Source of the DNA: an uncultured Bacteroidales bacterium
Lineage (GTDB): Bacteria > Bacteroidota > Bacteroidia > Bacteroidales > FEN-979
DNA length: 64,000 nt
Direction of reading: 5' to 3'
NCBI GenBank assembly: GCA_903877385.1
Contig: CAIRDP010000006.1
Span: 43,231 to 107,230 of the forward strand
Shown: positions 1 through 64,000 of the stretch, one piece after another
How positions within the stretch are numbered: the stretch's first letter is position 1
How the letters are laid out: each line of letters begins with the position of its first letter
The notes under the pieces: generated by a model
Told to the model about the DNA's origin: nothing
The model's database searches: none
What the model saw: only the letters and a program-made list of their open reading frames with translations
Program-made: the position numbers and the translations under genes

Positions 1-2
1 CT

Positions 3-3000
3 GCAGCATTTAACTCGGTACTCTGTTCATCGGGGAATTGCATACCCCAGCCGAATACCAGCGTTAAAGTTGGAGATTTAGCCGACCGCCTGATGTACAG
101 GAATCAATACAGGAATTTCGGCAGTTACCAGACCATGGTCACCAGCCATACGGTCAATGTTGGCGGAGGCCAGGCCGGTTGCCGCTGGTACGAATTACGT
201 AACTATGGCACAGGATGGAGCATTTACCAGCAGGGGACCTATGCCCCGGATTCATATTACCGCTGGATGCCAAGTGTTGCAATGAACGGGAACGGGGATA
301 TTGCACTCGGGTTTTCAATTTCCTACAGCTCAACTGTCTTTCCCTCAATACATTACACAGGCCGCCGGGCATCTGATCCGGCCGGAACCATGACAGTTCA
401 GGAACAAACCATTGTAACCGGGGGCGGAAGCCAGACATATTCCACTTACCCGCGCTGGGGTGATTATTCGATGATGTCAATCGACCCCTCGGATGACCAG
501 ACTTTCTGGTACACCGATGAATATATGCAAACAACAAGCGCTTCAAACTGGCAGACCCGGGTCGCATCCTTTAAATTCAGCAATCAGCCTACGGTTATTA
601 CAACCAGTGCAACGTCTGTGACAGGTACATCAGCCACGCTCAACGGAACCATCAACCCCAACGGGCTGGCATCCACCTATAATTTTGAATGGGGAACCAC
701 TACGGCTTATGGTAACACCACCACAACCTCTTCGGCGGGATCAGGGTCATCTGCCGTAGCCGAGAATGCGCCACTTACCGGGCTCATAGGAGGAACGACC
801 TATCATTTTCGCATGAACGGGACCAACAGTGACGGAACCACGAACGGCAACGACATGACTTTTGCACCGGGGGCTGCTTCCGTCACGACCACGGCTGCAA
901 CTGCCATTACCATGACCACGGCAACTTCGGGGGGCAATGTTGTCTCCGACGGGGGCTCAACGGTTACCACCAGAGGTGTATGCTGGAGTACTTCTGCCAA
1001 CCCGACAATTGCCGGAAGCCACACTACCGATGGTTCAGGCCTCGGTGCATTTACCAGTTCCCTCACAGGCCTTACATCCAATACCCTTTACCATATAAGG
1101 GCATACGGAACAAACAGTTTTGGCACCTGGTACGGTGCAGATCTTACTTTTACAACACTTTGCGCACTTTATCCCCTTCCTTTCACTGAATCTTTCAACA
1201 ATACCTCCATACCTTCATGCTGGAGCCAGGTTGACCACCAGGGAAATGCCGAGATCTGGCTGTTCGGTACAATTACCGGGTATACGGGACTTCCGAACCT
1301 GACAGGGAATTACGCTTATTTATGCAGTCGTGCTTACGGCAGCGGGAATTCCCAGAATGCAGACCTTGTAACACCGGTATTGGACTGTTCGGCATACAAT
1401 ACAGTCACCCTTGGGTTCAACCATTATTTCAGGCAGGGGGGGGGAGCCACAGCAAGCCTTTCATACAGCAGTGACGGCGGAACTACATGGAATACTATAC
1501 AGTCCTGGACCACCAGTACAACCAACCCTGCAGCATTCAGCCAGGTTATTGCAGGTGCAGCCGGTTCGGCCAATGTAAAATTCAGGTGGAATTATACAGG
1601 AACCTATGGTTACTGGTGGGCTGTTGACGATCTATCGGTAACAGGAACCACAACCAACACCCTGTCGGTTACTCCATCGAACCAGAATGTACCTGCTTCA
1701 CCGGCCGGTTCGACTTCATTCAGTGTGACCTCCAATACTTCCTGGAATGCTTCAAGCAACCAAAGCTGGTGTACTGTGACTCCTTCGGGAACAGGAAACG
1801 GAACAATTACTGCCAATTATACCGTGAACACTCTTGTTGCTGGCAGGGTTGCCACAATTACGGTAACAGCCTCGGGGGCTCCTACAGTAACGGTTACCGT
1901 TACCCAGGCAGGAGTTACTCCAACACTTAGTGTAACCCCTTCAAACCAGAATGTGCCTGATTCTCCCGCCGGCACAACCCCTTTTACAGTAACTTCGAAT
2001 ACCGACTGGACTGCAGTTTCAAATCAGACCTGGTGCACGGTGACCCCTTCGGGAACCGGTAACGGAACAATAACGGCATCGTACTCGCAGAATACAACGG
2101 CCAGCAGCCGGGTGGCAAACATCACCGTGACCGTGGCAACTCTTAATCCTGTCGTCGTAACTGTGACCCAGGCTGCTGCCGCACCTAACCTCACCGTGGT
2201 TCCACCCAACCAGAATGTGGCCTATTCGCCTGCAGGCACTGCAATTTTTACAGTAACATCCAATACGTCCTGGTCGACCAGCAGCAATGCAAGCTGGTGC
2301 AGCGTAAGTCCGTCTTCCTCCTCGGGTAACGGATCTATCACCGCATCGTACTCGGTTAACCCTGATGCCACCTCCCGCGTTGCCACTATTACGGTTACCG
2401 CAAGCGGACTATCCCCTGTTACCGTTACCGTGACACAGGATGCATCCCCACTCACTCTGGATGTGCAGCCCCCGAACCAGAACGTACCTGCATCCCCGGC
2501 GGGTTCCACGAATTTCAGTGTAACTTCAAATGCCAGCTGGACCGTGGTTTCCGATCAGGCATGGTGTACTTTAAATTCATCAGGAACAGGCAACGGGACG
2601 ATCACTGCAAATTATTCCCAGAACACCTCAACCAACGGCAGGACAGCTAATATAACAGTAACTGTTGCCGGCCTCTCACCCGTTGTGGTCACAGTGACCC
2701 AGAGCGGAATAAATCCGACCTTAACGGTTACTCCCCAAAACCGTAATGTAAACTATGTTTCGGGAAACACTACATTCTCTGTACTGTCCAATTCTGCCTG
2801 GACTGCCAGCAGTGACTCGGCCTGGCTTACAGTTACCCCTTCGGGAAACGGGAACGGCACGATAGACGCTGCCTTCCTGCAAAATCCATATTATATCCCA
2901 AGGGTTGCAACAATTACGGTGACTGTTGCCGGAATAAGCCCCCAGATGGTTACGGTAACCCAGGCTCAATCAACTGTTTCGGTGCAGGAACATACTTCAG

Positions 3001-3242
3001 GAGTCATCCGCATAATCCCCAATCCTTCAAAGGGAACTTTCCGTATTGATGCTGGAGAACTGAAACCCGGAACCCTGAATGTGATCATTATGGATCTCAG
3101 CGGACGTACCATTATATCGAGGGTATGCAGGAATAATGCTGATCTTCTGTTCGACCTTTCCGCATCGGCCGAAGGCTCCTATTTTATAAAAATTTCAGCA
3201 GACGGCCAGGAAATCAATCAGAAACTCATACTAACGCGTTAA
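3..3242 (+). CDS. T9SS-secreted multidomain protein (uncharacterised N-terminal domain, FN3-like modules, MAM/adhesin-like domain, 5 BACON repeats, C-terminal Por sorting domain); 5' end lies outside the window
   Basis: Frame is open from base 3 (AAFNSVLCSSGNCIPQPNTSVKVGDLADRLMYR), so the ATG at 93 is internal. Five repeats of TLxVxPxNxNV...W...GNG...R.A.ITVT; C-terminus IIPNPSKG...G.YFIKI...KLIL fits a type A T9SS CTD. Confidence 0.85.
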   Translation, partial: AAFNSVLCSSGNCIPQPNTSVKVGDLADRLMYRNQYRNFGSYQTMVTSHTVNVGGGQAGCRWYELRNYGTGWSIYQQGTYAPDSYYRWMPSVAMNGNGDIALGFSISYSSTVFPSIHYTGRRASDPAGTMTVQEQTIVTGGGSQTYSTYPRWGDYSMMSIDPSDDQTFWYTDEYMQTTSASNWQTRVASFKFSNQPTVITTSATSVTGTSATLNGTINPNGLASTYNFEWGTTTAYGNTTTTSSAGSGSSAVAENAPLTGLIGGTTYHFRMNGTNSDGTTNGNDMTFAPGAASVTTTAATAITMTTATSGGNVVSDGGSTVTTRGVCWSTSANPTIAGSHTTDGSGLGAFTSSLTGLTSNTLYHIRAYGTNSFGTWYGADLTFTTLCALYPLPFTESFNNTSIPSCWSQVDHQGNAEIWLFGTITGYTGLPNLTGNYAYLCSRAYGSGNSQNADLVTPVLDCSAYNTVTLGFNHYFRQGGGATASLSYSSDGGTTWNTIQSWTTSTTNPAAFSQVIAGAAGSANVKFRWNYTGTYGYWWAVDDLSVTGTTTNTLSVTPSNQNVPASPAGSTSFSVTSNTSWNASSNQSWCTVTPSGTGNGTITANYTVNTLVAGRVATITVTASGAPTVTVTVTQAGVTPTLSVTPSNQNVPDSPAGTTPFTVTSNTDWTAVSNQTWCTVTPSGTGNGTITASYSQNTTASSRVANITVTVATLNPVVVTVTQAAAAPNLTVVPPNQNVAYSPAGTAIFTVTSNTSWSTSSNASWCSVSPSSSSGNGSITASYSVNPDATSRVATITVTASGLSPVTVTVTQDASPLTLDVQPPNQNVPASPAGSTNFSVTSNASWTVVSDQAWCTLNSSGTGNGTITANYSQNTSTNGRTANITVTVAGLSPVVVTVTQSGINPTLTVTPQNRNVNYVSGNTTFSVLSNSAWTASSDSAWLTVTPSGNGNGTIDAAFLQNPYYIPRVATITVTVAGISPQMVTVTQAQSTVSVQEHTSGVIRIIPNPSKGTFRIDAGELKPGTLNVIIMDLSGRTIISRVCRNNADLLFDLSASAEGSYFIKISADGQEINQKLILTR
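1659..2969 (+). repeat. Five tandem ~88-aa BACON-like coding repeats
   Basis: Recurring DNA motif aaccagaatgt/aaccagaacgt and a recurring SGxGNG motif, with units about 264 nt apart. Confidence 0.85.
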
Positions 3243-3260
3243 TTTTTTCAAATTCCCGGG

Positions 3261-3329
3261 CTGCTGCCGGCGATTGTTGTGTCACAGGAAAGCCTGTGAC
3301 AAGGACATTCACCGGCAGCAGTTTTTTTT
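3261..3329 (+). terminator. Long-stem intrinsic terminator
   Basis: ctgctgccgg (3261-3270) pairs with ccggcagcag (3312-3321); inner stem tgtcacagg/cctgtgaca; followed by T8. Confidence 0.75.
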
Positions 3330-3358
3330 GGAAAATCAGAAGGATCTGAGTAGCTTTG
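3327..3358 (+). promoter_or_regulatory. Bacteroidota sigma-ABfr-type promoter of nrfHA
   Basis: TTTG (3327-3330), 20-nt spacer, TAGCTTTG (3351-3358); matches TTTG-N19-21-TAnnTTTG. Confidence 0.75.
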
Positions 3359-3373
3359 TTAGCAGATTAACAA
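3356..3373. promoter_or_regulatory. Rex-like operator at nrfH
   Basis: TTGTTAG-CAGA-TTAACAA, one mismatch to TTGTTAA-N4-TTAACAA, overlapping the -7 element. Confidence 0.65.
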
Positions 3374-3392
3374 CTGCCTGAAAAGATCCTGA

Positions 3393-3980
3393 ATGAAAAA
3401 TTTTCTTAGAAGGCTTATACCCCCGGATCAGTGGCTGAAACCTGTAATCGTTATGCTCGGGGTTTTTTGCGGGCTTGCGGCCTATGCAATCTATATTTCG
3501 AGGGCCCCTTCCTATCTTTCTGATAATCCAGAGACCTGCATTAACTGCCACGTAATGAATCCCCAGTTTTACGACTGGGCTCACAGTTCGCACAGGAATG
3601 TCGCGAGCTGCAACGATTGCCACGTACCCCATAATAATGTGTTTGCCAAATACCTGTTCAAGGCCAGTGACGGGTTAAGGCATGCCAGTATTTTCACATT
3701 GCGCGCCGAACCCCAGGTGATCTATATAAGGGATGCCGGAAAGAAAGTAGTCCAGGGCAACTGCATACGCTGCCATGAAAAAGTAGTGGGTACGGAGTTC
3801 GTATTTTCCGTCCAGCCGAACTTTCATAATTTCCTTAAGGAAAGGACCTGCCTCGACTGCCACAGGGAAACCCCGCACAAGCGGGTCAACGGACTTTCGT
3901 CAGCTCCCAATGCACTGGTAAAAACAAAGATCGGCAGCCGCACCGAAAGGGATGAAGACGAGGCGGAGGATAAACGGTAA
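3393..3980 (+). CDS. nrfH: Cytochrome c nitrite reductase small subunit (tetraheme quinol dehydrogenase)
   Basis: N-terminal TM helix; CINCH, CNDCH, CIRCH, CLDCH; directly upstream of nrfA. Confidence 0.95.
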   Translation: MKNFLRRLIPPDQWLKPVIVMLGVFCGLAAYAIYISRAPSYLSDNPETCINCHVMNPQFYDWAHSSHRNVASCNDCHVPHNNVFAKYLFKASDGLRHASIFTLRAEPQVIYIRDAGKKVVQGNCIRCHEKVVGTEFVFSVQPNFHNFLKERTCLDCHRETPHKRVNGLSSAPNALVKTKIGSRTERDEDEAEDKR

Positions 3981-4024
3981 CAGGCCATCAGCCTGCATAA
4001 AAAAATAAAAATTGTCAGGAACAT

Positions 4025-5545
4025 ATGGAAACCATACAAAAAAGAAAACCCTGGAAAAACTGGCTGTTGTTTTTTGCCACCATGCTGGTTGTGTTTTTAC
4101 TTGGTTTGCTCGCTTCGTCGATCACACAACGTAAAGCCGAATCGGAATACGTATACAAGCCCAGGGTTAAGCTCGACGAGTATGAGCCAAGAAATTCCCT
4201 GTGGGGAGAAAATTTTCCAAGGGAATACCAGAGCTATTTGCAGACTGCCGATACCAGCTTTGCAAGCAAATATAACGGGAGCGTATCTTTCGACATGCTG
4301 TCGAGGGATCCCCGTATGGTTGTGCTCTGGGCGGGGTATGCGTTTTCGAAGGATTACAGCCAAAGCCGGGGGCATTATTATGCCATCACTGATATCCGCA
4401 ACACTCTGAGAACAGGTGCGCCTAAAGGCCCGGATGACGGACCTCAGCCTGCTACCTGCTGGACATGCAAGAGCCCTGATGTTCCGAGGATGATGGAAAA
4501 GACGGGACCAAAAGATTTTTACAAAGGGAAATGGTCTGCCAAAGGATCTGAAATTGTCAATTACATAGGCTGTGCCGACTGCCATGACCCGGGGACCATG
4601 GACCTGAGGATAACCAGGCCTGCGCTGGTGGAAGCGTTTAAGGCCATGGGCAAGGACATCAGCAAGGCAACACACCAGGAAATGCGCTCCCTCGTTTGTG
4701 CCCAGTGCCATATTGAATATTACTTCGACAAGCACCGGCCTGATGCGCCCGATGTGGCATACCTGGCTTTTCCCTGGAAATACGGTACTTCTGCCGATTC
4801 CGCTTTGAAATATTATGATGAAATCGGTTTTGCGGATTTCACCCACCAGCTGAGCCGGGCATCCATACTTAAGGCGCAACATCCCGATTATGAACTTTAT
4901 CTTACGGGCATACATGCCGACCGCGGGGTTGCCTGTGCCGACTGCCATATGCCGTATATCAAAGAAGGCGGACAGAAGTTCACCAGCCATAAGATCACCA
5001 GCCCCCTTGCGAACATTTCAAACACCTGCCAGGTTTGCCACAGGGAAAGTGAAGCAGCTTTGAGGGAGAATGTGTATGAGAGGCAGGATAAAATAAAACA
5101 GATTAGGGACCTGGCCGAAACGGAGCTGGTAAAGGCCCATGTTGAAGCCAAAGCGGCCTGGGATGCAGGCGCCAGTGAAAAGGAAATGGGGCCGGGATTA
5201 AAACATATACGGAATGCGCAGTGGTACTGGGATTACTCTGCTGCCAGCCACGGGGCTTCTTTCCATTCACCGGTCGAGGTTTCGAGACTTATAGGATTGT
5301 CAATAAACGAAGCCCAGGAAGCCCGGGTAGAACTGGCCCGCATTTTGGTCAGGTACGGGAAAAACAATGAAATATCATATCCCGATATCGCCACTAAGGA
5401 GAAAGCACAAAAATTCATAGGTTTGCAAATGGAAAACCTGGTAAAAGAAAAACAGGAGTTCCTGAAAACTTTGGTGCCTGTATGGGAACTGCAGGCAAAA
5501 GAACGTGAAAACAAATGGGTCAAGCCCGAAAACGAAAAAGACTGA
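4025..5545 (+). CDS. nrfA: Ammonia-forming cytochrome c nitrite reductase
   Basis: Lys-ligated heme-1 motif CWTCK plus four CxxCH motifs; CHIEYYF and KAQHPDYE motifs. Confidence 0.96.
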   Translation: METIQKRKPWKNWLLFFATMLVVFLLGLLASSITQRKAESEYVYKPRVKLDEYEPRNSLWGENFPREYQSYLQTADTSFASKYNGSVSFDMLSRDPRMVVLWAGYAFSKDYSQSRGHYYAITDIRNTLRTGAPKGPDDGPQPATCWTCKSPDVPRMMEKTGPKDFYKGKWSAKGSEIVNYIGCADCHDPGTMDLRITRPALVEAFKAMGKDISKATHQEMRSLVCAQCHIEYYFDKHRPDAPDVAYLAFPWKYGTSADSALKYYDEIGFADFTHQLSRASILKAQHPDYELYLTGIHADRGVACADCHMPYIKEGGQKFTSHKITSPLANISNTCQVCHRESEAALRENVYERQDKIKQIRDLAETELVKAHVEAKAAWDAGASEKEMGPGLKHIRNAQWYWDYSAASHGASFHSPVEVSRLIGLSINEAQEARVELARILVRYGKNNEISYPDIATKEKAQKFIGLQMENLVKEKQEFLKTLVPVWELQAKERENKWVKPENEKD

Positions 5546-5547
5546 TT

Positions 5548-6000
5548 ATGAGCCTGGAAGAAAAGATCAACAATGACATTAAAGCAGCCATGCTTGCCAG
5601 GGAACAGGAAAAACTGGAAGCCATACGTGCCGTTAAGGCCGCCATACTGCTGGAAAAGTCAAAGGAAAGCGGAACCGGCGCTATAGATGAGGCTGCCGAA
5701 CTGAAGATATTGCAGAAACTTGTAAAACAAAGAAAAGAGTCGGCCGAGGTTTATACAGCCGGTAAGCGGGAAGACCTTGCAAAAAAGGAGATGTTCGAAG
5801 CCTCCATTATCGAAGCCTACTTGCCTAAGCAGCTGAGCCCCACCGATGTCGAGGAAAAGATCAGGCAAATCATTGCCCAGACCGGTGCTGCATCCATGAA
5901 AGACATGGGCAAGGTAATGGGCATTGCGGCAAAGGAATTCGCAGGAAGGGCTGATAATAAAATGATCTCGGAGAATGTAAAACGCCTTCTTGGCGGATAA
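5548..6000 (+). CDS. GatB/YqeY domain protein
   Basis: MSLEEKINNDIKAAMLAR...KQRKESAEVY...DMGKVMG; start moved to the ATG at 5548, just after the nrfA stop. Confidence 0.9.
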   Translation: MSLEEKINNDIKAAMLAREQEKLEAIRAVKAAILLEKSKESGTGAIDEAAELKILQKLVKQRKESAEVYTAGKREDLAKKEMFEASIIEAYLPKQLSPTDVEEKIRQIIAQTGAASMKDMGKVMGIAAKEFAGRADNKMISENVKRLLGG

Positions 6001-6036
6001 ACCCTTAAAATACCCGATATTTACAAATACGGACCT

Positions 6037-6960
6037 ATGGATTTTCTTACTCCTCAGCGCTGGAAGGATTATGAATTGATTGATACAGGCGGGCTTGAAA
6101 AGCTTGAGCGTTTCGGGCAATTCATATTGGCCCGTCCTGAGCCCCAGGCCGTTTGGAAGAAAGCGCTTAGCGAAAGCGAATGGGAGAAAATTGCCTATGC
6201 CAGGTACAGGAGGAATAAAGGAACGGATCCGGCAAAATCTGAAAATTTCGATAAGGGGGAATGGATCAGGATGAAAAAGATCCCTGATCAATGGAAGATC
6301 AGTTTTCAGTATAAAAACATGGACCTCAGGTTCCGCCTGGGGCTCACTGCATTCGGACATATCGGGGTTTTTCCCGAACAGGCGGTTAACTGGGAATTCA
6401 TTTATGATTTCATCTCGGGCCGGAACGATAAACAAGGGAAGGATGGACAAGCTAAAGGATTCAGGGTGCTTAATCTCTTTGCCTATACCGGGGGAGCTTC
6501 CCTTGCGGCCAAAGCAGCAGGAGCCGAAGTTGTCCATGTCGACTCCTCAAAACCTACCTTGAACTGGGCCAGGGAGATGATGGAATTGTCAAATCTTGAC
6601 GGGATCCGCTGGGTCGTCGAAGATGCCCTGAAATTTATCAGGAGGGAAGCTAAAAGGGGGAATAAATACAACGGGATAATCCTGGACCCGCCGGCATACG
6701 GACGGGGACCTGAAGGCGAAAAATGGATGCTGCAGGACAGCATAGACGAGATGATTTCGCATTGCAGCGAGATCCTGCTTCCCTCGGAAAGCTTTATGAT
6801 CTTCAGCCTTTATTCCATGGGCTTTTCTTCCCTTATTGCCGAAAACCTGGTAAAAACACATTTTCAAACCGGGCGCCTGAACGAAACTGCCGAACTCTTT
6901 TTCCCCGACAGGAATGGCCGGAAACTTCCCCTCGGAACCCTGCTCAGGCTCACTGACTGA
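6037..6960 (+). CDS. Class I SAM-dependent methyltransferase (RlmI/K-like)
   Basis: VLNLFAYTGGASL SAM-binding motif; IILDPPAYG; HIGVFPEQ. Confidence 0.88.
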   Translation: MDFLTPQRWKDYELIDTGGLEKLERFGQFILARPEPQAVWKKALSESEWEKIAYARYRRNKGTDPAKSENFDKGEWIRMKKIPDQWKISFQYKNMDLRFRLGLTAFGHIGVFPEQAVNWEFIYDFISGRNDKQGKDGQAKGFRVLNLFAYTGGASLAAKAAGAEVVHVDSSKPTLNWAREMMELSNLDGIRWVVEDALKFIRREAKRGNKYNGIILDPPAYGRGPEGEKWMLQDSIDEMISHCSEILLPSESFMIFSLYSMGFSSLIAENLVKTHFQTGRLNETAELFFPDRNGRKLPLGTLLRLTD

Positions 6961-6967
6961 GGCAGCA

Positions 6968-8101
6968 TCAGTCAGTATCAAGAAAAAGATCGGAACTTAT
7001 CCGGTCGGCAAACAGCTTTCCTTTATCACTTAAGGTAAAGATACCATTCTGTTCGAGGATGTATGAATTCTCAAGGTATTGATGAGCCTGGGCCATGAAA
7101 TGGGATGCCGCTTTTTCACCAAAAATTTTCCTGATATGATCAGGGTTCGTTCCCCAGATGGTTCTCAGTGAAGTCATGACATATTCATTGTATTTCTGGG
7201 AAGGGCTCAGGAATTCGGTTTCGAAATGAGGACTGCCCGACCCGATTAGGTCTGCATACCTGCTGATACTGCTCACATTCCATTGCCTTGTACTGCCGTT
7301 GTAGGAATGTGCCGATGGGCCGAGGCCCAGGTAATGATCTCCACTCCAGTATGAGGAATTATGTACGGAATGCATACCGGGAAGGCAGAAGTTTGAAATT
7401 TCGTAATGTTCGTAATTATGGGAACCAAGGTATTGCATTAAAAATCTGAATTGGGAAACCGATTTTTCCTCATCAGGCCCGGCAGTTTGTTGTTTCCTGA
7501 TCTTCACATCCATTGCAGTTTTCGGTTCAATGGTAAGGGCATAGGCCGAAATGTGCGGAATGTGAAGGTCCACGGCCTTTTCGAGGTTGCTGCGAAATGC
7601 ATCATACGAAAGCGTAGGCATGCCATAAATGAAATCAAGGCTGAGATTTGAAAAACCGGCATCCCTGGCAAGCTGGACCGATCTTTCGGCCTGTTCTCCG
7701 GTATGGATCCGGCCAAGGTACCTAAGGTCATCTTCTTCAAAGGACTGTATCCCTATGCTCAGCCTGTTGATGCCCGACTTTAGCCACTCGGAAAGGTTTT
7801 TCAAAGTGATGTCGTCTGGGTTAGCCTCCATGGTGATCTCAGCGTTTTGTTCAACCGGAAAAACAGAGCTGATCTTCTCAAGTATGCCGCTTAGTTGGGA
7901 AGGCCCGAGCAGTGATGGAGTCCCTCCGCCGAGATAGACCGTTTTTACTTTCTGGGCACCCAGGTAATCCTTCTGAATGCCTATTTCACGGTACAATGCC
8001 TCCAAAAAAACAAGCCCGGTTTTAAGGGAAGCAACTGAAAAGAAATTGCAATATGGGCATTTGCTTTTACAGAAAGGGATATGCAGGTAAATACCGGCCA
8101 T
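6968..8101 (-). CDS. hemW: Radical SAM heme chaperone
   Basis: YLHIPFCKSKCPYCNF (CxxxCxxC); YLGGGTPS; YEHYEISNF; HNSSYW. Confidence 0.92.
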   Translation of the reverse strand: MAGIYLHIPFCKSKCPYCNFFSVASLKTGLVFLEALYREIGIQKDYLGAQKVKTVYLGGGTPSLLGPSQLSGILEKISSVFPVEQNAEITMEANPDDITLKNLSEWLKSGINRLSIGIQSFEEDDLRYLGRIHTGEQAERSVQLARDAGFSNLSLDFIYGMPTLSYDAFRSNLEKAVDLHIPHISAYALTIEPKTAMDVKIRKQQTAGPDEEKSVSQFRFLMQYLGSHNYEHYEISNFCLPGMHSVHNSSYWSGDHYLGLGPSAHSYNGSTRQWNVSSISRYADLIGSGSPHFETEFLSPSQKYNEYVMTSLRTIWGTNPDHIRKIFGEKAASHFMAQAHQYLENSYILEQNGIFTLSDKGKLFADRISSDLFLDTD

Positions 8102-8105
8102 CCCG

Positions 8106-9626
8106 CTATTTTTTCAGGATGATACGGAAAGTGGTTCCTTTTCCGAGGGTGGAGGTTTTGACAAAGATCTTCCCGGTATGATAGTTTTCGACTATCCTTT
8201 TAGACAGGGTGAGTCCCAGCCCCCATCCCCTGGATTTGCTGGTGAATCCCGGGTGAAAAATTGTCTTGAACCTTGATTTTGGGATTCCTTTGCCGGTATC
8301 GGTGACATCAATATGGATATGGTCGATGTCATCGCTTATTTCAATGGTGATCAGGCCGCTGCCTTCCATGGCATCCACAGCATTCTTGCAAAGATTTTCG
8401 ATGACCCATTCAAAAAGATGGAGGTTGAGAGGGATTTCAATGACTTTCAGGGGAGGAGGGCTTACCTCGAATTTAACCTTTTGGGATGTGCGGGAACTGA
8501 TATACCCGACAGCCTGGTGCACGACCTGAACGATGTTCAGTTTTTCAAGTTTTGCAGTAGAGCCTATTTTGGAAAACCGGTCGGTTATCGTTTCAAGACG
8601 CTGAACATCCTTTTCAATCTCGGTAACAGTTTCATTATCAAGCCCCTTGAGTTTAAGCAGCTCGATCCAGGCGATCATTGACGAAAGCGGGGTACCAAGC
8701 TGGTGGGCCGTTTCCTTGGCCATGCCAACCCACACCTGATTCTGTTCCGATTTCCTGGCATAACTGAATAAAAGGTAGGCAATGAACAGGAAAACAGCAA
8801 TCACTGCCAGCTGAACATAAGGATAATACTGAAGCTGCCTTAAAAGGAAGGAGTCTTCAAAATAAATCAGGTGAATGCCGGTATTTGCAAGGTTAACCTG
8901 GATAGGGGGATTATGGGAAGCCATGGAATTGAGGGTTTGTTCAACAAACCTGGCATCCTCCATCTTTTTCTTCGGGATGTTGCCATAGCTGGTCCAGTTT
9001 TTTCCCGTGCTGTCGGTGATGATTACAGGGACCGAGGCTGAATTCAGGACAACTTCAGCAAAGAAGGAATCGATAAGATCGTCAATAACCTGTTTAAGTT
9101 CCGTGTAAATGTTGGAGTCCTTGTAATACAGGTAAATCTTCTTGTCCCTGTAATAATTAACAATAATGGGGGAATAAACAGTGAATTCCCTGAGCAGCTT
9201 CCCGTCGAGTTTTTTCCCCTCGAGCCGGGTAAGGGTATCCTTGCCCTGCTTTACATTTCGGGCGTAAATAATAGTGCCACGCTCATCGGTCTGGATAACG
9301 GGGATTGTTGTATTGTTTGCAACGATCTCGACTAAAAAAGTAAGTTCTTCGTTGGATGTGGCAGTAATGGTCCTTCGCTGGGCTTCGGCAAGAGTCACAA
9401 CCCTTCGCCTTTCCTCATCCTTGATTTGTTCGAACAGTTTGTTGGTGATATTTACAAGATCTGCTTTATGGTGGATGGCATCGGCCCAGATCGCTACGTT
9501 TTTACGTTCATCTTTACGGATCTCGTTTACCAGGAGATTGGTATAATAAAGGGAGGCCGTCACGATCACCAGGGCAATGGCAAAAAGGATAAGCTTCCAG
9601 CGTCGTTTCCTGAGGTAGATATCCAC
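8106..9626 (-). CDS. Membrane sensor histidine kinase with no adjacent response regulator
   Basis: Two TM helices; H-box AKETAHQLGTP; ENLCKNAVDA; DTGKG; GWGLGL. Confidence 0.9.
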   Translation of the reverse strand: MDIYLRKRRWKLILFAIALVIVTASLYYTNLLVNEIRKDERKNVAIWADAIHHKADLVNITNKLFEQIKDEERRRVVTLAEAQRRTITATSNEELTFLVEIVANNTTIPVIQTDERGTIIYARNVKQGKDTLTRLEGKKLDGKLLREFTVYSPIIVNYYRDKKIYLYYKDSNIYTELKQVIDDLIDSFFAEVVLNSASVPVIITDSTGKNWTSYGNIPKKKMEDARFVEQTLNSMASHNPPIQVNLANTGIHLIYFEDSFLLRQLQYYPYVQLAVIAVFLFIAYLLFSYARKSEQNQVWVGMAKETAHQLGTPLSSMIAWIELLKLKGLDNETVTEIEKDVQRLETITDRFSKIGSTAKLEKLNIVQVVHQAVGYISSRTSQKVKFEVSPPPLKVIEIPLNLHLFEWVIENLCKNAVDAMEGSGLITIEISDDIDHIHIDVTDTGKGIPKSRFKTIFHPGFTSKSRGWGLGLTLSKRIVENYHTGKIFVKTSTLGKGTTFRIILKK

Positions 9627-9686
9627 TGCAAGTGTTTTATTTATAACGCAGGAAAAGCAATTTTATTTTTTCCGGGAGCCCGGACC

Positions 9687-10784
9687 CTAAACGTATTTTT
9701 CGCCTTTTTCCAGCCTGACGTCATTCACGAACTGACGTATCTGCTGTTCATCCGCCTTGCGGCAAACCAGAAGGACATTGTCGGATTCCACGACAATGTA
9801 ATCAGTAAGCCCTTCCAAAACAACAACTTTATCGTTAGGCATGTTCACAATACAATTCGTGGAATCGTAAAGAATGACGTTCTTCCCCACAACAGCATTG
9901 GAATGCTTGTCCTTGTGCAGGTTCTCAAAGAGTGAGCCCCAGGTCCCGAGATCCGACCAGCCGAAATCAGCAGCGAGAACATAAACATTGCTTGCTTTTT
10001 CCATCACGCCATAGTCAATGGAAATGCTTTTACAAATCGTATAGGTATCCCTGATGAAAGCTTTTTCCTTCGGCGTTTTATAAATTTTTATCCCCTTTTT
10101 AAACAGGATGTCAACCTCGGGCAGATGTTCTTCAAAAGCTTTCATAATGCTTTTGACCGACCAGATAAAAATCCCTGAATTCCAGAGGAAATCACCGCAT
10201 TTCAGGAAAGTTATGGCAAGTTCCATATCCGGCTTTTCGGTGAAAGTTTTCACCCTCCTGATATGGGGGTCTTTCGGGTAAACGGTTCCTTCGTTGTATT
10301 GTATATACCCGTAACCCGTATCCGGCCTGCTGGGCCTAATCCCCAGGGTCAGAAGCCAGTCATGCTCAGTTGCGGCATCAAGAGCCGACTTGATATTGTT
10401 AATAAAAATGTCTTCTTTAAGGATAATATGGTCGGAAGGGGCAACAACTATCCTGGCTTCAGGATCACGCCCGAGGATGCGGTAATTGGCATAAGCGACG
10501 CAGGGTGCAGTGTTCCTGCGCGAAGGTTCCAGGAGTATCTGCTCGGGCAGCATTTCGGGGACCTGCTGACGAACCAGGTTAAAATAGATATCGTTGGTCA
10601 CGATATAAATGTTCTCCTGGGGGCATATTTTTTTGAAACGCCTGTAAGTCTGCTGAATCAGCGTTTCACCGGTTCCCAGGATATCGATAAACTGCTTGGG
10701 ATGGCTGGTCCTGCTCATGGGCCAGAAGCGGGCGCCGATTCCACCGGCCATGATGACGCAAAAGTTATGCTTTGATTTTGTCAT
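9687..10784 (-). CDS. manC: Mannose-1-phosphate guanylyltransferase
   Basis: MAGGIGARFWPMSR...PKQF; FTEKPD; WNSGIF; SIDYGVME; WSDLGTW. Confidence 0.92.
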   Translation of the reverse strand: MTKSKHNFCVIMAGGIGARFWPMSRTSHPKQFIDILGTGETLIQQTYRRFKKICPQENIYIVTNDIYFNLVRQQVPEMLPEQILLEPSRRNTAPCVAYANYRILGRDPEARIVVAPSDHIILKEDIFINNIKSALDAATEHDWLLTLGIRPSRPDTGYGYIQYNEGTVYPKDPHIRRVKTFTEKPDMELAITFLKCGDFLWNSGIFIWSVKSIMKAFEEHLPEVDILFKKGIKIYKTPKEKAFIRDTYTICKSISIDYGVMEKASNVYVLAADFGWSDLGTWGSLFENLHKDKHSNAVVGKNVILYDSTNCIVNMPNDKVVVLEGLTDYIVVESDNVLLVCRKADEQQIRQFVNDVRLEKGEKYV

Positions 10785-10806
10785 AATCCTATGAACTATT
10801 CACTTG

Positions 10807-10838
10807 CAAACATAATTATTATCCAGTAGAATTACAAT
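10807..10838 (-). promoter_or_regulatory. Putative promoter of manC
   Basis: Minus strand TATGTTTG (10807-10814) with ATTG 20 nt upstream. Confidence 0.5.
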
Positions 10839-11706
10839 ATTTTTCATCCATTCCCGGTTTCACGGGCAGTATCATTGCTTCGGGACTGAAAAGATACATC
10901 CTCTGCGTTTTAACGCACATACAGCGGTAACGTTTTCTGAGCCTGTCCATTTTCACGAAGATTCTTCCCGAGCCTGTTACAAACAATTCCCCTTCGGGGA
11001 TATCGGTGATCCTGATGTTCTCCCCGGGAGGGTCATAAACCTGCAAAAGCCTATGAAGCTGGCTGTCGGCCGAAGACGATGCTTTAGGGTCCTCAAAATA
11101 GGACAACATTGCACATTCAATTTCAGGAGGAAAAACATTCATACTGATAAACGGCTGCATCAGTCCTGTAAAACGTTTTTTCCATTCTTTCCCGTGAGGC
11201 CTGGGCCTGTGTTTGCGAATCAGGAAGACATTCGCCTTTTCGGTATCCAGGTAAACAAAGAAGTGGGCGACTTCATGAATCAGGGTAAGCAGGAAAGCGT
11301 AGGGGTTAAGATCGCCGTTGACCGTGAGCCTGGGCGGCCGCCCATCCCTGGCAGGACGGAAGTCGCCTGTCTTTGTCGAACGTTTCCGGGCGATCCTGCA
11401 ATCCAGGCTGTGTCCCTGCAGGCATACGATGAGCATGTCCATGGCGCTTTCAGGTACGAAGCCCCTGAAAAGGTGTTCGATTTTTTCGGGGTTCAGCTGG
11501 TGGCGTTTGTCGGCGGTACGCTCAAATAGCCGAATGAAGGGCAGTTGCAATTTTTCGGATGTTTTGGTTTTGAACGGGATGGATATTGCTGTGACGAACA
11601 GGAGAATGTCACAGTCGCAACCATCGCTGCAAAGATCAGTAAAAACCACTTCCGAATTAAAAGCTTCTGCATAGTTTATCAACAGTAAAATTACCTGATA
11701 TACCAT
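10819..11706 (-). CDS. SprT-like zinc metalloprotease; true start probably about 70-90 codons downstream
   Basis: RKRSTKTGDFR; LLTLIHEVAH (HExxH); PHGKEWK. Confidence 0.8.
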   Translation of the reverse strand: MVYQVILLLINYAEAFNSEVVFTDLCSDGCDCDILLFVTAISIPFKTKTSEKLQLPFIRLFERTADKRHQLNPEKIEHLFRGFVPESAMDMLIVCLQGHSLDCRIARKRSTKTGDFRPARDGRPPRLTVNGDLNPYAFLLTLIHEVAHFFVYLDTEKANVFLIRKHRPRPHGKEWKKRFTGLMQPFISMNVFPPEIECAMLSYFEDPKASSSADSQLHRLLQVYDPPGENIRITDIPEGELFVTGSGRIFVKMDRLRKRYRCMCVKTQRMYLFSPEAMILPVKPGMDEKYCNSTG

Positions 11707-11750
11707 TAAAACGGTAATTTTAATAAAATTGGTATCTTAGCCGTGGATTT

Positions 11751-12494
11751 ATGTTAAGGCCCATCTCCACCATCGGAAGTTATGTGCTGCTGATGCGGCG
11801 CGTTTTCACAAGGCCCCAGAAAGGAAGGCTTTTCTGGCAGGCTTTATTATTCGAGATAGACCAGCTCGGCGTTGATTCCGTGGGCATCGTTGCTTTTATC
11901 TCCACTTTTATGGGGGCTGTTGTCGCAATCCAGACAGCCTATAATATCGACAACCCTTTTATTCCTATGTCAATGGTGGGCTGGACCACACGCCAGTCGA
12001 TAATCCTTGAATTTTCACCTACTGTGATCAGCCTTATCCTGGCCGGGAAAGTCGGATCACGCATTGCTTCGCAGATTGGAACCATGAGGGTAACCGAACA
12101 GATCGACGCTCTCGAGATCATGGGAGTGAATTCGGCCAACTACCTCATACTTCCGAAGGTTGTAGCTTCAGTCCTGATCAACCCTGTACTGATCGTCTTC
12201 AGCATGTGGCTGGGCATCATCGGGGGATGGGGTGCGATGCTCTTTTCGAAACTGGTAAGCACACATGACTATATTCATGGAATACAGATTGATTTTCAGG
12301 CATATATAATTTTTTATGCCCTCACAAAAACCATCTTTTTTGCCTTTATCATTTCTACTGTTTCAGGATATTTCGGTTACCAGACCCAGGGAGGAGCTCT
12401 TGAAGTAGGGCAAGCCAGTACCAAGGCGGTCGTAGTCAGCAGTATTGTCGTCATTCTGTTCAACCTTGTATTAACTCAACTTTTACTGGGATGA
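11751..12494 (+). CDS. mlaE: MlaE-family ABC permease
   Basis: LAGKVGSRIASQIGTMRVTEQIDALEIMG; GALEVGQASTKAVV. Confidence 0.92.
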   Translation: MLRPISTIGSYVLLMRRVFTRPQKGRLFWQALLFEIDQLGVDSVGIVAFISTFMGAVVAIQTAYNIDNPFIPMSMVGWTTRQSIILEFSPTVISLILAGKVGSRIASQIGTMRVTEQIDALEIMGVNSANYLILPKVVASVLINPVLIVFSMWLGIIGGWGAMLFSKLVSTHDYIHGIQIDFQAYIIFYALTKTIFFAFIISTVSGYFGYQTQGGALEVGQASTKAVVVSSIVVILFNLVLTQLLLG

Positions 12495-13237
12495 TAGAAG
12501 CAGGGCACATCGATAAATATTTTGGCGAGAACCACGTTCTGCGCGATGTTTCCTGTAAATTTTATCCGGGCAAAACTAACCTGATCATCGGTCAGAGCGG
12601 TTCGGGGAAGACCGTCCTGATGAAATGCCTTGTAGGTTTGTACGAGGTTGATAGCGGGCAGGTATCATACGACGGTAGGAACTTTTCGGTAATGAATATC
12701 GGGCAGCGGAAGGAAATCAGGCAGGAACTGGGAATGCTTTTCCAGGGCGCCGCTTTGTTTGACTCGATGAACGTTGAGGAAAATGTAATGTTTCCTTTGA
12801 ATATGTTCACCAGAAAGCCGATGGATGAAAAACTGGAGCGTGTGAATTTCGTCCTGAAACGGGTGAATCTTGAAAACAGGAACAAACTCATGACCTCCGA
12901 ACTCAGCGGGGGAATGAAAAAGCGTGTTGCGATCGCCAGGGCTATAGTGATGAACCCGAAATATTTATTTTGCGATGAGCCGAATTCAGGATTGGACCCG
13001 ATTACCTCCAACCTGATAGACCTGTTGATTCAAGAACTTACATATGAGTACGGGATAACTACCATAGTCAATACCCATGATATGAATTCGGTCCTTTCAA
13101 TAGGGGATTCCATCGAGTTTATCTACCAGGGGCAGATCTGGTGGTCGGGGAACAAGGAAGAGATACTGCATATGGGGAATAAAGAGTTGAATGATTTTGT
13201 ATTTGGCACTGAATTAACCAAAAGACTGAGAAAATGA
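12491..13237 (+). CDS. mlaF: MlaF-family ABC ATPase
   Basis: GQSGSGKT; LSGGMKKRVAIARA; CDEPNSGLDP; overlaps the mlaE stop (ATGA). Confidence 0.9.
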   Translation: MIEAGHIDKYFGENHVLRDVSCKFYPGKTNLIIGQSGSGKTVLMKCLVGLYEVDSGQVSYDGRNFSVMNIGQRKEIRQELGMLFQGAALFDSMNVEENVMFPLNMFTRKPMDEKLERVNFVLKRVNLENRNKLMTSELSGGMKKRVAIARAIVMNPKYLFCDEPNSGLDPITSNLIDLLIQELTYEYGITTIVNTHDMNSVLSIGDSIEFIYQGQIWWSGNKEEILHMGNKELNDFVFGTELTKRLRK

Positions 13238-13764
13238 ATTTTTTTGATGTCCTTATCCTGGGCTTTATAGCCCTTTTTATCATCAATGGTTTCAGGAAAG
13301 GGTTTATCATCAGCCTTGCCACCCTTGCCGCCCTTATTCTCGGGATTTACCTGGCAGTGCATTTCTCAAATTACGTCCAGGTTTTATTGCAGGACAATTT
13401 TCATCCTTCAAAAACATGGCTTCCCATCCTTTCTTTCTTAATCACTTTCCTGGTCGTGGTTATCCTTGTACTGATGGTGGCCAGGTTGATGGAAAAGATC
13501 GTTGATGTTGTTGGCATGGGGGTTTTTAACAAGCTGGCAGGGGCTTTGCTCGGGATGGTCAAGGGAGTGTTCCTGGCAAGCATCATACTGTTCATACTTT
13601 TCAGTATGGATAAAAAACAGAAATGGATCACCACTGAAGACCGCAAGGGGTCTTATTCGATGAACACTGTCGAGAACGTCTTTCCCAAAATTATGTCCCA
13701 ACTGGGTACCAGCATTCATTTTCCCTTTCTGAACGATGAGCCTTCCAAGGGAAATCCCAAATAA
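13234..13764 (+). CDS. cvpA: CvpA (colicin V production) family membrane protein
   Basis: GFRKGFI; NKLAGALLGMVKG; four hydrophobic segments. Confidence 0.85.
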   Translation: MNFFDVLILGFIALFIINGFRKGFIISLATLAALILGIYLAVHFSNYVQVLLQDNFHPSKTWLPILSFLITFLVVVILVLMVARLMEKIVDVVGMGVFNKLAGALLGMVKGVFLASIILFILFSMDKKQKWITTEDRKGSYSMNTVENVFPKIMSQLGTSIHFPFLNDEPSKGNPK

Positions 13765-13787
13765 ACAATACGGATCAGAAAAAACAA

Positions 13788-14978
13788 CTAGTCGAGGATA
13801 GCTTTGATGCCGGGAAGTTCCTTGCCTTCAATATATTCAAGCATAGCGCCGCCGCCGGTGGATACATAGCTGACTTTATCGGCCAGTTCGTATTTGTTGA
13901 TGGCGGCTACAGAGTCCCCTCCGCCTATCAGTGAAAACGAACCCCGGGCAGTAGCCTCGGCAATAGCCAGGGCGATGCTTTTTGTGCCTTCCTCGTAGTT
14001 ATTCATTTCAAACACACCCATAGGGCCGTTCCACAAAATAGTGGAGGATTTTTCGATAACATGTCTGAATTTCTGGATCGCCGACGGGCCGATGTCAAGA
14101 CCCAGCCAGGGTAAAGGGATATCGTATGCGCTGGCCAGCTTTTTATTGGCATCATTGGAGAAGGCATCAGCGATAATGGCGTCAGGAGGGATGTAAAGGT
14201 TTACTCCAAGCGCTTTGGCCCCTTCGATGATATTCTTTGCAAGTTCAATGTATTCGTCTTCAACAAGAGAAGCTCCGGTTTCGCCTCCCAGGGCCCTTAT
14301 AAAGGTGAACATCATCCCCCCGCCGATAATAAGGTTATCGACCTTGTCCATCAGGTGGTTGATTATCTCAATTTTAGTCGAGACTTTGGCCCCTCCAAGG
14401 ATGGCCGTGAAAGGCCGCCTGGCTTCTTTAATGCATTTATCAAGATTAAGGATCTCGTTGGCCATCACATAGCCGAACATTTTGGTTTCAGGGAAGAATT
14501 CAGCGATGACGGCTGTGGAAGCATGGGCGCGATGCGCAGTTCCAAAAGCGTCGTTAACATACATATCGCCAAGCGATGCAAGCTTTTTGGCAAACGTTTC
14601 GTCCCCCTTTTCTTCTTCCTTGTAAAAACGGAGGTTTTCGAGAAGAAGGACCTCGCCGGGTTTCAGGGCTGATGACATGGTCGAGGCTGAAGATCCTATG
14701 CAATCATCGGCAAACTGAACCGGACGGTTCAGCTTCGATGACAGATAGCTTAGAAGGTGCCTGAGTGAAAACTTGTCCTCAGGTCCGCCTTTCGGCCTTC
14801 CAAGATGTGACATCAGTATGACCGAACCTCCCCCGGCCAATATCTTGTTTATAGTAGGGATAGTGGCATCAATCCTGTTTGTGTCGGTTATGTTGAACTG
14901 GGAATCCAGGGGCACATTGAAATCCACCCTGATCAGAGCCCGCTTTCCTTCAAAATTGAAATCATCAATAGTTTTCAT
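13788..14978 (-). CDS. pgk: Phosphoglycerate kinase
   Basis: RVDFNVPL; SHLGRP; LLENLRF; [12 protein letters not shown]; WNGPMGVFE; STGGGA. Confidence 0.98.
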
Positions 14979-15000
14979 GATACTATTTTTAAAACTCCGG

Positions 15001-15008
15001 CAAAATTA
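15001..15008 (-). promoter_or_regulatory. Putative -7 element of pgk
   Basis: Minus strand TAATTTTG, 22 nt upstream of the ATG; no clear -33 element. Confidence 0.45.
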
Positions 15009-15068
15009 AAATTTTTATGCCGGACAATGCATATCTTTTTAATTTTACCCTGAAATTCAATTCACGGC

Positions 15069-15863
15069 ATGCAGGATTTAAAAGTTGCTTTTATTCAAAC
15101 GGATATTAGCTGGGAAGATAAAAAGAGGAATCTGAAACGTTTTGACGAGCATCTGGAAAAAATCAACAATCAAGTTGACCTTATCCTGTTGCCCGAAATG
15201 TACAATACCGGTTTTTCGATCAACCCTGAAGCCTTTGCAGAAGAAATGACAGGCCAGGGGGTAGTATATCTGCAGGAAACTTCGAAGGCTTTCGATGCCG
15301 TGGTCATGGGAAGCCTTCTCATCAGGACCGGCCTGGGATTCGTCAACAGGCTGGTTTGTGCTCATCCGGGAGGTAAGCTGGAAATATACGACAAAAGGCA
15401 TCTGTTCCGTTTAAGCGAGGAATACAGGATCATTAACGGAGGAAACGCAAAGCTGGTCGTTGATGTTAAAGGATGGAAGATAAGGCCGCTGGTTTGTTAT
15501 GACCTCAGGTTCCCGGTATGGAGTAAAAATTTGTATGCAGATAACATGTATGAGTATGATGTATTGGTGTATCTGGCAAACTGGCCGTCCAGCCGTTCAA
15601 ATGTATGGAAGACCCTGCTGGCGGCACGTGGAATGGAGAACCAGGTGTATTGTATTGGAGTTAACAGGGTTGGTAAAGATGGTCATGGAATGTCCCATTC
15701 AGGGGATTCAATGGCGGTTGATGCCAAAGGGAACATCATTTCCTCTATACCGGAAGGAGAAGAGAGCGTTAATTTACTTACCCTTTCAAAACAGGACCTT
15801 GAGTTGTTCAGGGAGTCTTTCACTCTTGGCATGGACTGGGACAGGTTTAGAATAGAGATATAA
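15069..15863 (+). CDS. Nitrilase-family omega-amidase (YafV-like)
   Basis: Catalytic E (LLPEM), K (YDKRHLF) and C (VCYDLRFP). Confidence 0.9.
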   Translation: MQDLKVAFIQTDISWEDKKRNLKRFDEHLEKINNQVDLILLPEMYNTGFSINPEAFAEEMTGQGVVYLQETSKAFDAVVMGSLLIRTGLGFVNRLVCAHPGGKLEIYDKRHLFRLSEEYRIINGGNAKLVVDVKGWKIRPLVCYDLRFPVWSKNLYADNMYEYDVLVYLANWPSSRSNVWKTLLAARGMENQVYCIGVNRVGKDGHGMSHSGDSMAVDAKGNIISSIPEGEESVNLLTLSKQDLELFRESFTLGMDWDRFRIEI

Positions 15864-15867
15864 GCAT

Positions 15868-16623
15868 ATGCCGCCGATATCAGCAGTCATTATAGTAAAG
15901 AATGAAGAGGATAAAATCCGGCATTGCCTTGATTCACTGAAATCATTTGCAGCCGAGATCGTGGTAGTGGATTCCGGCTCGGCCGACCGCACGGCTGAAC
16001 TCTGCCGGGAGCAGGGATGCCGGGTCTTTCAAAGGGAATTTGACGGTTACGGCAGCCAGAAACAATTTGCAGTTGACCAGGCATTAAATACCTGGGTGTT
16101 TTCGGTGGATGCCGACGAGGTTGTCACTCCCGGCCTTCAGAAGGAACTGGACGAATTATCCTCGGCATCGGAGCCGGGCTTTGATGCCTATACCATCCCG
16201 TTTTCCCTGGTATACATGGGCAAGATACTCAAACACAGCGGGGTGGGCAATGAGACGCATCTGCGCCTGTTCAGAAGGGATAAAGGAAGGTTTACCAATT
16301 CGCCTGTTCATGAAGGAATCGTCAGCAGCGGGACAACCGGCAGGCTGAAGAACCGGATTCTTCATTATTCTTACAGGGATATCAGCCATCATATTGAAAA
16401 GATAAACATCTATACCTCCCAGGCTGCCGAAGGACTTTTAAAGAAGGGGAAACGGTATTCGCATTTTACGGTCGCATTAAAGTTCCCCGTCAGTTTCTTT
16501 ACATTTTACATAATCAAAGGCGGCATCCTTGACGGTTACCCGGGCTTTATATGGTCGTATTTCGCAGCCTTTTATGCCAGCCTGAAAATTGCAAAAACAG
16601 CCGAACTCCGTGAGCATTCCTGA
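15868..16623 (+). CDS. Glycosyltransferase family 2 (WaaE/KdtX-like)
   Basis: VKNEE; VDSGSAD; DADE; VHE; LHYSY. Confidence 0.9.
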   Translation: MPPISAVIIVKNEEDKIRHCLDSLKSFAAEIVVVDSGSADRTAELCREQGCRVFQREFDGYGSQKQFAVDQALNTWVFSVDADEVVTPGLQKELDELSSASEPGFDAYTIPFSLVYMGKILKHSGVGNETHLRLFRRDKGRFTNSPVHEGIVSSGTTGRLKNRILHYSYRDISHHIEKINIYTSQAAEGLLKKGKRYSHFTVALKFPVSFFTFYIIKGGILDGYPGFIWSYFAAFYASLKIAKTAELREHS

Positions 16624-17425
16624 GATCATCATACCCGTTCTGTTTATCCTGGCTCTGATTTACCTGAACCTTGAATACAGCCTGCTGATCCCCAGCAGGA
16701 AAGGCCTTCCCGTACTGATGTATCATAATGTTACCAGCGGACCCTGCAACGGACTGAATATCCCGGTCGAAAAACTGGAGCTGCAATTCATGTACCTGAA
16801 GGAAAAAGGGTACAGGAGTTTATCGCTGAAACAGGTGTCGGAGCTGATGAATAATGGGGGCCGGCTGCCGAAAAAATCGCTCGTGCTAACTTTTGATGAT
16901 GCCTTCGTGAGTATCGAAAACCTGCTTCTTCCACTTCTCGAACGCCATGATTTATGTGCCACTGTTTTCGTACCGGTAGCATTTATAGGGAAATCAAATT
17001 TATGGGATGAAGGTGGAATCCCATTAATGACGGCAGGATCGCTTCAGAAAATATCGCGCAACCCCCATATTGAAATCAGCCTGCATTCGTTTTTGCATCG
17101 TTCATACAATGAGATGGATCTTTCAGATATGCGGGAGGATCTTCAGAACTGCAGGCAAACCCTGGAATTTTACAAAATACCGTTCTTCAGCGCGCTTGCT
17201 TATCCTTACGGGGGGTATCCCAGAAAAGACCTGAAATTCAAGAAGGAGATGTTTGATATGTTCAGGGAGTGGGGTCTGGAATTTGCTTTCAGGATCGGAA
17301 ACCGCATTAATCCTTTCCCTCTGAGGGACAGGTTTGAAGTACAGAGGATCGACATCAAGGGTACGGATTCTTTTTTCATTTTCAAGACCAAATTAAAAAA
17401 GGGGAGGGCCAAGGTCTTTGCCTGA
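16610..17425 (+). CDS. Polysaccharide deacetylase (CE4/NodB-like)
   Basis: LMYH; LTFDDA; HSFLH; AYPYG; probable GTG start at 16610 overlapping the GT2 stop. Confidence 0.85.
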   Translation: MSIPEIIIPVLFILALIYLNLEYSLLIPSRKGLPVLMYHNVTSGPCNGLNIPVEKLELQFMYLKEKGYRSLSLKQVSELMNNGGRLPKKSLVLTFDDAFVSIENLLLPLLERHDLCATVFVPVAFIGKSNLWDEGGIPLMTAGSLQKISRNPHIEISLHSFLHRSYNEMDLSDMREDLQNCRQTLEFYKIPFFSALAYPYGGYPRKDLKFKKEMFDMFREWGLEFAFRIGNRINPFPLRDRFEVQRIDIKGTDSFFIFKTKLKKGRAKVFA

Positions 17426-17429
17426 AAGC

Positions 17430-19088
17430 ATGAAGATAACATTTGCCTGTTTTTGCCGGTTCTGGTTCCTGTTGGCTCTTGCCGGGCTGATTTCCATGCT
17501 GCCGTTTTCGAAGATCGTGATCAGTATCTCCGAAATGGTTCTTTCTGCCGCATGGGCTCTGCAGAGGTTTGATGTGGCAGGTTTAGGGCAGCTGCTGAAA
17601 AGGGATTCCCGATTAAAGTCTGCCTTAATGATTTTGCCCTATGGGTTGTTTTTCGTTTTCAAAAGCATTGCCGCAGGTTTTCGAGACTTGTACCGGAATA
17701 AACCGGCCCTGGTGTTTCTTTCACTCTACCTGCTGCATATTGCGGGCCTGGTCTTTACCACCGATTTTGACTACGCCATGAAGGATCTCAGGACCAAGGC
17801 CCCGATTTTTCTTATCCCGCTTTTCCTGGGGACTTCTAAACCCCTGGGCAGGAAGTGGTTCGATGCCTACCTTTTTCTTTTCCTGCTGGCACTGATCATA
17901 GGTACTCTGATGTATTCCTGGAAAATATACAGTGTGAAATACATTGATATCAGGGATGTATCAAGAAACGTTTCGCATATAATACTTGGGCTGGAGCTGG
18001 CCCTGGGCCTTTTTATCATGGCCTGGTTCATATTCAGGAAGGAGTTCCCTGCATGGAGCAAGGTACTTTTCCTGCTGATCTCGTCCTGGTTCATCGTTTA
18101 TATATTGTACAGCAGATCGTTTACCGGCCTGGCCGTTTTTGCCGTAACCGTAATGATACTGTTGCCCATCCTCGTATTCAGGCAAAAACGGCCAGGCCTG
18201 AAGGTCCTGCTGGCGATCGTGATGACCTTTGTTACAGCTTCTGCATTTTTATACACCCGCGGTATCATTAAAGAGTATTACACAGTTCATCCTGTGGACA
18301 TGAACAGGCTCGACAGCCTTACTTCAAGGGGAAATCCATACATGCATATCAGGTCGGGTTATATGACCGAAAACGGGAACTACGTATACCTGTATTGCCA
18401 GTTCGGCGAACTTAAAGAGGAATGGAACAAGAGAAGCAGGATATCATTTGACAGCAACGGGATCAATGGCGAGAAAATCACTTATACCCTACTGCGTTTT
18501 CTAACTTCCAAAAACCTGAGAAAAGATGCCGACGGGGTGGATTCCCTGAGCCCTGCCGAAATCAGGGCCATTGAAAGAGGGGTCCCGAATTATCTTTTTC
18601 TTTATAATTTGGGAATGAAGTCAAGGATATATGAACTCCTCTGGGGTTATGAAATGTACAAACATACAGGCGATCCGACAGGCTATACACTTATGCAAAG
18701 ACTAGAATTCTGGAAAGCTTCCCTCGGGATCATCAGAGGCAACTGGCTTACCGGGGTGGGTACCGGTGATATGAATGAAGCATTTCAGCAGCAATATGTC
18801 AAAATGAATTCCAAGCTTCCTCCCGGTCAGCGCTGGAGATCGCATAACCAGTTCCTCTCGATATTCGTCGGGTTCGGCTTGTTCGGGTTCCTGTGGTTCC
18901 TGTTTTCACTTTTTTACCCCGCTTTCAAACTCAGGGGATTTACCGATTATTTCTTTCTTGTTTTCATGATCATCGCCATCCTCTCGATGATGATGGAGGA
19001 TACCCTTGAATCACAGATGGGCGTGACTTTCATTACATTTTTCTATTGCTTTTTCCTCTTCGGGCGAAAAGAATACGACAGGATCTGA
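17430..19088 (+). CDS. O-antigen ligase (Wzy_C) family membrane protein
   Basis: Many TM helices; SRSFTG; QRLEFWK...GVGTGD...SHNQFL; the TTG at 17418 is an alternative start. Confidence 0.85.
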   Translation: MKITFACFCRFWFLLALAGLISMLPFSKIVISISEMVLSAAWALQRFDVAGLGQLLKRDSRLKSALMILPYGLFFVFKSIAAGFRDLYRNKPALVFLSLYLLHIAGLVFTTDFDYAMKDLRTKAPIFLIPLFLGTSKPLGRKWFDAYLFLFLLALIIGTLMYSWKIYSVKYIDIRDVSRNVSHIILGLELALGLFIMAWFIFRKEFPAWSKVLFLLISSWFIVYILYSRSFTGLAVFAVTVMILLPILVFRQKRPGLKVLLAIVMTFVTASAFLYTRGIIKEYYTVHPVDMNRLDSLTSRGNPYMHIRSGYMTENGNYVYLYCQFGELKEEWNKRSRISFDSNGINGEKITYTLLRFLTSKNLRKDADGVDSLSPAEIRAIERGVPNYLFLYNLGMKSRIYELLWGYEMYKHTGDPTGYTLMQRLEFWKASLGIIRGNWLTGVGTGDMNEAFQQQYVKMNSKLPPGQRWRSHNQFLSIFVGFGLFGFLWFLFSLFYPAFKLRGFTDYFFLVFMIIAILSMMMEDTLESQMGVTFITFFYCFFLFGRKEYDRI

Positions 19089-19125
19089 CCCGGCAGAAAA
19101 TTTCAGGCAAATTCAATCGAATATA

Positions 19126-19782
19126 TTACGGGAAGAAGACAGCAAGCTTGAAACCGGCAAAATGCTGGCCCAGTTTATAGTCAATGGTACTGGACTGAAT
19201 CTTTGAAGTATCGCTCTTCTGATAAACATTATTGTAAGTGGAATTCAGAGCCTGGTATTTATAAAAGATTTCGTAACCGAATTTCACGTTTTTTGCAACC
19301 TTCATTTTGTATCCCACCCCTATCATCAGTGCAAATCCTCCGCTGCCTTGCGCAACATAAGATGTGTTAGTTTCACTGCCTCCACTAGCATACCTGGTAC
19401 CAATCCCGTAACCCAGGTAAATGTTGGCAAAAAAAGTATTGTCGGTGCGTCTGAAATTATATCCCAGGTAACCGTAAACTGGCCAGAACAAACCCTCTTT
19501 CCATTTCTCAACTCCCACGCTCAATCCAAGCATCCAGCGGTTGTTATACATGATCCCGTTAACAGTCTGGAGGGTGGCGGCAATCTCAGTGTTTTTTAAT
19601 TTGTAGGTCACTCCATTATAAATGTTATTAGGGTATGATCCTATCCCGAATGAAACTCCCAACTCGGTCTTATTGAAGTACTTCAGCGTGTTTGAGGCCG
19701 TATCGCTCTCCTGGGTAAAACCCCTGAAAAAAACAACAAGAAAAATTGCAGTCAATACGTAAACGCCCGTTTTTTTAATCAT
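19126..19782 (-). CDS. Hypothetical outer-membrane beta-barrel protein
   Basis: Signal peptide, alternating aromatic/Gly beta-strands, C-terminal ...FKLAVFFP. Confidence 0.65.
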   Translation of the reverse strand: MIKKTGVYVLTAIFLVVFFRGFTQESDTASNTLKYFNKTELGVSFGIGSYPNNIYNGVTYKLKNTEIAATLQTVNGIMYNNRWMLGLSVGVEKWKEGLFWPVYGYLGYNFRRTDNTFFANIYLGYGIGTRYASGGSETNTSYVAQGSGGFALMIGVGYKMKVAKNVKFGYEIFYKYQALNSTYNNVYQKSDTSKIQSSTIDYKLGQHFAGFKLAVFFP

Positions 19783-19863
19783 AGGAGTTCAATTATTTCA
19801 TAAAGGTAAAATAAAAAATAATTAACTTGCCCGTCTCAATGATATTTTGATCTTTCGAACTCT

Positions 19864-20799
19864 ATGCCAGACCTTTCCACAAAGTGGTTCTTTATCGTAA
19901 ATCCGAATGCAGGAAGCAGGAAGGGAATAAGAGACTGGCCGAAAATTTCCAGGCTTATCAAGGAATCCGCAATTGACCATGAAACGGCTCTTACCACCCA
20001 CAGGGGCCATGCCATTGAGCTGAGCCTTGACTGTATTAAACAGGGTTATCGAAGGATTGCCGTTGTGGGAGGAGACGGTACATTGAACGAGGTCCTTAAC
20101 GGGGTATATCTGCAGCAGGAAATCGATAAAAAAGAGATTATGCTTGGGATGATACCGGTTGGCACAGGAAATGACTGGTGCAGGATGTTCAATATACCTT
20201 TTGATTATAAAAAAGCCCTGGATATCCTCATCCGGGAAAAGATCTTTGTACAGGATGTTGGCCGGGTAACTCATTATAAGCATGACAAACCGGAGATAAG
20301 ATATTTTATGAACGTGGCCGGTATGGGCTATGATGCCCTTGTTGCAAAGAAGACAAACAACATGAAAGAAAAAGGCAGGGGAGGCCCTCTGACCTATTTC
20401 TATTTTGTTTTCGCCAGCCTGTTCCAGTACAGTTTCATTGAAGCCGTAATCGAAGTTGACGGGGAGACGGTTTTCAAAGGTGAAATTTTCTCGATGAACG
20501 TGGGGATCTGCAAATATAACGGGGGGGGGATGAAACAGGTGCCTTTTGCGGTTCCCGATGATGGACTGCTGGATGTGACACTGATAAAGAAAGCCCCGAA
20601 GTATATTGTAATACAGCATGCCCGGAAACTGTATGACGGCTCGCTTGTCGACCTGCCGATGGTTAAAACCTTCAGGGGGAAACAGATCAGGATACGCTCA
20701 ACGGGCAGGCTTTTCCTGGAAACGGACGGGGAATCGCTGGGGCATACACCTTTTACTTTTGAAATTATCCCCTGCGGGATAAGGGCTGTTGTAGCCTGA
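19864..20799 (+). CDS. Diacylglycerol-kinase-family lipid kinase (YegS/BmrU-like)
   Basis: VNPNAG; GGDGTLNEV; PVGTGNDW; KYNGGG; DDGLLD; DGE. Confidence 0.9.
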   Translation: MPDLSTKWFFIVNPNAGSRKGIRDWPKISRLIKESAIDHETALTTHRGHAIELSLDCIKQGYRRIAVVGGDGTLNEVLNGVYLQQEIDKKEIMLGMIPVGTGNDWCRMFNIPFDYKKALDILIREKIFVQDVGRVTHYKHDKPEIRYFMNVAGMGYDALVAKKTNNMKEKGRGGPLTYFYFVFASLFQYSFIEAVIEVDGETVFKGEIFSMNVGICKYNGGGMKQVPFAVPDDGLLDVTLIKKAPKYIVIQHARKLYDGSLVDLPMVKTFRGKQIRIRSTGRLFLETDGESLGHTPFTFEIIPCGIRAVVA

Positions 20800-20802
20800 T
20801 CC

Positions 20803-21993
20803 TCAAGAACTCACAGGCTCGGTCCAGTCACCGTTTTCTTTTATCAGCGCTACCAGTTCATCCACTGCATTGCTTTCAGGAATGTTCTTCCTCACAACTT
20901 TCCGGCCTTTATACAGCAATACTTTTCCCCTTGCGCCGCCCACATAACCGTAATCGGCATCGGCCATCTCACCCGGTCCGTTTACAATGCATCCCATAAC
21001 TGCGATCTTCAGGCCTATAAGATGGCCTGTCGCGGATTTCACTTTTTCTGCCGCTTCCTGTATGTTGAATAAGGTACGCGCACAGGAAGGACATGAAATA
21101 AATTCGGTACGGGTGATCCTTGCGCCTGTTGCCTGAAGTATCCCGTAAGCAACGGGGATTTCAAATTCGGGGTCTTCGGTAATTGAAACCCTGATCGTAT
21201 CTCCAATGCCGTCGGCAAGCAGGCTGCCTATTCCTACAGCCGATTTAAGCCGCCCGTCTTCACCCGCCCCTGCTTCAGTTACGCCAAGATGTATAGGATA
21301 ATCCATGCCTGCGGATTTCATTTCCTTTGCAAGCATGCGGTTCGACTGTATCATTACACGGGTGCTGCTGGCCTTGATTGAAAGGACCAGCTTGCCGAAA
21401 CCATGGTGTTCACATATCCTGGCAAACTCCAGCGCCGATTCAACCATTCCTTTTGGAGTGTCGCCGTACCTGGTCCTGATCCGCTCCGATAAGGAACCAT
21501 GGTTGACCCCTATCCTTAAAGCTGTTCCGTTCTCCCTGCAAATCTTCAGCAGGGGTGCAAGCCTTTTTGAAATGGTCTCCAATTCCATATTGTAATTGGC
21601 ATCGTTCATCCACCAGGATGGATCGGGCTGCCTGCCTTTCTTGTCAATATAGTTGCCGGGATTGATCCTGACCTTTTCAACAAAATGTGCAGCGAGCTCA
21701 GCAATTGCCGGATTAAAATGCACGTCGGCAATGATTGGGGTGTCAAATCCTTCCTTCCTCAGCGCTTCCCGTATCAGCTTAAGGTTTTCGGTTTCCCTGA
21801 TCCCCGGTATGGCAATGCGTACATATTCACATCCGGCTTCGATCATCCTGATCGACTGTCTCACCGTGGATTTTGTGTCGAGGGTGTTGGTATTGGTCAT
21901 GGACTGGACCCTGATGGGATACCCGCCTCCCATCGGAACACCGCCGATGTCGACGATACGGGTCCTGAATCGCTTGTAAAGTGGAGCAGACAT
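20803..21993 (-). CDS. ispG: (E)-4-hydroxy-3-methylbut-2-enyl-diphosphate synthase, short two-domain form
   Basis: RVQSMTNT; ADVHF; RINPGN; RIGVNHGSL; HLGVTEAG; CPSC and GCIVNGPGE; likely ATG at 21993. Confidence 0.95.
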   Translation of the reverse strand: MSAPLYKRFRTRIVDIGGVPMGGGYPIRVQSMTNTNTLDTKSTVRQSIRMIEAGCEYVRIAIPGIRETENLKLIREALRKEGFDTPIIADVHFNPAIAELAAHFVEKVRINPGNYIDKKGRQPDPSWWMNDANYNMELETISKRLAPLLKICRENGTALRIGVNHGSLSERIRTRYGDTPKGMVESALEFARICEHHGFGKLVLSIKASSTRVMIQSNRMLAKEMKSAGMDYPIHLGVTEAGAGEDGRLKSAVGIGSLLADGIGDTIRVSITEDPEFEIPVAYGILQATGARITRTEFISCPSCARTLFNIQEAAEKVKSATGHLIGLKIAVMGCIVNGPGEMADADYGYVGGARGKVLLYKGRKVVRKNIPESNAVDELVALIKENGDWTEPVSS

Positions 21994-21997
21994 GATG

Positions 21998-22029
21998 CAA
22001 AGATAAGGAAAGGAAGATCGACTATTAAA
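21998..22029 (-). promoter_or_regulatory. Putative promoter of ispG
   Basis: Minus strand TATCTTTG (21998-22005) with TTTA 20 nt upstream. Confidence 0.45.
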
Positions 22030-22116
22030 CATTGAATTTTGAATATCGATCGAATGATAATGTTAAATGGAATTATTCAAAATTCAACATTCGTTATTCA
22101 ATGTTCGATATTCAAT
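22028..22116. repeat. Inverted 7-bp-periodic array, ATTC(A/G)AT family, copy 1
   Basis: attcaaa attcaac attcgtt attcaat gttcgat attcaat (22075-22116), preceded by degenerate reverse-complement units. Confidence 0.8.
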
Positions 22117-22810
22117 CTTTCAGCCCCTTCACCCTCGGCTTCCCTGCAATAAAATCCTTAAGATAATACGGTTCGAAATAGGCCAGGTTCTCAAATGCCC
22201 CCTCCCTGAATCTTTCAGTAGCAAGGGGATAAAGAAAATTTGCGGAGAGCCTGAAATCATCAAGGAAGACGGCATTTTTATGAATGCCAAGGAGAGGCTT
22301 GCATTTGAATGATCCTTCGCCGGCAAAAACTATCTTTCCCGATCGGAGGAGAGCGGCAAACGAATCACCGCTGATGATTTCTGCCGAAACAGGCTGGATC
22401 TCATCTAACATTTCGTCAAAAACAGCTGTATAGACTTCCATTCTCCTTGCGTCAAGCATCGGGCAAAGCATTGCCCCTGCGGTTCCTGCATTTTTGCGCA
22501 TCCCGTATGCAAGGGATTTGAGGGTGGGGATTGCGATCAGCGGTTTTTCCAGGGCGTAACAAATCCCTTTTGCTGCGGCTACCCCTATTCTTAAGCCGGT
22601 GTAAGATCCGGGGCCCATGCTGACTGCAACGGCCGAAAGGTCCTGCAATTCCATGCCAGCATCCCCGAGGGTCTGTTCTATTAAATGGGTAAGTTTCGAA
22701 GAATGTGCGTTTTCCAGTTCCGATTCCCTGCAACTGAGGATTGCGCCATCTTTTCCAAGGGCAACAGAGCAGACCTTTGAGGAGGTTTCAAGGCAAAGGA
22801 TGGAGCCCAT
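22112..22810 (-). CDS. tsaB: tRNA threonylcarbamoyladenosine biosynthesis protein
   Basis: CLETSSKVCSVAL; GPGSYTGLRIG; DARRMEVY; YFEPYYLK. Confidence 0.93.
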   Translation of the reverse strand: MGSILCLETSSKVCSVALGKDGAILSCRESELENAHSSKLTHLIEQTLGDAGMELQDLSAVAVSMGPGSYTGLRIGVAAAKGICYALEKPLIAIPTLKSLAYGMRKNAGTAGAMLCPMLDARRMEVYTAVFDEMLDEIQPVSAEIISGDSFAALLRSGKIVFAGEGSFKCKPLLGIHKNAVFLDDFRLSANFLYPLATERFREGAFENLAYFEPYYLKDFIAGKPRVKGLKD

Positions 22811-22813
22811 TGG

Positions 22814-24196
22814 CTATTTGTCCTTTTCAAACAGATCCTTCTTGTCGACCTTTTTCACCTTGTCCCCGTCTTTAAGGGTTTTCGAAACAAGCGAATAAGG
22901 TGCAACAATAACTTCATCCCCTGCCTTAAGGCCTGCGAGGATCTGTATGTATGTATTATCCTGTATCCCTGTCTTTACATCGAGTTTCTTGGCGATGCCA
23001 TCGGTAAACCTGAATACACATTCCTGGACTTCATCCGATTTTTTCTTGGTGCTCACAATAGTGACTTTGTTATTGTCATTGTCACTTTGGGTCTTTTGAG
23101 TCTTCTGGTTCAGCTTGTCCAGGCTGTCTTTTGCAATCCGGGTGGTTACGGCCTGTATAGGAACAGTAAGAACATCGATTGCCGTTTCGGTTTGAATTTC
23201 CACTGTACAGGACATCCCTGGGCGAAAAGGGGAATAATCAGGTCTCAAGGGATCCAGAAGGTCCTTGTATGCTTCTTTTATGAGATGGATTTTAACATTG
23301 AAATTTGTCACCTGGTCCACGCTTACCCCGGTGGTATTAGCCGATGTGGCAATTTCAGTGACAATACCTTTGAATTTTCTGTTCAGGTAAGCATCAACCT
23401 CTATCAGGGCCGTATCGCCCAGCCTGACCCTTACAATGTCATTTTCGTTGACTTCCACCTGGGCCTCCATTTCGTTCAGGTTGGCGATCCTCATAATCTC
23501 GGTTCCACTTGAAAACTGTGAAGCTCCGGTAACACGCTCACCTTTTAAAACGCTAAGCTTCGAAACGGTGCCGTCGTTTGGTGAGTATATCGCAGTGCGG
23601 GTAAGATCCTGCTGGGAATGTTTAAGTGCTGCCTCTGAATTTTTCACCATAAACTCCGATGCAATAATATCCTGTTCTCCGGCAGAAACCTGTGCCTGGG
23701 CCACCTGGAAAGCAGCTTTTGCCTGGTCGTATTCAGCTTTTGAAATGACGTTCTGCTGAAACAGTTTATCCTGGCGCTCGAAAGTCAGCCTTGAATTTTC
23801 GAAAGTTGCCTTTGACTGGGCAAGCCTTGCCCTTGCATTGGCCAGGTTTGCTTTCTGGGTATTGAGGGAAGCTTCGCTCTGGTCATAAGCGGAAAGATAA
23901 ATTTCGGGATCAATTTTGGCAAGCAGGTCGCCTGTTTTTACCTGTACGCCTTCTTTAACGGTAAGTTCAACAACTTCTCCCGAGATGTAAGGACTTATCT
24001 TGATATCCTTTTCGGGTTGGATCTTCCCGTTTGAAGATACTGTTTGGATGATAGTCCGTTTTGTCACTTTCTCCACGGAGATTTTCTGGGCATCGGAGCC
24101 TTTCCCTTTTAATACGGCGAAAACTATTATAACTGCCACAACGGCAACCGCTGCGATGATGATCCATAACTTTTTCCTGGATTTTGTTGAGCTCAT
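22814..24196 (-). CDS. Efflux periplasmic adaptor (MacA/HlyD-like)
   Basis: N-terminal TM helix; lipoyl-like SGEVVELTVKEG motif; coiled-coil hairpin; FRPGMS. Confidence 0.9.
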   Translation of the reverse strand: MSSTKSRKKLWIIIAAVAVVAVIIVFAVLKGKGSDAQKISVEKVTKRTIIQTVSSNGKIQPEKDIKISPYISGEVVELTVKEGVQVKTGDLLAKIDPEIYLSAYDQSEASLNTQKANLANARARLAQSKATFENSRLTFERQDKLFQQNVISKAEYDQAKAAFQVAQAQVSAGEQDIIASEFMVKNSEAALKHSQQDLTRTAIYSPNDGTVSKLSVLKGERVTGASQFSSGTEIMRIANLNEMEAQVEVNENDIVRVRLGDTALIEVDAYLNRKFKGIVTEIATSANTTGVSVDQVTNFNVKIHLIKEAYKDLLDPLRPDYSPFRPGMSCTVEIQTETAIDVLTVPIQAVTTRIAKDSLDKLNQKTQKTQSDNDNNKVTIVSTKKKSDEVQECVFRFTDGIAKKLDVKTGIQDNTYIQILAGLKAGDEVIVAPYSLVSKTLKDGDKVKKVDKKDLFEKDK

Positions 24197-24229
24197 GCAA
24201 AGAATATTTATATGATTAATTTAGATCTC

Positions 24230-25678
24230 TTACTGCTGGATTTGAATTGGGTTCCCCATGTAGAATTCAAGAATGGTTGTCTTGAAAATAAAATCATATT
24301 TTGCCTGCAGCAGGTCAGACTGGGCTTTGGTAAGGTCCTTTTTACTGTTGTTATAGTCGAAGGAGGTGACAAGCCCAACATCGAATTTCTGTTGTGTATA
24401 TTTAAAGGATTCGGCCTGGGCAGTGAGCTTATCCTGGGAAGAATTATATTTCTGAAGCGATGCAACTGCGTCGGCATATGCCTGTTCGATGATCTTGCGC
24501 AAGGTTCTTTTCTGGATGTCAAGGTCTAGTTCTGCCTGGTTTTTCGATATTTTAGCCTGTGTGATGTTGTTCCTGCCCTGCCAACCGTTGAAGATCGGGA
24601 TATAGAGGCTGAACCCGACACTTTGGTTGTTATTCGTCTTAAGCTGGTCGCCAAACGATTTGAGCCGGGTGGCATAATTCAATTCGTATCCAAGTACAGT
24701 GTCTCTGGATAGCTGGGTTATACCCATTTTATAAGTGGAGATGGTGGGGTTTACATTAGGATCAATTTCCCTGGCTGCGCCGGAATACCCTGTTCCCCAG
24801 GAACCGCTGACCGAAAGAGTTGGAGTGATGACGCCCCTGGCAATTGCAAGACGTTTTACGGCAGCATCCACTCTCAATTCTGCCGCCCTGATCTCTGGCC
24901 GTGTCTTAATCGCATGATCGTAAATAACTTCGGGAGTTACAGGTTGTTTGGGGGCTTCCACCGCTTTAAGGTTCGGTTTTTCAACGCGGAAATCCTTTGT
25001 CACAGGCATATCGATAAGCTGCTCCAGCGAAAGATAGGATATGTTCAGTGTGTTTACGGTCTGAACCTGGGTGAGTTCCTCTGAAGCTTTCTGTGCCTGT
25101 ATGTTTAAAAGATCCCCCCTGGCCGAAGAACCGGCGTCCACCATTTTCTGCATGCGCTCAACCTGCTGCTTGGTAATGGCAAGCTGCTGGTTTGCCACAT
25201 CAAGCAGTTCGGAGTTGAACAATATATCAAGATAATATCCCGCGACTGAAAGAGAAATGCTGTTTTTGATTACGTCCAGGTCATACTGGCTGGCAAGCAC
25301 CATGATCTTGTTTTGTTTCAAGGTGTTCAACTTTTGTAAACCGTTGAATAAAACCAGGTCGCTGGAAATATAAAAGTTGTTTGACCTTACGGTGGTTGTG
25401 GCGAAAGTATTTGTATACTGGTCGATGGTCTGACCGAAATTCCAGTAGTTTGTCCCATTTGCATTCAGGCTTGGAAGCAATCCAATGGCACTTTGGGTCA
25501 GATTGGCTTTATTGGATTCCACCGACTGGATCTGCTTCTGTATATCCAGGTTGTTTTCAAGAGCATAGTTAATACAATCTTCCAGCGTCCAGATCTTTTG
25601 CGACCTGGCTTCGATTGTAAACAACAAGAGAACAGCAAGAGCAATAACTCCCGATTTCAGAATTTTTCTTACCCGCAT
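24230..25678 (-). CDS. TolC-family outer-membrane efflux protein
   Basis: Signal peptide, WTLEDCINYALENN, LYIPIFNG, KFDVG; start refined to the ATG at 25678. Confidence 0.9.
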   Translation of the reverse strand: MRVRKILKSGVIALAVLLLFTIEARSQKIWTLEDCINYALENNLDIQKQIQSVESNKANLTQSAIGLLPSLNANGTNYWNFGQTIDQYTNTFATTTVRSNNFYISSDLVLFNGLQKLNTLKQNKIMVLASQYDLDVIKNSISLSVAGYYLDILFNSELLDVANQQLAITKQQVERMQKMVDAGSSARGDLLNIQAQKASEELTQVQTVNTLNISYLSLEQLIDMPVTKDFRVEKPNLKAVEAPKQPVTPEVIYDHAIKTRPEIRAAELRVDAAVKRLAIARGVITPTLSVSGSWGTGYSGAAREIDPNVNPTISTYKMGITQLSRDTVLGYELNYATRLKSFGDQLKTNNNQSVGFSLYIPIFNGWQGRNNITQAKISKNQAELDLDIQKRTLRKIIEQAYADAVASLQKYNSSQDKLTAQAESFKYTQQKFDVGLVTSFDYNNSKKDLTKAQSDLLQAKYDFIFKTTILEFYMGNPIQIQQ

Positions 25679-25787
25679 TGCGTTTGAGTTTATTTGGTTA
25701 AGCAAGGATTGGGAATCCTCAAAATTAGTCATTTTCCCGTGAATGGTACATTAAGACGAGGAATTCGGGTAAAGGTTACAGAAAAGG

Positions 25788-25818
25788 CTTGCTCCCGGTA
25801 AAAAAATTCATACCTTTG
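25788..25818 (+). promoter_or_regulatory. Putative promoter upstream of the lipoprotein gene and atp operon
   Basis: CTTG, 19-nt spacer, TACCTTTG (25811-25818). Confidence 0.6.
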
Positions 25819-25904
25819 CAATAGCCTGAATGATCCTGGTTATTGTTATGGGATTCAATACTATAAATTGATTTATTTTTAGTAATTTGGTTTTATCTTA
25901 AAAC

Positions 25905-26282
25905 ATGGCGGATATGAATAAAGGGTTTTTTATTGTTTTAAGCGCAGTGGCCTTTTCATGGCTTATCCTGTTTTCAGGATGTAATTCCAAGAACGCCACA
26001 ACAGGCACTTTGACAATTCAGGTCATAGATTATGCCACCGATACTCCGGTTACCAACCAATTGGTTTACATTGCAACCAGTTACGGGAATCTGAAGAATC
26101 ATATCTGGGTCGGTTCACTCTATACCGATGGCAATGGAAAAGCATTCTTTCATGATCTGCCCCCGGTTTTGACCTTTTATGATACAGAGCGTTGGGAGAA
26201 CTATGGCGCCAACCAGGTTTATGCAGGGATAGATGAAAATGCAATCCTGTTTGTTAACACTCCGGTTGTGCCAAAAAAATAG
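25905..26282 (+). CDS. Hypothetical lipoprotein
   Basis: Lipobox-like LILFSG|C after a hydrophobic stretch; beta-rich, prealbumin-like spacing (GTLTIQV...YTDGNGKAFF). Confidence 0.7.
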   Translation: MADMNKGFFIVLSAVAFSWLILFSGCNSKNATTGTLTIQVIDYATDTPVTNQLVYIATSYGNLKNHIWVGSLYTDGNGKAFFHDLPPVLTFYDTERWENYGANQVYAGIDENAILFVNTPVVPKK

Positions 26283-26336
26283 GATAATTGCTTCAGAAAA
26301 TTTCTTAACATTGCAGTTTTGATTTTTTTCCAAAAG

Positions 26337-27473
26337 ATGAGAAGACAATTCCCGGTACGTTCAAGGTTCTCTTTAAGGGCTGTTTTGCTTATTCCTTTCT
26401 TTTTGCTTTTTCACGGATTGCCCTCAGAGGCGGTTACCCAGGACAATGTAAACCTTGTAGCTGCGAACGACAGCGTTTTTGCAAAGAACGGGGAAACTGA
26501 GAAAAAATCCGAAGCATTCAACCCCGGCGACATGATCATGGAACATGTTACGGATAATCATGAATGGCATATCCTGGAAACAGGCAGTTTCAAACTCAGC
26601 ATCCCCCTGCCTGTTATCCTGTATTCCGACGGAAAGGTTTACGCTTTCTGTTCGTCAAGATTTCATAACGGACTGTCTTACCAGGGATTCCGGCTTGCCG
26701 GCAAAGATAAAATTGTAAGGATGGATGCAATTCCCGGCAGCCCCAAAGTCTACGATTTTTCAATTACAAAAACAGTTCTTGCGATCATGATCAGCGCCTT
26801 GCTTATGCTGCTGATATTCATATCGGTAGCAAAGGCATATGCCCGTAATGTGAATAAAGCGCCCAAAGGGATGCAATCCATGCTTGAACCGCTGATTCTT
26901 TTTATCCGCGACGATATTGCAAAAAGTTCCATTGGGGAAAAGAAGTATGAAAAATACATGCCTTACCTGCTAACGATCTTTTTCTTTATTTTTCTTAATA
27001 ATATCCTGGGGCTGGTCCCGATTTTCCCAGGGGGTGCGAATGTTACGGGTAACATTGCCGTGACCCTGGTAATGGCTGTCTTCACTTTCATCCTCACCAG
27101 TGTCAGCGGGAATAAGCATTACTGGATAGACATAGTGAATACTCCGGGGGTTCCCTGGTGGCTAAAACTGCCTATCCCTCTGATGCCTGTTGTTGAAATT
27201 ATCGGGATCATTACCAAACCCTTTGTACTGATGGTTCGTCTTTTTGCCAACATTACGGCAGGTCATATCATTGCGCTTGGGTTTATAAGCCTTATCTTTA
27301 TTTTCGGTGCGATGAACGCAGCCCTGGGATATGGAGTTTCGGTTGTTTCGGTGGCTTTCATGATCTTCATGAACCTGCTGGAACTCCTGGTTGCTTTCAT
27401 CCAGGCATATGTTTTCACTTTGCTGTCGGCTCTTTATTTCGGGCTGGCAACAGCAGAACCGGAACACCATTAA
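26337..27473 (+). CDS. atpB: ATP synthase F0 subunit a with Bacteroidota N-terminal extension
   Basis: NVTGNIAVT; LMVRLFANITAGH (essential Arg); QAYVFTLL. Confidence 0.95.
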   Translation: MRRQFPVRSRFSLRAVLLIPFFLLFHGLPSEAVTQDNVNLVAANDSVFAKNGETEKKSEAFNPGDMIMEHVTDNHEWHILETGSFKLSIPLPVILYSDGKVYAFCSSRFHNGLSYQGFRLAGKDKIVRMDAIPGSPKVYDFSITKTVLAIMISALLMLLIFISVAKAYARNVNKAPKGMQSMLEPLILFIRDDIAKSSIGEKKYEKYMPYLLTIFFFIFLNNILGLVPIFPGGANVTGNIAVTLVMAVFTFILTSVSGNKHYWIDIVNTPGVPWWLKLPIPLMPVVEIIGIITKPFVLMVRLFANITAGHIIALGFISLIFIFGAMNAALGYGVSVVSVAFMIFMNLLELLVAFIQAYVFTLLSALYFGLATAEPEHH

Positions 27474-27475
27474 AC

Positions 27476-27506
27476 ATGTACAAATTACCGTGTACAATGT
27501 ACAAAT
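27476..27506 (+). repeat. 7-bp array, ATGTACA family, copy 1
   Basis: atgtaca aattacc gtgtaca atgtaca. Confidence 0.6.
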
Positions 27507-27548
27507 ATTAATTTTGAATTTTTAGTAGTAACCCTTAATACAAACATC

Positions 27549-27809
27549 ATGACTCTATTAGCAATTATTCTTCAGGTCGCAGCCAATCTGGTTCCGATCG
27601 CAAAGATGGGAGCCGGTTTGGGCGCTGGGATCGCAGTTATCGGTGCCGGTATCGGTATCGGTAAGATCGGGGGAAGCGCTCTCGAATCCATTGCCCGCCA
27701 GCCGGAAGCTGTAGGCGATATCCGTTCGAACATGATCATCGCTGCCGCTCTCGTCGAAGGAGTAGCATTTTTTGCTATCGTCGTTTGTCTGCTTATTCTT
27801 TTCATCTAG
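27549..27809 (+). CDS. atpE: ATP synthase F0 subunit c (likely H+-type)
   Basis: GxGxGxG helix; ARQPE loop; ALVEGVAFFA lacks the E-S/T Na+-binding signature. Confidence 0.96.
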   Translation: MTLLAIILQVAANLVPIAKMGAGLGAGIAVIGAGIGIGKIGGSALESIARQPEAVGDIRSNMIIAAALVEGVAFFAIVVCLLILFI

Positions 27810-27819
27810 CAGAGGCGGC

Positions 27820-27862
27820 AGGATTTTTACGGCATGACGGTTGGTCATGCCGTAAAAATCCT
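27820..27862. other. Perfect 19-bp inverted repeat between atpE and atpF
   Basis: aggatttttacggcatgac-ggttg-gtcatgccgtaaaaatcct; no U-tract follows. Confidence 0.85.
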
Positions 27863-27885
27863 CATTCAAATTTAAAAAATAAGCT

Positions 27886-28380
27886 ATGGAACTGATTACC
27901 CCCGGATTAGGCCTTATATTCTGGATGACCCTGGTCTTCCTGGCCCTGCTTTTCCTGTTAAAGAAATTTGCGTGGATCCCGATTCTCAAAGCCTTGAAAG
28001 ACAGGGAAGATGCGATCACCGACGCTTTGTCATCCGCCGATAAGGCAAAAGAAGAAATGAAGCAATTGCAGTTCAGCAATGAACAGCTTCTTGCCGAAGC
28101 CAAGAACGAAAGGGATAATATCCTTAATGAGGCAAGGAAGATAAAGGAAAAGATCATCGAGGAAGCCCGTTTGAAAGCAAGTGAAGAAGCAGGTAATATA
28201 ACAGCCAGTGCTCTTGAAAACATCAGGAATGAAAAAATGGCAGCGCTCACCGAACTGAAAAACGAGGTTGGCCAGCTTTCACTGGAAATTGCAAAAAGGA
28301 TACTCCAGAGGGAACTCACCGATCCCAAAAAACAGGAAGAGTATGCACGCCAGCTTCTCAGTGAAATAAATTTTAATTAA
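27886..28380 (+). CDS. atpF: ATP synthase subunit b
   Basis: PGLGLIFW...KKFAWIPIL; long coiled coil. Confidence 0.95.
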   Translation: MELITPGLGLIFWMTLVFLALLFLLKKFAWIPILKALKDREDAITDALSSADKAKEEMKQLQFSNEQLLAEAKNERDNILNEARKIKEKIIEEARLKASEEAGNITASALENIRNEKMAALTELKNEVGQLSLEIAKRILQRELTDPKKQEEYARQLLSEINFN

Positions 28381-28390
28381 GATTGCTTAG

Positions 28391-28963
28391 ATGAATGTTC
28401 CCCTGATCGCCGAACGTTATGCCAAAGCCCTTTTCGAGATGGCTTTGGAGAGGAAAGCCCTTGAGGAAGTTCACGAGGATGTTCTCAGGCTTGATGGCCT
28501 TATCAGGGAAAGCAGGCCTCTTAAGTTGTTCCTTAGGGCCCCTGTTATCAACCCCGGGAAAAAGCGCTCCATCATGGACGAGATCCTGAAAGGTTTCAAT
28601 CCTGTTACAATTGCCTTTGTGGACCTTCTTGTAAGAAAAAGGCGGGAATCGACCATCCCGGCAATAGTGGGTCAGTTCATAGAACAGTATAACATCTATA
28701 AGAATATTATTGTCCTCAGGGTAAAAACCGCTGTTCCCCTGGATAAGGAACTTCGCGGGCAGCTGAACGCCGTGATGGCCGGCTATACAAAGGCGAATAT
28801 CGACCTCATTGAAGAAATTGATGAATCGGTGATCGGTGGTTTTGTGCTGAGCTGGGACGACAAGCAATATGATGCCAGTATCCAGAAACAGATTGACAGG
28901 ATGAAAAAGGGACTGGCAAGGATTAATTTATATGTAAAAGGAATAGAACATGGCAGACATTAA
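28391..28963 (+). CDS. atpH: ATP synthase subunit delta
   Basis: IAERYAKAL; IDESVIGGF. Confidence 0.93.
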
Positions 28964-30539
28964 ACCCGCTGAAGTTACCGCGATATTGCGCAAAGAACTT
29001 GCAGGTTACGAGAATGTGACCGAACTCGAGGAGATTGGCACCATACTCACCGTGGGCGATGGCATCGCAAGAATTTACGGAATGAACAATGTTGGTTCCG
29101 GCGAGCTTATCGAGTTCGAGAAAAACGGGGTGATGGGCATAGCCCTTAACCTTGAAGAAGACAACGTTGGCGCAGTTATCCTGGGCGATTATTCAGATAT
29201 CAAGGAAGGAGATAAGGTTAAACGTACGCGCAAGATCGCTTCCATTGATGTTGGAGAAGGATTGCTGGGGAGGGTCATTAACACGCTTGGCGAACCCATA
29301 GACGGCAAAGGAAACATCAAGGGTGAACTTTACCAGATGCCGCTTGAGCGCAAAGCTCCGGGCGTTATCTTCCGCCAGCCTGTAAACCAGCCGCTGCAGA
29401 CGGGTCTGAAAGCTATTGATGCCATGATCCCTATCGGCCGCGGACAGCGCGAACTTATCATCGGCGACAGGCAGACCGGTAAAACTGCTATTGCCATTGA
29501 CACCATCATCAACCAGAAACATTTTTACGAAAAAGGGGAACCTGTTTTTTGTATCTATGTTGCTGTTGGCCAAAAAGGCTCCACAGTTGCCAATATTGTA
29601 AAAATACTTGAGGACAAGGGCGCCCTTGCATATACGGTGATTGTCACCGCCACCGCTTCGGACCCTGCGGCCATGCAGTTCTACGCTCCTTTCGCCGGAG
29701 CCGCCATCGGGGAATTTTTCCGTGACACGGGACGGCCCGCCCTGGTAATTTATGATGACCTTTCGAAACAGGCCGTTTCTTACCGCGAAGTTTCCCTTCT
29801 GCTCCGCCGTCCGCCGGGACGCGAGGCATACCCCGGCGATGTGTTCTACCTGCATTCACGCCTTCTGGAACGTGCTGCAAGGATTATCTCTGCGGATGAC
29901 ATCGCAAAGAACATGAACGATCTGCCCGAATCAATCAGGCACCTGGTCAAAGGCGGGGGGTCGCTTACCGCCCTTCCCATTATCGAAACACAGGCTGGGG
30001 ACGTTTCGGCATACATCCCTACCAACGTGATTTCCATCACCGACGGACAGATCTTCCTCGAAACCGGCTTATTCAACGCAGGGATTCGTCCTGCAATCAA
30101 TGTGGGTATCTCCGTTTCCCGCGTAGGGGGTAATGCCCAGATCAAATCGATGAAGAAGATCGCCGGCACCCTGAAACTTGACCAGGCGGAATTCCGTGAA
30201 CTGGAAGCTTTTGCAAAATTCGGTTCCGACCTTGATCCAGCAACCAAACAGGTTATTGAAAAAGGGGCAAGAAACGTCGAGATCCTGAAACAGGCACAAT
30301 ATTCGCCCATGCATGTGAGCAAGCAGATCGCAATCATTTACTGCGGGACTAAAAACCTGCTCAGGAACATTCCAGTAAGGAGCGTGGTGAATTTTGAAAC
30401 AGAATTCCTGCACCATATGGAAACAATGCATAAGGAAGTACTGGACAATCTCGGGAAGGGACTGCTCGTGGATGCTGACCTGAAAGTGCTTGAACAGGCG
30501 GCAAAGGATGTCTCAAAGAAATACGAAGAAAAGAAATAA
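28950..30539 (+). CDS. atpA: ATP synthase subunit alpha
   Basis: GDRQTGKT; [21 protein letters not shown]. Confidence 0.98.
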
Positions 30540-30547
30540 GCAAAGCC

Positions 30548-31438
30548 ATGGCTGGACTTAAGGAAGTCAGAATACGCATTGCATCGGTTAAGTCGACCCA
30601 GCAGATCACCTCGGCCATGAAAATGGTTGCGGCATCCAAGCTGAGGAAGGCCCAGAATTCAATCATTAAACTCAGGCCCTACGCGGCAAAGCAAAGAGAA
30701 ATGCTGCAAAACCTGAGCGGGAGCATTGAGAATTCAGGTGAAAGCGTGTACTCCGAACTGAGGGAACCCGAAAAGATCCTGCTTATTGTAATTGCATCAA
30801 ACAGGGGGCTTTGCGGCGCTTTCAACTCAAACATCATGAAAGCCGCCCTGGCACTCATTGCCGAAAAATACCAGGCCCAGTCCGACAAAGGCAATGTAAG
30901 CCTGGTAACCATCGGAAAAAGGGCAACGGAATATTTTACCAAACGCAATTATAAGGTCATAGCGCATCATGATGATTTCTTTGATAATCTGACTTTTGCA
31001 AACATTTCACCCTTTGCCGAATCCCTGATGTCGTCTTTTGTAAAAAAGGAATTCGACAGGATCGAAATAATCTATAACCAGTTCAAAAATGCAGCGGTCC
31101 AAAAGCTTGTAGCCGAACAGTTCCTTCCCATCGCCGGGGAAACCCTTCCGGGGAAAGCCGTTAAAAGCCAGGCCTCCGCCGATTACCTGTTTGAGCCGGA
31201 TAAGGAAACCGTGGTGAGGGAACTTATTCCAAAAACCCTGAGGATACAGGTGTTTAAGGCGGTTCTGGATTCCTTTGCCGCTGAAATGGGCGCCCGGATG
31301 ACGGCAATGCAACAGGCCACCGATAATGCAAGAGAGTTGCTGAAAAACCTCAATATCACTTACAATAAAGCCAGGCAAAACCAGATCACGAACGAACTTA
31401 TCGAGATCGTCTCCGGTGCCGAAGCCCTGAAAGGATAA
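30548..31438 (+). CDS. atpG: ATP synthase subunit gamma
   Basis: QITSAMKMV; RGLCGAFN; ARMTAMQQATDNA; ARQNQITNEL. Confidence 0.97.
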   Translation: MAGLKEVRIRIASVKSTQQITSAMKMVAASKLRKAQNSIIKLRPYAAKQREMLQNLSGSIENSGESVYSELREPEKILLIVIASNRGLCGAFNSNIMKAALALIAEKYQAQSDKGNVSLVTIGKRATEYFTKRNYKVIAHHDDFFDNLTFANISPFAESLMSSFVKKEFDRIEIIYNQFKNAAVQKLVAEQFLPIAGETLPGKAVKSQASADYLFEPDKETVVRELIPKTLRIQVFKAVLDSFAAEMGARMTAMQQATDNARELLKNLNITYNKARQNQITNELIEIVSGAEALKG

Positions 31439-31441
31439 TCA

Positions 31442-31458
31442 ATGTACAATGTACAAAT
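31442..31458 (+). repeat. 7-bp array, ATGTACA family, copy 2
   Basis: atgtaca atgtaca aat; the 16-mer tgtacaatgtacaaat is identical to 27491-27506. Confidence 0.6.
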
Positions 31459-31470
31459 CGGGAAGGGGGC

Positions 31471-32037
31471 TCAGGCTTTTTGTTCAATCAATTTCAATAA
31501 TCTGTTGTACCATGACCGGCCGTATTTGCTGATCAGGGCCTGGTCAAGGAAGCGGTAAACCAGGATTTTTTCCCTGTATCCTTTTTCAATGGCTTTCCTG
31601 CAGATGGACCACTTATGATAGTTAAGGGCCTCATTTCCGCTGGCAAGTTGTTTGATGCGGATGGGATACAGGTAGCACGAAATGGGTTTTGGAAAGGGGA
31701 TGGCATTCTCCTGGAATGCTTTCTCGATGGCACAACGGGCGATGCCATCCTCAAAATAAACAAAAGCGCATTCCCTGTCGTTTACAAGGGGTGTTACGAA
31801 ATTCCCCTCACTGTCATAATCGAAAACCCCTGCTGATTCAACAATGAGTTTTCCTCCTTCAAGCATATAGGGGATGATTTCTTCGATGTAGTCTTCGATC
31901 AGCGAAATCTCCATTTCTTCAAGCGGTGCCCCTGCATCGCCTTCAATGCAACAGGCTCCTTTGCAATTCCGAAGATCACAGCAAAAAAAACTGTCACGGA
32001 TATCGTTTGAAATTATGGTGTTATCCAGAATAATCAT
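31471..32037 (-). CDS. DUF3109-family Cys-rich protein
   Basis: FCCDLRNCKGACCIEGDAGAP; KPISCYLYP; W.IC. Confidence 0.85.
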   Translation of the reverse strand: MIILDNTIISNDIRDSFFCCDLRNCKGACCIEGDAGAPLEEMEISLIEDYIEEIIPYMLEGGKLIVESAGVFDYDSEGNFVTPLVNDRECAFVYFEDGIARCAIEKAFQENAIPFPKPISCYLYPIRIKQLASGNEALNYHKWSICRKAIEKGYREKILVYRFLDQALISKYGRSWYNRLLKLIEQKA

Positions 32038-32114
32038 ATGGTAGGGGTCTACACGGTTTTTGCGCCTTGATCTACAAAATCAGCGCAGAGGTGTCAGGTT
32101 CCAATGAACCCAGA

Positions 32115-32918
32115 TCACTGGGGCAGAGGGGGTAAAATAGCTACAATTCGCAGTGGCGCGCCGCTTCCTCCTTTGATCTTCATGGGAAGAGCCACAATAT
32201 AAGCACCTTCGGGAGGTAATTCGCCGAGATTGCAAAGGTTCTCATAAATGGTAAGCCCCGCTTCGGTAAGCAATCGATGTGTCTTAAAATCCTTCGACTG
32301 CCCGAAATCAATGCTAGGGGTATCCAGTCCTATGGCATTGACCTTCCTGTAATCTGTTATCCATTTCGATGCTTCGGGTGAAAGCCCTGGAAAATGAAGT
32401 TCAGCCACACCTTCGGGGCCTTTCTTCAGAGTACCTGTATACCTGAGGTGGTCATTCCAGAATTTCTCATACCCTGTGTAAAGCAGGATGACGGCGCCAT
32501 CAGGGATTTTTCCGTGCTGGTGTTCCCAGTTATTTATATCATCTGTGAGGATGAGGTAATCCCTGTTTTTCGAACATTGTTCGCTAACATCGATCAATAC
32601 GGCAGGTCCATGCAGCTGGGATACCGGTACATTGTCAACCGAATTGCCTCCCTTGCGAAAATGAACGGGGGCATCGAAATGGGTCCCTCCATGCTCTTCG
32701 GCTGAATATTTGAATGATGAATAAAAATAACCCTTATCAGTCATACCGTAAAAAACGGTATCGTGCCTGAAATTTACATCGGTGGGCCAGTACACGGTTG
32801 TTGAATCAAATTCGTGTGTGAGGTCAATCCATCTTGCATTCTGAAGTTCTTTAACCAGGTCGGGACGGCTGCATGCAAAGCCTATTATACATATGCTGAC
32901 TAGAAATATTTTTTTCAT
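32115..32918 (-). CDS. Cyclase / kynurenine-formamidase-family lipoprotein
   Basis: EHGGTHFDAP (HxGTHxDxP); IGLDTPSID; YENL; GGSGAPLR; lipoprotein signal MKKIFL...FAC. Confidence 0.88.
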   Translation of the reverse strand: MKKIFLVSICIIGFACSRPDLVKELQNARWIDLTHEFDSTTVYWPTDVNFRHDTVFYGMTDKGYFYSSFKYSAEEHGGTHFDAPVHFRKGGNSVDNVPVSQLHGPAVLIDVSEQCSKNRDYLILTDDINNWEHQHGKIPDGAVILLYTGYEKFWNDHLRYTGTLKKGPEGVAELHFPGLSPEASKWITDYRKVNAIGLDTPSIDFGQSKDFKTHRLLTEAGLTIYENLCNLGELPPEGAYIVALPMKIKGGSGAPLRIVAILPPLPQ

Positions 32919-33011
32919 TCCAAAAAAATTGGTGAATTCAAATATAGTGTATTTTTTCACAATGCCGCAGAAACCCCTGTCCAAAGGGATGGTTCCTCTG
33001 AAAACCTGACG

Positions 33012-33025
33012 TTGATAAATCTCAA
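33012..33025. promoter_or_regulatory. FNR/CRP-like box
   Basis: TTGAT-AAAT-CTCAA, one mismatch to TTGAT-N4-ATCAA. Confidence 0.3.
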
Positions 33026-33140
33026 TACCCCTAATGATATTTTACAGCTCTTATAGTGTATTGATCTGTAAATAAAGAGGATACTATTTATATGCGTAGT
33101 TTCCTTCATTTCATTGGTTAGGTTAAGTCAGATAAATTTC

Positions 33141-33148
33141 TAAATTTG
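33141..33148 (+). promoter_or_regulatory. -7 element of the nuo operon promoter
   Basis: TAAATTTG, 28 nt upstream of the nuoA ATG. Confidence 0.65.
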
Positions 33149-33158
33149 CGGTCAGATC

Positions 33159-33174
33159 TGTTAACATGTTAACA
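33159..33174. promoter_or_regulatory. Rex-like operator at nuoA
   Basis: Perfect palindrome TGTTAA-CATG-TTAACA between the -7 element and the ATG. Confidence 0.7.
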
Positions 33175-33176
33175 TT

Positions 33177-33527
33177 ATGAGTGCTGAAAGCCTGATTCTA
33201 TTTTTTATAGTCGGGGCATTTTTGGTTGGTATCGCCCTGCTGTTTTCGAGCCTAGTCCCGCCTACGTCCACCAACCCCCAGAAAGCCGAAGCGTATGAGT
33301 GCGGCATCCCCACCGAAGGTATAACCTGGTTGCAGTTCAATGTCGGGTATTATCTTTTTGCCATAATCTTCCTGGTATTCGATGTGGAAACAGTCTTTAT
33401 TTTCCCCTGGGCTGTCATGATGAAATCCATGGGAATGACTGCTTTTATCGAGATCATCATTTTCTTTTTCGTATTGGGTGTAGGACTTCTTTATGCCTGG
33501 AAGAAAGGAGCTTTGAAATGGGAATAA
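33177..33527 (+). CDS. nuoA: Complex I subunit A
   Basis: YECG; FLVFDVE; AWKKGALKW. Confidence 0.95.
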
Positions 33528-34075
33528 AAAGCATGAAGGAAAAGGATTTCCGGGACAACGAAACCCTTGAGTTGTTCAAGAGATCCGGTAGCAATGTGTT
33601 GATGACAACCATCGATGCCGTAATTGACTGGGGGCGTTCCAATTCGGTATGGCCCCTGACCTTTGCGACCAGCTGCTGCGGGATTGAAATGATGGCCACC
33701 GGAGCCGCGCGCCATGACTTTGCCCGTTTCGGGATTGAAGTTTACCGTGCCAGCCCCCGCCAGGCCGATGTGATCGTGGTTGCTGGAACCATCGTCAACA
33801 AAATGGCTCCTGTTCTCAAGCGCTTGTATGACCAGATGTCGGAACCGAGGTATGTTATAGCTATGGGCGCCTGCGCTGTTTCTGGCGGTCCTTTTTACTA
33901 TAATTCCTATCATGTGGTCAGGGGTGTGGATCAGGTGATCCCCGTGGATGTATATATCCCCGGCTGCCCTCCGCGTCCTGAAGCCTTACTCTACGGGATC
34001 ATGCAGCTCCAGAGGAAAATCAAACTGGAAACCATAACCCGCCCCGAAGAATCCATGATCATGGGACATAAATAA
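33518..34075 (+). CDS. nuoB: Complex I subunit B (N2 cluster)
   Basis: TSCCGIEM; MGAC; PGCPPRP; start refined to 33518. Confidence 0.95.
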
Positions 34076-34079
34076 ACAA

Positions 34080-34111
34080 TTTTCGCTATTTCGCTATTTC
34101 ACCATTTCGCT
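34080..34111 (+). repeat. 8-bp tandem array between nuoB and nuoC
   Basis: ttttcgct atttcgct atttcacc atttcgct. Confidence 0.75.
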
Positions 34112-34121
34112 ACTTTTACAT

Positions 34122-34580
34122 ATGGATAACGAAACCTTAAAAGCCAGGATCCTTGAGATTGTGCCTGAAGCACAGCTGGAGGAAAACAAGCAGTATCTCA
34201 CACTGCTGGTTCCTGCAGCCAAACTTCATGACCTGGCAATTAAAATGAAGGATACACCGGAGCTTGCTTTCGATTACCTGATCTGTCTCAGCGGGGTGGA
34301 TTATGGAAAGCAACTTGCTGTTGTATATCACATGAATTCCATCCTGCACAAACATATGGTTGTTCTAAAGGTTAAGACCGATGACCGTTCTGATCCGGCT
34401 TTCGACACTGTAAGCGATATTTGGCGCACTGCCGAGTTTCATGAACGCGAGACCTATGACATGTTTGGTATCAGGTTTAACAATCATCCCGACCTCCGCC
34501 GGATCTTCCTTGAGGAAGACTGGAAAGGGTATCCTCTTCGCAAGGATTATGTGGATGAAGTAAATATCGTTGAATTCTAG
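34122..34580 (+). CDS. nuoC: Complex I subunit C
   Basis: ERETYDMFGIRF..HPDLRRI...W.GYPLRKDY. Confidence 0.95.
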   Translation: MDNETLKARILEIVPEAQLEENKQYLTLLVPAAKLHDLAIKMKDTPELAFDYLICLSGVDYGKQLAVVYHMNSILHKHMVVLKVKTDDRSDPAFDTVSDIWRTAEFHERETYDMFGIRFNNHPDLRRIFLEEDWKGYPLRKDYVDEVNIVEF

Positions 34581-34583
34581 TCT

Positions 34584-35711
34584 ATGAAAGAGATAGTAAA
34601 CCTGCCCGTCAGCAAGATAGAGGAGGAGGAGTACCATATTAACATGGGGCCCCAGCATCCCTCGACGCACGGAGTTCTTCGGCTGCTGGTATCCCTCCAG
34701 GGAGAGATGGTTAAAAGCCTGAAGCCACATTGCGGCTATATTCATCGCGGCATTGAGAAAATGTGCGAAAAGGATACCTACCCCCAGGTGATTCACCTCA
34801 CCGACAGGATGGATTATCTTTCGGCACATATTAACAACCATGCGGTATGCCTCCTTGTTGAGAAAGCATTGGAGATTGAGGTTCCTGAACGGGTAAAATA
34901 CATCCGTACCATCATGGACGAGCTTACCCGCATCCAGTCGCACCAGCTCTGGTGGTCAAGTTTTGGTATGGACCTGGGAGGCCTGACCTGTTTCTTTTAT
35001 GGCCTTCGCGACCGGGAAATGATACTCGACATCTGGGAAGAAACAACAGGAAGCAGGTTCCTTCAAAGTTACAATTGCCCGGGAGGTGTGATGCAGGACA
35101 TCCATCCGAACTTCCAGAAGAAAGTTCATGCATTCATCAAGACATTTAAGAAAAAGATAAAGGATTACGACCGTCTCCTTTCAGGCAATGTTATTTTTGA
35201 AAACCGCAGCCAGGGAGTTGGCTTGCTTTCAAAGGAAGATGCAATCAGCTATGGAGTTACCGGCCCTTCGGGACGTGGTTCGGGCTGGTCATGCGACATC
35301 CGCAAGGTAGAGCCTTACAGTATGTACTCACAGGTTCATTTTAACGAAGTTTTAAGGTACGAATGCGATACCTATGCAAGATATATGGTCCGCATGCAGG
35401 AAATGCACGAATCGATGAACATCATAGAGCAGCTTATCGATAACATCCCTGAGGGCGATCATTCGGCCAAAATGAAAGCGGTGATCAAGTTGCCTGCCGG
35501 TGAATATTTTCAGCGTGTTGAATCGGCCCGTGGAGAACTAGGCGTTTATGTGGTGAGCGACGGCAATAAAACCCCGTACAGGATGAAGTTCCGCACCCCG
35601 AGTTTCACCAACCTGGGTGTACTTGACCATATCAGCCGCGGGATGAAGATTGCCGACCTCGTTGCCATCGGAGCTTCCCTCGATTTAGTAATTCCGGATA
35701 TTGACAGATAA
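34584..35711 (+). CDS. nuoD: Complex I subunit D
   Basis: NMGPQHPSTHGVLR; HRGIEK; RMDY; ESARGE; C-terminal DIDR; no Ni-binding CxxC motifs. Confidence 0.95.
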   Translation: MKEIVNLPVSKIEEEEYHINMGPQHPSTHGVLRLLVSLQGEMVKSLKPHCGYIHRGIEKMCEKDTYPQVIHLTDRMDYLSAHINNHAVCLLVEKALEIEVPERVKYIRTIMDELTRIQSHQLWWSSFGMDLGGLTCFFYGLRDREMILDIWEETTGSRFLQSYNCPGGVMQDIHPNFQKKVHAFIKTFKKKIKDYDRLLSGNVIFENRSQGVGLLSKEDAISYGVTGPSGRGSGWSCDIRKVEPYSMYSQVHFNEVLRYECDTYARYMVRMQEMHESMNIIEQLIDNIPEGDHSAKMKAVIKLPAGEYFQRVESARGELGVYVVSDGNKTPYRMKFRTPSFTNLGVLDHISRGMKIADLVAIGASLDLVIPDIDR

Positions 35712-35723
35712 AAACAAGGTAAT

Positions 35724-36812
35724 ATGACCTTTAATATTTACGATTTTACATCGTTTAACAGGTGGATTGACGAGGGGCTGAACAGCATCATGTCGCCTAC
35801 CTGGGCACTGATCACCGAAATGGCAATCATAGGGATAGTCTTCCTGCTTTTTTATGCAGTTGTCGGTCTTTTCCTGGTATATGCCGAAAGAAAGGTTTGT
35901 GCTTTCATGCAGAACCGTGTGGGCCCTAACCGTGTCGGGCCTTACGGGATCTTCCAGACCATTGCCGACTTTATCAAATTGCTGATGAAAGAGCTGGTGT
36001 ACATCAAGGATTCCGATAAACTGCTGTTCAACCTTGCCCCGTTCATCGTGATCATTGCTTCTTTCATGGCCCTTTCAGCCGTACCGTTTGCCAAGGGGCT
36101 TCATGCCATTGATTTCGACATCGGCATACTATATGTGATCGCCGTTTCTTCGCTTGGGGTTGTCGGCATCCTGCTGGCTGGCTGGTCCTCAAACAATAAA
36201 TATTCCCTCATCGGTGCAATGAGGAGCGGCGCCCAGATCGTCAGCTATGAACTCTCGGTTGGGCTGTCATTGCTTACAATCATCGTTTTAGCCGGGACCA
36301 TGCAGTTTTCGGAGATCGTTGAAATGCAGAGGAACGGATGGTTCATTTTCAAAGGTCATATCCCGGCAGTTATCGCCTTTATTGTTTTCCTGATCGCCAG
36401 CACGGCCGAAACAAACCGTGGGCCTTTTGACCTGGCTGAAGCCGAATCGGAGCTTACGGCAGGCTTCCATACCGAATATTCGGGGATCAAGTTTGCATTT
36501 TTCTTCCTGGCCGAATATATGAACATGTTCCTGGTCGCATCAATCGGAGCAACCGTATTCTGGGGTGGCTGGATGCCTTTCCATGTGTCGGGATGGGCAG
36601 GGTTCAACACCATCATGGATTACATCCCGCCTTTTGTCTGGTATATCGGTAAAACCGCCTTTATCATCTGGCTGATGATGTTGTTCAAATGGACATTCCC
36701 GCGACTGCGTATCGACCAGCTCCTCACCCTGGAGTGGAAATATCTGCTCCCGATCAACCTGGTCAACATTCTCTTTATGGCATTTTTAGTATTAATGCAT
36801 TGGCATTTTTAG
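35724..36812 (+). CDS. nuoH: Complex I subunit H
   Basis: ERKV...[10 protein letters not shown]; [16 protein letters not shown]. Confidence 0.96.
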
Positions 36813-36818
36813 CATACT

Positions 36819-37298
36819 ATGAACAGCTTCTTTAAGTATTTTTCAGATATTTTCCACGGGGTGAAATCCCTGCTCATCGGGATGTCGGTCACAGGCCGGT
36901 ACTTCTTCAGCCCCGGGCAGATCGTAACACAGCAGTATCCTGAAAACAGGAAAAACCTGCAGATGTTTGAACGTTTCAAGGGTGAGGTCATAATGCTTCA
37001 CGATGAGAACAACCAGCATCGCTGCAATGGCTGCGGTATTTGCGAAAATAACTGCCCGAACGGTTCAATCGAGGTCATCCCGGTAAAGATCACAGGCGAA
37101 GACGGCAAACCGAAACGTATCATCGACAAGCACATCTATCATCTTGGAATGTGCACTTTCTGCGGATTATGCGTAAAAAGCTGCCCCTCCAATGCCCTTG
37201 GTTTCGGACAGGAGTTTGAGCATGCAGTTTTTGACCGTTCCAAACTGAATAAAGTGTTAAATCAACCCGGTTCATCCATTATTAAAGGTGTAGAGTAA
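36819..37298 (+). CDS. nuoI: Complex I subunit I (2x[4Fe-4S])
   Basis: CNGCGICENNCP; CTFCGLCVKSCP. Confidence 0.94.
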   Translation: MNSFFKYFSDIFHGVKSLLIGMSVTGRYFFSPGQIVTQQYPENRKNLQMFERFKGEVIMLHDENNQHRCNGCGICENNCPNGSIEVIPVKITGEDGKPKRIIDKHIYHLGMCTFCGLCVKSCPSNALGFGQEFEHAVFDRSKLNKVLNQPGSSIIKGVE

Positions 37299-37807
37299 TG
37301 ACGAACAATCAATTCATGTTTTTGCTATTTTCGGTGGTGATCGTAGTTTTTTCACTGCTTACAGTGACCAGCCGCCGCATCCTGAGGGCAGCCACTTTCC
37401 TGCTGTTTGTGCTGGTCTCGACGTCAGGATTGTATTTTCTGCTGAGGTTTAACTTCCTTGCGGCAATCCAGCTTACCTTGTATGCAGGAGGTATCGTGGT
37501 CCTGATCATTTTCTCGGTGCTGCTGACCAGCCATATCAGCGAAAAACTGGCGATTCCGCCGGTTACAAAGAGGATATTTGCCGCAATTGCCGCCATTGCA
37601 GGTGCGGTTTTATGCATACTCACTATTTTGCAGACCCAGTTTGTACAAAAGACATTCGACCCTGCAAGAACTAATATCAGGACTATAGGCGAAGGCATGC
37701 TGAGTACCGGTAAGTACGGCTACGCACTGCCTTTCGAAGTCATCAGCGTTTTACTGCTGGCAGCCATGATAGGCTCAATAATTCTGGCTAAGAAAAGAAA
37801 AGATTAA
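37298..37807 (+). CDS. nuoJ: Complex I subunit J
   Basis: QLTLYAGGIVVL; PFEVISVLLLAAMIGS. Confidence 0.93.
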   Translation: MTNNQFMFLLFSVVIVVFSLLTVTSRRILRAATFLLFVLVSTSGLYFLLRFNFLAAIQLTLYAGGIVVLIIFSVLLTSHISEKLAIPPVTKRIFAAIAAIAGAVLCILTILQTQFVQKTFDPARTNIRTIGEGMLSTGKYGYALPFEVISVLLLAAMIGSIILAKKRKD

Positions 37808-37823
37808 TTAAAAAATACCCGTT

Positions 37824-38141
37824 ATGTTTGAAGGTGTACCTATTCATTGGTTCCTGGTCCTGTCCACTTTGATGTTTTTCATTGGGATTTATGGCTTCCT
37901 GGTAAGGAAAAACCTGATTACCATGCTGATGTCAATCGAACTCATTTTGAATTCGGTTTGTATCAATTTTGTGGCATTCAATAAGATCCTTTACCCAGGA
38001 CATCTCGAAGGGATGTTTTTCACACTTTTCATCATTGCGGTTGCCGCAGCCGAGGCTTCCGTAGCGATCGCAATCATCATCAACATATACCGCCGTCTGG
38101 TGAACATCGATGTGGAGAAGATGGATGAAATGAAATACTAG
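37824..38141 (+). CDS. nuoK: Complex I subunit K
   Basis: MSIELILN; AAAEASVAIA. Confidence 0.95.
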   Translation: MFEGVPIHWFLVLSTLMFFIGIYGFLVRKNLITMLMSIELILNSVCINFVAFNKILYPGHLEGMFFTLFIIAVAAAEASVAIAIIINIYRRLVNIDVEKMDEMKY

Positions 38142-38206
38142 CCATGAGGCATAAGCCATGAGCCATGTGGGAGAATATCATGGCTCATGGCTCATCACTC
38201 ATGGCT
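38140..38206. repeat. Inverted 7-bp array (AGCCATG x4, 11-nt spacer, CATGGCT x4) between nuoK and nuoL
   Basis: agccatg aggcata agccatg agccatg ... catggct catggct catcact catggct. Confidence 0.85.
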
Positions 38207-38242
38207 TTTAAAACAATAACTAACGCATAATATAACCAACAT

Positions 38243-40162
38243 ATGATCGATTTCAGTTACACTATCTGGATACTGCTGATACCTCTGATAGTATTCGTGG
38301 TCACAGGGCTTACGGGCAACAGGTTCAAACCCATTGTCACCGGGATTATAGGAACTGCGGGGCTGGGTGTTGTATTTTTGCTTTCAGTCATTACCGCGTA
38401 TAAATTCTTTTTTGTGCTCGACAAGGTTGGCGGTGCCTTTCAGCGGCTGCTGGCATTCAATCATACATGGCTGCATCTGACCGACAAGCTGCATATCGAC
38501 ATCGGTGTTTTACTTGATCCCATCTCGGTAATGATGCTTATCGTCATTTCCACCGTATCCTTTATGGTGCATATCTATTCCCTGGGTTATATGAAAGGGG
38601 AAAAAGGCTTTGCCAGGTTTTTCTCTATCCTTTCGCTGTTCAGTTTCTCTATGCTCGGGCTTGTCATTGCCACCAACATTTTCCAGATGTATATTTTCTG
38701 GGAGCTTGTAGGGGTTTCATCCTTTCTGCTGATTGGCTTCTACTATGAAAAAGACTCGGCAGTGGCTGCAAGCAAGAAAGCTTTCATTGTCACCCGTTTT
38801 GCCGACCTGGGTTTCCTTATCGGGATCCTGCTTCTTTCTTATACGACGGGCACCTTTGATTTTATTACACTCACAGGCCCGAACAGCCCGGCTTTCACTT
38901 CCGGACAGGGGATCATGTTCCTGGGAATGTCGACCATGACCTGGTCTATGCTGTTTGTCTTCATGGGTGGCGCCGGAAAATCGGCCATGTTCCCCCTGCA
39001 TATATGGCTTCCCGATGCCATGGAAGGCCCTACCCCGGTTTCGGCCCTCATCCATGCTGCCACCATGGTTGTTGCCGGTGTTTACCTTGTTGCACGTATG
39101 TTCCCGATTTTCCATCATGAACAGTCGGCCCTTGAGATCGTGGCATGGGTCGGAGGGTTCACTTCTTTATTTGCCGCGGTGATTGCATGTACGCAATATG
39201 ATATTAAGCGCGTCCTGGCCTATTCGACCATGTCGCAGATTGGCTATATGATGCTGGCCCTCGGTGTTTCAGGTTACGGGGGCGAGGATGGCCTCGGGTA
39301 TATGGCATCGATGTTCCACCTGTTCACCCATGCCTTCTTTAAAGCCTTGCTCTTCCTCGGTGCCGGCGCGATAATCCATGCCGTACATTCGAATTATATG
39401 AACGAGATGGGGGGGTTACGGAAGTACCTTCCAATCACGCATGCAACTTTCCTCATCGCCTGCCTTGCAATTTCAGGAATACCCCCGTTTGCAGGGTTCT
39501 TCAGCAAAGACGAGATCCTGGTTGCCGCCTTCCATCACAACAAAGCCTTGTTTGCCATGGAATACCTGGTTGCAGGCATGACTGCATTTTATATGTTCCG
39601 CCTTTATTTCAACGTGTTCTGGGGACAGGAACAGCATTATCATCATACTCCTCACGAAGCCCCGGTAACGATGACTATACCCCTGATCATCCTGGCTATC
39701 GGTTCGACCTTCGCAGGCTTTATTCCCTTTACAAAACTTGTAACATCCGACAGTCTTCCCTTTGAGAGCCACACAGAATGGGGAATTGCAATACCTTCAA
39801 TTCTCATCGCGCTGGCGGGTATCGGCATAGCCACTATGCTGTATATGAAGAAGTCCGACACATCAAAGAAGATTGCGACGGCTCTCGGCGGGTTTTATAC
39901 AGCCGCCTACGGCAAGTTCTACATTGACCAGGTTTATCTTTTCATTACCAAGAAAATATTGTTCAATTATGTTTCCAGGCCGGTTGCATGGTTCGACCGT
40001 CACATCGTCGACGGGACCATGAACCAGTTCGCTTATGTTACCAACGTGGTTTCCGACAGGATCAAAGGATTCCAGAGCGGCCAGCTGCAGCAGTATGCCC
40101 TCGTGTTCATCTCGGGGGTTATCGCCCTTGCTTTGTTATTCATCTATTTATGGACCAATTAA
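38243..40162 (+). CDS. nuoL: Complex I subunit L
   Basis: WELVG; GKSAMFPLHIWLPDAMEGPTPVSALIHAATMV; HAFFKALLFL. Confidence 0.96.
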   Translation: MIDFSYTIWILLIPLIVFVVTGLTGNRFKPIVTGIIGTAGLGVVFLLSVITAYKFFFVLDKVGGAFQRLLAFNHTWLHLTDKLHIDIGVLLDPISVMMLIVISTVSFMVHIYSLGYMKGEKGFARFFSILSLFSFSMLGLVIATNIFQMYIFWELVGVSSFLLIGFYYEKDSAVAASKKAFIVTRFADLGFLIGILLLSYTTGTFDFITLTGPNSPAFTSGQGIMFLGMSTMTWSMLFVFMGGAGKSAMFPLHIWLPDAMEGPTPVSALIHAATMVVAGVYLVARMFPIFHHEQSALEIVAWVGGFTSLFAAVIACTQYDIKRVLAYSTMSQIGYMMLALGVSGYGGEDGLGYMASMFHLFTHAFFKALLFLGAGAIIHAVHSNYMNEMGGLRKYLPITHATFLIACLAISGIPPFAGFFSKDEILVAAFHHNKALFAMEYLVAGMTAFYMFRLYFNVFWGQEQHYHHTPHEAPVTMTIPLIILAIGSTFAGFIPFTKLVTSDSLPFESHTEWGIAIPSILIALAGIGIATMLYMKKSDTSKKIATALGGFYTAAYGKFYIDQVYLFITKKILFNYVSRPVAWFDRHIVDGTMNQFAYVTNVVSDRIKGFQSGQLQQYALVFISGVIALALLFIYLWTN

Positions 40163-40174
40163 AACGATAAAATA

Positions 40175-41686
40175 ATGAGCTTTCTGTTATTGTTCATCGT
40201 AATCCCTGTCCTCACTGTCATCGGGATATTTTTCAGCAGGACCCATATGCAGGTTAAATGGACCGCTGTTGTTGGCATGAGTTGTCAGCTGATCATGGCC
40301 GGGCTACTCATTTATTTTTTCTTAGCTGCAAGGGCTGCCGGGAATACTGCCGAGATCCTGTTTTCCCAGGATATGGTCTGGTACAAGAACCTGAACATTC
40401 ATTTTTTCATAGGGGTTGACGGTGTATCGGTCGCCATGATCGGGCTTACCTCCATTGTGATTTTTGCCGGGATCTTTGCCTCCTGGGATGTTACTGACTT
40501 ACCAAGGGAATTTTTCACCTCCCTGATCCTTCTTTCGGCAGGGGTATTCGGGTTTTTTATTTCACTGGACCTCTTCACCCTTTTCCTTTTCTATGAAATT
40601 GCCGTGATCCCGATGTACCTGCTTATCGGAATCTGGGGAAGCGGCCCCAGGCATTATTCGGCCATGAAGCTGACATTGATGCTTATGGGCGGTTCGGCCC
40701 TGATCATGCTTGGACTGCTTGGGCTGTACTTTAATTCGGCTCCCAACGGCGGCCCCCTGACATTTAACCTGATCCAGATCTCCAAGGTAGCAATTCCAAT
40801 GCCTGCCCAGCGTTTCTTTTTCCCGTTCCTCTTTGTGGGATTCGGGGTGCTTGGCGCACTTTTCCCTTTCCACACATGGTCACCCGACGGTCATGCCTCT
40901 GCACCAACTGCAGTTTCGATGCTACATGCCGGTGTGCTGATGAAACTCGGAGGTTACGGCTGCTACCGCGTTGCAGTGTTCCTTCTTCCAGGCGCCGCTC
41001 ATGAAATGGCATGGATTTTCCTGATCCTTACAACCATCGGCGTGATTTACGGAGCCTTCGGCGCCATCTGGCAGAAAGACCTGAAATACATCAATGCATA
41101 TTCCTCGGTAAGCCATTGCGCCCTGGTGCTCTTTGCCGTGCTCATGATGAACCAGACGGCCATGAACGGAGCCATCATGCAGATGATCTCCCACGGCATC
41201 ATGACAGCCCTCTTCTTTGCACTGATCGGGATGATTTACGGACGAACACACACCAGGTATATTAACGAGATGGGCGGACTGATGAAAGTCATGCCGTTTC
41301 TTGGCGTTGCCTATGTTATCGGCGGCCTTGCTTCATTAGGGCTTCCGGGTTTCAGCGGCTTCGTTGCCGAAATGACCATTTTCGTGGGTTCTTTCCAGCA
41401 CAATGACGTGTTCCACAGGGTTTGCACCATCATTGCCGCCTCCTCTATCGTGGTTACAGCGGTATATATCCTCCGTGTTGTCGGTATCCTGCTGATGGGA
41501 AAGATCAGGAACCCCGAATTCAATCATATTATCGATGCAAAGTGGTTTGACCGTATAAGCGTGGTTACACTTATACTGGGTATTACTGCAATCGGGATGG
41601 CCCCGCTCTGGCTGAGTGATATGATCAATAACGGGCTTGTCCCGGTTATGCAAAGGATATTGCTGGCCGGTCCAATTATTCATTAA
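40175..41686 (+). CDS. nuoM: Complex I subunit M
   Basis: FYEIAVIP; PFHTWSPDGH..APT; LMKLGGYG; LGLPGFSGF. Confidence 0.95.
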   Translation: MSFLLLFIVIPVLTVIGIFFSRTHMQVKWTAVVGMSCQLIMAGLLIYFFLAARAAGNTAEILFSQDMVWYKNLNIHFFIGVDGVSVAMIGLTSIVIFAGIFASWDVTDLPREFFTSLILLSAGVFGFFISLDLFTLFLFYEIAVIPMYLLIGIWGSGPRHYSAMKLTLMLMGGSALIMLGLLGLYFNSAPNGGPLTFNLIQISKVAIPMPAQRFFFPFLFVGFGVLGALFPFHTWSPDGHASAPTAVSMLHAGVLMKLGGYGCYRVAVFLLPGAAHEMAWIFLILTTIGVIYGAFGAIWQKDLKYINAYSSVSHCALVLFAVLMMNQTAMNGAIMQMISHGIMTALFFALIGMIYGRTHTRYINEMGGLMKVMPFLGVAYVIGGLASLGLPGFSGFVAEMTIFVGSFQHNDVFHRVCTIIAASSIVVTAVYILRVVGILLMGKIRNPEFNHIIDAKWFDRISVVTLILGITAIGMAPLWLSDMINNGLVPVMQRILLAGPIIH

Positions 41687-41721
41687 AACGAAAAAATTAA
41701 AAAACAAATAAACATCTGACC

Positions 41722-43131
41722 ATGTTGATCATGAGACACGAATTACTGCTGATTGCCATCACGGTAATTCTTTTACTTGTTGAGATTTTTCTTCCTGCCG
41801 ATAAAAAGCACAGTATCATTACTCCTGCCATATTGCTGATGGCAGTTGTTCTCATCCTGGGATTCATCCCCGGGCCCACGGGAATACTGTTCGGGGGGAT
41901 GTACCAGACCACCGCACTGATCGTCATGCTTAAAAACATCCTGAATATAGGAGCATTTATAGTAATGGTGCAGAGTGCCGACTGGCTCAGGAAACCCGAG
42001 AACAAGGAAAAGATCAGCGAATATTACATCCTGCTTCTTTCAACACTGATCGGGATGCAGTATATGGTATCTTCGGGAGATTTCCTGATGTTCTACCTTG
42101 GACTTGAACTTGCAACCATTCCATTGGCAGCCTTAGCCGCCTTCGAACGCTTCAAGGAAAAATCAGCCGAAGCAGGGGTGAAACTTATTTTCTCCTCGGC
42201 ATTGTCTTCAGGCATCCTGCTCTATGGACTTTCCATGGTATACGGAACAACCGGAACCCTTTATTTTGCAGAGGTAGGCCCGGCCTTTACAGGAACCCCC
42301 CTGCAGGTTCTCGGCTTCATCTTTTTCTTTGCCGGAATGGCATTCAAAATTTCACTGGTTCCATTCCATCTCTGGACAGCCGACGTTTACGAAGGAGCTC
42401 CGGTTAATATTTCTTCATATCTATCTGTTGTTTCCAAAGGAGCTGCTGCTTTTATTCTAACAATACTTCTGTATACCGTATTCAGCAAGATAGCACTGAT
42501 GTGGAGTAACGTGCTCTATATTATTATCATTCTCACCATCACCCTGGGTAACCTCTTTGCCATCCGCCAGCAGAACCTGAAACGGTTCCTGGCCTTCTCT
42601 TCAATTGCCCAGGCTGGCTTTATACTGCTGGGTATCATAGGGCAAAGCCAGTATGGCATGGCAACGGTGATTTACTTTGTTCTTGTTTATATCTTCTCCA
42701 ACCTTGGTGCCTTCGGCGTGGTTTCCATCATTTCAAACCGTACAGGCTGCGAAACCATTAATGATTATGACGGTTTGTACAGGACCAATCCGCGGCTGGC
42801 GATGACGATGATGCTGTCGCTCTTCTCACTGGCCGGAATTCCCCCGGTAGCAGGCTTTTTCGGCAAATTCTTCCTCTTTGCCGCCGCAGCCAATCACGGC
42901 CTTTACATCCTTGTCCTTATCGCCATTATCAATACTATCATTTCATTGTACTATTACCTGCTTGTTATCAAGGCTATGTTCCTGAACCGCAGTGACCGGC
43001 CGATTCCTAAGTTTAAAAGCGATTTCTACACAAGCCTGGGCCTGATCTTATGTCTTACCGGTATTTTTGCGATCGGTATTTTCAGCCTTGTATTTGAAGT
43101 GATTAACGGGCTCAGCTTCGGATTGTATTAA
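41722..43131 (+). CDS. nuoN: Complex I subunit N
   Basis: GLELA; FKISLVPFHLWTADVYEGAP; SLAGIPP..GFFGK. Confidence 0.96.
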   Translation: MLIMRHELLLIAITVILLLVEIFLPADKKHSIITPAILLMAVVLILGFIPGPTGILFGGMYQTTALIVMLKNILNIGAFIVMVQSADWLRKPENKEKISEYYILLLSTLIGMQYMVSSGDFLMFYLGLELATIPLAALAAFERFKEKSAEAGVKLIFSSALSSGILLYGLSMVYGTTGTLYFAEVGPAFTGTPLQVLGFIFFFAGMAFKISLVPFHLWTADVYEGAPVNISSYLSVVSKGAAAFILTILLYTVFSKIALMWSNVLYIIIILTITLGNLFAIRQQNLKRFLAFSSIAQAGFILLGIIGQSQYGMATVIYFVLVYIFSNLGAFGVVSIISNRTGCETINDYDGLYRTNPRLAMTMMLSLFSLAGIPPVAGFFGKFFLFAAAANHGLYILVLIAIINTIISLYYYLLVIKAMFLNRSDRPIPKFKSDFYTSLGLILCLTGIFAIGIFSLVFEVINGLSFGLY

Positions 43132-43171
43132 GATAGCGGGATAACCGGATAAATGGTTAGGGAATTAATAA
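43132..43171 (+). repeat. Degenerate 8-bp array after nuoN
   Basis: gatagcgg gataaccg gataaatg gttaggga attaataa. Confidence 0.45.
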
Positions 43172-43178
43172 AAATATT

Positions 43179-43505
43179 ATGCTAAAAGGGAAACATACAG
43201 TTACAGAGATAGAAGGTGTCAGGTGCAGTATTGTTGAAACAGGCGCATCGGAAGCGAGAGTTAAATTCCTGAAAGAGATCCTTGAATTCAACGCTTGCGA
43301 GGTAAAAACCGAAAAGGAAAAGGCAAAAGACGGAACGCCGCTTGCCACTTCTGTTATCGGGGTAACAGATATCAGGTTCAATGCCATCATCAAGCTTTAC
43401 GAAAGAAAGCTGCTAAGGAAAGACGGACATATCCTTAACCCGGCATACTGGAACCAATGGCCCGACCAGGATTGGGATATTCCGTATTACCAGGTAGTGA
43501 GATAA
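43179..43505 (+). CDS. Soluble hypothetical protein, apparently the last gene of the nuo operon
   Basis: 108-aa ORF 47 nt after nuoN, A-rich leader, no intervening promoter or terminator seen. Confidence 0.75.
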   Translation: MLKGKHTVTEIEGVRCSIVETGASEARVKFLKEILEFNACEVKTEKEKAKDGTPLATSVIGVTDIRFNAIIKLYERKLLRKDGHILNPAYWNQWPDQDWDIPYYQVVR

Positions 43506-43512
43506 AAACGAA

Positions 43513-43604
43513 AATGAATTTCGAATATTGATCAACGAATTTCGAATGTTGAATTTGTATCAGTTCATACGTCAACATTCAATGTTCGATATTCGGTATT
43601 TAAT
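43513..43604. repeat. Inverted 7-bp-periodic array, ATTC(A/G)AT family, copy 2
   Basis: aatgaat ttcgaat attgatc aacgaat ttcgaat gttgaat ... gtcaac attcaat gttcgat attcggt. Confidence 0.8.
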
Positions 43605-43634
43605 TTCAAACAAAACACCTCTTTATCCAGGGGA

Positions 43635-43832
43635 ATGAAGAAATATTACAAATACTTCGCCTACGCAGTTGCCGCCTTGTATTTTATCCTTGGCATATCT
43701 GTTTTTTTTAGTCCTTATTTCAAACACCTTCCCCAAACCATTAAAGTCAGCTTTGCCGTTTTTCTTTTCCTTTACGGAGGCTACCGCCTGGCCAGAATAT
43801 GGTCCAAGTCAAGGGAAGAAGAGGATGAATGA
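43635..43832 (+). CDS. Small two-TM membrane protein
   Basis: 65 aa, two hydrophobic helices, C-terminal YGGYRLAR. Confidence 0.65.
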   Translation: MKKYYKYFAYAVAALYFILGISVFFSPYFKHLPQTIKVSFAVFLFLYGGYRLARIWSKSREEEDE

Positions 43833-43907
43833 CCGATTTTTCTTGAATATTCTCATGATTCATGTTATTTTAGCCTATTAATTTTAATGGTACAATAATA
43901 TTATTCA

Positions 43908-43915
43908 TAAATTTG
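43908..43915 (+). promoter_or_regulatory. -7 element upstream of the PstS-like gene
   Basis: TAAATTTG. Confidence 0.55.
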
Positions 43916-43962
43916 TGTTTCTGTTCTGATAAACTTGCTGATTTTAAGCATTTAATGACAGT

Positions 43963-44919
43963 ATGAATACAAAAATTGCCACAAAATCTCTATTCGGGGC
44001 GGCAGGGTTAATAATCCTGCTGTTTTTGACTTCATGCGGAGGGGGAACCCCCGGCCAGCAAACCGACACTCCCACAGCCGGAAAGGTCAAAGTTGCCATA
44101 GACGATTCGTACCGTCTTCTGCTGGATACTGAGATATATACTTTCGAATCGTTTTATAAATATGCTAAAGTTGATACTATTTACAGGAATGAAGCCGACG
44201 TTATCGATCTTTTCATGAAGGATTCGGTGCCCCTGGCTATAGTAAACCGCAAACTCACAGCCGACGAGGAAAAATATCTTACTGCAAGGCAGTTCATCCC
44301 AAAGACAACCCTGATCGCTTATGACGGGATTGTTTTCATCGTCAATCCTGAGAACCCCGACACTAATTTTTTCTTTGATAAGATACAGGGCATTTTCAGG
44401 GGTGAGGTCAGGACATGGAAGGAGATAAACCCGAAATCTCGATCGGGGGAGATTAAAGTGGTATTTGACAATTATAAATCAAGCAACCCAAGGTATTTCC
44501 GTGAAAAATTCAACCTGAGCAAACTTCCTCCCTGTTGTTTTGCCGTGAATTCCAATGCAGAGGTCATTTCCTTTGTCGAAAAAAACAAGAATGCAATCGG
44601 TGTCATTAGCGTTAACTGGATCAGCGACAGGGAAGATACCGTGTCAAACAATTTTCTCAGGAGGGTAAAGGTGGTTGCTGTAAGCCAGGCCGGCACTAAT
44701 GATCGCGGTTCCACTTTCTACAAACCATACCAGGCATATATTGCCCAGGGGGATTACCCCTTTACTCGCAATGTATACTGTATCAACAGGCAAACATACA
44801 GGGGGCTTGCCTACGGGCTTTCTTCATTCATTGCAGGTGAGAAAGGCCAGCTGATTGTGCTGAGATCAGGGATGGTACCTGCAGCAATGCCGGTGCGGAT
44901 AGTTGAAATTAAACATTAA
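43963..44919 (+). CDS. PstS-like (PBP2) substrate-binding lipoprotein linked to the TonB cluster
   Basis: Lipobox FLTS|C; VAIDDS; IAYDGIVFIVN; YPFTRNVY; no pstCAB nearby. Confidence 0.85.
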   Translation: MNTKIATKSLFGAAGLIILLFLTSCGGGTPGQQTDTPTAGKVKVAIDDSYRLLLDTEIYTFESFYKYAKVDTIYRNEADVIDLFMKDSVPLAIVNRKLTADEEKYLTARQFIPKTTLIAYDGIVFIVNPENPDTNFFFDKIQGIFRGEVRTWKEINPKSRSGEIKVVFDNYKSSNPRYFREKFNLSKLPPCCFAVNSNAEVISFVEKNKNAIGVISVNWISDREDTVSNNFLRRVKVVAVSQAGTNDRGSTFYKPYQAYIAQGDYPFTRNVYCINRQTYRGLAYGLSSFIAGEKGQLIVLRSGMVPAAMPVRIVEIKH

Positions 44920-44939
44920 CACTTAGTACAAATAACCTT

Positions 44940-46637
44940 ATGATGAGCAATTCAAGAAAAACCGGGCTGGTTATAGTTTTAATGCTTGTATTTCCGTTTC
45001 TGCCAGCTATCCATGCACAGGATTTGAAAGCCACTATCCGTTTAATGCGGAGTGAACAATTCACAGCTGCGGCTTCTTCCTACAAAGCTTTGCTGAAGCA
45101 AAACCCTGCCAACGGGGATGTTTACTATTATTATGGCGAGAATTTTATAAACGAATATTTTTCCGACACTTCCAATAATTCCCTGAAGGAGATATCCGAT
45201 TCTGCAAAAATCATTTTCCAGCTTGGAATGCAGAAGGATCCCGCCAACCCGCTTAACTTTGTCGGGATGGGAGAAATTGCCATGCTCAACAAGGACAGGA
45301 GCACGGCCCAGGACTTTTATTCCAAAGCGGCTGCTTTATTGCCCAGCAAGACCAATAAAAACCTTGTAATGGATCCGTCAAAACAGGCCAACGTGCTTAT
45401 CAGGATGGCTAATGGTTATGTAAGGGCACTGATAAAAGATACAGGACAGATATTTTCTTTGTTAAAGGCTGCTGAAAAGCTTGATCCGAAAAACTATGAA
45501 TTGTTCATCGTAAAGGGAGATGCATACATCATGCTGATGAACGACGGTTCCAATGCCATCACAAACTACAACATCGCACAGAGTCTCAATCCTCAGTCCC
45601 CGTTTGCCAAAGTACGCATCGGGCAGTTGTGGATGAGGGCAAAGCAATACAGAAGCGCCCTCACTTATTATGACGATGCCATCAAGATCGATTCCAATTT
45701 CGCTCCTGCATACAAAGAGAGGGGATTCCTCCTTGCAAAAGCGAACAGGAACGACGATGCCAAAAGGGATTTTGGGAAATTCCTGAAGCTTTCGGCCGGG
45801 AATACCACAGCCAGAATTCAGTTTGTGAATATTCTGTTCGATTTGCAGGATTATAAAGAAGCCATAAATCAACTGAACGAAGTTTACAAAGTAGATTCAA
45901 GCAACAACGACCTTAACAGGGCTCTTGCATATGCCTATTTTGAAACTGCCCAATACGACAAGGCGCTTTACTACAGCAGGAAATTCTTTGCCCATGAGAA
46001 GCCCGAAAAGATAAGGGCGGCAGATTATATCTATTACGGAAGGATACTGGCCAGGAATAAAATGGACGAGCAGGCCTCGGAACAACTTATGAAGGGGTTT
46101 GCCCTTGATTCAACCAAACCGGAACTTCTCTCTGAAGCTGCACTATGCCTTACCAAGGTTAAGAAATATGACAAAGCGATCGAAACCTACCAGAAGAAAA
46201 TCGTAATAAGAAAAGCAGCCCCCATGGATTATTATAACCTGGGGAAGGTTTATTACAACATCAAGGATTTTCAGCAGGCCGATACCAACCTGGCAATTTT
46301 CAACCAGTTGCAGCCCGATCATGTTGCAGGCTTTGTATGGAGGGCAAGGACTAAATCTAACATCGACTCAACCAGTAAACAGGGCCTGGCCAAACCCATC
46401 TACGAGATCATTATTGTAAAGACCCAGAGCGATACTGCAAAGTATTCCAAGGAGCGCATAGAATCGTTTTATTATCTTGCTTATTATTACTTCCTGCAGT
46501 ATGCCCAGACTAAAAACAAGGAATATGCCCTGGAAGCAATTGCTTACAGCAATAAAGTTTTGGCAATAGATCCAAAAGATGATAAAGCCGAAAAAGCCAA
46601 GCAGATCATTGATAACCTTAAAAAGTTTATGAATTAA
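44940..46637 (+). CDS. Periplasmic TPR-repeat protein
   Basis: Signal peptide and many helical repeats (YYYYGE, FVGMGE, YNLGKVYY). Confidence 0.88.
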   Translation: MMSNSRKTGLVIVLMLVFPFLPAIHAQDLKATIRLMRSEQFTAAASSYKALLKQNPANGDVYYYYGENFINEYFSDTSNNSLKEISDSAKIIFQLGMQKDPANPLNFVGMGEIAMLNKDRSTAQDFYSKAAALLPSKTNKNLVMDPSKQANVLIRMANGYVRALIKDTGQIFSLLKAAEKLDPKNYELFIVKGDAYIMLMNDGSNAITNYNIAQSLNPQSPFAKVRIGQLWMRAKQYRSALTYYDDAIKIDSNFAPAYKERGFLLAKANRNDDAKRDFGKFLKLSAGNTTARIQFVNILFDLQDYKEAINQLNEVYKVDSSNNDLNRALAYAYFETAQYDKALYYSRKFFAHEKPEKIRAADYIYYGRILARNKMDEQASEQLMKGFALDSTKPELLSEAALCLTKVKKYDKAIETYQKKIVIRKAAPMDYYNLGKVYYNIKDFQQADTNLAIFNQLQPDHVAGFVWRARTKSNIDSTSKQGLAKPIYEIIIVKTQSDTAKYSKERIESFYYLAYYYFLQYAQTKNKEYALEAIAYSNKVLAIDPKDDKAEKAKQIIDNLKKFMN

Positions 46638-46643
46638 AGGGAA

Positions 46644-46674
46644 TTTGTATTCAATCAATATTTTTGTACTTTTG
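46644..46674 (+). promoter_or_regulatory. Promoter of exbB-exbD-exbD-tonB
   Basis: TTTG (46644-46647), 19-nt spacer, TACTTTTG (46667-46674). Confidence 0.75.
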
Positions 46675-46740
46675 TGACCCTGCAAACAATCGCAAAAAAC
46701 TAATAAATTCAAGTATTTTATAACTTAAATTCAATTAACG

Positions 46741-47559
46741 ATGAGCAACAAAAGCAGCAAAGGCGGATTATTGGACGCCTTAAGATCGGTGTTTACGTTA
46801 GGAGCCATGATCATAGCCCTTATCGTATCAATTCTATTGTTCCACTACATAATGGGGAATCCTATCAACTTCGAAGGTGGAAACCATAATGGCACTCCGC
46901 TGCCGGGGAACTATCTCGGAATTATTTACAAAGGGGGAATGATCGTACCTCTTCTGATGACGGTCAACCTTATTCTGATTATTTTCTCAGTAGAGCGTCT
47001 GATCACACTGACCCGTGCAAGCGGTAAAGGCAGGATCAATGTATTTGTGAAGAACCTCCAGAGCCTTCTGGATAACAACAAGATCGAAGATGCGATCGTA
47101 GCTTGCGACAAGCAGAAAGGTTCACTGGCCAACGTTATGAAAGCCGGACTTGTACGTTATCGCGCTCTTCAGGATGACAAAACCCTGGTAAAAGACCAGA
47201 AGATTGTTGCCCTGCAGAAGGAATTTGAAGAAGCCTCAGCTCTTGAGCTTCCGATGCTTTCGAGAAACCTCGTCATCCTTTCAACCATTGCCTCGATCTC
47301 GGTGCTTATCGGTCTTCTTGGAACGGTACTCGGTATGATCCGCGCCTTTGGTGCTTTGGCCCAGGCCGGAAGCCCTGACGCACTTGCCCTGGCAACTGGT
47401 ATTTCTGAAGCTCTTATCAACACTGCTTTCGGTATCACCGGTTCTTTGCTAGCCATTGTGCTTTACAATAGCTTCTCAACGCAGATCGACAGTTTTACCT
47501 ATAAAATTGATGAGGCCGGATTCAGCCTTGTACAGTCATTTGCCGCTTCTTCCAAGTAA
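46741..47559 (+). CDS. exbB: MotA/TolQ/ExbB proton channel
   Basis: LIGLLGTVLGMIRAF; GISEALINTAFG. Confidence 0.92.
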   Translation: MSNKSSKGGLLDALRSVFTLGAMIIALIVSILLFHYIMGNPINFEGGNHNGTPLPGNYLGIIYKGGMIVPLLMTVNLILIIFSVERLITLTRASGKGRINVFVKNLQSLLDNNKIEDAIVACDKQKGSLANVMKAGLVRYRALQDDKTLVKDQKIVALQKEFEEASALELPMLSRNLVILSTIASISVLIGLLGTVLGMIRAFGALAQAGSPDALALATGISEALINTAFGITGSLLAIVLYNSFSTQIDSFTYKIDEAGFSLVQSFAASSK

Positions 47560-47626
47560 TATTTTTGGCGTTACAGCAAATTATTTACATAATTTTTGTG
47601 TATTTATAATTTAAAACCAGAATTCC

Positions 47627-48271
47627 ATGCCAAAGATAAAACCACCGGTTAGAACACCGCATATAGACATGACACCCATGGTGGATTTGTTTTCTGTGCT
47701 TCTGATCTTTTTGTTGCTTACTGCTTCATTCCGGCCACAGGAGGCTGCGGTGATCACTACGCCCCAGTCTATTTCAGAAAAACAGGCCCCGGATGCTGAC
47801 CTGATGACCATTTTTATTGCAAAAGATGGTAAAGTCTTTTTCAACATCGACAACGGCAGGGATACTTCAACCCATTTCCGCAGCAAACTGCTGGAAAAAA
47901 TCGGGGAGCAGTACAAAATCCAGTTTACCAAGGCAGAAATCAGCAAATTCGGCACCATGTCGTCATTTGGATTACCAATAAAGGATCTGAAAACATGGCT
48001 TAATTCAAAGGATTCCAAAGAGAAAGATAAGCTTCAGATTGGTATTCCCATGGATTCAACCGATAACCAGCTTGCCTGGTGGGTACGTGAAGCCCGACTG
48101 ACGAATGTCGGGGCCGAAGTCGCCATTAAAGGAGATGCGGATACTGACTATAAAACGGTCAAGAAGATCATGGACCTGTTACAGGATAACAAGGTGAATA
48201 AATTTAATCTCGTTACGAATCTGCAGAAGCAGGAAGTCAACCTTAAAGACCTTCCTCCCTCAGCCAAGTAA
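47627..48271 (+). CDS. exbD: ExbD/TolR protein 1
   Basis: IDMTPMVDLFSVLLIF; IKGDADTDY. Confidence 0.9.
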   Translation: MPKIKPPVRTPHIDMTPMVDLFSVLLIFLLLTASFRPQEAAVITTPQSISEKQAPDADLMTIFIAKDGKVFFNIDNGRDTSTHFRSKLLEKIGEQYKIQFTKAEISKFGTMSSFGLPIKDLKTWLNSKDSKEKDKLQIGIPMDSTDNQLAWWVREARLTNVGAEVAIKGDADTDYKTVKKIMDLLQDNKVNKFNLVTNLQKQEVNLKDLPPSAK

Positions 48272-48302
48272 GGAGAAACCAGAACTATAAAGAAAATCCT
48301 AT

Positions 48303-48938
48303 ATGGCCGAAATAATTCAAGAAGAAAAAGGCAAAAAAGGTGGTAAACGCAGGCCTAAGAAGCACGGCACACGTATCGACATGACCCCTATGGTCGACCT
48401 GATGTGTTTGCTGATCACCTTCTTCATGCTAACCACCGCTTTCAGTAAGGCGAAAGTGATGGTCATCACTATGCCCGACAAGGAGGACCATAATACGGAC
48501 AAGAATACTCCGCAGATTTCTGCTTTCCGTACCCTTAATATTCTGCTTGCCGGCGACAACAAGGTGTATTATTACATCGGGATGATCAAACCTAAAGAGG
48601 CCCCACCTGCATTGGTTAAAACTGATTTCAGCAAGGACGGCATCCGTAAGGTTTTACTGGATAAAAACCGCGACCTGTTCACCAAAATTGCCGAATACCG
48701 CGATAAAAGGGTTACAGGTAAGATCGTTGTGTCGGATACCACACTCGAAAACGAGATCAAAAGGATGAAGAGGGATGATAAAAAAGGCCCCATCGTCCTG
48801 ATCAAAGCTGATGAGAAAGCTAAATACAAGGACATTGTCAACATAATCGACGAGATGGCTATCTGCAATATTGCCAGTTACGCTATTGTGGACATCTCTC
48901 AGCCCGAAAAAGACCTGGTGAAGAATGCTCCGAAATAA
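48303..48938 (+). CDS. exbD: ExbD/TolR protein 2
   Basis: IDMTPMVDLMCLLITFF; IKADEKAKY. Confidence 0.9.
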   Translation: MAEIIQEEKGKKGGKRRPKKHGTRIDMTPMVDLMCLLITFFMLTTAFSKAKVMVITMPDKEDHNTDKNTPQISAFRTLNILLAGDNKVYYYIGMIKPKEAPPALVKTDFSKDGIRKVLLDKNRDLFTKIAEYRDKRVTGKIVVSDTTLENEIKRMKRDDKKGPIVLIKADEKAKYKDIVNIIDEMAICNIASYAIVDISQPEKDLVKNAPK

Positions 48939-48967
48939 TTTTTTAATGACATTTAAACATAAACCGT

Positions 48968-49750
48968 ATGGCAATTGAAAAACAGCGTGTAGAATCGCTG
49001 GAGGAAATCGTCTTCAAGAACCGTAATAAGGAATACGGCTCATATGTTCTTCGAAAGAAGTACCGCCGGTATCTTACGATTTCTTTAATCGTTGGCATCC
49101 TCGTCCTTCTCTCCGCCGCTGCCTATCCTTTGATTAATGCATACCTGAACAAGGAAAAATTGCTCAGGGAAAAGGAGAAATCAGTAACGGCAGAAATGCT
49201 GAACATGCCCAAAGAAGACCTGCCTCCCCCTCCGCCGCCGCCACCACCACCTGAGGCACTTGTTGAAAAGGTGAAGTTTACCGCACCCAAGGTTGTGGAA
49301 GACACCAACGTGGAATCCGATTTCGGTAAGCAGGACCTGCTGAACCAGAATAAAAATACGGAAGTCCCGACCGAAGAAGTCCAGGTGGAAGAAAAAGAGG
49401 TAAAAACCCAGGTAATAGAACAGAAAGTGGAAGCCGAAGTGTTCCTCATCGTTGAAGAACCTCCTACATTCCCCGGTGGGGAAGCTGCCCTTTATAAATG
49501 GCTTGGGGAAAACCTCAAATATCCCGAAGAAGCCAAGGAACTTGGTATACAGGGACGTGTTTTCGTTGCTTTCGTTGTTGAACCCGACGGATCGACCAGT
49601 AATGTGGTTGTGAAACGCGGTATCGGCGGCGGTTGCGACGAAGAAGCAATCCGTATCGTGAAAGCCATGCCCAAATGGGCTGCCGGCAAGCAACGCGGAC
49701 AGCCAGTGCGTGTGCAGTTTAACTTACCCATCAAGTTTACATTGCAGTAA
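48968..49750 (+). CDS. tonB: Energy transducer TonB
   Basis: TM helix, poly-Pro linker, YPEEA..GIQGRV; C-terminal TonB domain. Confidence 0.92.
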   Translation: MAIEKQRVESLEEIVFKNRNKEYGSYVLRKKYRRYLTISLIVGILVLLSAAAYPLINAYLNKEKLLREKEKSVTAEMLNMPKEDLPPPPPPPPPPEALVEKVKFTAPKVVEDTNVESDFGKQDLLNQNKNTEVPTEEVQVEEKEVKTQVIEQKVEAEVFLIVEEPPTFPGGEAALYKWLGENLKYPEEAKELGIQGRVFVAFVVEPDGSTSNVVVKRGIGGGCDEEAIRIVKAMPKWAAGKQRGQPVRVQFNLPIKFTLQ

Positions 49751-49770
49751 AACTGCGATAAACTAAACAG

Positions 49771-49837
49771 AAACCCTTAATTTTTCCTTTTGCCGGGTAT
49801 CATCCGGAAGATTTGAAGGAAAGATTAGGGGTTTTTT
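49771..49837 (+). terminator. Long-stem terminator after tonB
   Basis: aaacccttaatttttcctt pairs with aaggaaagattaggggttt (G-U wobbles), then a T-run. Confidence 0.6.
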
Positions 49838-49848
49838 ACTTGAAAAGC

Positions 49849-50982
49849 ATGAATGCCGCCACCCTTAGTCCTTTTGTAAGCAGCAAATTCAGGTTCTGGT
49901 CTTTTATATCTATGGTGCTGCTGGTGTTCGTGCATGGTTATAATATGCAGGAGCGTTACCTGCAACCCTGGACCATCCCGGGAGAGCCTTTTTCAATTTC
50001 AGGTTTTATTGAATATTTCCTTGCAAACGGGATCTTCCGGTTCAGGATACCCATGCTGTTCATCATATCGGGCTACCTTTTCGCAATGCATGATGACCGC
50101 CCGTATAAATCCCGTGCAAGGAAGCGGTTTCGCACCTTGTTCCTTCCTTACCTGATATGGAGCGCCCTGGGCCTTGTATTCACCTTTGGGCTTGAGATGT
50201 TTCCCTGGAGCCGTGCCCTGGTCTCTGGATCGCATGTGGTACAGATAGACAATACAAGGATGCTGCTTCATGATTATAAATTGTATGAGATGCTGGTGCG
50301 CTGGATACTACTCCCGGTACCCTACCAGCTCTGGTTCATCCGTGTGCTTTTCATATATAACCTTGCTTACCCCGGGATCCGGTGGTGTGTCATGAACAGG
50401 ACAGGGAGATGGATCTTCTTTGCTTTTGCTTCCCTGCTGTGGTTAGCCACTATCAATGTTGGGATAATTGAAGGCGAAGGTCTGCTTTTCTTTTCACTAG
50501 GGATCTGGATGCAAAAGAACAGCTTCAATATTGAAAGTCCGTCATCCTGGCTGAAACCCTCACTGTGGGGCCTTTTGTTCGTTTCAATTGCATTCCTAAA
50601 AACCTTCCTGGCCTGGAAAGGGCAACAATTCCTTGGAGGTGCAGCCTTCCCCGTCCTTACTCTGATACATAAAGTGGTTGTACTGAGCGGGCTTATTGCA
50701 TGCTGGTACGGCCTCGATCCAATCGTAAAATGGTTCATGAAGCGCCCCTGGTTCACCTGGCTGAGCGCATTCGCATTCATTATATATGCTATGCATACAC
50801 CCCTGGTTGCATATGCCATCACTCCTTTCCTTTCCCTGCTTGAACCAATGCCTGCCTTCCACCTTGCAGCTTTTATTCTGCTACCCTTAATTGTCATCGG
50901 GTTTTGCATTATCACAGGATTTCTTCTCCGTATCCTGGTCCCGAAAATATATGGCGCCCTAACCGGCGGAAGAGGAATGTGA
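49849..50982 (+). CDS. Acyltransferase-3 family membrane protein
   Basis: VLLVFVHG; RIPMLFIISGY; YQLWFIR; IYAMH; about 10 TM helices. Confidence 0.85.
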   Translation: MNAATLSPFVSSKFRFWSFISMVLLVFVHGYNMQERYLQPWTIPGEPFSISGFIEYFLANGIFRFRIPMLFIISGYLFAMHDDRPYKSRARKRFRTLFLPYLIWSALGLVFTFGLEMFPWSRALVSGSHVVQIDNTRMLLHDYKLYEMLVRWILLPVPYQLWFIRVLFIYNLAYPGIRWCVMNRTGRWIFFAFASLLWLATINVGIIEGEGLLFFSLGIWMQKNSFNIESPSSWLKPSLWGLLFVSIAFLKTFLAWKGQQFLGGAAFPVLTLIHKVVVLSGLIACWYGLDPIVKWFMKRPWFTWLSAFAFIIYAMHTPLVAYAITPFLSLLEPMPAFHLAAFILLPLIVIGFCIITGFLLRILVPKIYGALTGGRGM

Positions 50983-51089
50983 AGGCTTTGCCTTCAAAGG
51001 CATGTATATTCGAAAACAATTGAATATCAGCGAACTGCCCGGATTTATAATTCCTGCTAATTTAGATTCTGTCCAAAAGAAAACTTTAG

Positions 51090-51097
51090 TAACTTTG
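51090..51097 (+). promoter_or_regulatory. -7 element of the hdr-flx promoter
   Basis: TAACTTTG, 34 nt upstream of the hdrC ATG. Confidence 0.65.
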
Positions 51098-51120
51098 TAC
51101 TGTTAAAATATTAACAGTAC
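51097..51120. promoter_or_regulatory. Rex-like operator at hdrC
   Basis: GTACTGTTAA-AATA-TTAACAGTAC, perfect 10-bp arms, covering the expected transcription start. Confidence 0.75.
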
Positions 51121-51131
51121 GAGTTTATTAT

Positions 51132-51704
51132 ATGATAACACTCTCATACAAAGGGAAAAACACCTTCCTGGAAGCCGTGAATAAAAAGAGCGGCTCAGAC
51201 GTTCTGGAATGCTACCAGTGCGGCAAATGCGTGTCGACCTGCCCGGTCTCGAATTTCATGGATTTTCCACCCAGGGAGATCATGCAGATGATCAAGCTGG
51301 AACTCAAGGAGGAGGCCCAGATGGCCAACTCCACCTGGTTCTGTCTGACCTGTTCGGCCTGTTCAGGCCGCTGTCCCCGCGAGATCAATATTCCCGCGGT
51401 TATGGAAGCAGTGCGCCACATGGCCATAGAGGAAAACTTCCATCCCGACTCAAAGCGGGTAAAAAACATCAGGAAGTTCCACGAGATCTTCCTCGATATG
51501 ATCAAGCGTTACGGGAGGAATTACGAATTAAGGATGATGGCCGAATTCAATATCCGTACCCGAAACCTCTTCAAGGATATGCACCTGGCCCCGACAGCGC
51601 TGCTTAAAGGCAAGATCCCATTAGGTGTGAAGCCACTGAAGAGTAAAAAAGCCATCAAAAAGATGTATGAGATGGCAGAAAAACTTGAAAAACAGAATAA
51701 ATAA
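51132..51704 (+). CDS. hdrC: Heterodisulfide reductase subunit C
   Basis: CYQCGKCVSTCP; CLTCSACSGRCP. Confidence 0.93.
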   Translation: MITLSYKGKNTFLEAVNKKSGSDVLECYQCGKCVSTCPVSNFMDFPPREIMQMIKLELKEEAQMANSTWFCLTCSACSGRCPREINIPAVMEAVRHMAIEENFHPDSKRVKNIRKFHEIFLDMIKRYGRNYELRMMAEFNIRTRNLFKDMHLAPTALLKGKIPLGVKPLKSKKAIKKMYEMAEKLEKQNK

Positions 51705-51715
51705 GCCTGTTTAAG

Positions 51716-52660
51716 ATGAAAAAAGTAAGTTATTTCCCGGGATGTTCAGCCCACGGCACCAGTGAGGAGTTCGATGAAACGGTTAAGATGGTCATGAAGA
51801 CAATGGATGTCGAAATGGAGGAGATCCCCGACTGGAACTGCTGCGGTGCCACCTCAGCCCATACCCTGAGCGAAAGCCTTGCCTACGCGCTTCCGCTGCG
51901 AAACCTGGTACTGGCCGAGAAACTGAGCAACGATACAATGACCATTCCCTGCGCTTCCTGCTACCAGAGAATGAAAGCGACCAAGGTGCATATGGATGAA
52001 GATCCTGAACTCGCAGCCAGGATAAATACTGCAGTTGTGGGTGAAGGAAAATATGAAGGAAAGGTTGCCATAAAATCGATGCTTCAATACTGCTACGAGG
52101 ATATGGGCCTTGAAGCCATTAAGGCAAAGGTGACCAACCCGATCAGCGGGATGAAGCTGGCCTGTTATTATGGCTGTTTGCTTACCCGCCCCAAGGCAAT
52201 CACCCAATTCGATTCACCCGAATATCCCATGTCGATGGACTACATCGTGGAAGCCCTGGGAGCGAAGGCTACGCCTTTCGATTTCAAGACCGAATGCTGC
52301 GGTGCTTCTTTTTCCATTTCCGATACTGATATTGTGCTCCAGCTGAGCGGAAAGATCCTGGAAATGGCAAAAGAAAGCGGTGCCCATGCAATCGTTGTTG
52401 CCTGCCCGCTCTGCCAGTCGAATCTCGACATGCGGCAGCACGATATCGAAAAGAAATACAATGTTAAATATGATCTCCCGGTTTTCTACCTGACCCAGCT
52501 GATGGCCATTGCTTTCGGGTTCCCGAAGGAAAAAATGATGTTCAGCAAACATATCATTCCTGTCGACTCAGCCCTGGCCCATATTGGAGAAGTTATTGAA
52601 GAACCGAAGAAACCCGTGAAAGGTAAAAAAGCCGTCCAGGCAGAAAGTGAGGTTGAATAA
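51716..52660 (+). CDS. hdrB: Heterodisulfide reductase subunit B
   Basis: Two CCG domains: GC...NCCGA...CASC and YGC...ECCGA...CPLC. Confidence 0.94.
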   Translation: MKKVSYFPGCSAHGTSEEFDETVKMVMKTMDVEMEEIPDWNCCGATSAHTLSESLAYALPLRNLVLAEKLSNDTMTIPCASCYQRMKATKVHMDEDPELAARINTAVVGEGKYEGKVAIKSMLQYCYEDMGLEAIKAKVTNPISGMKLACYYGCLLTRPKAITQFDSPEYPMSMDYIVEALGAKATPFDFKTECCGASFSISDTDIVLQLSGKILEMAKESGAHAIVVACPLCQSNLDMRQHDIEKKYNVKYDLPVFYLTQLMAIAFGFPKEKMMFSKHIIPVDSALAHIGEVIEEPKKPVKGKKAVQAESEVE

Positions 52661-54633
52661 TGGCAAGAGTAGGAGTATTCGTTTGTTTCTGCGGCGCCAA
52701 CATCGCCGATTTTGTGGATGTCCCCACGGTAGTTGAGGAAGCCAAAAAAATCAGGGAGGTAAAGTTTGCCGTTGACTATAAGTACATGTGTTCCGATCCT
52801 GGTCAGCAGATGATCAGGGATGCCATTGTACAATACAGGCTCACTTCGATTGTGGTTGCCGCCTGTTCACCCCGCATGCATGAGAAAACCTTCCGCAAGG
52901 CCCTCAGCGATGCCGGGATGAACCCCTATCTCCTGGAAGTTGCCAACATCCGTGAGCATTCATCATGGGTGCACCAGAAAGATAAAAAAGCTGCCACTGA
53001 AAAAGCAGGCGACCTGGTGAGAATGGCCGTTGCAAAAAGCATTGCCAATGAACAGCTGCACGAGATCTCGGTACCGGTTACCAAGCGTGCCCTGGTCATA
53101 GGCGGAGGTATTGCTGGCATACAGGCGGCACTTGATATTGCCGATGCCCGCATCCCCGTGACCCTGGTTGAACGCAGCCCTTCGATAGGGGGCCGCATGG
53201 CTCAGCTTGACGAGACATTTCCTACCCTCGACTGTTCACAGTGCATCCTTACCCCGAAAATGGTTGATGTAGCTTCACATCCGTATATAGAGCTCATTCC
53301 TTATTCAGAAGTTATAGAACTCAACGGTTACGTTGGGAATTACAAGGCCAGGATCCGCAAAAAAGCCTCTTATGTGAATTTCAAGTCATGTACAGGCTGC
53401 GGAGCATGCTGGCAGAAGTGCCCGGTGAAGGTTCCGAATGAATACAATATGGGGATAGACAAGCGTAAAGCAATTTACACACCTTTCCCCCAGGCAGTAC
53501 CCAACAAACCGGTTATTGATGCCGAACATTGCACAATGCTACTGAAAGGCAAATGCGGGATCTGTGCAAAGTTTTGTGAAAAGGGTGCCATCGATTTCAA
53601 GATGGTGGATGAGGTGATCGAAAGGGAAATAGGCGCTGTTGTTGTGGCAACCGGCTATGATCTTTGGGATGCAACACCCTATGAAGAGTATGGTGTGGGG
53701 CGTTACAAAGACATCATCAACTCACTGGAATTCGAAAGAATGGTTTCGGCCAACGGACCAACTGGCGGCCTTCCGATAAGGCCTTCCGACGGAAAAGTCC
53801 CGAAGTCCGTGGTCTTTATCAAATGCGTGGGATCCCGCGACAAGGCCAAGGGCATAGAGTTCTGCTCGAAGATATGCTGCATGTATACTGCCAAGCACGC
53901 CATCCTCCTGCATCATAAAGTGCATGATTCCAGGGCTTATATTTTTTACATGGACATACGCGCCGCAGGTAAGGGATATGAAGAGTTTGTAAACCGGGCT
54001 CAGGTGGAAACCGGTGCGGTTTACCTTCGGGGCCGTGTTTCAAAGATCTACCAGAAAGGCGATAAGCTCATGGTGCGCGGTGAAGATGGAAATCTGGGGC
54101 AGGAAGTGGAAGTTGAAGCCGACCTTGTAGTTCTTGCCACCGCAATTGTTCCTTACAAGGAGAACCCTGCCCTGGCCCGGCTGCTTGGTATTTCATACGA
54201 CAAATACGGGTATCTCTCCGAAGCCCATCCTAAGCTGAGGCCGGTTGAAACAGCCAAAGCCGGTATTTTCCTGGCAGGCTGCACACAGGCTCCCAAGGAT
54301 ATTCCCGAAACAGTGGCCCAGGCATCGGCCTGCGCAGCCAAGGTTTGCGGGCTTTTCGCAGGCGATACCATGAAGAAAGACCCTATGGTTTCAACGGTAA
54401 ACAAAGAATTCTGCAGTGGTTGCCAGAACTGTGTAACTGTATGCCCTTACCAGGCTATTGTCACCGAAGACATTCCCCTGGGTCATGGAGCAAAGGAAAC
54501 CCGCACCGTGGCCAAGATCAACGAAGGCGTTTGCCAGGGTTGCGGCTCCTGCGTTGCAATCTGCCGTTCAATGGCCATCAACCTGGCCGGTTTTACAGAT
54601 CCTCAAATCATTAACGAGATAGTTGCCATCTAA
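52660..54633 (+). CDS. hdrA: Heterodisulfide reductase subunit A (bifurcating flavoprotein)
   Basis: AACSPRMHE; GGGIAG; LEFER; CVGSR; CSKICCMYTAKH; inserted and C-terminal ferredoxin domains. Confidence 0.96.
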   Translation: MARVGVFVCFCGANIADFVDVPTVVEEAKKIREVKFAVDYKYMCSDPGQQMIRDAIVQYRLTSIVVAACSPRMHEKTFRKALSDAGMNPYLLEVANIREHSSWVHQKDKKAATEKAGDLVRMAVAKSIANEQLHEISVPVTKRALVIGGGIAGIQAALDIADARIPVTLVERSPSIGGRMAQLDETFPTLDCSQCILTPKMVDVASHPYIELIPYSEVIELNGYVGNYKARIRKKASYVNFKSCTGCGACWQKCPVKVPNEYNMGIDKRKAIYTPFPQAVPNKPVIDAEHCTMLLKGKCGICAKFCEKGAIDFKMVDEVIEREIGAVVVATGYDLWDATPYEEYGVGRYKDIINSLEFERMVSANGPTGGLPIRPSDGKVPKSVVFIKCVGSRDKAKGIEFCSKICCMYTAKHAILLHHKVHDSRAYIFYMDIRAAGKGYEEFVNRAQVETGAVYLRGRVSKIYQKGDKLMVRGEDGNLGQEVEVEADLVVLATAIVPYKENPALARLLGISYDKYGYLSEAHPKLRPVETAKAGIFLAGCTQAPKDIPETVAQASACAAKVCGLFAGDTMKKDPMVSTVNKEFCSGCQNCVTVCPYQAIVTEDIPLGHGAKETRTVAKINEGVCQGCGSCVAICRSMAINLAGFTDPQIINEIVAI

Positions 54634-55118
54634 TGGAAGCAGAAGTAAAAGACAAGATTGTAAGCATTGAAAAACCCGAAATCATCGCCCCTCCCGACTG
54701 GAAGCCGGTGATCGTTGGAATTCTCTGCAACTGGTGTTCCTATGCAGGCTCCGACCTTACCGGGACCTCGCGCATGCAGTATCCGCCGAATATACGGATC
54801 ATCCGGGTTCCCTGTTCTTCACGCGTGGATCCCTGGTTTATAATAAAGGCTTTACAGACCACTGCGGATGGAGTGCTGATCTCGGGCTGTCACCCGGGCG
54901 ATTGCCATTACATCAGCGGGAATTATTATGCACGCAGGCGTTTTCTGGTCACCAAGGAGCTGCTCAAGATGGTAGGTTTTCATGAGCACAGGGTCCAGTT
55001 CAGCTGGGTCTCGGCAGCCGAAGGCGCCAAATTCGCCCAGGTCGTGAAAAAAGTGACTGATGATGTCGTAAAACTCGGCCCTCTTCATTTGTATAAAAAA
55101 GAAAATTTCAACAAATAA
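54633..55118 (+). CDS. flxD: MvhD-like [2Fe-2S] subunit
   Basis: CNWCSY; RVPCSSR; GCHPGDCHY; WVSAAEG. Confidence 0.9.
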   Translation: MEAEVKDKIVSIEKPEIIAPPDWKPVIVGILCNWCSYAGSDLTGTSRMQYPPNIRIIRVPCSSRVDPWFIIKALQTTADGVLISGCHPGDCHYISGNYYARRRFLVTKELLKMVGFHEHRVQFSWVSAAEGAKFAQVVKKVTDDVVKLGPLHLYKKENFNK

Positions 55119-55969
55119 TGGACTATTCAAAAGAAATCCGGGACATTGCGGCAAAACTGTTTGCAGACGGGAAGATCGACGTATTCGTCGGCTACCGGAT
55201 GAACGGTTTCGACGACAACCAGGTTCCTGTTGTGATCACCGATCCGAAGGAAGTGTCCACTCTTGTTTTTACCGAAAAATCGGTGTTCAACCTAACGAAC
55301 TACCTGAAGACCGACCATACCCGCGGCAAACGGGTAGGCCTGATCGTAAAAGGATGTGACAGCCGTTCACTGAACCTTCTTCTTACCGAAAGCCAGGTGA
55401 AGCGCGACAGGCTTTACATCATCGGCATAGCCTGCGAAGGAGTTGTTGATGACAAGGGTGTGAAAATGCAGAATTGCACGGAATGCATTGTTCCCGATGC
55501 CGTTGTGTTTGACGAAATGCTGGGCAGTCCAAGGGGTAAGAAAGATTATATCGTGAATGCCGACATCAGGGCATTGGCCGAAAAAGGGCTTGTTGAACGC
55601 AGGGAATATTTCGAAGAGATATTCGAAAACTGCATCCGCTGCAATGCCTGCCGCCATTCCTGCCCGCTCTGTTATTGCGCCAAATGCTGCATCGACCAGG
55701 AAACTGCCTCGCTCTACAATGGGTCGAACACCGCCTCCAGCGCTTTCCATGCACTGATGACATGGTCGCTGCACCTGGCCGGACGTTGTGTCGATTGCCG
55801 CAATTGCGAGAAAGCCTGCCCAAGCCACCTGCCACTGCATCTTCTGCATAAACAGAACGAGAAAGTGATCTTCGAAAACTTTCAGAACCACCTGGCCGGT
55901 GTTGAAGAAGGCGAACGGGGAGCGTTCTACAAATACAGCCTAAAGGACCCCGACGATTTTATCATGTAA
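55118..55969 (+). CDS. flxC: 4Fe-4S protein FlxC
   Basis: CIRCNACRHSCPLCYC; CVDCRNCEKACP; position in hdrCBA-flxDCBA order. Confidence 0.82.
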   Translation: MDYSKEIRDIAAKLFADGKIDVFVGYRMNGFDDNQVPVVITDPKEVSTLVFTEKSVFNLTNYLKTDHTRGKRVGLIVKGCDSRSLNLLLTESQVKRDRLYIIGIACEGVVDDKGVKMQNCTECIVPDAVVFDEMLGSPRGKKDYIVNADIRALAEKGLVERREYFEEIFENCIRCNACRHSCPLCYCAKCCIDQETASLYNGSNTASSAFHALMTWSLHLAGRCVDCRNCEKACPSHLPLHLLHKQNEKVIFENFQNHLAGVEEGERGAFYKYSLKDPDDFIM

Positions 55970-55983
55970 TCAGAACACAGATT

Positions 55984-57039
55984 ATGAGCTTTTCAACCTT
56001 TGTTACCGATACAGCTGGCTTGCAAAAAATGTTTGAAGCCATCATCAGCAAACATGAAACGTATGCTCCCGTTGAGAAATTCGGGAAATTCGACTATAAA
56101 AAAGTTTCATCGCTGAAGGAATGCAACCCCGATTCACCCATTGATGCAACTATGAGCGTGAAACCCTTGTTTTTCCCGCGAGCTTCAAAGATCATAAAAT
56201 ACGAAGCCAGCAGCGCAGGGACAAGCATCCATGAAACTGATGAAGATCCGATAGCAGGGAAACGTGTGATCCTGGGAGTGAAACATTGCGATGCCAGGGG
56301 ATTACAGGTGCTGGAAGCCGTGAACAAATGGGATTACATTGACAGCGATTTCCTGAAACGCCGCGCCAACACGGTGATCTTTTCCACACGTTGCGACAAG
56401 GCCGACACGCAGTGTTTCTGCACCTCACTCGATTACGATGTGGAAAATCTTGATGCGATGGATGTGGCGATTATCAACGGGCCTGATGGAAGGATTTACC
56501 TCTGTGCCCGAACTGAAAAAGGCGAAAACTTTCTCACCCAGAACCCGGCTCCCGGCTCCCGGAACCCGGAACCCATTGCCCAGGAAGAAATGAAAAAGCA
56601 ATACGAAACTTTCGCTGCATCCTTCCGCCTTAAAATGGACTACAAGGATGTGAATGAGAAGATGTCGAAACGCTTTGATTCGCCTGCATTTGAAGAAGCT
56701 TCACGCAATTGCGTAAGCTGCAACACCTGTGCATTCATCTGCCCGACCTGCCATTGTTTCAAGATCTCCGACGAGAAGATCAGGGATACAGGCCTGCGCT
56801 ACAAGAGCTATGATTCCTGCAACAACGCGTATTTCACACTGGAAGCAGGGGGCCATAACCCCCGCCCGGCCAAGTACCGCCGCTGGAGGCAAAGATCCAT
56901 GCATAAATTCGTTTACTACAAGGAGCGTTTTGGGGTAAATCTTTGCGTGGGATGCGGGCATTGCGCCATCTCCTGCCCCGTGAACATTTCCATCTTTGAG
57001 GTGGTGAACCATGTCGCAAACGCCCCTGTTGAATCATAA
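55984..57039 (+). CDS. flxB: 4Fe-4S protein FlxB (AsrA/HydB-like)
   Basis: CVSCNTCAFICPTCHCF; CVGCGHCAISCP. Confidence 0.82.
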   Translation: MSFSTFVTDTAGLQKMFEAIISKHETYAPVEKFGKFDYKKVSSLKECNPDSPIDATMSVKPLFFPRASKIIKYEASSAGTSIHETDEDPIAGKRVILGVKHCDARGLQVLEAVNKWDYIDSDFLKRRANTVIFSTRCDKADTQCFCTSLDYDVENLDAMDVAIINGPDGRIYLCARTEKGENFLTQNPAPGSRNPEPIAQEEMKKQYETFAASFRLKMDYKDVNEKMSKRFDSPAFEEASRNCVSCNTCAFICPTCHCFKISDEKIRDTGLRYKSYDSCNNAYFTLEAGGHNPRPAKYRRWRQRSMHKFVYYKERFGVNLCVGCGHCAISCPVNISIFEVVNHVANAPVES

Positions 57040-57064
57040 TTTGGTGATGCAGGTTATTAATTGT

Positions 57065-57106
57065 GTTCGATATTCAACATTCGTAATTCAATATTCGATA
57101 TTTTAA
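57065..57106 (+). repeat. 7-bp-periodic array, ATTC(A/G)AT family, copy 3
   Basis: gttcgat attcaac attcgta attcaat attcgat attttaa. Confidence 0.8.
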
Positions 57107-57115
57107 ACAGATAAT

Positions 57116-57949
57116 ATGGAAGCCCTTTTAGTTCCCTCCCTTGCCAAAGTTGAAAGGATCATCCAGGAAACTCCTGACGTTCGCACCTACAGGCTGAAGT
57201 TTAAGGATGACAGCCTCATGGAAAAATTCAGCTGGCATCCGGGGCAGTTCGTGGAATTTTCCCTGCTGGGTTCCGGGGAGTGTACATTCTGCATTTCCTC
57301 ATCGGTCACCCGCAAGGGGTATTTCGACTGCTCCATCAAGAAAGCAGGAATAGTAACAGCCGACATACATACCGATCTCGAGGAAGGCGATGACGTGGGA
57401 ATACGTGGTCCTTACGGCAACTGGTTCCCGACCGACGACATCAAGGGGAAGAACCTGTTGTTTGTAGGAGGCGGAATAGGACTTGCCCCTTTGCGTTCAC
57501 TGATACAATATGCGATAGACAACCGAAGTGATTACAAGGACTTCACGATATTATACGGGGCCCGCACATCCGCAGACCTTTGTTATAAAGAAGAGATCGA
57601 AGAATGGAAGAAAAACACCGGTATCAGGGTCGTTCTCACCATCGACAAGCCTGAAGATACCTGGAAAGAAAATGTAGGTGTTGTTCCAAAGATCCTCGAG
57701 GAAGTCGTGAAACCTGAGATCGCCAACACCAAGGTCATCACCTGCGGTCCGCCGATCATGATAAAATATACGCTTCAGTCGCTCGACCGCCTGGGATTCT
57801 CGCCCGAGCATGTTATAACCACTCTTGAAATGAAGATGCAGTGCGGCCTTGGCAAATGCGGCCGCTGCAATATCGGCAGTACCTATATCTGCAAAGACGG
57901 CCCGGTTTTCACTTATGCCCAGTTGAAGGCACTGCCTGACGAGTTTTAA
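57116..57949 (+). CDS. flxA: FAD/NAD(H)-binding oxidoreductase FlxA (AsrB/PyrK-like)
   Basis: PGQFV; RGPYGN; GGGIGLAP; CGPPIM; MQCGLGKCGRC...CKDGPVF. Confidence 0.88.
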   Translation: MEALLVPSLAKVERIIQETPDVRTYRLKFKDDSLMEKFSWHPGQFVEFSLLGSGECTFCISSSVTRKGYFDCSIKKAGIVTADIHTDLEEGDDVGIRGPYGNWFPTDDIKGKNLLFVGGGIGLAPLRSLIQYAIDNRSDYKDFTILYGARTSADLCYKEEIEEWKKNTGIRVVLTIDKPEDTWKENVGVVPKILEEVVKPEIANTKVITCGPPIMIKYTLQSLDRLGFSPEHVITTLEMKMQCGLGKCGRCNIGSTYICKDGPVFTYAQLKALPDEF

Positions 57950-59910
57950 GGAATTCTCACAGCCGGGATCTCCTCAGGCTCAGTTTCAGAACCATCGGAA
58001 TATACTGCTTTTACAAAATAGTTATTCAATACGTTTCCTTTAAGAGGTGAAGGATCGGTGATTTGGCATTCACCGCATTTTGCCATGCCTATGAGAACGG
58101 GTTCTTCTGTTTCGGAGAACCTGAATACTTTAAAACCGGTTAACCCCTTATCGGCAACTATCGGCCACCTAACGATTACACTTTCGCCATTCCTGATCAG
58201 GGAAATTCTGTTTATCTGAATTTTTTCATTGAGCGGGAGTTCCACGGTCAGGGCCGCACTCTTCTGGCTTTCCACACCGTCGGGCCCTATCGAAGCAACG
58301 GAATATTCAGCGGTTTTACCCCCGAAAGTTACGGAGTCGGTATAGGTATTGGTGAAGGCGGATATGGGAGAGGGGGTGATCCTGGTGAACCCCTGTTCTG
58401 CGCCGGTCCTGCGGTAAACCGTATACGCTTTCACCTGCCCGTCGGTCAGCAGGAGGTTTTCCCAGAACAGGGTGATGTGGCTGTTGTCGCTCCTGTACCT
58501 GAGGTTATATGGAATGCTGATTTTTCCGTTAGCCGGGACCATGAGTGATACGGCATCGGAAAGTGGGCTGATGCCGTTGCCTTCACCCATGGCCGCAATT
58601 GCATACCTGTAGGCATTCCCGGGCCTGGCAGAGGTATCGGTATAGCTTACTGCAGCTGTTGGCTTGATCACATCCGAAAGCTGCTTTAACTCACCCCTGT
58701 ATCCCTCACCCCTGTAAACATAATAGCCCCTGATGATCCCACCGGTATAAGTCCAGCTGAGCTCCACTCCATACGGTTTCGTTGACAGCAGCGGCTGGGG
58801 AGGTTTTAAAGGATTGGATGATTCCGTTACCATGTTGAAAACACGGGTGCTAGGCAACCCGTAACCGAACCTGTTGGCCACAACTGCAAAGTACCAGTAA
58901 TTTTCATCGGCAAGTGGAACGATATCCACATAAGAGGTATCGGAAGAAGAAAGGGTGGCGATATTATAAAAATTGCCGTCATAGGAAGTTCCCCTGAAAA
59001 TGAGGATCCCCCTCATGCCCTGTCCTTCTAATAACGGCCATGAAAGGCGTATGGCATGCTTTTCAGGAACCGGCTTCGTATGAAACATCCGTATTACCGG
59101 GGCTGAAAAAACTGACCAGGCCCGCAGGACTGCAGTGTCTGATACCGGGTATGGATTTCCGAGCCAGTCCCAGGCTTTTAAAACATACTTGTATATGATT
59201 CCAGGTTTTACCAGGCTGTCGCTGATCCTGAAAAAAACGCTGTCGCCTTTCGCACTGAATCCTCCGATCATGGCTAACTCCCCGAAACTTTTATCTCCTT
59301 CGCCAATCCTGAAAACCCGGGCAAATGTCGGGACTTTTCTGGGAACATATGCCCAGGATACGTTTATTACCTTGTCGTTCTCCTTGCCTCCAGTATAAAG
59401 AGGTTTTGGCAGGAAAGCCGTTCCCGTGAGCCGGACATCTCCCGTTAATCCTTCCTTCAACAGCAGGCCATCTGCAGATGTAATGCTGACTTTGTAGGTA
59501 TAATGCTGAGCCTGTGCGGCGGTTTTATCGTAATACCCGGCAACGGCTGCAATCATACCTGCAGGATTCATCATAAAAACCTGCATCGGCCGGTCTGAAT
59601 TCAATCCCTTCCACCACTTGGTTATCGCACTATCGCCGGCCGGGGGATTTTCTTTGAAATCGGCTCCGGCTTTTTTCACCAGCGATATAAAAGCCGATTC
59701 GTCGGGGGGAGAGCTGATTGTTGCAAGCAATTTGAACACACCTGAATTTTCGCTTCTCCATACCATCGTGGTAGCATTCTTATGCCATGTTGAATCAATG
59801 AGGATAAAAATACCGTCTGGAGCTGTGAACCCTGAAGGATATTGTGAAAATGCAGTCATGCAAAGCAGGGAAAGAAAAGCTGAAAGCAGGTAATTTGAAA
59901 TCTTTTTCAT
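57946..59910 (-). CDS. Secreted fibronectin type III repeat protein
   Basis: Signal peptide; repeated L.W...Y.VYR...Y.D...Y.Y.V.A...S units. Confidence 0.82.
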   Translation of the reverse strand: MKKISNYLLSAFLSLLCMTAFSQYPSGFTAPDGIFILIDSTWHKNATTMVWRSENSGVFKLLATISSPPDESAFISLVKKAGADFKENPPAGDSAITKWWKGLNSDRPMQVFMMNPAGMIAAVAGYYDKTAAQAQHYTYKVSITSADGLLLKEGLTGDVRLTGTAFLPKPLYTGGKENDKVINVSWAYVPRKVPTFARVFRIGEGDKSFGELAMIGGFSAKGDSVFFRISDSLVKPGIIYKYVLKAWDWLGNPYPVSDTAVLRAWSVFSAPVIRMFHTKPVPEKHAIRLSWPLLEGQGMRGILIFRGTSYDGNFYNIATLSSSDTSYVDIVPLADENYWYFAVVANRFGYGLPSTRVFNMVTESSNPLKPPQPLLSTKPYGVELSWTYTGGIIRGYYVYRGEGYRGELKQLSDVIKPTAAVSYTDTSARPGNAYRYAIAAMGEGNGISPLSDAVSLMVPANGKISIPYNLRYRSDNSHITLFWENLLLTDGQVKAYTVYRRTGAEQGFTRITPSPISAFTNTYTDSVTFGGKTAEYSVASIGPDGVESQKSAALTVELPLNEKIQINRISLIRNGESVIVRWPIVADKGLTGFKVFRFSETEEPVLIGMAKCGECQITDPSPLKGNVLNNYFVKAVYSDGSETEPEEIPAVRIP

Positions 59911-59939
59911 AACCGGGTCTACTGTTTATATCAGATTTA

Positions 59940-62900
59940 TCATTTGAGGGAAGCTGAAAAGTCGATTTTTTTCGGCTGGGTCGTGAGAGTTACGGTACAG
60001 TCCAGTGTTTTACGGAAATTTTTGGATATGCATCCATCACACAAGGGTCCGAAACACACTCCTGCCTCAAGGAATGATGTCACATAGTCCTCGCCTTTCA
60101 GATTAAGGGCGTGAGAAACGAAATTATAAGTGCCATCATTTATACCAAATCCGATCCCCGCACCGCCGGATATATACGGGCAGATTGATCCGCCATAATC
60201 TCCCATATAAACCGATACACTGCCGTACATCATGATCCCGAATCCCATTTCCGTTGCACCTGAGGCGAAATTCATATAGAAACGGGCATCAAATCCTGCA
60301 TTGGCGGTTAGTTTATACCCTACGAAGTACCCTCCGAGGTCGTAACCGTCATTTATTGAAAAGGGGGGGAAAATGCTTTTGTAACCTGTAATAAAAAACC
60401 CTGTCAGCGCTTTGCTGAAAGCATCGGGCCAGAGTTTATTTTCGGCATTCAGCAAAACGGTGTTTTCAAGGCTTTTGGGAACAGGGCTGATATTCCCGAA
60501 AGCAAGGCCTGCTGTGACCTTCTGAATGATAGGATCAGGTGTGACCAGGTTGACCGATGCCGCAAGGTACCATCCGTTTGAGCCGAATTCCATATCGGCT
60601 GCTCCGGCTGCTTCAAATCCGCATAAAGGATAGCCTTTAAGGATGAGAGAACCATGCATTACCTTGTTTTTCATATCATACGTCAGGCTTACATCACCCA
60701 ATGGTGTTGTAAGGTTATCGGCGCTGATCGAATTCCCTTCTGAGGAAATTGACCCTTTTACGAAGAACTGGCTTGTTTCGCTCGTCTGAACTGCATTCCC
60801 GGCATTGGCAATCGTTCCTTTAAACCAGAAGAAATCCCAGTCGAAAGTGTTGGCTTGCATCCTTCCATTGAGGTTATCCAGCCGAATCGGTTTCGTCCCG
60901 CCCACCCCCAGGACGAAAGACTGGGTTTCGGGGTAAATCATTACAAATCCCGCTGCCGGCTGGCGAACCAGTATGGCATCCAGAGAATCCGTAGCACCCT
61001 GGTCGGTAAAAGCAAGTTTCCCTTTGCACTGAAAATAGTTTTGGAAGATGGTATCGGTATAAGGCATCTGGCTGGCTTTGAAACTGACATTGGCAGGCCC
61101 TGTAAACTGCAGTGGAAGGGGGTCGAAATTCAGTGTTAGCTGCGAAGTTTTCGGGTCTTTGTAGAAATTCAGATTGGCCCTGTTGTAAGCAGGTATCCTG
61201 GGAAGGTTCAGGTTATAGATACCAGTAAGCGTGAAAGCTCCGGGTTGGCTGGTGATCTGGTTAACTTTCAGGTGGAATACATCATAAAAAACAAGCTCGG
61301 AAGAATTCTCAACCCCTGAGTAGAGCTGTTCATTATCGTCGAGAACCTGTATGCTCCCTATATCGAGTGAAGCGGCTGCCTGCATACCCGGCAGGCCTTT
61401 GAGGGATGCAACTTTGTTTGCGGCATTCTGGCCTACGATCTTGATCACGTAATGCGGTTCAGCTTTGTTCCCGACATTGGGATCGTAATAAAACAGGCAT
61501 TGTGCATCGGAATTTACATCGAGAGGTGAAATATTGCCCATCTCAAGATTATTTATGGTGAAACCGTCAAGAAGAATATCATCGGGTTTCAGCACCATTG
61601 TCTTCACGGGTATAGCAGCAAACCCGGTTTTCAGAGAAGCGTTCTTGGCGGTAAATCCGTTTTCTCCGCTGTTCCAGTCAAGCTTATCCATATGGACAGA
61701 CCAGGTTTTACCCACAGCAATATCCGCCGGTTTGTTTATCGCTATAGGGCTGATCACCGAGGTAGTCATCTGTACTTTCCCCACGTCAACCGTTGCAGGG
61801 ATACTGCCTTTAAGCTTCGCAGTGATGCTCAGGTTGAGCACTAAGCTGTCGTTTGTGAGGTAAGATCCCGAGGACCTGGCCGTGGATGAAAAACCCGTGA
61901 ATTTCAGGCTAAGGTCTTTACCAGTTGAGCTGCATAAACCGAATTTTGAAGCAGGGATGGCTGAACCCTTACCGGCAACGCTCTCCACGTCAAGGCTGCC
62001 TGAACCAGGATCATACAGGAAAAATGAAACGGCTTCATCATAATCAAACATAGCCGAAGGGAACTGGAATGAATTTTTAAGGATATACGCATGGCCTTTG
62101 ATAATGCCGTTGCCGTCACCTCCTTTTGTGATCTGTATCTTGCCGCTCTTTTCTAGTGAATGCAGGCCCGAAGGAAGCTGCATCAAATGATACCCGTAAT
62201 GATATCTCAGGGCCATATCGTGGTTGTCGGTTTTGACCAGCCCGTCGACAGGCTCGGCATAAGGTATTCCATTGGGGTTCAGTTTTGCTGATTTTTTAAT
62301 TTTCAGATTGGTGAAATCGAGACGGAAAGCGTAATCGGCGGGCATAAAATCAATATTTCCTCCGGGTAGTATATGGCCGCTGACCAGGGCAGTGCCATCG
62401 GTCTGCTTATTGTAATCGGAAAGTTCCAGGGGAAACCCCATGATTGTCGTGAGATCGATATCGTCTATCCTTTTAATGGTAAGGTTTGCCACAGGGTTAG
62501 CCTGGCTCATATCCACCTCCCTTGAATCGCCGGTATATGTTACCAGGGAATCGTATTTAGCGGCATTTAGCATGACTTTAGAGAGGTTTTCGGGGATACC
62601 GTGCAGGTTATAATTACCGTTTTCATCGGTGACGGTCGACAGGTCAGGGTCTGAACTTGACTCTGCTATAAATACCCTGGCTCCCTTCACAGGGTTCATG
62701 CCGGGTTCGGAGCGCACCAGTCCTGTAACGGATTTCCCCTGCTTGAGTTCGAAACTGTAGGTGATAAAATTTTTCGAAGGCTGGTTGCTTATCGTCCCTT
62801 GAACAGGGATAAACCAGGGCGAATGATCAGGGGGGATGATCTTTACATGAAATACCGTGGCAGGCGAAGTGACTTCAAAATCGATAAAGCCTCCATGGTC

Positions 62901-63998
62901 AACCTGTTTCTTGAAACCGTCGAGATCGGCCCAGCAGTCTGCAACTCCTTCCTTCTTACCCGGGCTCATTGAACCTGAGAAAACTGTCTGCCATACGTAG
63001 AGCCTGATCCTGTGAATGTTCTTCAACACTTTAAAAGTTCCCAGGCCCTGGGGAGGCTGGTCATCAGGTGTTTTATTCAGGCTTACGTTGAACACCGCAT
63101 CGAGGTATTCAGGGGATACAGGGACAATATGCAGTTTCCTGCTTCCCGAAGGAGCCCTGAATTTGAATTGCTGGGGACTGGTTCCCATGATCGTGTAACC
63201 GGCAGTCGTTTCATTGAAAGGCAATGAGTCGACCTGCACTTCAGCTTCCAGAGGATGACCCTCCTGGTCTTCGACGGTTCCCGTGATATATCCCCATGGA
63301 GTTAGCTCAATGTCGGGATTCCAGTATTGCCCGCCTTTCTGAAACTTACCCAGGTTTTCTATGAGTTTATCTTCATAGCCATATTTGGTAACTGTAAGGT
63401 ACGCCGTCTCATCGACTACCGGGAGGTTGTTGATCTCAAAATACCCGTCTTTATCGGAATAGACCTTTTGCTGCGAAATATTTGTTGAACATTCAGCACC
63501 CTGAACAGGGAAGTTCTTATACATGACCCTTCCGGCAATGCGGGGGAGATCAGGTGCAAGAACTACATTTTCAGAATATTCTGTCGGGGTGAACTGGCTG
63601 TTGAACCCTGGTTTCCCTTCGAAGTCAAAAGTCCTGATGTCGGGAATATAATTATAAACCCCGTTTCGTTTACCTGAACTGGTGGCCAGTTTATACGCAT
63701 CGACATGCTGGCCTTTATTATGCACCAGGTTGGTGAAAATGATAGTCCCTTTGGGGTTCATCCCCGTTTCTCCTGTCGATATCAGGGGTGATTCAGGGAC
63801 CAGCTCCATGGATTGCTTGCGTTGCATGTTTTGCCCTTCTTCAAAGGGTACGTCTTCAGGGATGGGGTTTATACGTCCTGCTTCAACCTGTAGATAAGGC
63901 AGTCCTGAATTGGGCCCTGCCACCTGGTCGGAAGCCCCTGAGGATTTTACGTTTACATTCAGGGTATACGTATTCACCATCCCTGCCAGGGGAGCCGG
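59940..63998 (-). CDS. Very large beta-rich hypothetical protein (>1350 aa) with carboxypeptidase-regulatory-like domains; 5' end outside the window
   Basis: Frame stays open past 63980 (PAPLAG-MVNT); G.V...PV.GA...SD.DG.F modules; Gly/aromatic beta-rich C-terminal half. Confidence 0.75.
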   Translation of the reverse strand, partial: PAPLAGMVNTYTLNVNVKSSGASDQVAGPNSGLPYLQVEAGRINPIPEDVPFEEGQNMQRKQSMELVPESPLISTGETGMNPKGTIIFTNLVHNKGQHVDAYKLATSSGKRNGVYNYIPDIRTFDFEGKPGFNSQFTPTEYSENVVLAPDLPRIAGRVMYKNFPVQGAECSTNISQQKVYSDKDGYFEINNLPVVDETAYLTVTKYGYEDKLIENLGKFQKGGQYWNPDIELTPWGYITGTVEDQEGHPLEAEVQVDSLPFNETTAGYTIMGTSPQQFKFRAPSGSRKLHIVPVSPEYLDAVFNVSLNKTPDDQPPQGLGTFKVLKNIHRIRLYVWQTVFSGSMSPGKKEGVADCWADLDGFKKQVDHGGFIDFEVTSPATVFHVKIIPPDHSPWFIPVQGTISNQPSKNFITYSFELKQGKSVTGLVRSEPGMNPVKGARVFIAESSSDPDLSTVTDENGNYNLHGIPENLSKVMLNAAKYDSLVTYTGDSREVDMSQANPVANLTIKRIDDIDLTTIMGFPLELSDYNKQTDGTALVSGHILPGGNIDFMPADYAFRLDFTNLKIKKSAKLNPNGIPYAEPVDGLVKTDNHDMALRYHYGYHLMQLPSGLHSLEKSGKIQITKGGDGNGIIKGHAYILKNSFQFPSAMFDYDEAVSFFLYDPGSGSLDVESVAGKGSAIPASKFGLCSSTGKDLSLKFTGFSSTARSSGSYLTNDSLVLNLSITAKLKGSIPATVDVGKVQMTTSVISPIAINKPADIAVGKTWSVHMDKLDWNSGENGFTAKNASLKTGFAAIPVKTMVLKPDDILLDGFTINNLEMGNISPLDVNSDAQCLFYYDPNVGNKAEPHYVIKIVGQNAANKVASLKGLPGMQAAASLDIGSIQVLDDNEQLYSGVENSSELVFYDVFHLKVNQITSQPGAFTLTGIYNLNLPRIPAYNRANLNFYKDPKTSQLTLNFDPLPLQFTGPANVSFKASQMPYTDTIFQNYFQCKGKLAFTDQGATDSLDAILVRQPAAGFVMIYPETQSFVLGVGGTKPIRLDNLNGRMQANTFDWDFFWFKGTIANAGNAVQTSETSQFFVKGSISSEGNSISADNLTTPLGDVSLTYDMKNKVMHGSLILKGYPLCGFEAAGAADMEFGSNGWYLAASVNLVTPDPIIQKVTAGLAFGNISPVPKSLENTVLLNAENKLWPDAFSKALTGFFITGYKSIFPPFSINDGYDLGGYFVGYKLTANAGFDARFYMNFASGATEMGFGIMMYGSVSVYMGDYGGSICPYISGGAGIGFGINDGTYNFVSHALNLKGEDYVTSFLEAGVCFGPLCDGCISKNFRKTLDCTVTLTTQPKKIDFSASLK

Positions 63999-64000
63999 CA

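Follow-up and report, generated by a model that had tools for sequence, protein, structure and literature searches.

The window, i.e., the whole 64,000-nucleotide stretch of DNA analysed here, from an uncultured lake Bacteroidales bacterium, carries three respiratory gene modules: nrfHA, a nuo operon, and an hdr-flx operon (Table 1). These identities had been proposed in an earlier reading of the letters alone (hereafter the sequence-only reading), and domain matches confirmed them. The nrfHA products matched the NapC/NirT family (E = 1.3e-11) and Cytochrom_C552 (E = 1.6e-174), while the products of the hdr-flx operon retrieved the CCG domain, FlpD (E = 3.4e-51), and NAD_binding_1 together with DHODB_Fe-S_bind. 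Going by these domains, the hdr-flx operon is predicted to encode an Hdr-Flx-type NADH-linked complex. The complex I encoded by the nuo operon has 11 subunits and lacks the NADH-oxidising NuoEFG module; with the NADH-binding module missing, the link of this complex to NADH would be indirect.

A palindrome lies at the promoter of each module. When the window was searched for TGTTAANNNNTTAACA with up to one mismatch allowed, exactly three matches were found against 0.08 expected, and none of 100 shuffles reached three. The sequence-only reading had described TGTTAA-N4-TTAACA as perfect at nuoA and hdrC and as carrying one mismatch at nrfH, which is what we observed: the cores at nuoA (33159-33174) and hdrC (51101-51116) are perfect, and the nrfH core match (3357-3372) reads TGTTAGCAGATTAACA, with the interval 3356-3373 originally given for it corresponding to the 18-bp form. 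The hdrC copy does sit inside a 24-bp palindrome, as had been reported; this inverted repeat (51097-51120) has perfect 10-nt arms, GTACTGTTAA and TTAACAGTAC, with AATA between them, and contains the operator. All three sites are single boxes. No other position in the window scored above 10.1 bits with a position weight matrix (PWM), and the motif is absent from the remaining window promoters, again in agreement with the first reading. Since the training sites for the PWM came from this same genome, its scores there (including those in Table 1) are partly circular.

Table 1. Genes, promoter elements, and predicted operators of the three modules, in window coordinates.
Feature	Position	Strand	Basis and details
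nrfH and nrfA (cytochrome c nitrite reductase, nitrite to ammonium)	nrfH 3393-3980, nrfA 4025-5545	+	Domain matches
nuoABCDHIJKLMN	33177..43131	+	Pfam match for each subunit
hdrC-hdrB-hdrA-mvhD/flxD, two Fe-S proteins, and NAD-binding FlxA-like reductase	51132..57949	+	Domain matches
Putative Bacteroidota-type nrfHA promoter	3327..3358	+	TTTG 3327-3330, 20 nt, TAGCTTTG 3351-3358; read from sequence
nuo operon -7 box, TAAATTTG	33141..33148	+	Retained as TAAnTTTG or TAnnTTTG in family alignment
hdr-flx operon -7 box, TAACTTTG	51090..51097	+	Read from sequence and orthologous promoter alignment
Conserved block, TAATTTAGATTCTGTCCAAAAGAAAACTTTAG	51058..51089	+	Upstream of hdr-flx -7 box
Predicted Rex-type operator, nrfHA promoter	3356..3373	.	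TTGTTAGCAGATTAACAA; 18-bp form, one core mismatch, PWM 19.5 bits
Predicted Rex-type operator, nuo promoter	33158..33175	.	CTGTTAACATGTTAACAT; perfect core, PWM 19.5 bits
Predicted Rex-type operator, hdr-flx promoter	51100..51117	.	CTGTTAAAATATTAACAG; perfect core, PWM 23.9 bits

Bacteroides promoters follow the consensus TTTG-N19-21-TAnnTTTG, and each palindrome had been said to overlap a TAnnTTTG -7 box or to lie within about 10 nt downstream of one. This placement holds for all three copies. The nrfH operator shares 3 nt with the end of its -7 box and ends 19 nt short of the nrfH ATG; the nuoA operator begins 9 nt past its -7 box, with 1 nt left between it and the nuoA ATG; the hdrC operator begins 2 nt past its box and stops 14 nt short of the hdrC ATG. 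Across the genome, 17 strong sites have a strict TAnnTTTG box close by, and in 13 of these the operator begins -3 to +9 nt from where the box ends. Activators usually sit at -41.5 or -61.5; the operators occupy the core promoter or putative transcription start, a repressor position. The hdr-flx promoter has no TTTG where a -33 element would normally stand. Its -7 box is conserved immediately 5' of the operator in most of the orthologous promoters aligned, and is degenerate in G011, G014, and G016. The TAATTTAGATTCTGTCCAAAAGAAAACTTTAG block is near-invariant in the genus and can still be recognised in most of the family's genera, and it is a candidate site for a second factor.

Footprinting across relatives bore out the nuoA and hdrC sites family-wide, but the nrfH site in the genus only. 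All 18 genomes of the family with nuoA have the nuoA operator, at -17 to -19, with half-sites conserved at 1.00 and 0.94 and a spacer at 0.56. Similarly, 18 of the family's 19 orthologous promoters retain the hdrC operator (half-sites 0.98 and 0.95; spacer 0.59), and the extended arm bases of the 24-bp repeat are not kept in relatives. The hdrC orthologue in a genome from another family of the order (G022) showed no clear box. At nrfH, the operator is found at -36/-37 in all five genomes of the genus carrying the gene, and in none of 10 genomes with nrfH promoters in other genera or families. Judged by these alignments, the site at nrfH was added recently, at the level of the genus, and the other two sites belong to the family as a whole. 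For a site conserved within a single genus, such as that at nrfH, descent is hard to tell from selection.

The genome-wide scan suggested by the sequence-only reading returned a clear excess that is nearly confined to promoters. Perfect copies of TGTTAA-N4-TTAACA number eight in the 4.3 Mb genome against 0.32 expected, about a 25-fold excess, and this is the third most over-represented hexamer-N4 palindrome of the genome. Copies with at most one mismatch are intergenic in 32 of 41 cases, in a genome that is roughly 92% ORF, and the PWM yielded 30 sites of at least 18 bits compared with 0 and 2 in two same-composition controls. Nearly all of the genomic sites lie immediately upstream of redox, fermentation, and energy genes. 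Besides nuo and hdr-flx, the predicted targets include an hdrA-hdrCB-hdrA-mvhDGA cluster; hydCBA together with another [FeFe]-hydrogenase-like gene; PFOR, a 2-oxoacid:ferredoxin oxidoreductase, and aldehyde:ferredoxin oxidoreductase; crotonase, 3-hydroxyacyl-CoA dehydrogenase, and thiolase (crt-hbd-thiolase genes); methylmalonyl-CoA epimerase and carboxyltransferase; gdhA; and an ammonium transporter. By annotation, this gene content is typical of Rex.

The operator consensus of the genome is YTGTKAAwnnwTTMACAR, and an inner A6/T11 pair is found in 16 of 34 intergenic TGTKA-N6-TMACA matches. Because this inner pair is present and the consensus equals published Rex boxes, we read the box as Rex-type rather than CRP-type. 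The TGTTAA half-sites described at the outset stood, but they proved too narrow a definition: judged by the sites, the regulator accepts TGTGAA half-sites as well. Sites with two TGTTAA halves, hybrids, and sites with two TGTGAA halves number 8, 6, and 3, respectively, against 7.1, 7.8, and 2.1 expected, and since the two kinds of half-site combine freely, they point to one regulator. Abutting double boxes, 17 bp apart, are present at four promoters of the genome.

The window had been described as containing no rex gene, which proved correct, and a search of the genome (G000) retrieved a single one outside it, on the minus strand of contig C63 (C63:53792-54433). Its product matches the Rex N-terminal winged-helix domain PF06971 (Put_DNA-bind_N) at 52.7 bits (cut-off 27, E = 2.2e-13) and scores 200.2 bits with NCBIfam NF003995 (cut-off 126) over positions 4-210 of 213. 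Structure matches are led by 2vt2, B. subtilis Rex (E = 7e-35), and also include 5zz5, 3keo, 3wg9, and 3ikt. In the Rossmann alignment, GLGNLG corresponds to GVGNLG of B-Rex and AAFDIN to MAFDIN; in Rex structures the NAD(H)-binding motifs are the GxGxxG loop and an acidic residue that follows the second beta-strand. On the strength of these matches, we annotate the predicted product as a genuine Rex.

The box can be tied to Rex because relatives carry the same box upstream of rex itself: of 79 rex loci in other Bacteroidales/Marinilabiliales MAGs, 17 have a box scoring 18 bits or more in the 200 nt upstream of the gene, compared with 6 of 2303 control windows. The rex of this genome has only a weak 12.6-bit box, on the start codon of a response-regulator/kinase gene; that gene precedes and overlaps rex. 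None of 192 rex-less Bacteroidota genomes has an excess of the pattern, and the same is true of the order's own genomes without rex, three in number (G023, G024, and G026). Eight rex-positive Bacteroidota genomes outside the family also lack an excess of the exact pattern, so the presence of rex alone is no predictor of a large regulon with this motif. The proposal of a single Rex-like regulon is thus supported by the motif, the rex gene, the footprints, and the box upstream of rex, and all of the suggested checks that are computational gave results in its favour, but its extent was understated: rather than three modules, the predicted regulon comprises about 30-40 operators.

The same palindrome could in principle be bound by a Crp/Fnr-family regulator, in which case the regulon would sense oxygen or another signal and not NADH; we consider this unlikely. 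TGTGA-N6-TCACA has the same 16-bp geometry, and CRP-type and Rex-type boxes have their outer bases in common. Moreover, a candidate FNR-like gene (C63:97281-97997, with cNMP_binding and HTH_Crp_2 domains and an N-terminal cysteine cluster) lies directly upstream of the top site (26.4 bits, hdr-mvh cluster), and its own start is preceded by a 15.6-bit box at a distance of 14 nt. However, at E <= 1e-30 its orthologue is missing in G003, G005, G006, G007, G008, and G009 of the genus and in G013, G014, G017, and G018 of the family, and all ten of these genomes retain rex and the nuoA and hdrC operators. This gene was therefore rejected as the regulator. A different Crp/Fnr paralogue may be the binder, but the conservation of the inner A6/T11 pair as in Rex boxes, the box upstream of rex itself in 17 related lineages, and the location of the sites on the -7 box or transcription start instead of the activator positions all argue against any member of that family.

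Each of the three copies falls between a -7 box and a start codon and is hence probably transcribed, and the hdrC copy folds as a strong hairpin of 13 bp (-13.3 kcal/mol, z = -5.9). It is nevertheless very improbable that the palindromes are 5'-leader RNA hairpins acting in attenuation, stability, or translation instead of DNA operators: neither the nrfH hairpin nor the nuoA one outdoes shuffled sequence (-5.6 and -3.6 kcal/mol, z = -0.7 and -0.2, respectively), the arms that extend the hdrC copy vary among relatives, and at least 40 unrelated promoters keep the half-site sequence and not mere pairing, with no compensatory changes. Intergenic DNA and the motif are both AT-rich, as would be expected if the three copies were chance palindromes with no common function. 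This explanation is refuted by counts and footprints alike and we give it next to no weight, given the excess over expectation in both the window and the genome, the 30 PWM sites compared with 0-2 in same-composition controls, the 10-18 matches to the pattern within the genus where the backwards pattern has 0-2, and footprints that hold the half-sites while the spacer varies.

Taken together, the sequence evidence indicates that the three palindromes most likely serve as operators for Rex, a redox-sensing repressor. Members of the Rex family release DNA when NADH rises. A Rex dimer would bind the 18-bp box YTGTKAA-N4-TTMACAR, which, being placed on or just after the -7 element, covers the likely transcription start, and when NADH is scarce relative to NAD+ the bound repressor would block RNA polymerase. 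As NADH builds up, it would be bound by Rex, and Rex would come off the DNA. NrfHA, the 11-subunit Nuo, and Hdr-Flx would then be derepressed, along with some 30 further promoters of hydrogenases, ferredoxin oxidoreductases, and fermentation enzymes. Binding by this particular Rex, repression, release on NADH binding, and co-induction are what we infer by analogy with the Rex family.

We also lean, if only slightly, towards a broader reading in which Rex is a global regulator (about 30-40 operators) in an uncultured freshwater Prolixibacteraceae-like lineage, bringing nrfHA (recruited within a single genus), a NuoEFG-less complex I, two Hdr-type electron-bifurcating complexes, hydrogenases, and fermentation under one NADH signal, and which would make this the first Rex regulon to be reconstructed in the Bacteroidota. 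If so, dissimilatory nitrate reduction to ammonium (DNRA) in anoxic lake water would be switched by the redox state of the cell and not by nitrite alone. The sequence-only reading knew of no such regulon in the phylum, and our literature search likewise found no description of one, though a curated RegPrecise regulog may exist. The Rex logic itself is familiar; as far as the literature search shows, the phylum may be new for it.

There is precedent for nuo as a Rex target, since Streptomyces coelicolor Rex reportedly represses nuoA-N and other respiratory genes at a promoter operator and is released by NADH (work attributed to Brekasis and Paget in 2003). The S. coelicolor nuo, however, encodes the full 14-subunit NADH-oxidising enzyme, whereas the operon here is without nuoEFG, and the S. 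coelicolor box is of the TGTGAA type whereas ours is mostly TGTTAA. For Desulfovibrio, the Rex targets listed in a summary (Christensen et al. 2015; RegPrecise content via PMC5322295) are the sat, apr, dsr, qmo, coo hydrogenase, and ATP synthase operons. This is likewise a Gram-negative anaerobe, with Rex at operons that serve anaerobic respiration and conserve energy, but the targets are sulfate-respiration genes, nrfHA and flx-hdr are outside that list, and ATP synthase is in it, whereas our atp promoter has no site. The general Rex consensus is given as TTGTGAANNNNTTCACAA (Ravcheev et al. 2012, via PMC5317091), and the clostridial box as TTGTTAANNNNTTAACAA (PMC4600107), with the clostridial regulon cited for, among others, C. 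acetobutylicum, C. kluyveri, and acetogens in PMC4600107 and PMC6405883. The system described here shares with the clostridial one the 18-bp box including the T at the fourth core position, the kinds of target (crt/hbd/thiolase-type genes, [FeFe]-hydrogenases, and ferredoxin-linked oxidoreductases), and presumably, from family membership, the relief of repression by NADH. In contrast to the clostridial regulon, it belongs to another phylum with the Bacteroidota -33/-7 promoter type, its regulator also appears to accept TGTGAA half-sites and hybrids, and its predicted targets include the respiratory modules nrfHA, 11-subunit nuo, Hdr-Flx, and Hdr-Mvh.

A search of the window for TGTTAANNNNTTAACA with at most one mismatch returned exactly three matches, against 0.08 expected from shuffled sequence, and none of 100 shuffles reached three. 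The genes concerned are nrfH, nuoA, and hdrC, and in each case the copy is flanked by a -7 box of the Bacteroidota type (TAnnTTTG) on one side and the start codon on the other. The final 3 nt of the nrfH -7 box, TAGCTTTG, are shared with the 18-bp box, and a TTTG lies 20 nt further upstream; the hdrC box begins 2 nt past the -7 box TAACTTTG; and the nuoA box begins 9 nt past the -7 box TAAATTTG, with its end 1 nt before the ATG. The sequence-only reading had named copies at these same three promoters and had placed the hdrC copy inside a 24-bp palindrome; the match count bears out the former, and direct reading of the DNA shows the hdrC copy to be part of a longer 24-bp inverted repeat. When scored with a symmetrised 18-bp weight matrix (PWM; consensus YTGTKAAwnnwTTMACAR), the three sites reach 19.5, 19.5, and 23.9 bits, and no other position in the window exceeds 10.1 bits.

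Pfam searches confirmed the identities of NrfH, NrfA, and NuoA, and assigned the products of the hdr operon to HdrC, HdrB, HdrA, an MvhD/FlxD-like protein, two Fe-S proteins, and an NAD-binding FlxA-like protein. The nuo operon lacks nuoEFG. The only genes for NuoE/NuoF-like proteins accompany the [FeFe]-hydrogenase genes hydCBA on another contig, C63, likewise behind a Rex-type box. Upstream of the hdrC -7 box there is also a block that hardly varies within the genus and can still be recognised in most of the family's genera. No TTTG occurs at the usual -33 distance, the block holds an imperfect inverted repeat (AGATTCT ... AGAAATCT), and a second factor, possibly an activator, may bind there.

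Features of the predicted regulon in the window and on other contigs (C61, C63) of the same genome
Feature	Gene or operon	Position	Sequence	Source or remark
Operator	nrfH	window 3357-3372	TGTTAGCAGATTAACA	pattern search, window
Operator	nuoA	window 33159-33174		pattern search, window
Operator	hdrC	window 51101-51116		pattern search, window
Operon	nuoABCDHIJKLMN	window 33177-43131		11 genes
Conserved block	hdrC	window 51058-51089	TAATTTAGATTCTGTCCAAAAGAAAACTTTAG	
rex	rex	C63:53792-54433		minus strand
rex with preceding gene	hybrid kinase gene and rex	C63:53792-55557		
Inverted repeat		C63:55580-55600	CTGTTAAAAATTAACAA	3-nt spacer
Crp/Fnr-family gene		C63:97281-98020		
Double box		C63:62226/62243		
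Double box		C63:71148/71165		
Double box		C63:74548/74565		
Double box		C61:157211/157228		
Best site	hdrA-hdrCB-hdrA-mvhD-mvhG-mvhA cluster			26.4 bits
Strong site	trimeric [FeFe]-hydrogenase hydCBA			
Strong site	second [FeFe]-hydrogenase-like gene			
Strong sites	crotonase, 3-hydroxyacyl-CoA dehydrogenase, thiolase			
Strong sites	methylmalonyl-CoA epimerase and carboxyltransferase, oxaloacetate-decarboxylase-like alpha subunit			
Strong sites	glutamate dehydrogenase, ammonium transporter			
Strong sites	pyruvate:ferredoxin, 2-oxoacid:ferredoxin, and aldehyde:ferredoxin oxidoreductases			
Strong sites	citrate lyase, acyl-CoA synthetase, biotin carboxylase, SQR-like flavoprotein			

The sequence-only reading had proposed a genome-wide scan, and in the whole genome (4.3 Mb, 67 contigs, with the window at C6:43231-107230) the motif proved enriched and mostly promoter-proximal. 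Perfect copies number 8, where hexamer frequencies predict 0.32, and the motif ranks third in over-representation among all palindromes of the form hexamer-N4-reverse complement. With one mismatch allowed there are 41 copies, 32 of them between ORF calls; these are crude longest-ORF calls covering 92.6% of the genome, so outside the window any distance to a start codon is approximate. The PWM finds 30 sites of at least 18 bits, as opposed to 0 and 2 in two controls of identical composition, and 43 of at least 16 bits (1 and 6 in the controls). Nearly all of the top ~45 sites lie within ~150 nt upstream of a gene start. Among the sites of 17-18 bits, some precede genes without an evident role in redox metabolism, and part of this group may be noise. 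The half-sites fall into 8 TT, 6 hybrid, and 3 GG pairs, compared with 7.1, 7.8, and 2.1 expected under independence. Two separate regulons, one of TGTGA and one of TGTTA sites, were rejected for this genome since hybrid sites occur at the expected frequency and there is a single rex.

At four promoters of this genome, all outside the window, two Rex-type boxes abut with starts exactly 17 bp apart; the genes concerned are [FeFe]-hydrogenase-like, small HATPase, histidine-kinase, and methylmalonyl-CoA carboxyltransferase genes, and the three window sites are single boxes. Other palindromes are over-represented as well, namely ACACTC-N4-GAGTGT (10 copies, 0.04 expected), GCGGAT-N4-ATCCGC (10 copies, 0.36 expected), and AGATAA-N4-TTATCT (6 copies, 0.35 expected); these could be repetitive elements or be bound by other regulators.

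The proposed regulator, the NADH-sensing repressor Rex, is encoded once: a search for rex, also suggested by the sequence-only reading, gave one match to the Rex DNA-binding domain in the genome, on C63 and outside the window. Along its whole length, the 213-aa product fits NCBIfam Rex models (NF003995, 200 bits, cut-off 126); it also matches Rex proteins of solved structure (B. subtilis 2vt2, E = 7e-35), with which its Rossmann motifs, the GxGxxG loop and FD(I)N, align. Throughout the genus (loci L127-L133), rex overlaps the preceding receiver + HisKA + HATPase hybrid kinase gene by 10 nt, and the two are therefore probably co-transcribed. The start codon of the kinase gene lies under a weaker Rex-type box (12.6 bits here, ~16 bits in sister MAGs), and in more distant relatives rex has a strong box of its own. 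About 40 nt upstream of the kinase gene there is also a Rex-like inverted repeat with a 3-nt rather than a 4-nt spacer.

A scan for close relatives of this Rex, with one genome per species, gave 80 loci (79 usable), nearly all from uncultured Bacteroidales, Prolixibacteraceae, Draconibacterium, Lentimicrobiaceae, and Marinilabiliales MAGs of lakes, peat, and sediments; this also marks the source organism as a freshwater Bacteroidales MAG. In 17/79 loci, the 200 nt upstream of rex contain a box of at least 18 bits (for instance, TTGTTAAATAATTAACAA 90 nt upstream), compared with 6/2303 control windows of those same loci. Because autoregulation of rex is usual in the Rex family, nothing else available ties the motif as strongly to the protein as this box does.

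The distribution of motif and gene was then compared across genomes. The rex gene is present in 27/31 relatives of the same order and in only 8 of the 200 genomes of an even phylum-wide sample. Each genome of the genus has 10-18 copies of TGTKAA-N4-TTMACA and each of the family 3-12, as against 0-2 for the backwards pattern; in the order's three genomes without rex (G023, G024, and G026) the counts are 2, 0, and 2 versus 1, 0, and 4. None of the 192 rex-less genomes of the phylum sample has an excess of the exact pattern, and neither does any of its 8 rex-positive genomes, all outside the family; Rex thus appears necessary, but not sufficient, for a large regulon of this exact motif. Across the phylum, the comparison establishes no more than that genomes without rex never carry the excess, and it cannot tell Rex apart from other factors of anaerobes.

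Footprinting of orthologous promoters, likewise proposed by the sequence-only reading, showed the operators to differ in age. The nuoA box lies at -17 to -19 from the ATG in 18/18 genomes of the family and at that position in no genome of the order's other families. At hdrC, the box directly follows the -7 box in 18 of 19 genomes (genus, family, and one other family). In alignments anchored on the box, conservation, i.e., the mean frequency of the commonest base, is 1.00 and 0.94 for the two nuoA half-sites and 0.98 and 0.95 for those of hdrC; the four spacer positions reach 0.56 (nuoA) and 0.59 (hdrC), and the flanks 0.57-0.77. Conserved half-sites around a variable spacer are, as read from these alignments, the classical footprint of a dimeric DNA-binding protein. 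All five nrfH-bearing genomes of the genus have the nrfH box, at -36/-37, and it is absent from the nrfH upstream regions of ten genomes of other genera and families, which makes nrfHA a recent addition to the regulon.

Crp-type boxes have the same outer bases as Rex boxes, making a regulator of the Crp/Fnr family a serious rival for these sites. Moreover, a Crp/Fnr gene with an N-terminal cysteine cluster (CxxC...C) adjoins the best site, with a 15.6-bit box before its own start and the 26.4-bit box on its other side. However, this gene has no orthologue in ten genomes that have rex and the nuoA/hdrC operators, six from the genus and four from the family, and we reject the adjoining paralogue as the regulator on that ground. 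The inner A and T of the half-sites, which are typical of Rex boxes, are enriched among intergenic TGTKA-N6-TMACA matches (16/34), and the sites occupy a repressor position (13/17 strong sites with a strict -7 box, which ends from 3 nt inside to 9 nt before the operator), both of which count against a Crp/Fnr-type factor. This FNR-like gene, whose distribution in the genus is patchy, is probably itself a Rex target.

The palindromes might instead act as RNA hairpins, and the hdrC copy does form a strong one. That hairpin, however, relies on arm bases that relatives do not keep, and those at nrfH and nuoA are no better than shuffles, so hairpins are rejected as an explanation of the set. Taken together, we consider it highly probable that the palindromes are Rex operators. 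The earlier proposal that one regulator serves the three modules is supported as a Rex regulon, with the corrections that the regulon is larger than three operons, that the nrfH site is recent, and that half-site tolerance is broader.

Under reductive stress, nrfHA, nuo, and hdr-flx would be derepressed together with hydrogenases and fermentation branches. Hdr-Flx oxidises NADH in Desulfovibrio and NrfHA is an electron sink, and for these two a joint derepression would make physiological sense; for a Nuo without its NADH-oxidising module, the fit to NADH control is less direct. A role of the 11-subunit Nuo and the Hdr complexes in disposing of reducing equivalents is hinted at by their co-regulation with enzymes that consume NADH. 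Among the sequencing runs searched, only metagenomic DNA contains the sequence; the one metatranscriptome has 5% of its words and is therefore from a relative. The regulon offers a testable regulatory map for anaerobic Bacteroidales, a rarely cultivated group in which the 11-subunit Nuo, Hdr-Flx, Hdr-Mvh, and NrfHA are poorly understood; it captures regulon growth in progress, with a site gained by nrfHA within one genus; and it yields a PWM with which Rex regulons can be annotated in metagenomes of Bacteroidota.

Few redox regulators are as well understood as Rex, so there is nothing new in the mechanism itself, and nuo is a classical Rex target in Streptomyces. The box described here is the same as the clostridial Rex consensus TTGTTAANNNNTTAACAA (PMC4600107) and tolerates the general Rex form TTGTGAANNNNTTCACAA (PMC5317091). 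Respiratory operons are predicted Rex targets in Desulfovibrio (PMC5322295). A 2012 comparative Rex study, as quoted in PMC5317091, covered Firmicutes, Thermotogales, Actinobacteria, Chloroflexi, Deinococcus-Thermus, and Proteobacteria. Among the papers searched, we found none on a Rex regulon in Bacteroidota; RegPrecise has a Bacteroidaceae collection of 35 regulogs. The logic of the regulon is that of the textbook, and what is new is the phylum, the targets (nrfHA, an 11-subunit nuo, Hdr-Flx, and Hdr-Mvh), and the visible growth of the regulon.

Follow-up and report, generated by a model that had tools for sequence, protein, structure and literature searches.

A putative Rex-controlled link between a headless complex I and Hdr-Flx in a lake-water Bacteroidales bacterium

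Here we describe a 64-kb stretch of DNA (the window) from a Bacteroidales bacterium of lake water, in which an 11-gene nuo operon for a complex I without its NADH-input module and an hdrCBA-flxDCBA cluster lie on the same strand and share a Rex-type operator. Comparison of gene content and gene order across relatives gives strong support for a link between the two systems. Our tentative reading, with a probability of roughly 0.45, is that nuo-11 and Hdr-Flx constitute one Rex-controlled NADH-disposal unit that would feed the headless complex I with low-potential electrons.

Results

The nuo operon occupies positions 33177..43131 of the + strand in continuous gene order, with NuoA, B, C, D, H, I, J, K, L, M and N all encoded and each identified by Pfam: nuoA (33177-33527), nuoB (start at 33518 or 33533, end at 34075), nuoC (34122-34580), nuoD (34584-35711), nuoH (35724-36812), nuoI (36819-37298), nuoJ (37298-37807), nuoK (37824-38141), nuoL (38243-40162), nuoM (40175-41686) and nuoN (41722-43131). 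Pfam detected no nuoE, nuoF or nuoG between the nuo genes at 33177-43131, bearing out the statement of a first-pass annotation that this operon lacks the NADH-input module. Alignment with paralogues encoded on another contig, C47, revealed that the N2 ligands of NuoB are intact (CCG...GACA...GCPP), that NuoI retains both CxxCxxCxxxCP 4Fe-4S motifs (CNGCGICENNCP and CTFCGLCVKSCP) and that NuoD retains HPSTHG and DRMDY with the quinone-site His and Tyr; by these intact ligands the Q module of the headless Nuo is predicted to be redox-competent. A conserved twelfth gene, orf108 (43179..43505, + strand), is found 3' of nuoN and has no Pfam match. Its product is soluble and devoid of an Fe-S motif, every one of its 173 homologues is labelled hypothetical, and an AF2 model (pLDDT 80) gave no significant fold match in the PDB. 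Five loci from relatives (L088, L089, L091, L092, L093) have orf108 directly after nuoN, and all 28 of the 151 sampled genomes that encode it carry the same nuo type.

The hdrCBA-flxDCBA cluster spans 51132-57949, its seven genes being contiguous on the + strand and the domains of their products complete by Pfam. It comprises hdrC (51132-51704), hdrB with two CCG domains (51716-52660), hdrA with FAD and 4Fe-4S domains (52660-54633), the MvhD-like flxD (54633-55118; FlpD, MvhD/FlpD), flxC (55118-55969) and flxB (55984-57039; Fer4 families, Fer4_22), and flxA, which combines FAD/NAD-binding and 2Fe-2S domains (57116-57949; NAD_binding_1 and DHODB_Fe-S_bind). nuoN ends at 43131 and hdrC begins at 51132, which leaves a gap of 8.0 kb, agreeing with the 8 kb given previously. 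The same order is common to most of 80 loci from many phyla, and HdrA is 55-61% identical to its counterparts in such clusters, again in many phyla. A gene for DsrC is present on contig C57 (42544-42861; PF04358, E 1.7e-32), and the C-terminus of its product, ...GACRVAGLPKPDGCV, has two cysteines in a CysB-x10-CysA arrangement; this protein is the likely disulfide partner of Hdr-Flx. Close by are genes for a CCG protein resembling DsrK/HdrD and its membrane partner, a DsrMK-like pair, and the same contig encodes a flavoprotein resembling SQR as well as the sulfur-relay cluster of DsrC, DsrE and TusA.

There are exactly three occurrences of the palindrome TGTTAANNNNTTAACA (TGTTAA-N4-TTAACA) in the window when up to one mismatch is allowed, against an expectation of 0.08, and a count of three was reached in none of 100 shuffles of the window. 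The sites sit at the nrfH, nuoA and hdrC promoters, as the first-pass annotation had proposed. The nuoA site (33159..33174) is a perfect palindrome, TGTTAACATGTTAACA, located 10 nt past the -7 box TAAATTTG and 3 nt ahead of the nuoA ATG; the hdrC site (51101..51116) is likewise perfect, TGTTAAAATATTAACA, 3 nt past the -7 box TAACTTTG and 16 nt ahead of hdrC; and the nrfH site (3357..3372; TGTTAGCAGATTAACA) has one mismatch, overlaps the -7 box TAGCTTTG and lies 21 nt upstream of nrfH. All three -7 boxes are of the Bacteroidota type TAnnTTTG, and each is overlapped by its operator or precedes it by no more than 10 nt. Intergenic DNA across the genome holds 7 perfect and 27 one-mismatch sites where Markov-1 simulations gave 0.07 and 3.2, an enrichment of about 10-fold for the set. 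The palindrome matches the clostridial Rex box TTGTTAA-N4-TTAACAA, TTGTTAANNNNTTAACAA (e.g. PMC5367854, PMC8457756), a consensus from Clostridia that is met here in a Bacteroidales host, and the genome encodes a Rex protein (C63:53792-54433; NCBIfam Rex 200 bits, cut-off 126) with a winged-helix N-terminal domain (PF06971) and a Rossmann domain. This suggests that nuo, hdr-flx and nrfHA are putatively under Rex control. The predicted regulon shares with known Rex regulons its palindrome core, the presence of a genuine rex gene and NADH-reoxidising targets (hydrogenases, butyrate-type genes, PFOR), its further site-bearing genes including such classic targets as three hydCBA operons, a crotonase operon and PFOR, the last with a one-mismatch site 36 nt upstream. 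It differs in belonging to a member of the Bacteroidales, in adding headless nuo, hdr-flx and a Qmo-like/Mvh operon, and in including nrfHA, which is particular to this species. Respiratory operons are under Rex control in Desulfovibrio also (PMC5322295). At the hdrC box the arms are conserved and the spacer varies in L010, L011 and L012, and a one-mismatch site is present in L009; the sister genus G122 has a one-mismatch nuoA box in the same place (L094:3366). The clusters of G057, G074, G071, G114 and G045 have no canonical Rex box.

In the 151 Bacteroidales genomes this nuo type is present in 21 of 22 with a Flx-type HdrA and in 37 of 129 others (OR 52, p 2e-9, by Fisher tests that leave shared ancestry uncorrected), and its subtype with unfused NuoC and NuoD in 19 of the 22. 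Rnf and Nqr are both missing from 13/22 hdr-flx genomes as against 7/129 others; seen from the other side, all 20 Rnf/Nqr-less genomes carry nuo-11 and 13 of them hdr-flx. Four genomes (G004, G057, G098, G146) pair hdr-flx with headless nuo and have no NuoF, Rnf or Nqr. The neighbourhood itself takes five forms, spread over at least three separate HdrA clades: the two clusters with an 8-kb gap (the window and G122), nuo-orf108-hdr-flx (G057), hdr-flx-nuo (G074, G071), a 22-gene single-strand cluster hdrCBA-nuoA-N-orf108-flxDCBA with gaps of at most 45 nt (G114 and L087), and divergent nuo and hdr-flx (L046, L053, L059). The entire nuo operon separates hdrCBA from flxDCBA in two independent assemblies (L091, L087), and only 38 nt separate flxA from nuoA in L089. 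In G045 an Mvh-Hdr module (NiFe hydrogenase, H2-dependent) follows nuo-orf108 in the place of hdr-flx, and the common factor would therefore be the bifurcating Hdr core and not the electron donor. The clusters examined contain no ferredoxin gene, and nuo and hdr-flx are on separate contigs or far apart in at least five genomes. Together with the operator, this distribution upholds the earlier proposal that headless Nuo and Hdr-Flx belong together.

The same proposal had the chain end specifically in nitrite ammonification, and this part did not survive. nrfH (3393-3980, +; Pfam Cytochrom_NNT) and nrfA (4025-5545, +; Cytochrom_C552, E 1.6e-174) do encode a menaquinol-dependent cytochrome c nitrite reductase by Pfam (3393..5545). 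However, nrfA is found in 7/22 hdr-flx genomes versus 60/129 others (OR 0.54), it shows no association with nuo-11 either (OR 0.52, 151 Bacteroidales genomes), and the nrfH operator was not found in G122. A special tie to nitrite ammonification is thus not supported, NrfHA being one possible quinol sink and not a dedicated partner.

Elsewhere in the genome, contig C47 carries a second, complete nuo operon of 14 genes with nuoE, nuoF (568 bits, cut-off 558.65) and a short nuoG. The notion that Flx-Hdr stands in for NuoEFG must accommodate this second operon, on account of which Flx-Hdr is not the sole possible NADH entry in the organism. Neither Rnf nor Nqr was found in the genome, and menaquinone synthesis is by the futalosine route (MqnA/D present). 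Otherwise the gene set is that of a fermenter: besides PFOR there are genes of butyrate and propionate type and genes for three bifurcating hydrogenases.

Discussion

According to our reading, Rex would switch on the nuo-11/Hdr-Flx unit as NADH/NAD+ rises. FlxABCD would then oxidise NADH, a direction that fits Rex control, and pass the electrons to the HdrA flavin for bifurcation. The high-potential electron would travel through HdrBC to a protein disulfide, for which the two-cysteine DsrC is the best candidate, and the low-potential electron to ferredoxin or a ferredoxin-like carrier that is re-oxidised by the headless Nuo, which would reduce menaquinone and pump protons. Menaquinol could be used by whichever terminal reductase is present, and reduced DsrC could return electrons to menaquinone via the adjoining DsrMK-like pair.

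The seven proteins and their domains are those of the FlxABCD-HdrABC complex of Desulfovibrio vulgaris Hildenborough, for which Ramos et al. (2015, Environ Microbiol 17:2288) reportedly proposed NADH as donor and ferredoxin plus DsrC as acceptors: an NAD/FAD/2Fe-2S FlxA, Fe-S proteins FlxB and FlxC, an MvhD-like FlxD, HdrA, HdrB with two CCG domains, and HdrC. To our knowledge, NADH-dependent bifurcation to ferredoxin and a disulfide is a proposal for the Desulfovibrio complex too. In contrast to it, the present cluster has the order hdrCBA-flxDCBA, a Rex-type box and a host that is not a sulfate reducer, and recurs beside, or even interleaved with, an 11-subunit nuo operon, an arrangement of which we found no description in the searchable literature.

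A working analogy, with no family assignment implied, is offered by the Methanomassiliicoccales, in which MvhADG/HdrABC supplies ferredoxin to a headless Fpo-like complex with HdrD (PMC7374477). In both cases a bifurcating Hdr complex and a headless 11-subunit relative of complex I occur in one organism without Rnf, the former would make reduced ferredoxin for the latter to re-oxidise while pumping protons, and the Mvh-Hdr module beside nuo-11 in G045 provides a parallel. Here, however, the host is bacterial, electrons would come from NADH through Flx, DsrC probably takes the place of CoM-S-S-CoB as the disulfide, and the membrane acceptor is likely menaquinone rather than the heterodisulfide via HdrD; no HdrD gene lies beside nuo, and the DsrK/HdrD-like protein on C57 and menaquinone genes are present. 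Headless NuoABCDHIJKLMN operons of the same order, also without nuoEFG, are known from Bacteroides and Prevotella, with subunits expressed in Prevotella (PMC6560451; PMC4453560). In these gut forms NuoC and NuoD are fused, there is no orf108 and the complex occurs alongside Rnf and Nqr, whereas the present type has separate NuoC and NuoD, orf108 and a link to Hdr, in lineages often without Rnf or Nqr. Moorella thermoacetica, a menaquinone-containing anaerobe without Rnf, is likewise proposed to feed menaquinone from ferredoxin by a headless complex I and has an HdrA-based, proposedly bifurcating enzyme, HdrABC-MvhD-MetFV, but its Hdr module is part of a methylene-THF reductase, and the passages available from that source describe no Hdr gene linkage or common operator with nuo (PMC13391211).

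Several considerations count against our reading. Among them are the genomes in which nuo and hdr-flx lie apart, the clusters without a canonical Rex box, the want of a ferredoxin gene in the clusters and the uncorrected effect of shared ancestry on the Fisher tests. In 37 sampled genomes nuo-11 is present and hdr-flx is not, so Nuo can do without Hdr-Flx; ferredoxin derived from PFOR is a sufficient donor for nuo-11. Furthermore, this genome and 11/22 hdr-flx genomes also encode a complete complex I with NuoEFG; the Hdr-Flx route is therefore dispensable for NADH:menaquinone transfer, and offers no obvious energetic gain over full complex I. The nuo-11 genomes without hdr-flx lend weight to co-regulation without direct electron flow, which we consider unlikely on balance though a serious contender. 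Nuo would re-oxidise ferredoxin from PFOR or other 2-oxoacid oxidoreductases, Hdr-Flx would have the separate task of keeping the pools of NADH, ferredoxin and DsrC in balance, one possible beneficiary being the C57 sulfur-relay cluster, and adjacency would reflect shared membership of an anaerobic energy island under Rex. The breadth of the Rex regulon and the site at PFOR favour this, as does the full nuo-14 operon adjoining hdr-flx in L008, L009 and G122, which indicates that respiratory genes cluster generally. It leaves unexplained, however, why hdrCBA and flxDCBA, obligate assembly partners, should be split by nuo, why five arrangements should each keep the adjacency, and why co-occurrence should be so nearly complete.

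That Hdr-Flx or Hdr-Mvh, perhaps together with orf108, takes the position of NuoEFG by docking directly on the NuoB/C/D/I arm seems to us improbable. Such a supercomplex would connect HdrA's low-potential branch straight to the Fe-S chain, creating a bifurcation-driven membrane pump that needs no soluble ferredoxin, and would suit the interleaved 22-gene cluster with its gaps of 0-45 nt, the tight flxA-nuoA junction in L089, the clusters' want of a ferredoxin gene, the conservation of orf108 at the nuoN end and the equivalent position of Mvh-Hdr in G045. Set against this, the same nuo subtype and orf108 occur in 15 genomes without hdr-flx, adjacency is not universal, and no fusion proteins occur among the loci examined; moreover, because menaquinone lies above NADH in potential, a docked bifurcating head makes no obvious sense thermodynamically unless it must also reduce the disulfide as a second acceptor.

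That nuo-11 borrows NuoEFG from C47 or one of five other NuoEF-like pairs is very unlikely: the genome does encode six Complex1_51K proteins, but the true NuoEFG genes are inside their own complete 14-gene operon, to which their products look dedicated, three of the other candidates are [FeFe] hydrogenase partners, the four related nuo-11 genomes mentioned above lack NuoF entirely, and NuoEFG was not detected alongside the headless complex in Prevotella proteomics (PMC6560451). Reverse operation, in which pmf-driven nuo-11 would raise menaquinol electrons, supplied for instance by an SQR-like enzyme, to the level of ferredoxin while Hdr-Flx confurcates ferredoxin and thiol electrons to NADH, would give a role to the SQR-like flavoprotein and sulfur-relay cluster on C57 but is highly improbable, as Rex-type control induces at high NADH, contrary to the needs of a route that makes NADH, and the organism otherwise has the genes of a fermenter.

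The association of nuo with Hdr-Flx thus suggests a testable answer to the question of what feeds the ‘headless’ proton pump.

Results

Gene content of the window

The window spans C6:43231-107230. The source genome (4.3 Mb, 98% complete) has uncultured Bacteroidales from lakes as its nearest relatives, and the locus was matched in metagenomic DNA runs of freshwater and lake origin; none of the RNA runs searched contains it. Pfam searches place nrfH and nrfA (3393-5545), an F-type ATP synthase operon (25905-31438), nuoA, B, C, D, H, I, J, K, L, M and N (33177-43131) and hdrC, hdrB, hdrA, flxD, flxC, flxB and flxA (51132-57949) on the forward strand. Between nuoN and hdrC, a gap of 8.0 kb, lie a 108-codon open reading frame without a Pfam match (orf108, 43179-43505, also forward) and seven unrelated-looking forward-strand genes (43963-50982), assigned by Pfam to a PBP-like protein, a TPR protein, ExbB, two ExbD, TonB and an acyltransferase. 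Both the lack of an NADH-input module (nuoE, F and G have no Pfam match in the operon) and the position of the hdr-flx cluster 8 kb downstream are as the first-pass annotation had read them. This headless, 11-subunit complex I (Nuo-11) retains the NuoB cysteines for N2, the two NuoI 4Fe-4S motifs and, in NuoD, HPSTHG and DRMDY; because these Q-module features are kept it looks like an electron-transferring enzyme rather than a mere antiporter.

In the nuoK-nuoL interval (38140-38206), heptamer repeats (AGCCATG / CATGGCT) make up a hairpin whose 28-nt arms are 89% complementary and enclose a loop of 11 nt. A looser, similar inverted array of ATTCGAA-type units lies 3' of orf108 (43510-43607; 36-nt arms, 72%), and sequence reading of the interval between orf108 and the PBP-like gene revealed a small unannotated hydrophobic ORF of about 65 codons (43636-43832; MKKYYKYFAYAVAALYFILG...).

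A shared operator and a predicted Rex regulon

When one mismatch is allowed, the window contains exactly three copies of the palindrome TGTTAA-N4-TTAACA against 0.08 expected, directly 5' of nrfH, nuoA and hdrC, and the operator proposed as common to nrfHA, nuo and hdr-flx is thereby upheld. All three overlap a -7 box of the Bacteroidota promoter consensus TAnnTTTG or stand shortly after one, a placement that suggests repression by occlusion. The core of the operator equals the Rex box TTGTTAANNNNTTAACAA (PMC5367854; PMC8457756), the consensus being clostridial and the host a member of the Bacteroidales. A bona fide Rex is encoded elsewhere in the genome (contig C63:53792-54433; PF06971; NCBIfam score 200 bits, cut-off 126). 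Genome-wide, intergenic DNA holds seven perfect sites, compared with 0.07 in simulation, and 27 one-mismatch sites, compared with 3.2; in a separate genome-wide count 38 of 41 Rex-type sites were intergenic. Downstream of such sites are three hydC-hydB-hydA [FeFe] hydrogenase operons, a PFOR gene and, with identities read from sequence only, a crotonase/acyl-CoA dehydrogenase operon, methylmalonyl-CoA epimerase with a carboxyltransferase, and glutamate dehydrogenase. Further sites stand before an Hdr-hydrogenase operon on C63 and a multihaem cytochrome just 5' of the window. This set of genes looks like a Rex regulon, with Rex binding predicted. The hdrC site is kept in four related MAGs with a varying spacer and the nuoA site is kept in the sister genus (G122), where the nrfH site is not conserved.

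The Hdr-hydrogenase operon (C63:89070-97166, minus strand) begins behind a perfect Rex box and encodes an HdrA-like protein (601 aa), a QmoC-like Fer4 and membrane protein (376 aa), a second HdrA-like protein (574 aa), MvhD, NiFe-hydrogenase small and large subunits and a maturation protease, that is, a Qmo-like membrane-anchored Hdr with an Mvh hydrogenase; a Crp/Fnr-type gene precedes it. The cytochrome is a lipoprotein of 361 aa (Pfam Cytochrome_C7); its gene comes first in a cluster on the minus strand that also encodes a cytochrome-b-like membrane protein (C6:16180-21854), with a one-mismatch box 87 nt upstream and an adjoining Crp/Fnr-type regulator. The rex gene itself is the last of an operon that begins hydC, hydB, hydA and includes a HydS-type sensor, in which a HydA-like domain is fused to a histidine kinase, and two genes of the response-regulator type (C63:53792-62104, minus strand); because a one-mismatch site lies 140 nt upstream of this operon, Rex may be autoregulated jointly with an H2-sensing relay. 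Some other matches precede secreted/T9SS proteins, MutS2 and RarA and are chance-like or unexplained.

Co-occurrence of hdr-flx with nuo-11

An HdrA scan of species-representative genomes returned 80 loci, which were then searched by tblastn with the window proteins. Across these loci the hdrCBA-flxDCBA order is kept in many phyla, and nuo genes lie within 10 kb of hdr-flx only in Bacteroidota. Among the carriers of hdr-flx are the cultured strains Bacteroides oleiciplenus YIT 12058 and Segatella paludivivens DSM 17968. Associations were assessed in 151 genomes drawn evenly from 149 genera of the same order: 22 encode Flx-type HdrA (at least 57% identity), 58 window-type NuoD, 67 NrfA, 28 orf108 and 15 a true NuoF, and 20 have no PF03116 match and hence neither Rnf nor Nqr. 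By Fisher tests that ignore shared ancestry, hdr-flx is associated with nuo-11 (21 of 22 genomes against 37 of 129; OR 52, p 2e-9), with its higher-identity subtype with unfused NuoC and NuoD (19/22 against 15/129; OR 48, p 3e-12), with the absence of Rnf and Nqr (13/22 against 7/129; OR 25, p 1e-8) and with NuoF (11/22 against 4/129; OR 31, p 4e-8). Of the co-occurrence of 11-subunit nuo, hdr-flx and nrfHA that was put forward as a check of the first-pass proposal, the part between hdr-flx and nuo is present. Nuo-11 is found in each of the 20 genomes without Rnf and Nqr, and four genomes (G004, G057, G098 and G146) possess hdr-flx and nuo-11 with NuoF, Rnf and Nqr all absent. No significant association was found between hdr-flx and nrfA in the 151 genomes (7/22 against 60/129; OR 0.54).

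At the level of the order, nuo-11 falls into two subtypes, one with fused NuoCD (open frames of about 525-580 aa, NuoD identity 53-65%, no orf108) and one with separate NuoC and NuoD (at least 64% identity, usually with orf108). Hdr-Flx accompanies almost only the latter.

Gene order and HdrA phylogeny

Five arrangements of the two clusters were found. The order of the window, nuoA-N, orf108, seven other genes and hdr-flx, recurs in G122, and in G057 nuoA-N, orf108, hdrCBA and flxDCBA are contiguous. In G074 and G071 hdrCBA-flxDCBA is followed after 38-211 nt by nuoA-N. In G114 and, independently, a Lac Pavin MAG (L087) the nuo operon splits the Hdr-Flx cluster into halves, giving, all on one strand and 0-45 nt apart, hdrCBA, nuoA-N, orf108 and flxDCBA; the L087 sequence ends at nuoN and confirms the first part of this order. 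Finally, in loci L046, L053 and L059 nuoA and hdrC diverge from a common spacer of about 250-370 nt, which holds a one-mismatch box in two of the three. In a further genome, G045, hdrCBA-like genes come after nuoA-N and orf108, and with them mvhD, both NiFe subunits (small and large) and HycI; judged by its genes, this is an H2-dependent Hdr at the position held elsewhere by Hdr-Flx.

Nuo-adjacent copies occupy at least three separate, well-supported clades of the HdrA tree, with non-adjacent copies interspersed. Adjacency is not universal, as several genomes carry nuo-11 and hdr-flx on different long contigs. G122 and loci L008 and L009 also have a full 14-subunit nuo operon just 3' of flxA; despite this neighbour, nuo-11 is the partner of hdr-flx that is indicated by the interleaved cluster and by the figures for co-occurrence. 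The HdrA clade of the window forms a long branch apart from other Bacteroidota HdrAs. A contig labelled 'Alphaproteobacteria bacterium' (L012, SACF01000072.1) carries tonB-hdrCBA-flxDCBA with an HdrA 89% identical to that of the window; it nests in the Bacteroidales clade and the contig is probably mis-binned.

orf108

orf108 follows nuoN in every arrangement whose sequence reaches so far, except in G071, and it is confined to nuo-11 genomes (28 of 58 in the 151-genome sample), where it shares a contig with nuoD at a distance of about 8.5 kb. Its 173 homologues are all annotated as hypothetical. The predicted fold is a small alpha/beta domain (pLDDT 80) without a significant match in a search of the PDB (best E 0.023), and the protein ends in an aromatic tail and has one cysteine that is nearly invariant. 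A role as an Hdr-specific adaptor was rejected, as within nuo-11 genomes its association with hdr-flx is weak (OR 2.4, p 0.17); orf108 follows the nuo subtype, not hdr-flx. We treat it as a candidate twelfth subunit or assembly factor.

Other NADH, quinone and disulfide genes in the genome

Six Complex1_51K (NuoF-like) genes are encoded in the genome, none of them an RnfC. The one on contig C47 alone passes the NuoF equivalog cut-off, and it is flanked by NuoE and a short NuoG (about 335 aa) inside a complete second nuoA-N operon (C47:~8585-22041) that has no Rex box. The first-pass annotation had Flx-Hdr standing in for NuoEFG; nuoEFG does exist elsewhere in the genome, but as part of its own complete enzyme. 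As stray heads for Nuo-11, the NuoEF-like genes of C63 (three) and of C67 and C11 (two in all) were considered and rejected: they score below the cut-off, and their partners are [FeFe] hydrogenases on C63 and GltD/FdhA-like proteins on the other two contigs. PF03116 is unmatched in the genome, with a positive Bacteroides thetaiotaomicron control, so neither Rnf nor Nqr is encoded. By gene content, then, the source organism is one with a canonical and a headless complex I. A 130-codon ORF between nuoJ and nuoK of the second operon (C47:16396-16788) has, by eye, the look of a four-helix bundle of the 23S rRNA IVS type.

MenD is absent from the genome, which rejects the classical men pathway, and two MqnA/MqnD-type VitK2_biosynth genes are present (C67:92294 and C51:29060), so menaquinone synthesis appears to follow the futalosine route; the B. 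thetaiotaomicron control differs in its menaquinone gene set.

Outside the window, C57:36843-53538 carries a sulfur-relay and Hdr-like cluster. Two of its proteins belong to the DsrC family, one of them with both redox cysteines and the terminus ...GACRVAGLPKPDGCV. The cluster also encodes TusA and DsrE-like proteins, a DsrM/K-like pair (a membrane protein of 210 residues, then a DsrK/HdrD-like Fer4 and CCG protein), an MvhD-like, two large HdrA-like and a QmoC-like protein, and an SQR-like flavoprotein with a one-mismatch box upstream. Given these contents, a carrier of the DsrC type is available, as is a possible membrane route for its electrons to menaquinone. DsrC is reportedly a proposed disulfide substrate in Desulfovibrio, and by analogy we infer that it may be the substrate of HdrB here.

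Discussion

According to our model, a rise in NADH/NAD+ would release Rex from its operators and allow nuo-11 and hdr-flx, and in the source species nrfHA, to be co-expressed. NADH would be oxidised by Flx and its electrons bifurcated at HdrA, HdrBC reducing the disulfide of DsrC and the low-potential electron passing, most simply via ferredoxin, to the headless Nuo, which would reduce menaquinone and pump protons. Any quinol-oxidising reductase could complete the chain. Of the chain first proposed, from Flx-Hdr through headless Nuo to NrfHA, the Hdr-Flx/Nuo link gains contextual support; a special coupling to nitrite ammonification does not, in view of the lack of co-occurrence with nrfA and the missing nrfH operator in the sister genus. 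The main weakness of the model is that where NuoEFG is present the Hdr-Flx/Nuo-11 route brings no obvious energetic gain.

A soluble carrier between HdrA and Nuo is favoured because nuo-11 occurs without hdr-flx in 37 genomes and PFOR also yields reduced ferredoxin. Direct docking of Hdr-Flx on Nuo is a less likely rival, supported by the interleaved operons of some genomes and by the lack of a ferredoxin gene in every cluster. It is rather unlikely that, in an environmental Bacteroidales clade, bifurcating HdrABC-based modules, with Flx taking NADH and Mvh taking H2, serve as exchangeable heads that sit physically in the place of NuoEFG on Nuo-11, with the conserved orf108 as adaptor. If true, this would be a membrane machine of roughly 19-22 subunits and would add a new class to the respiratory complex I enzymes; donor electrons would be split between a DsrC-type disulfide and menaquinone, and the branch at roughly -500 mV would drive proton pumping. 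Control by an NADH sensor speaks against a reverse, NADH-producing mode.

Headless NDH-I is known in Bacteroidetes, its electron donor being described as unknown (PMC6560451; PMC4453560). Ferredoxin has been suggested as donor to 11-subunit forms in Ignavibacteria and Melioribacter (PMC7509429) and in Moorella (PMC13391211). The nearest working analogue of the carrier-linked Hdr-Flx/Nuo-11 pair is in Methanomassiliicoccales, where reduced ferredoxin made by MvhADG/HdrABC serves a headless Fpo-like complex (PMC7374477). Our literature search returned nothing linking Hdr-Flx to the 11-subunit nuo of Bacteroidales and no description of an interleaved hdrCBA-nuo-flxDCBA cluster.

The gene context reported here names a concrete candidate partner for headless complex I, namely bifurcating Hdr modules. 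Bacteroidota with this enzyme are abundant in guts, sediments and lakes, and in some lineages, since they lack Rnf, Nqr and NuoEFG, Hdr modules may be the sole proton-pumping route from NADH to quinone. The question of the donor becomes experimentally approachable on defined gene clusters. Such a partnership would carry the archaeal principle of Hdr plus headless Fpo over to bacteria, would assign Flx-Hdr a physiological role beyond sulfate reducers, and would add a Rex regulon for the phylum Bacteroidota.
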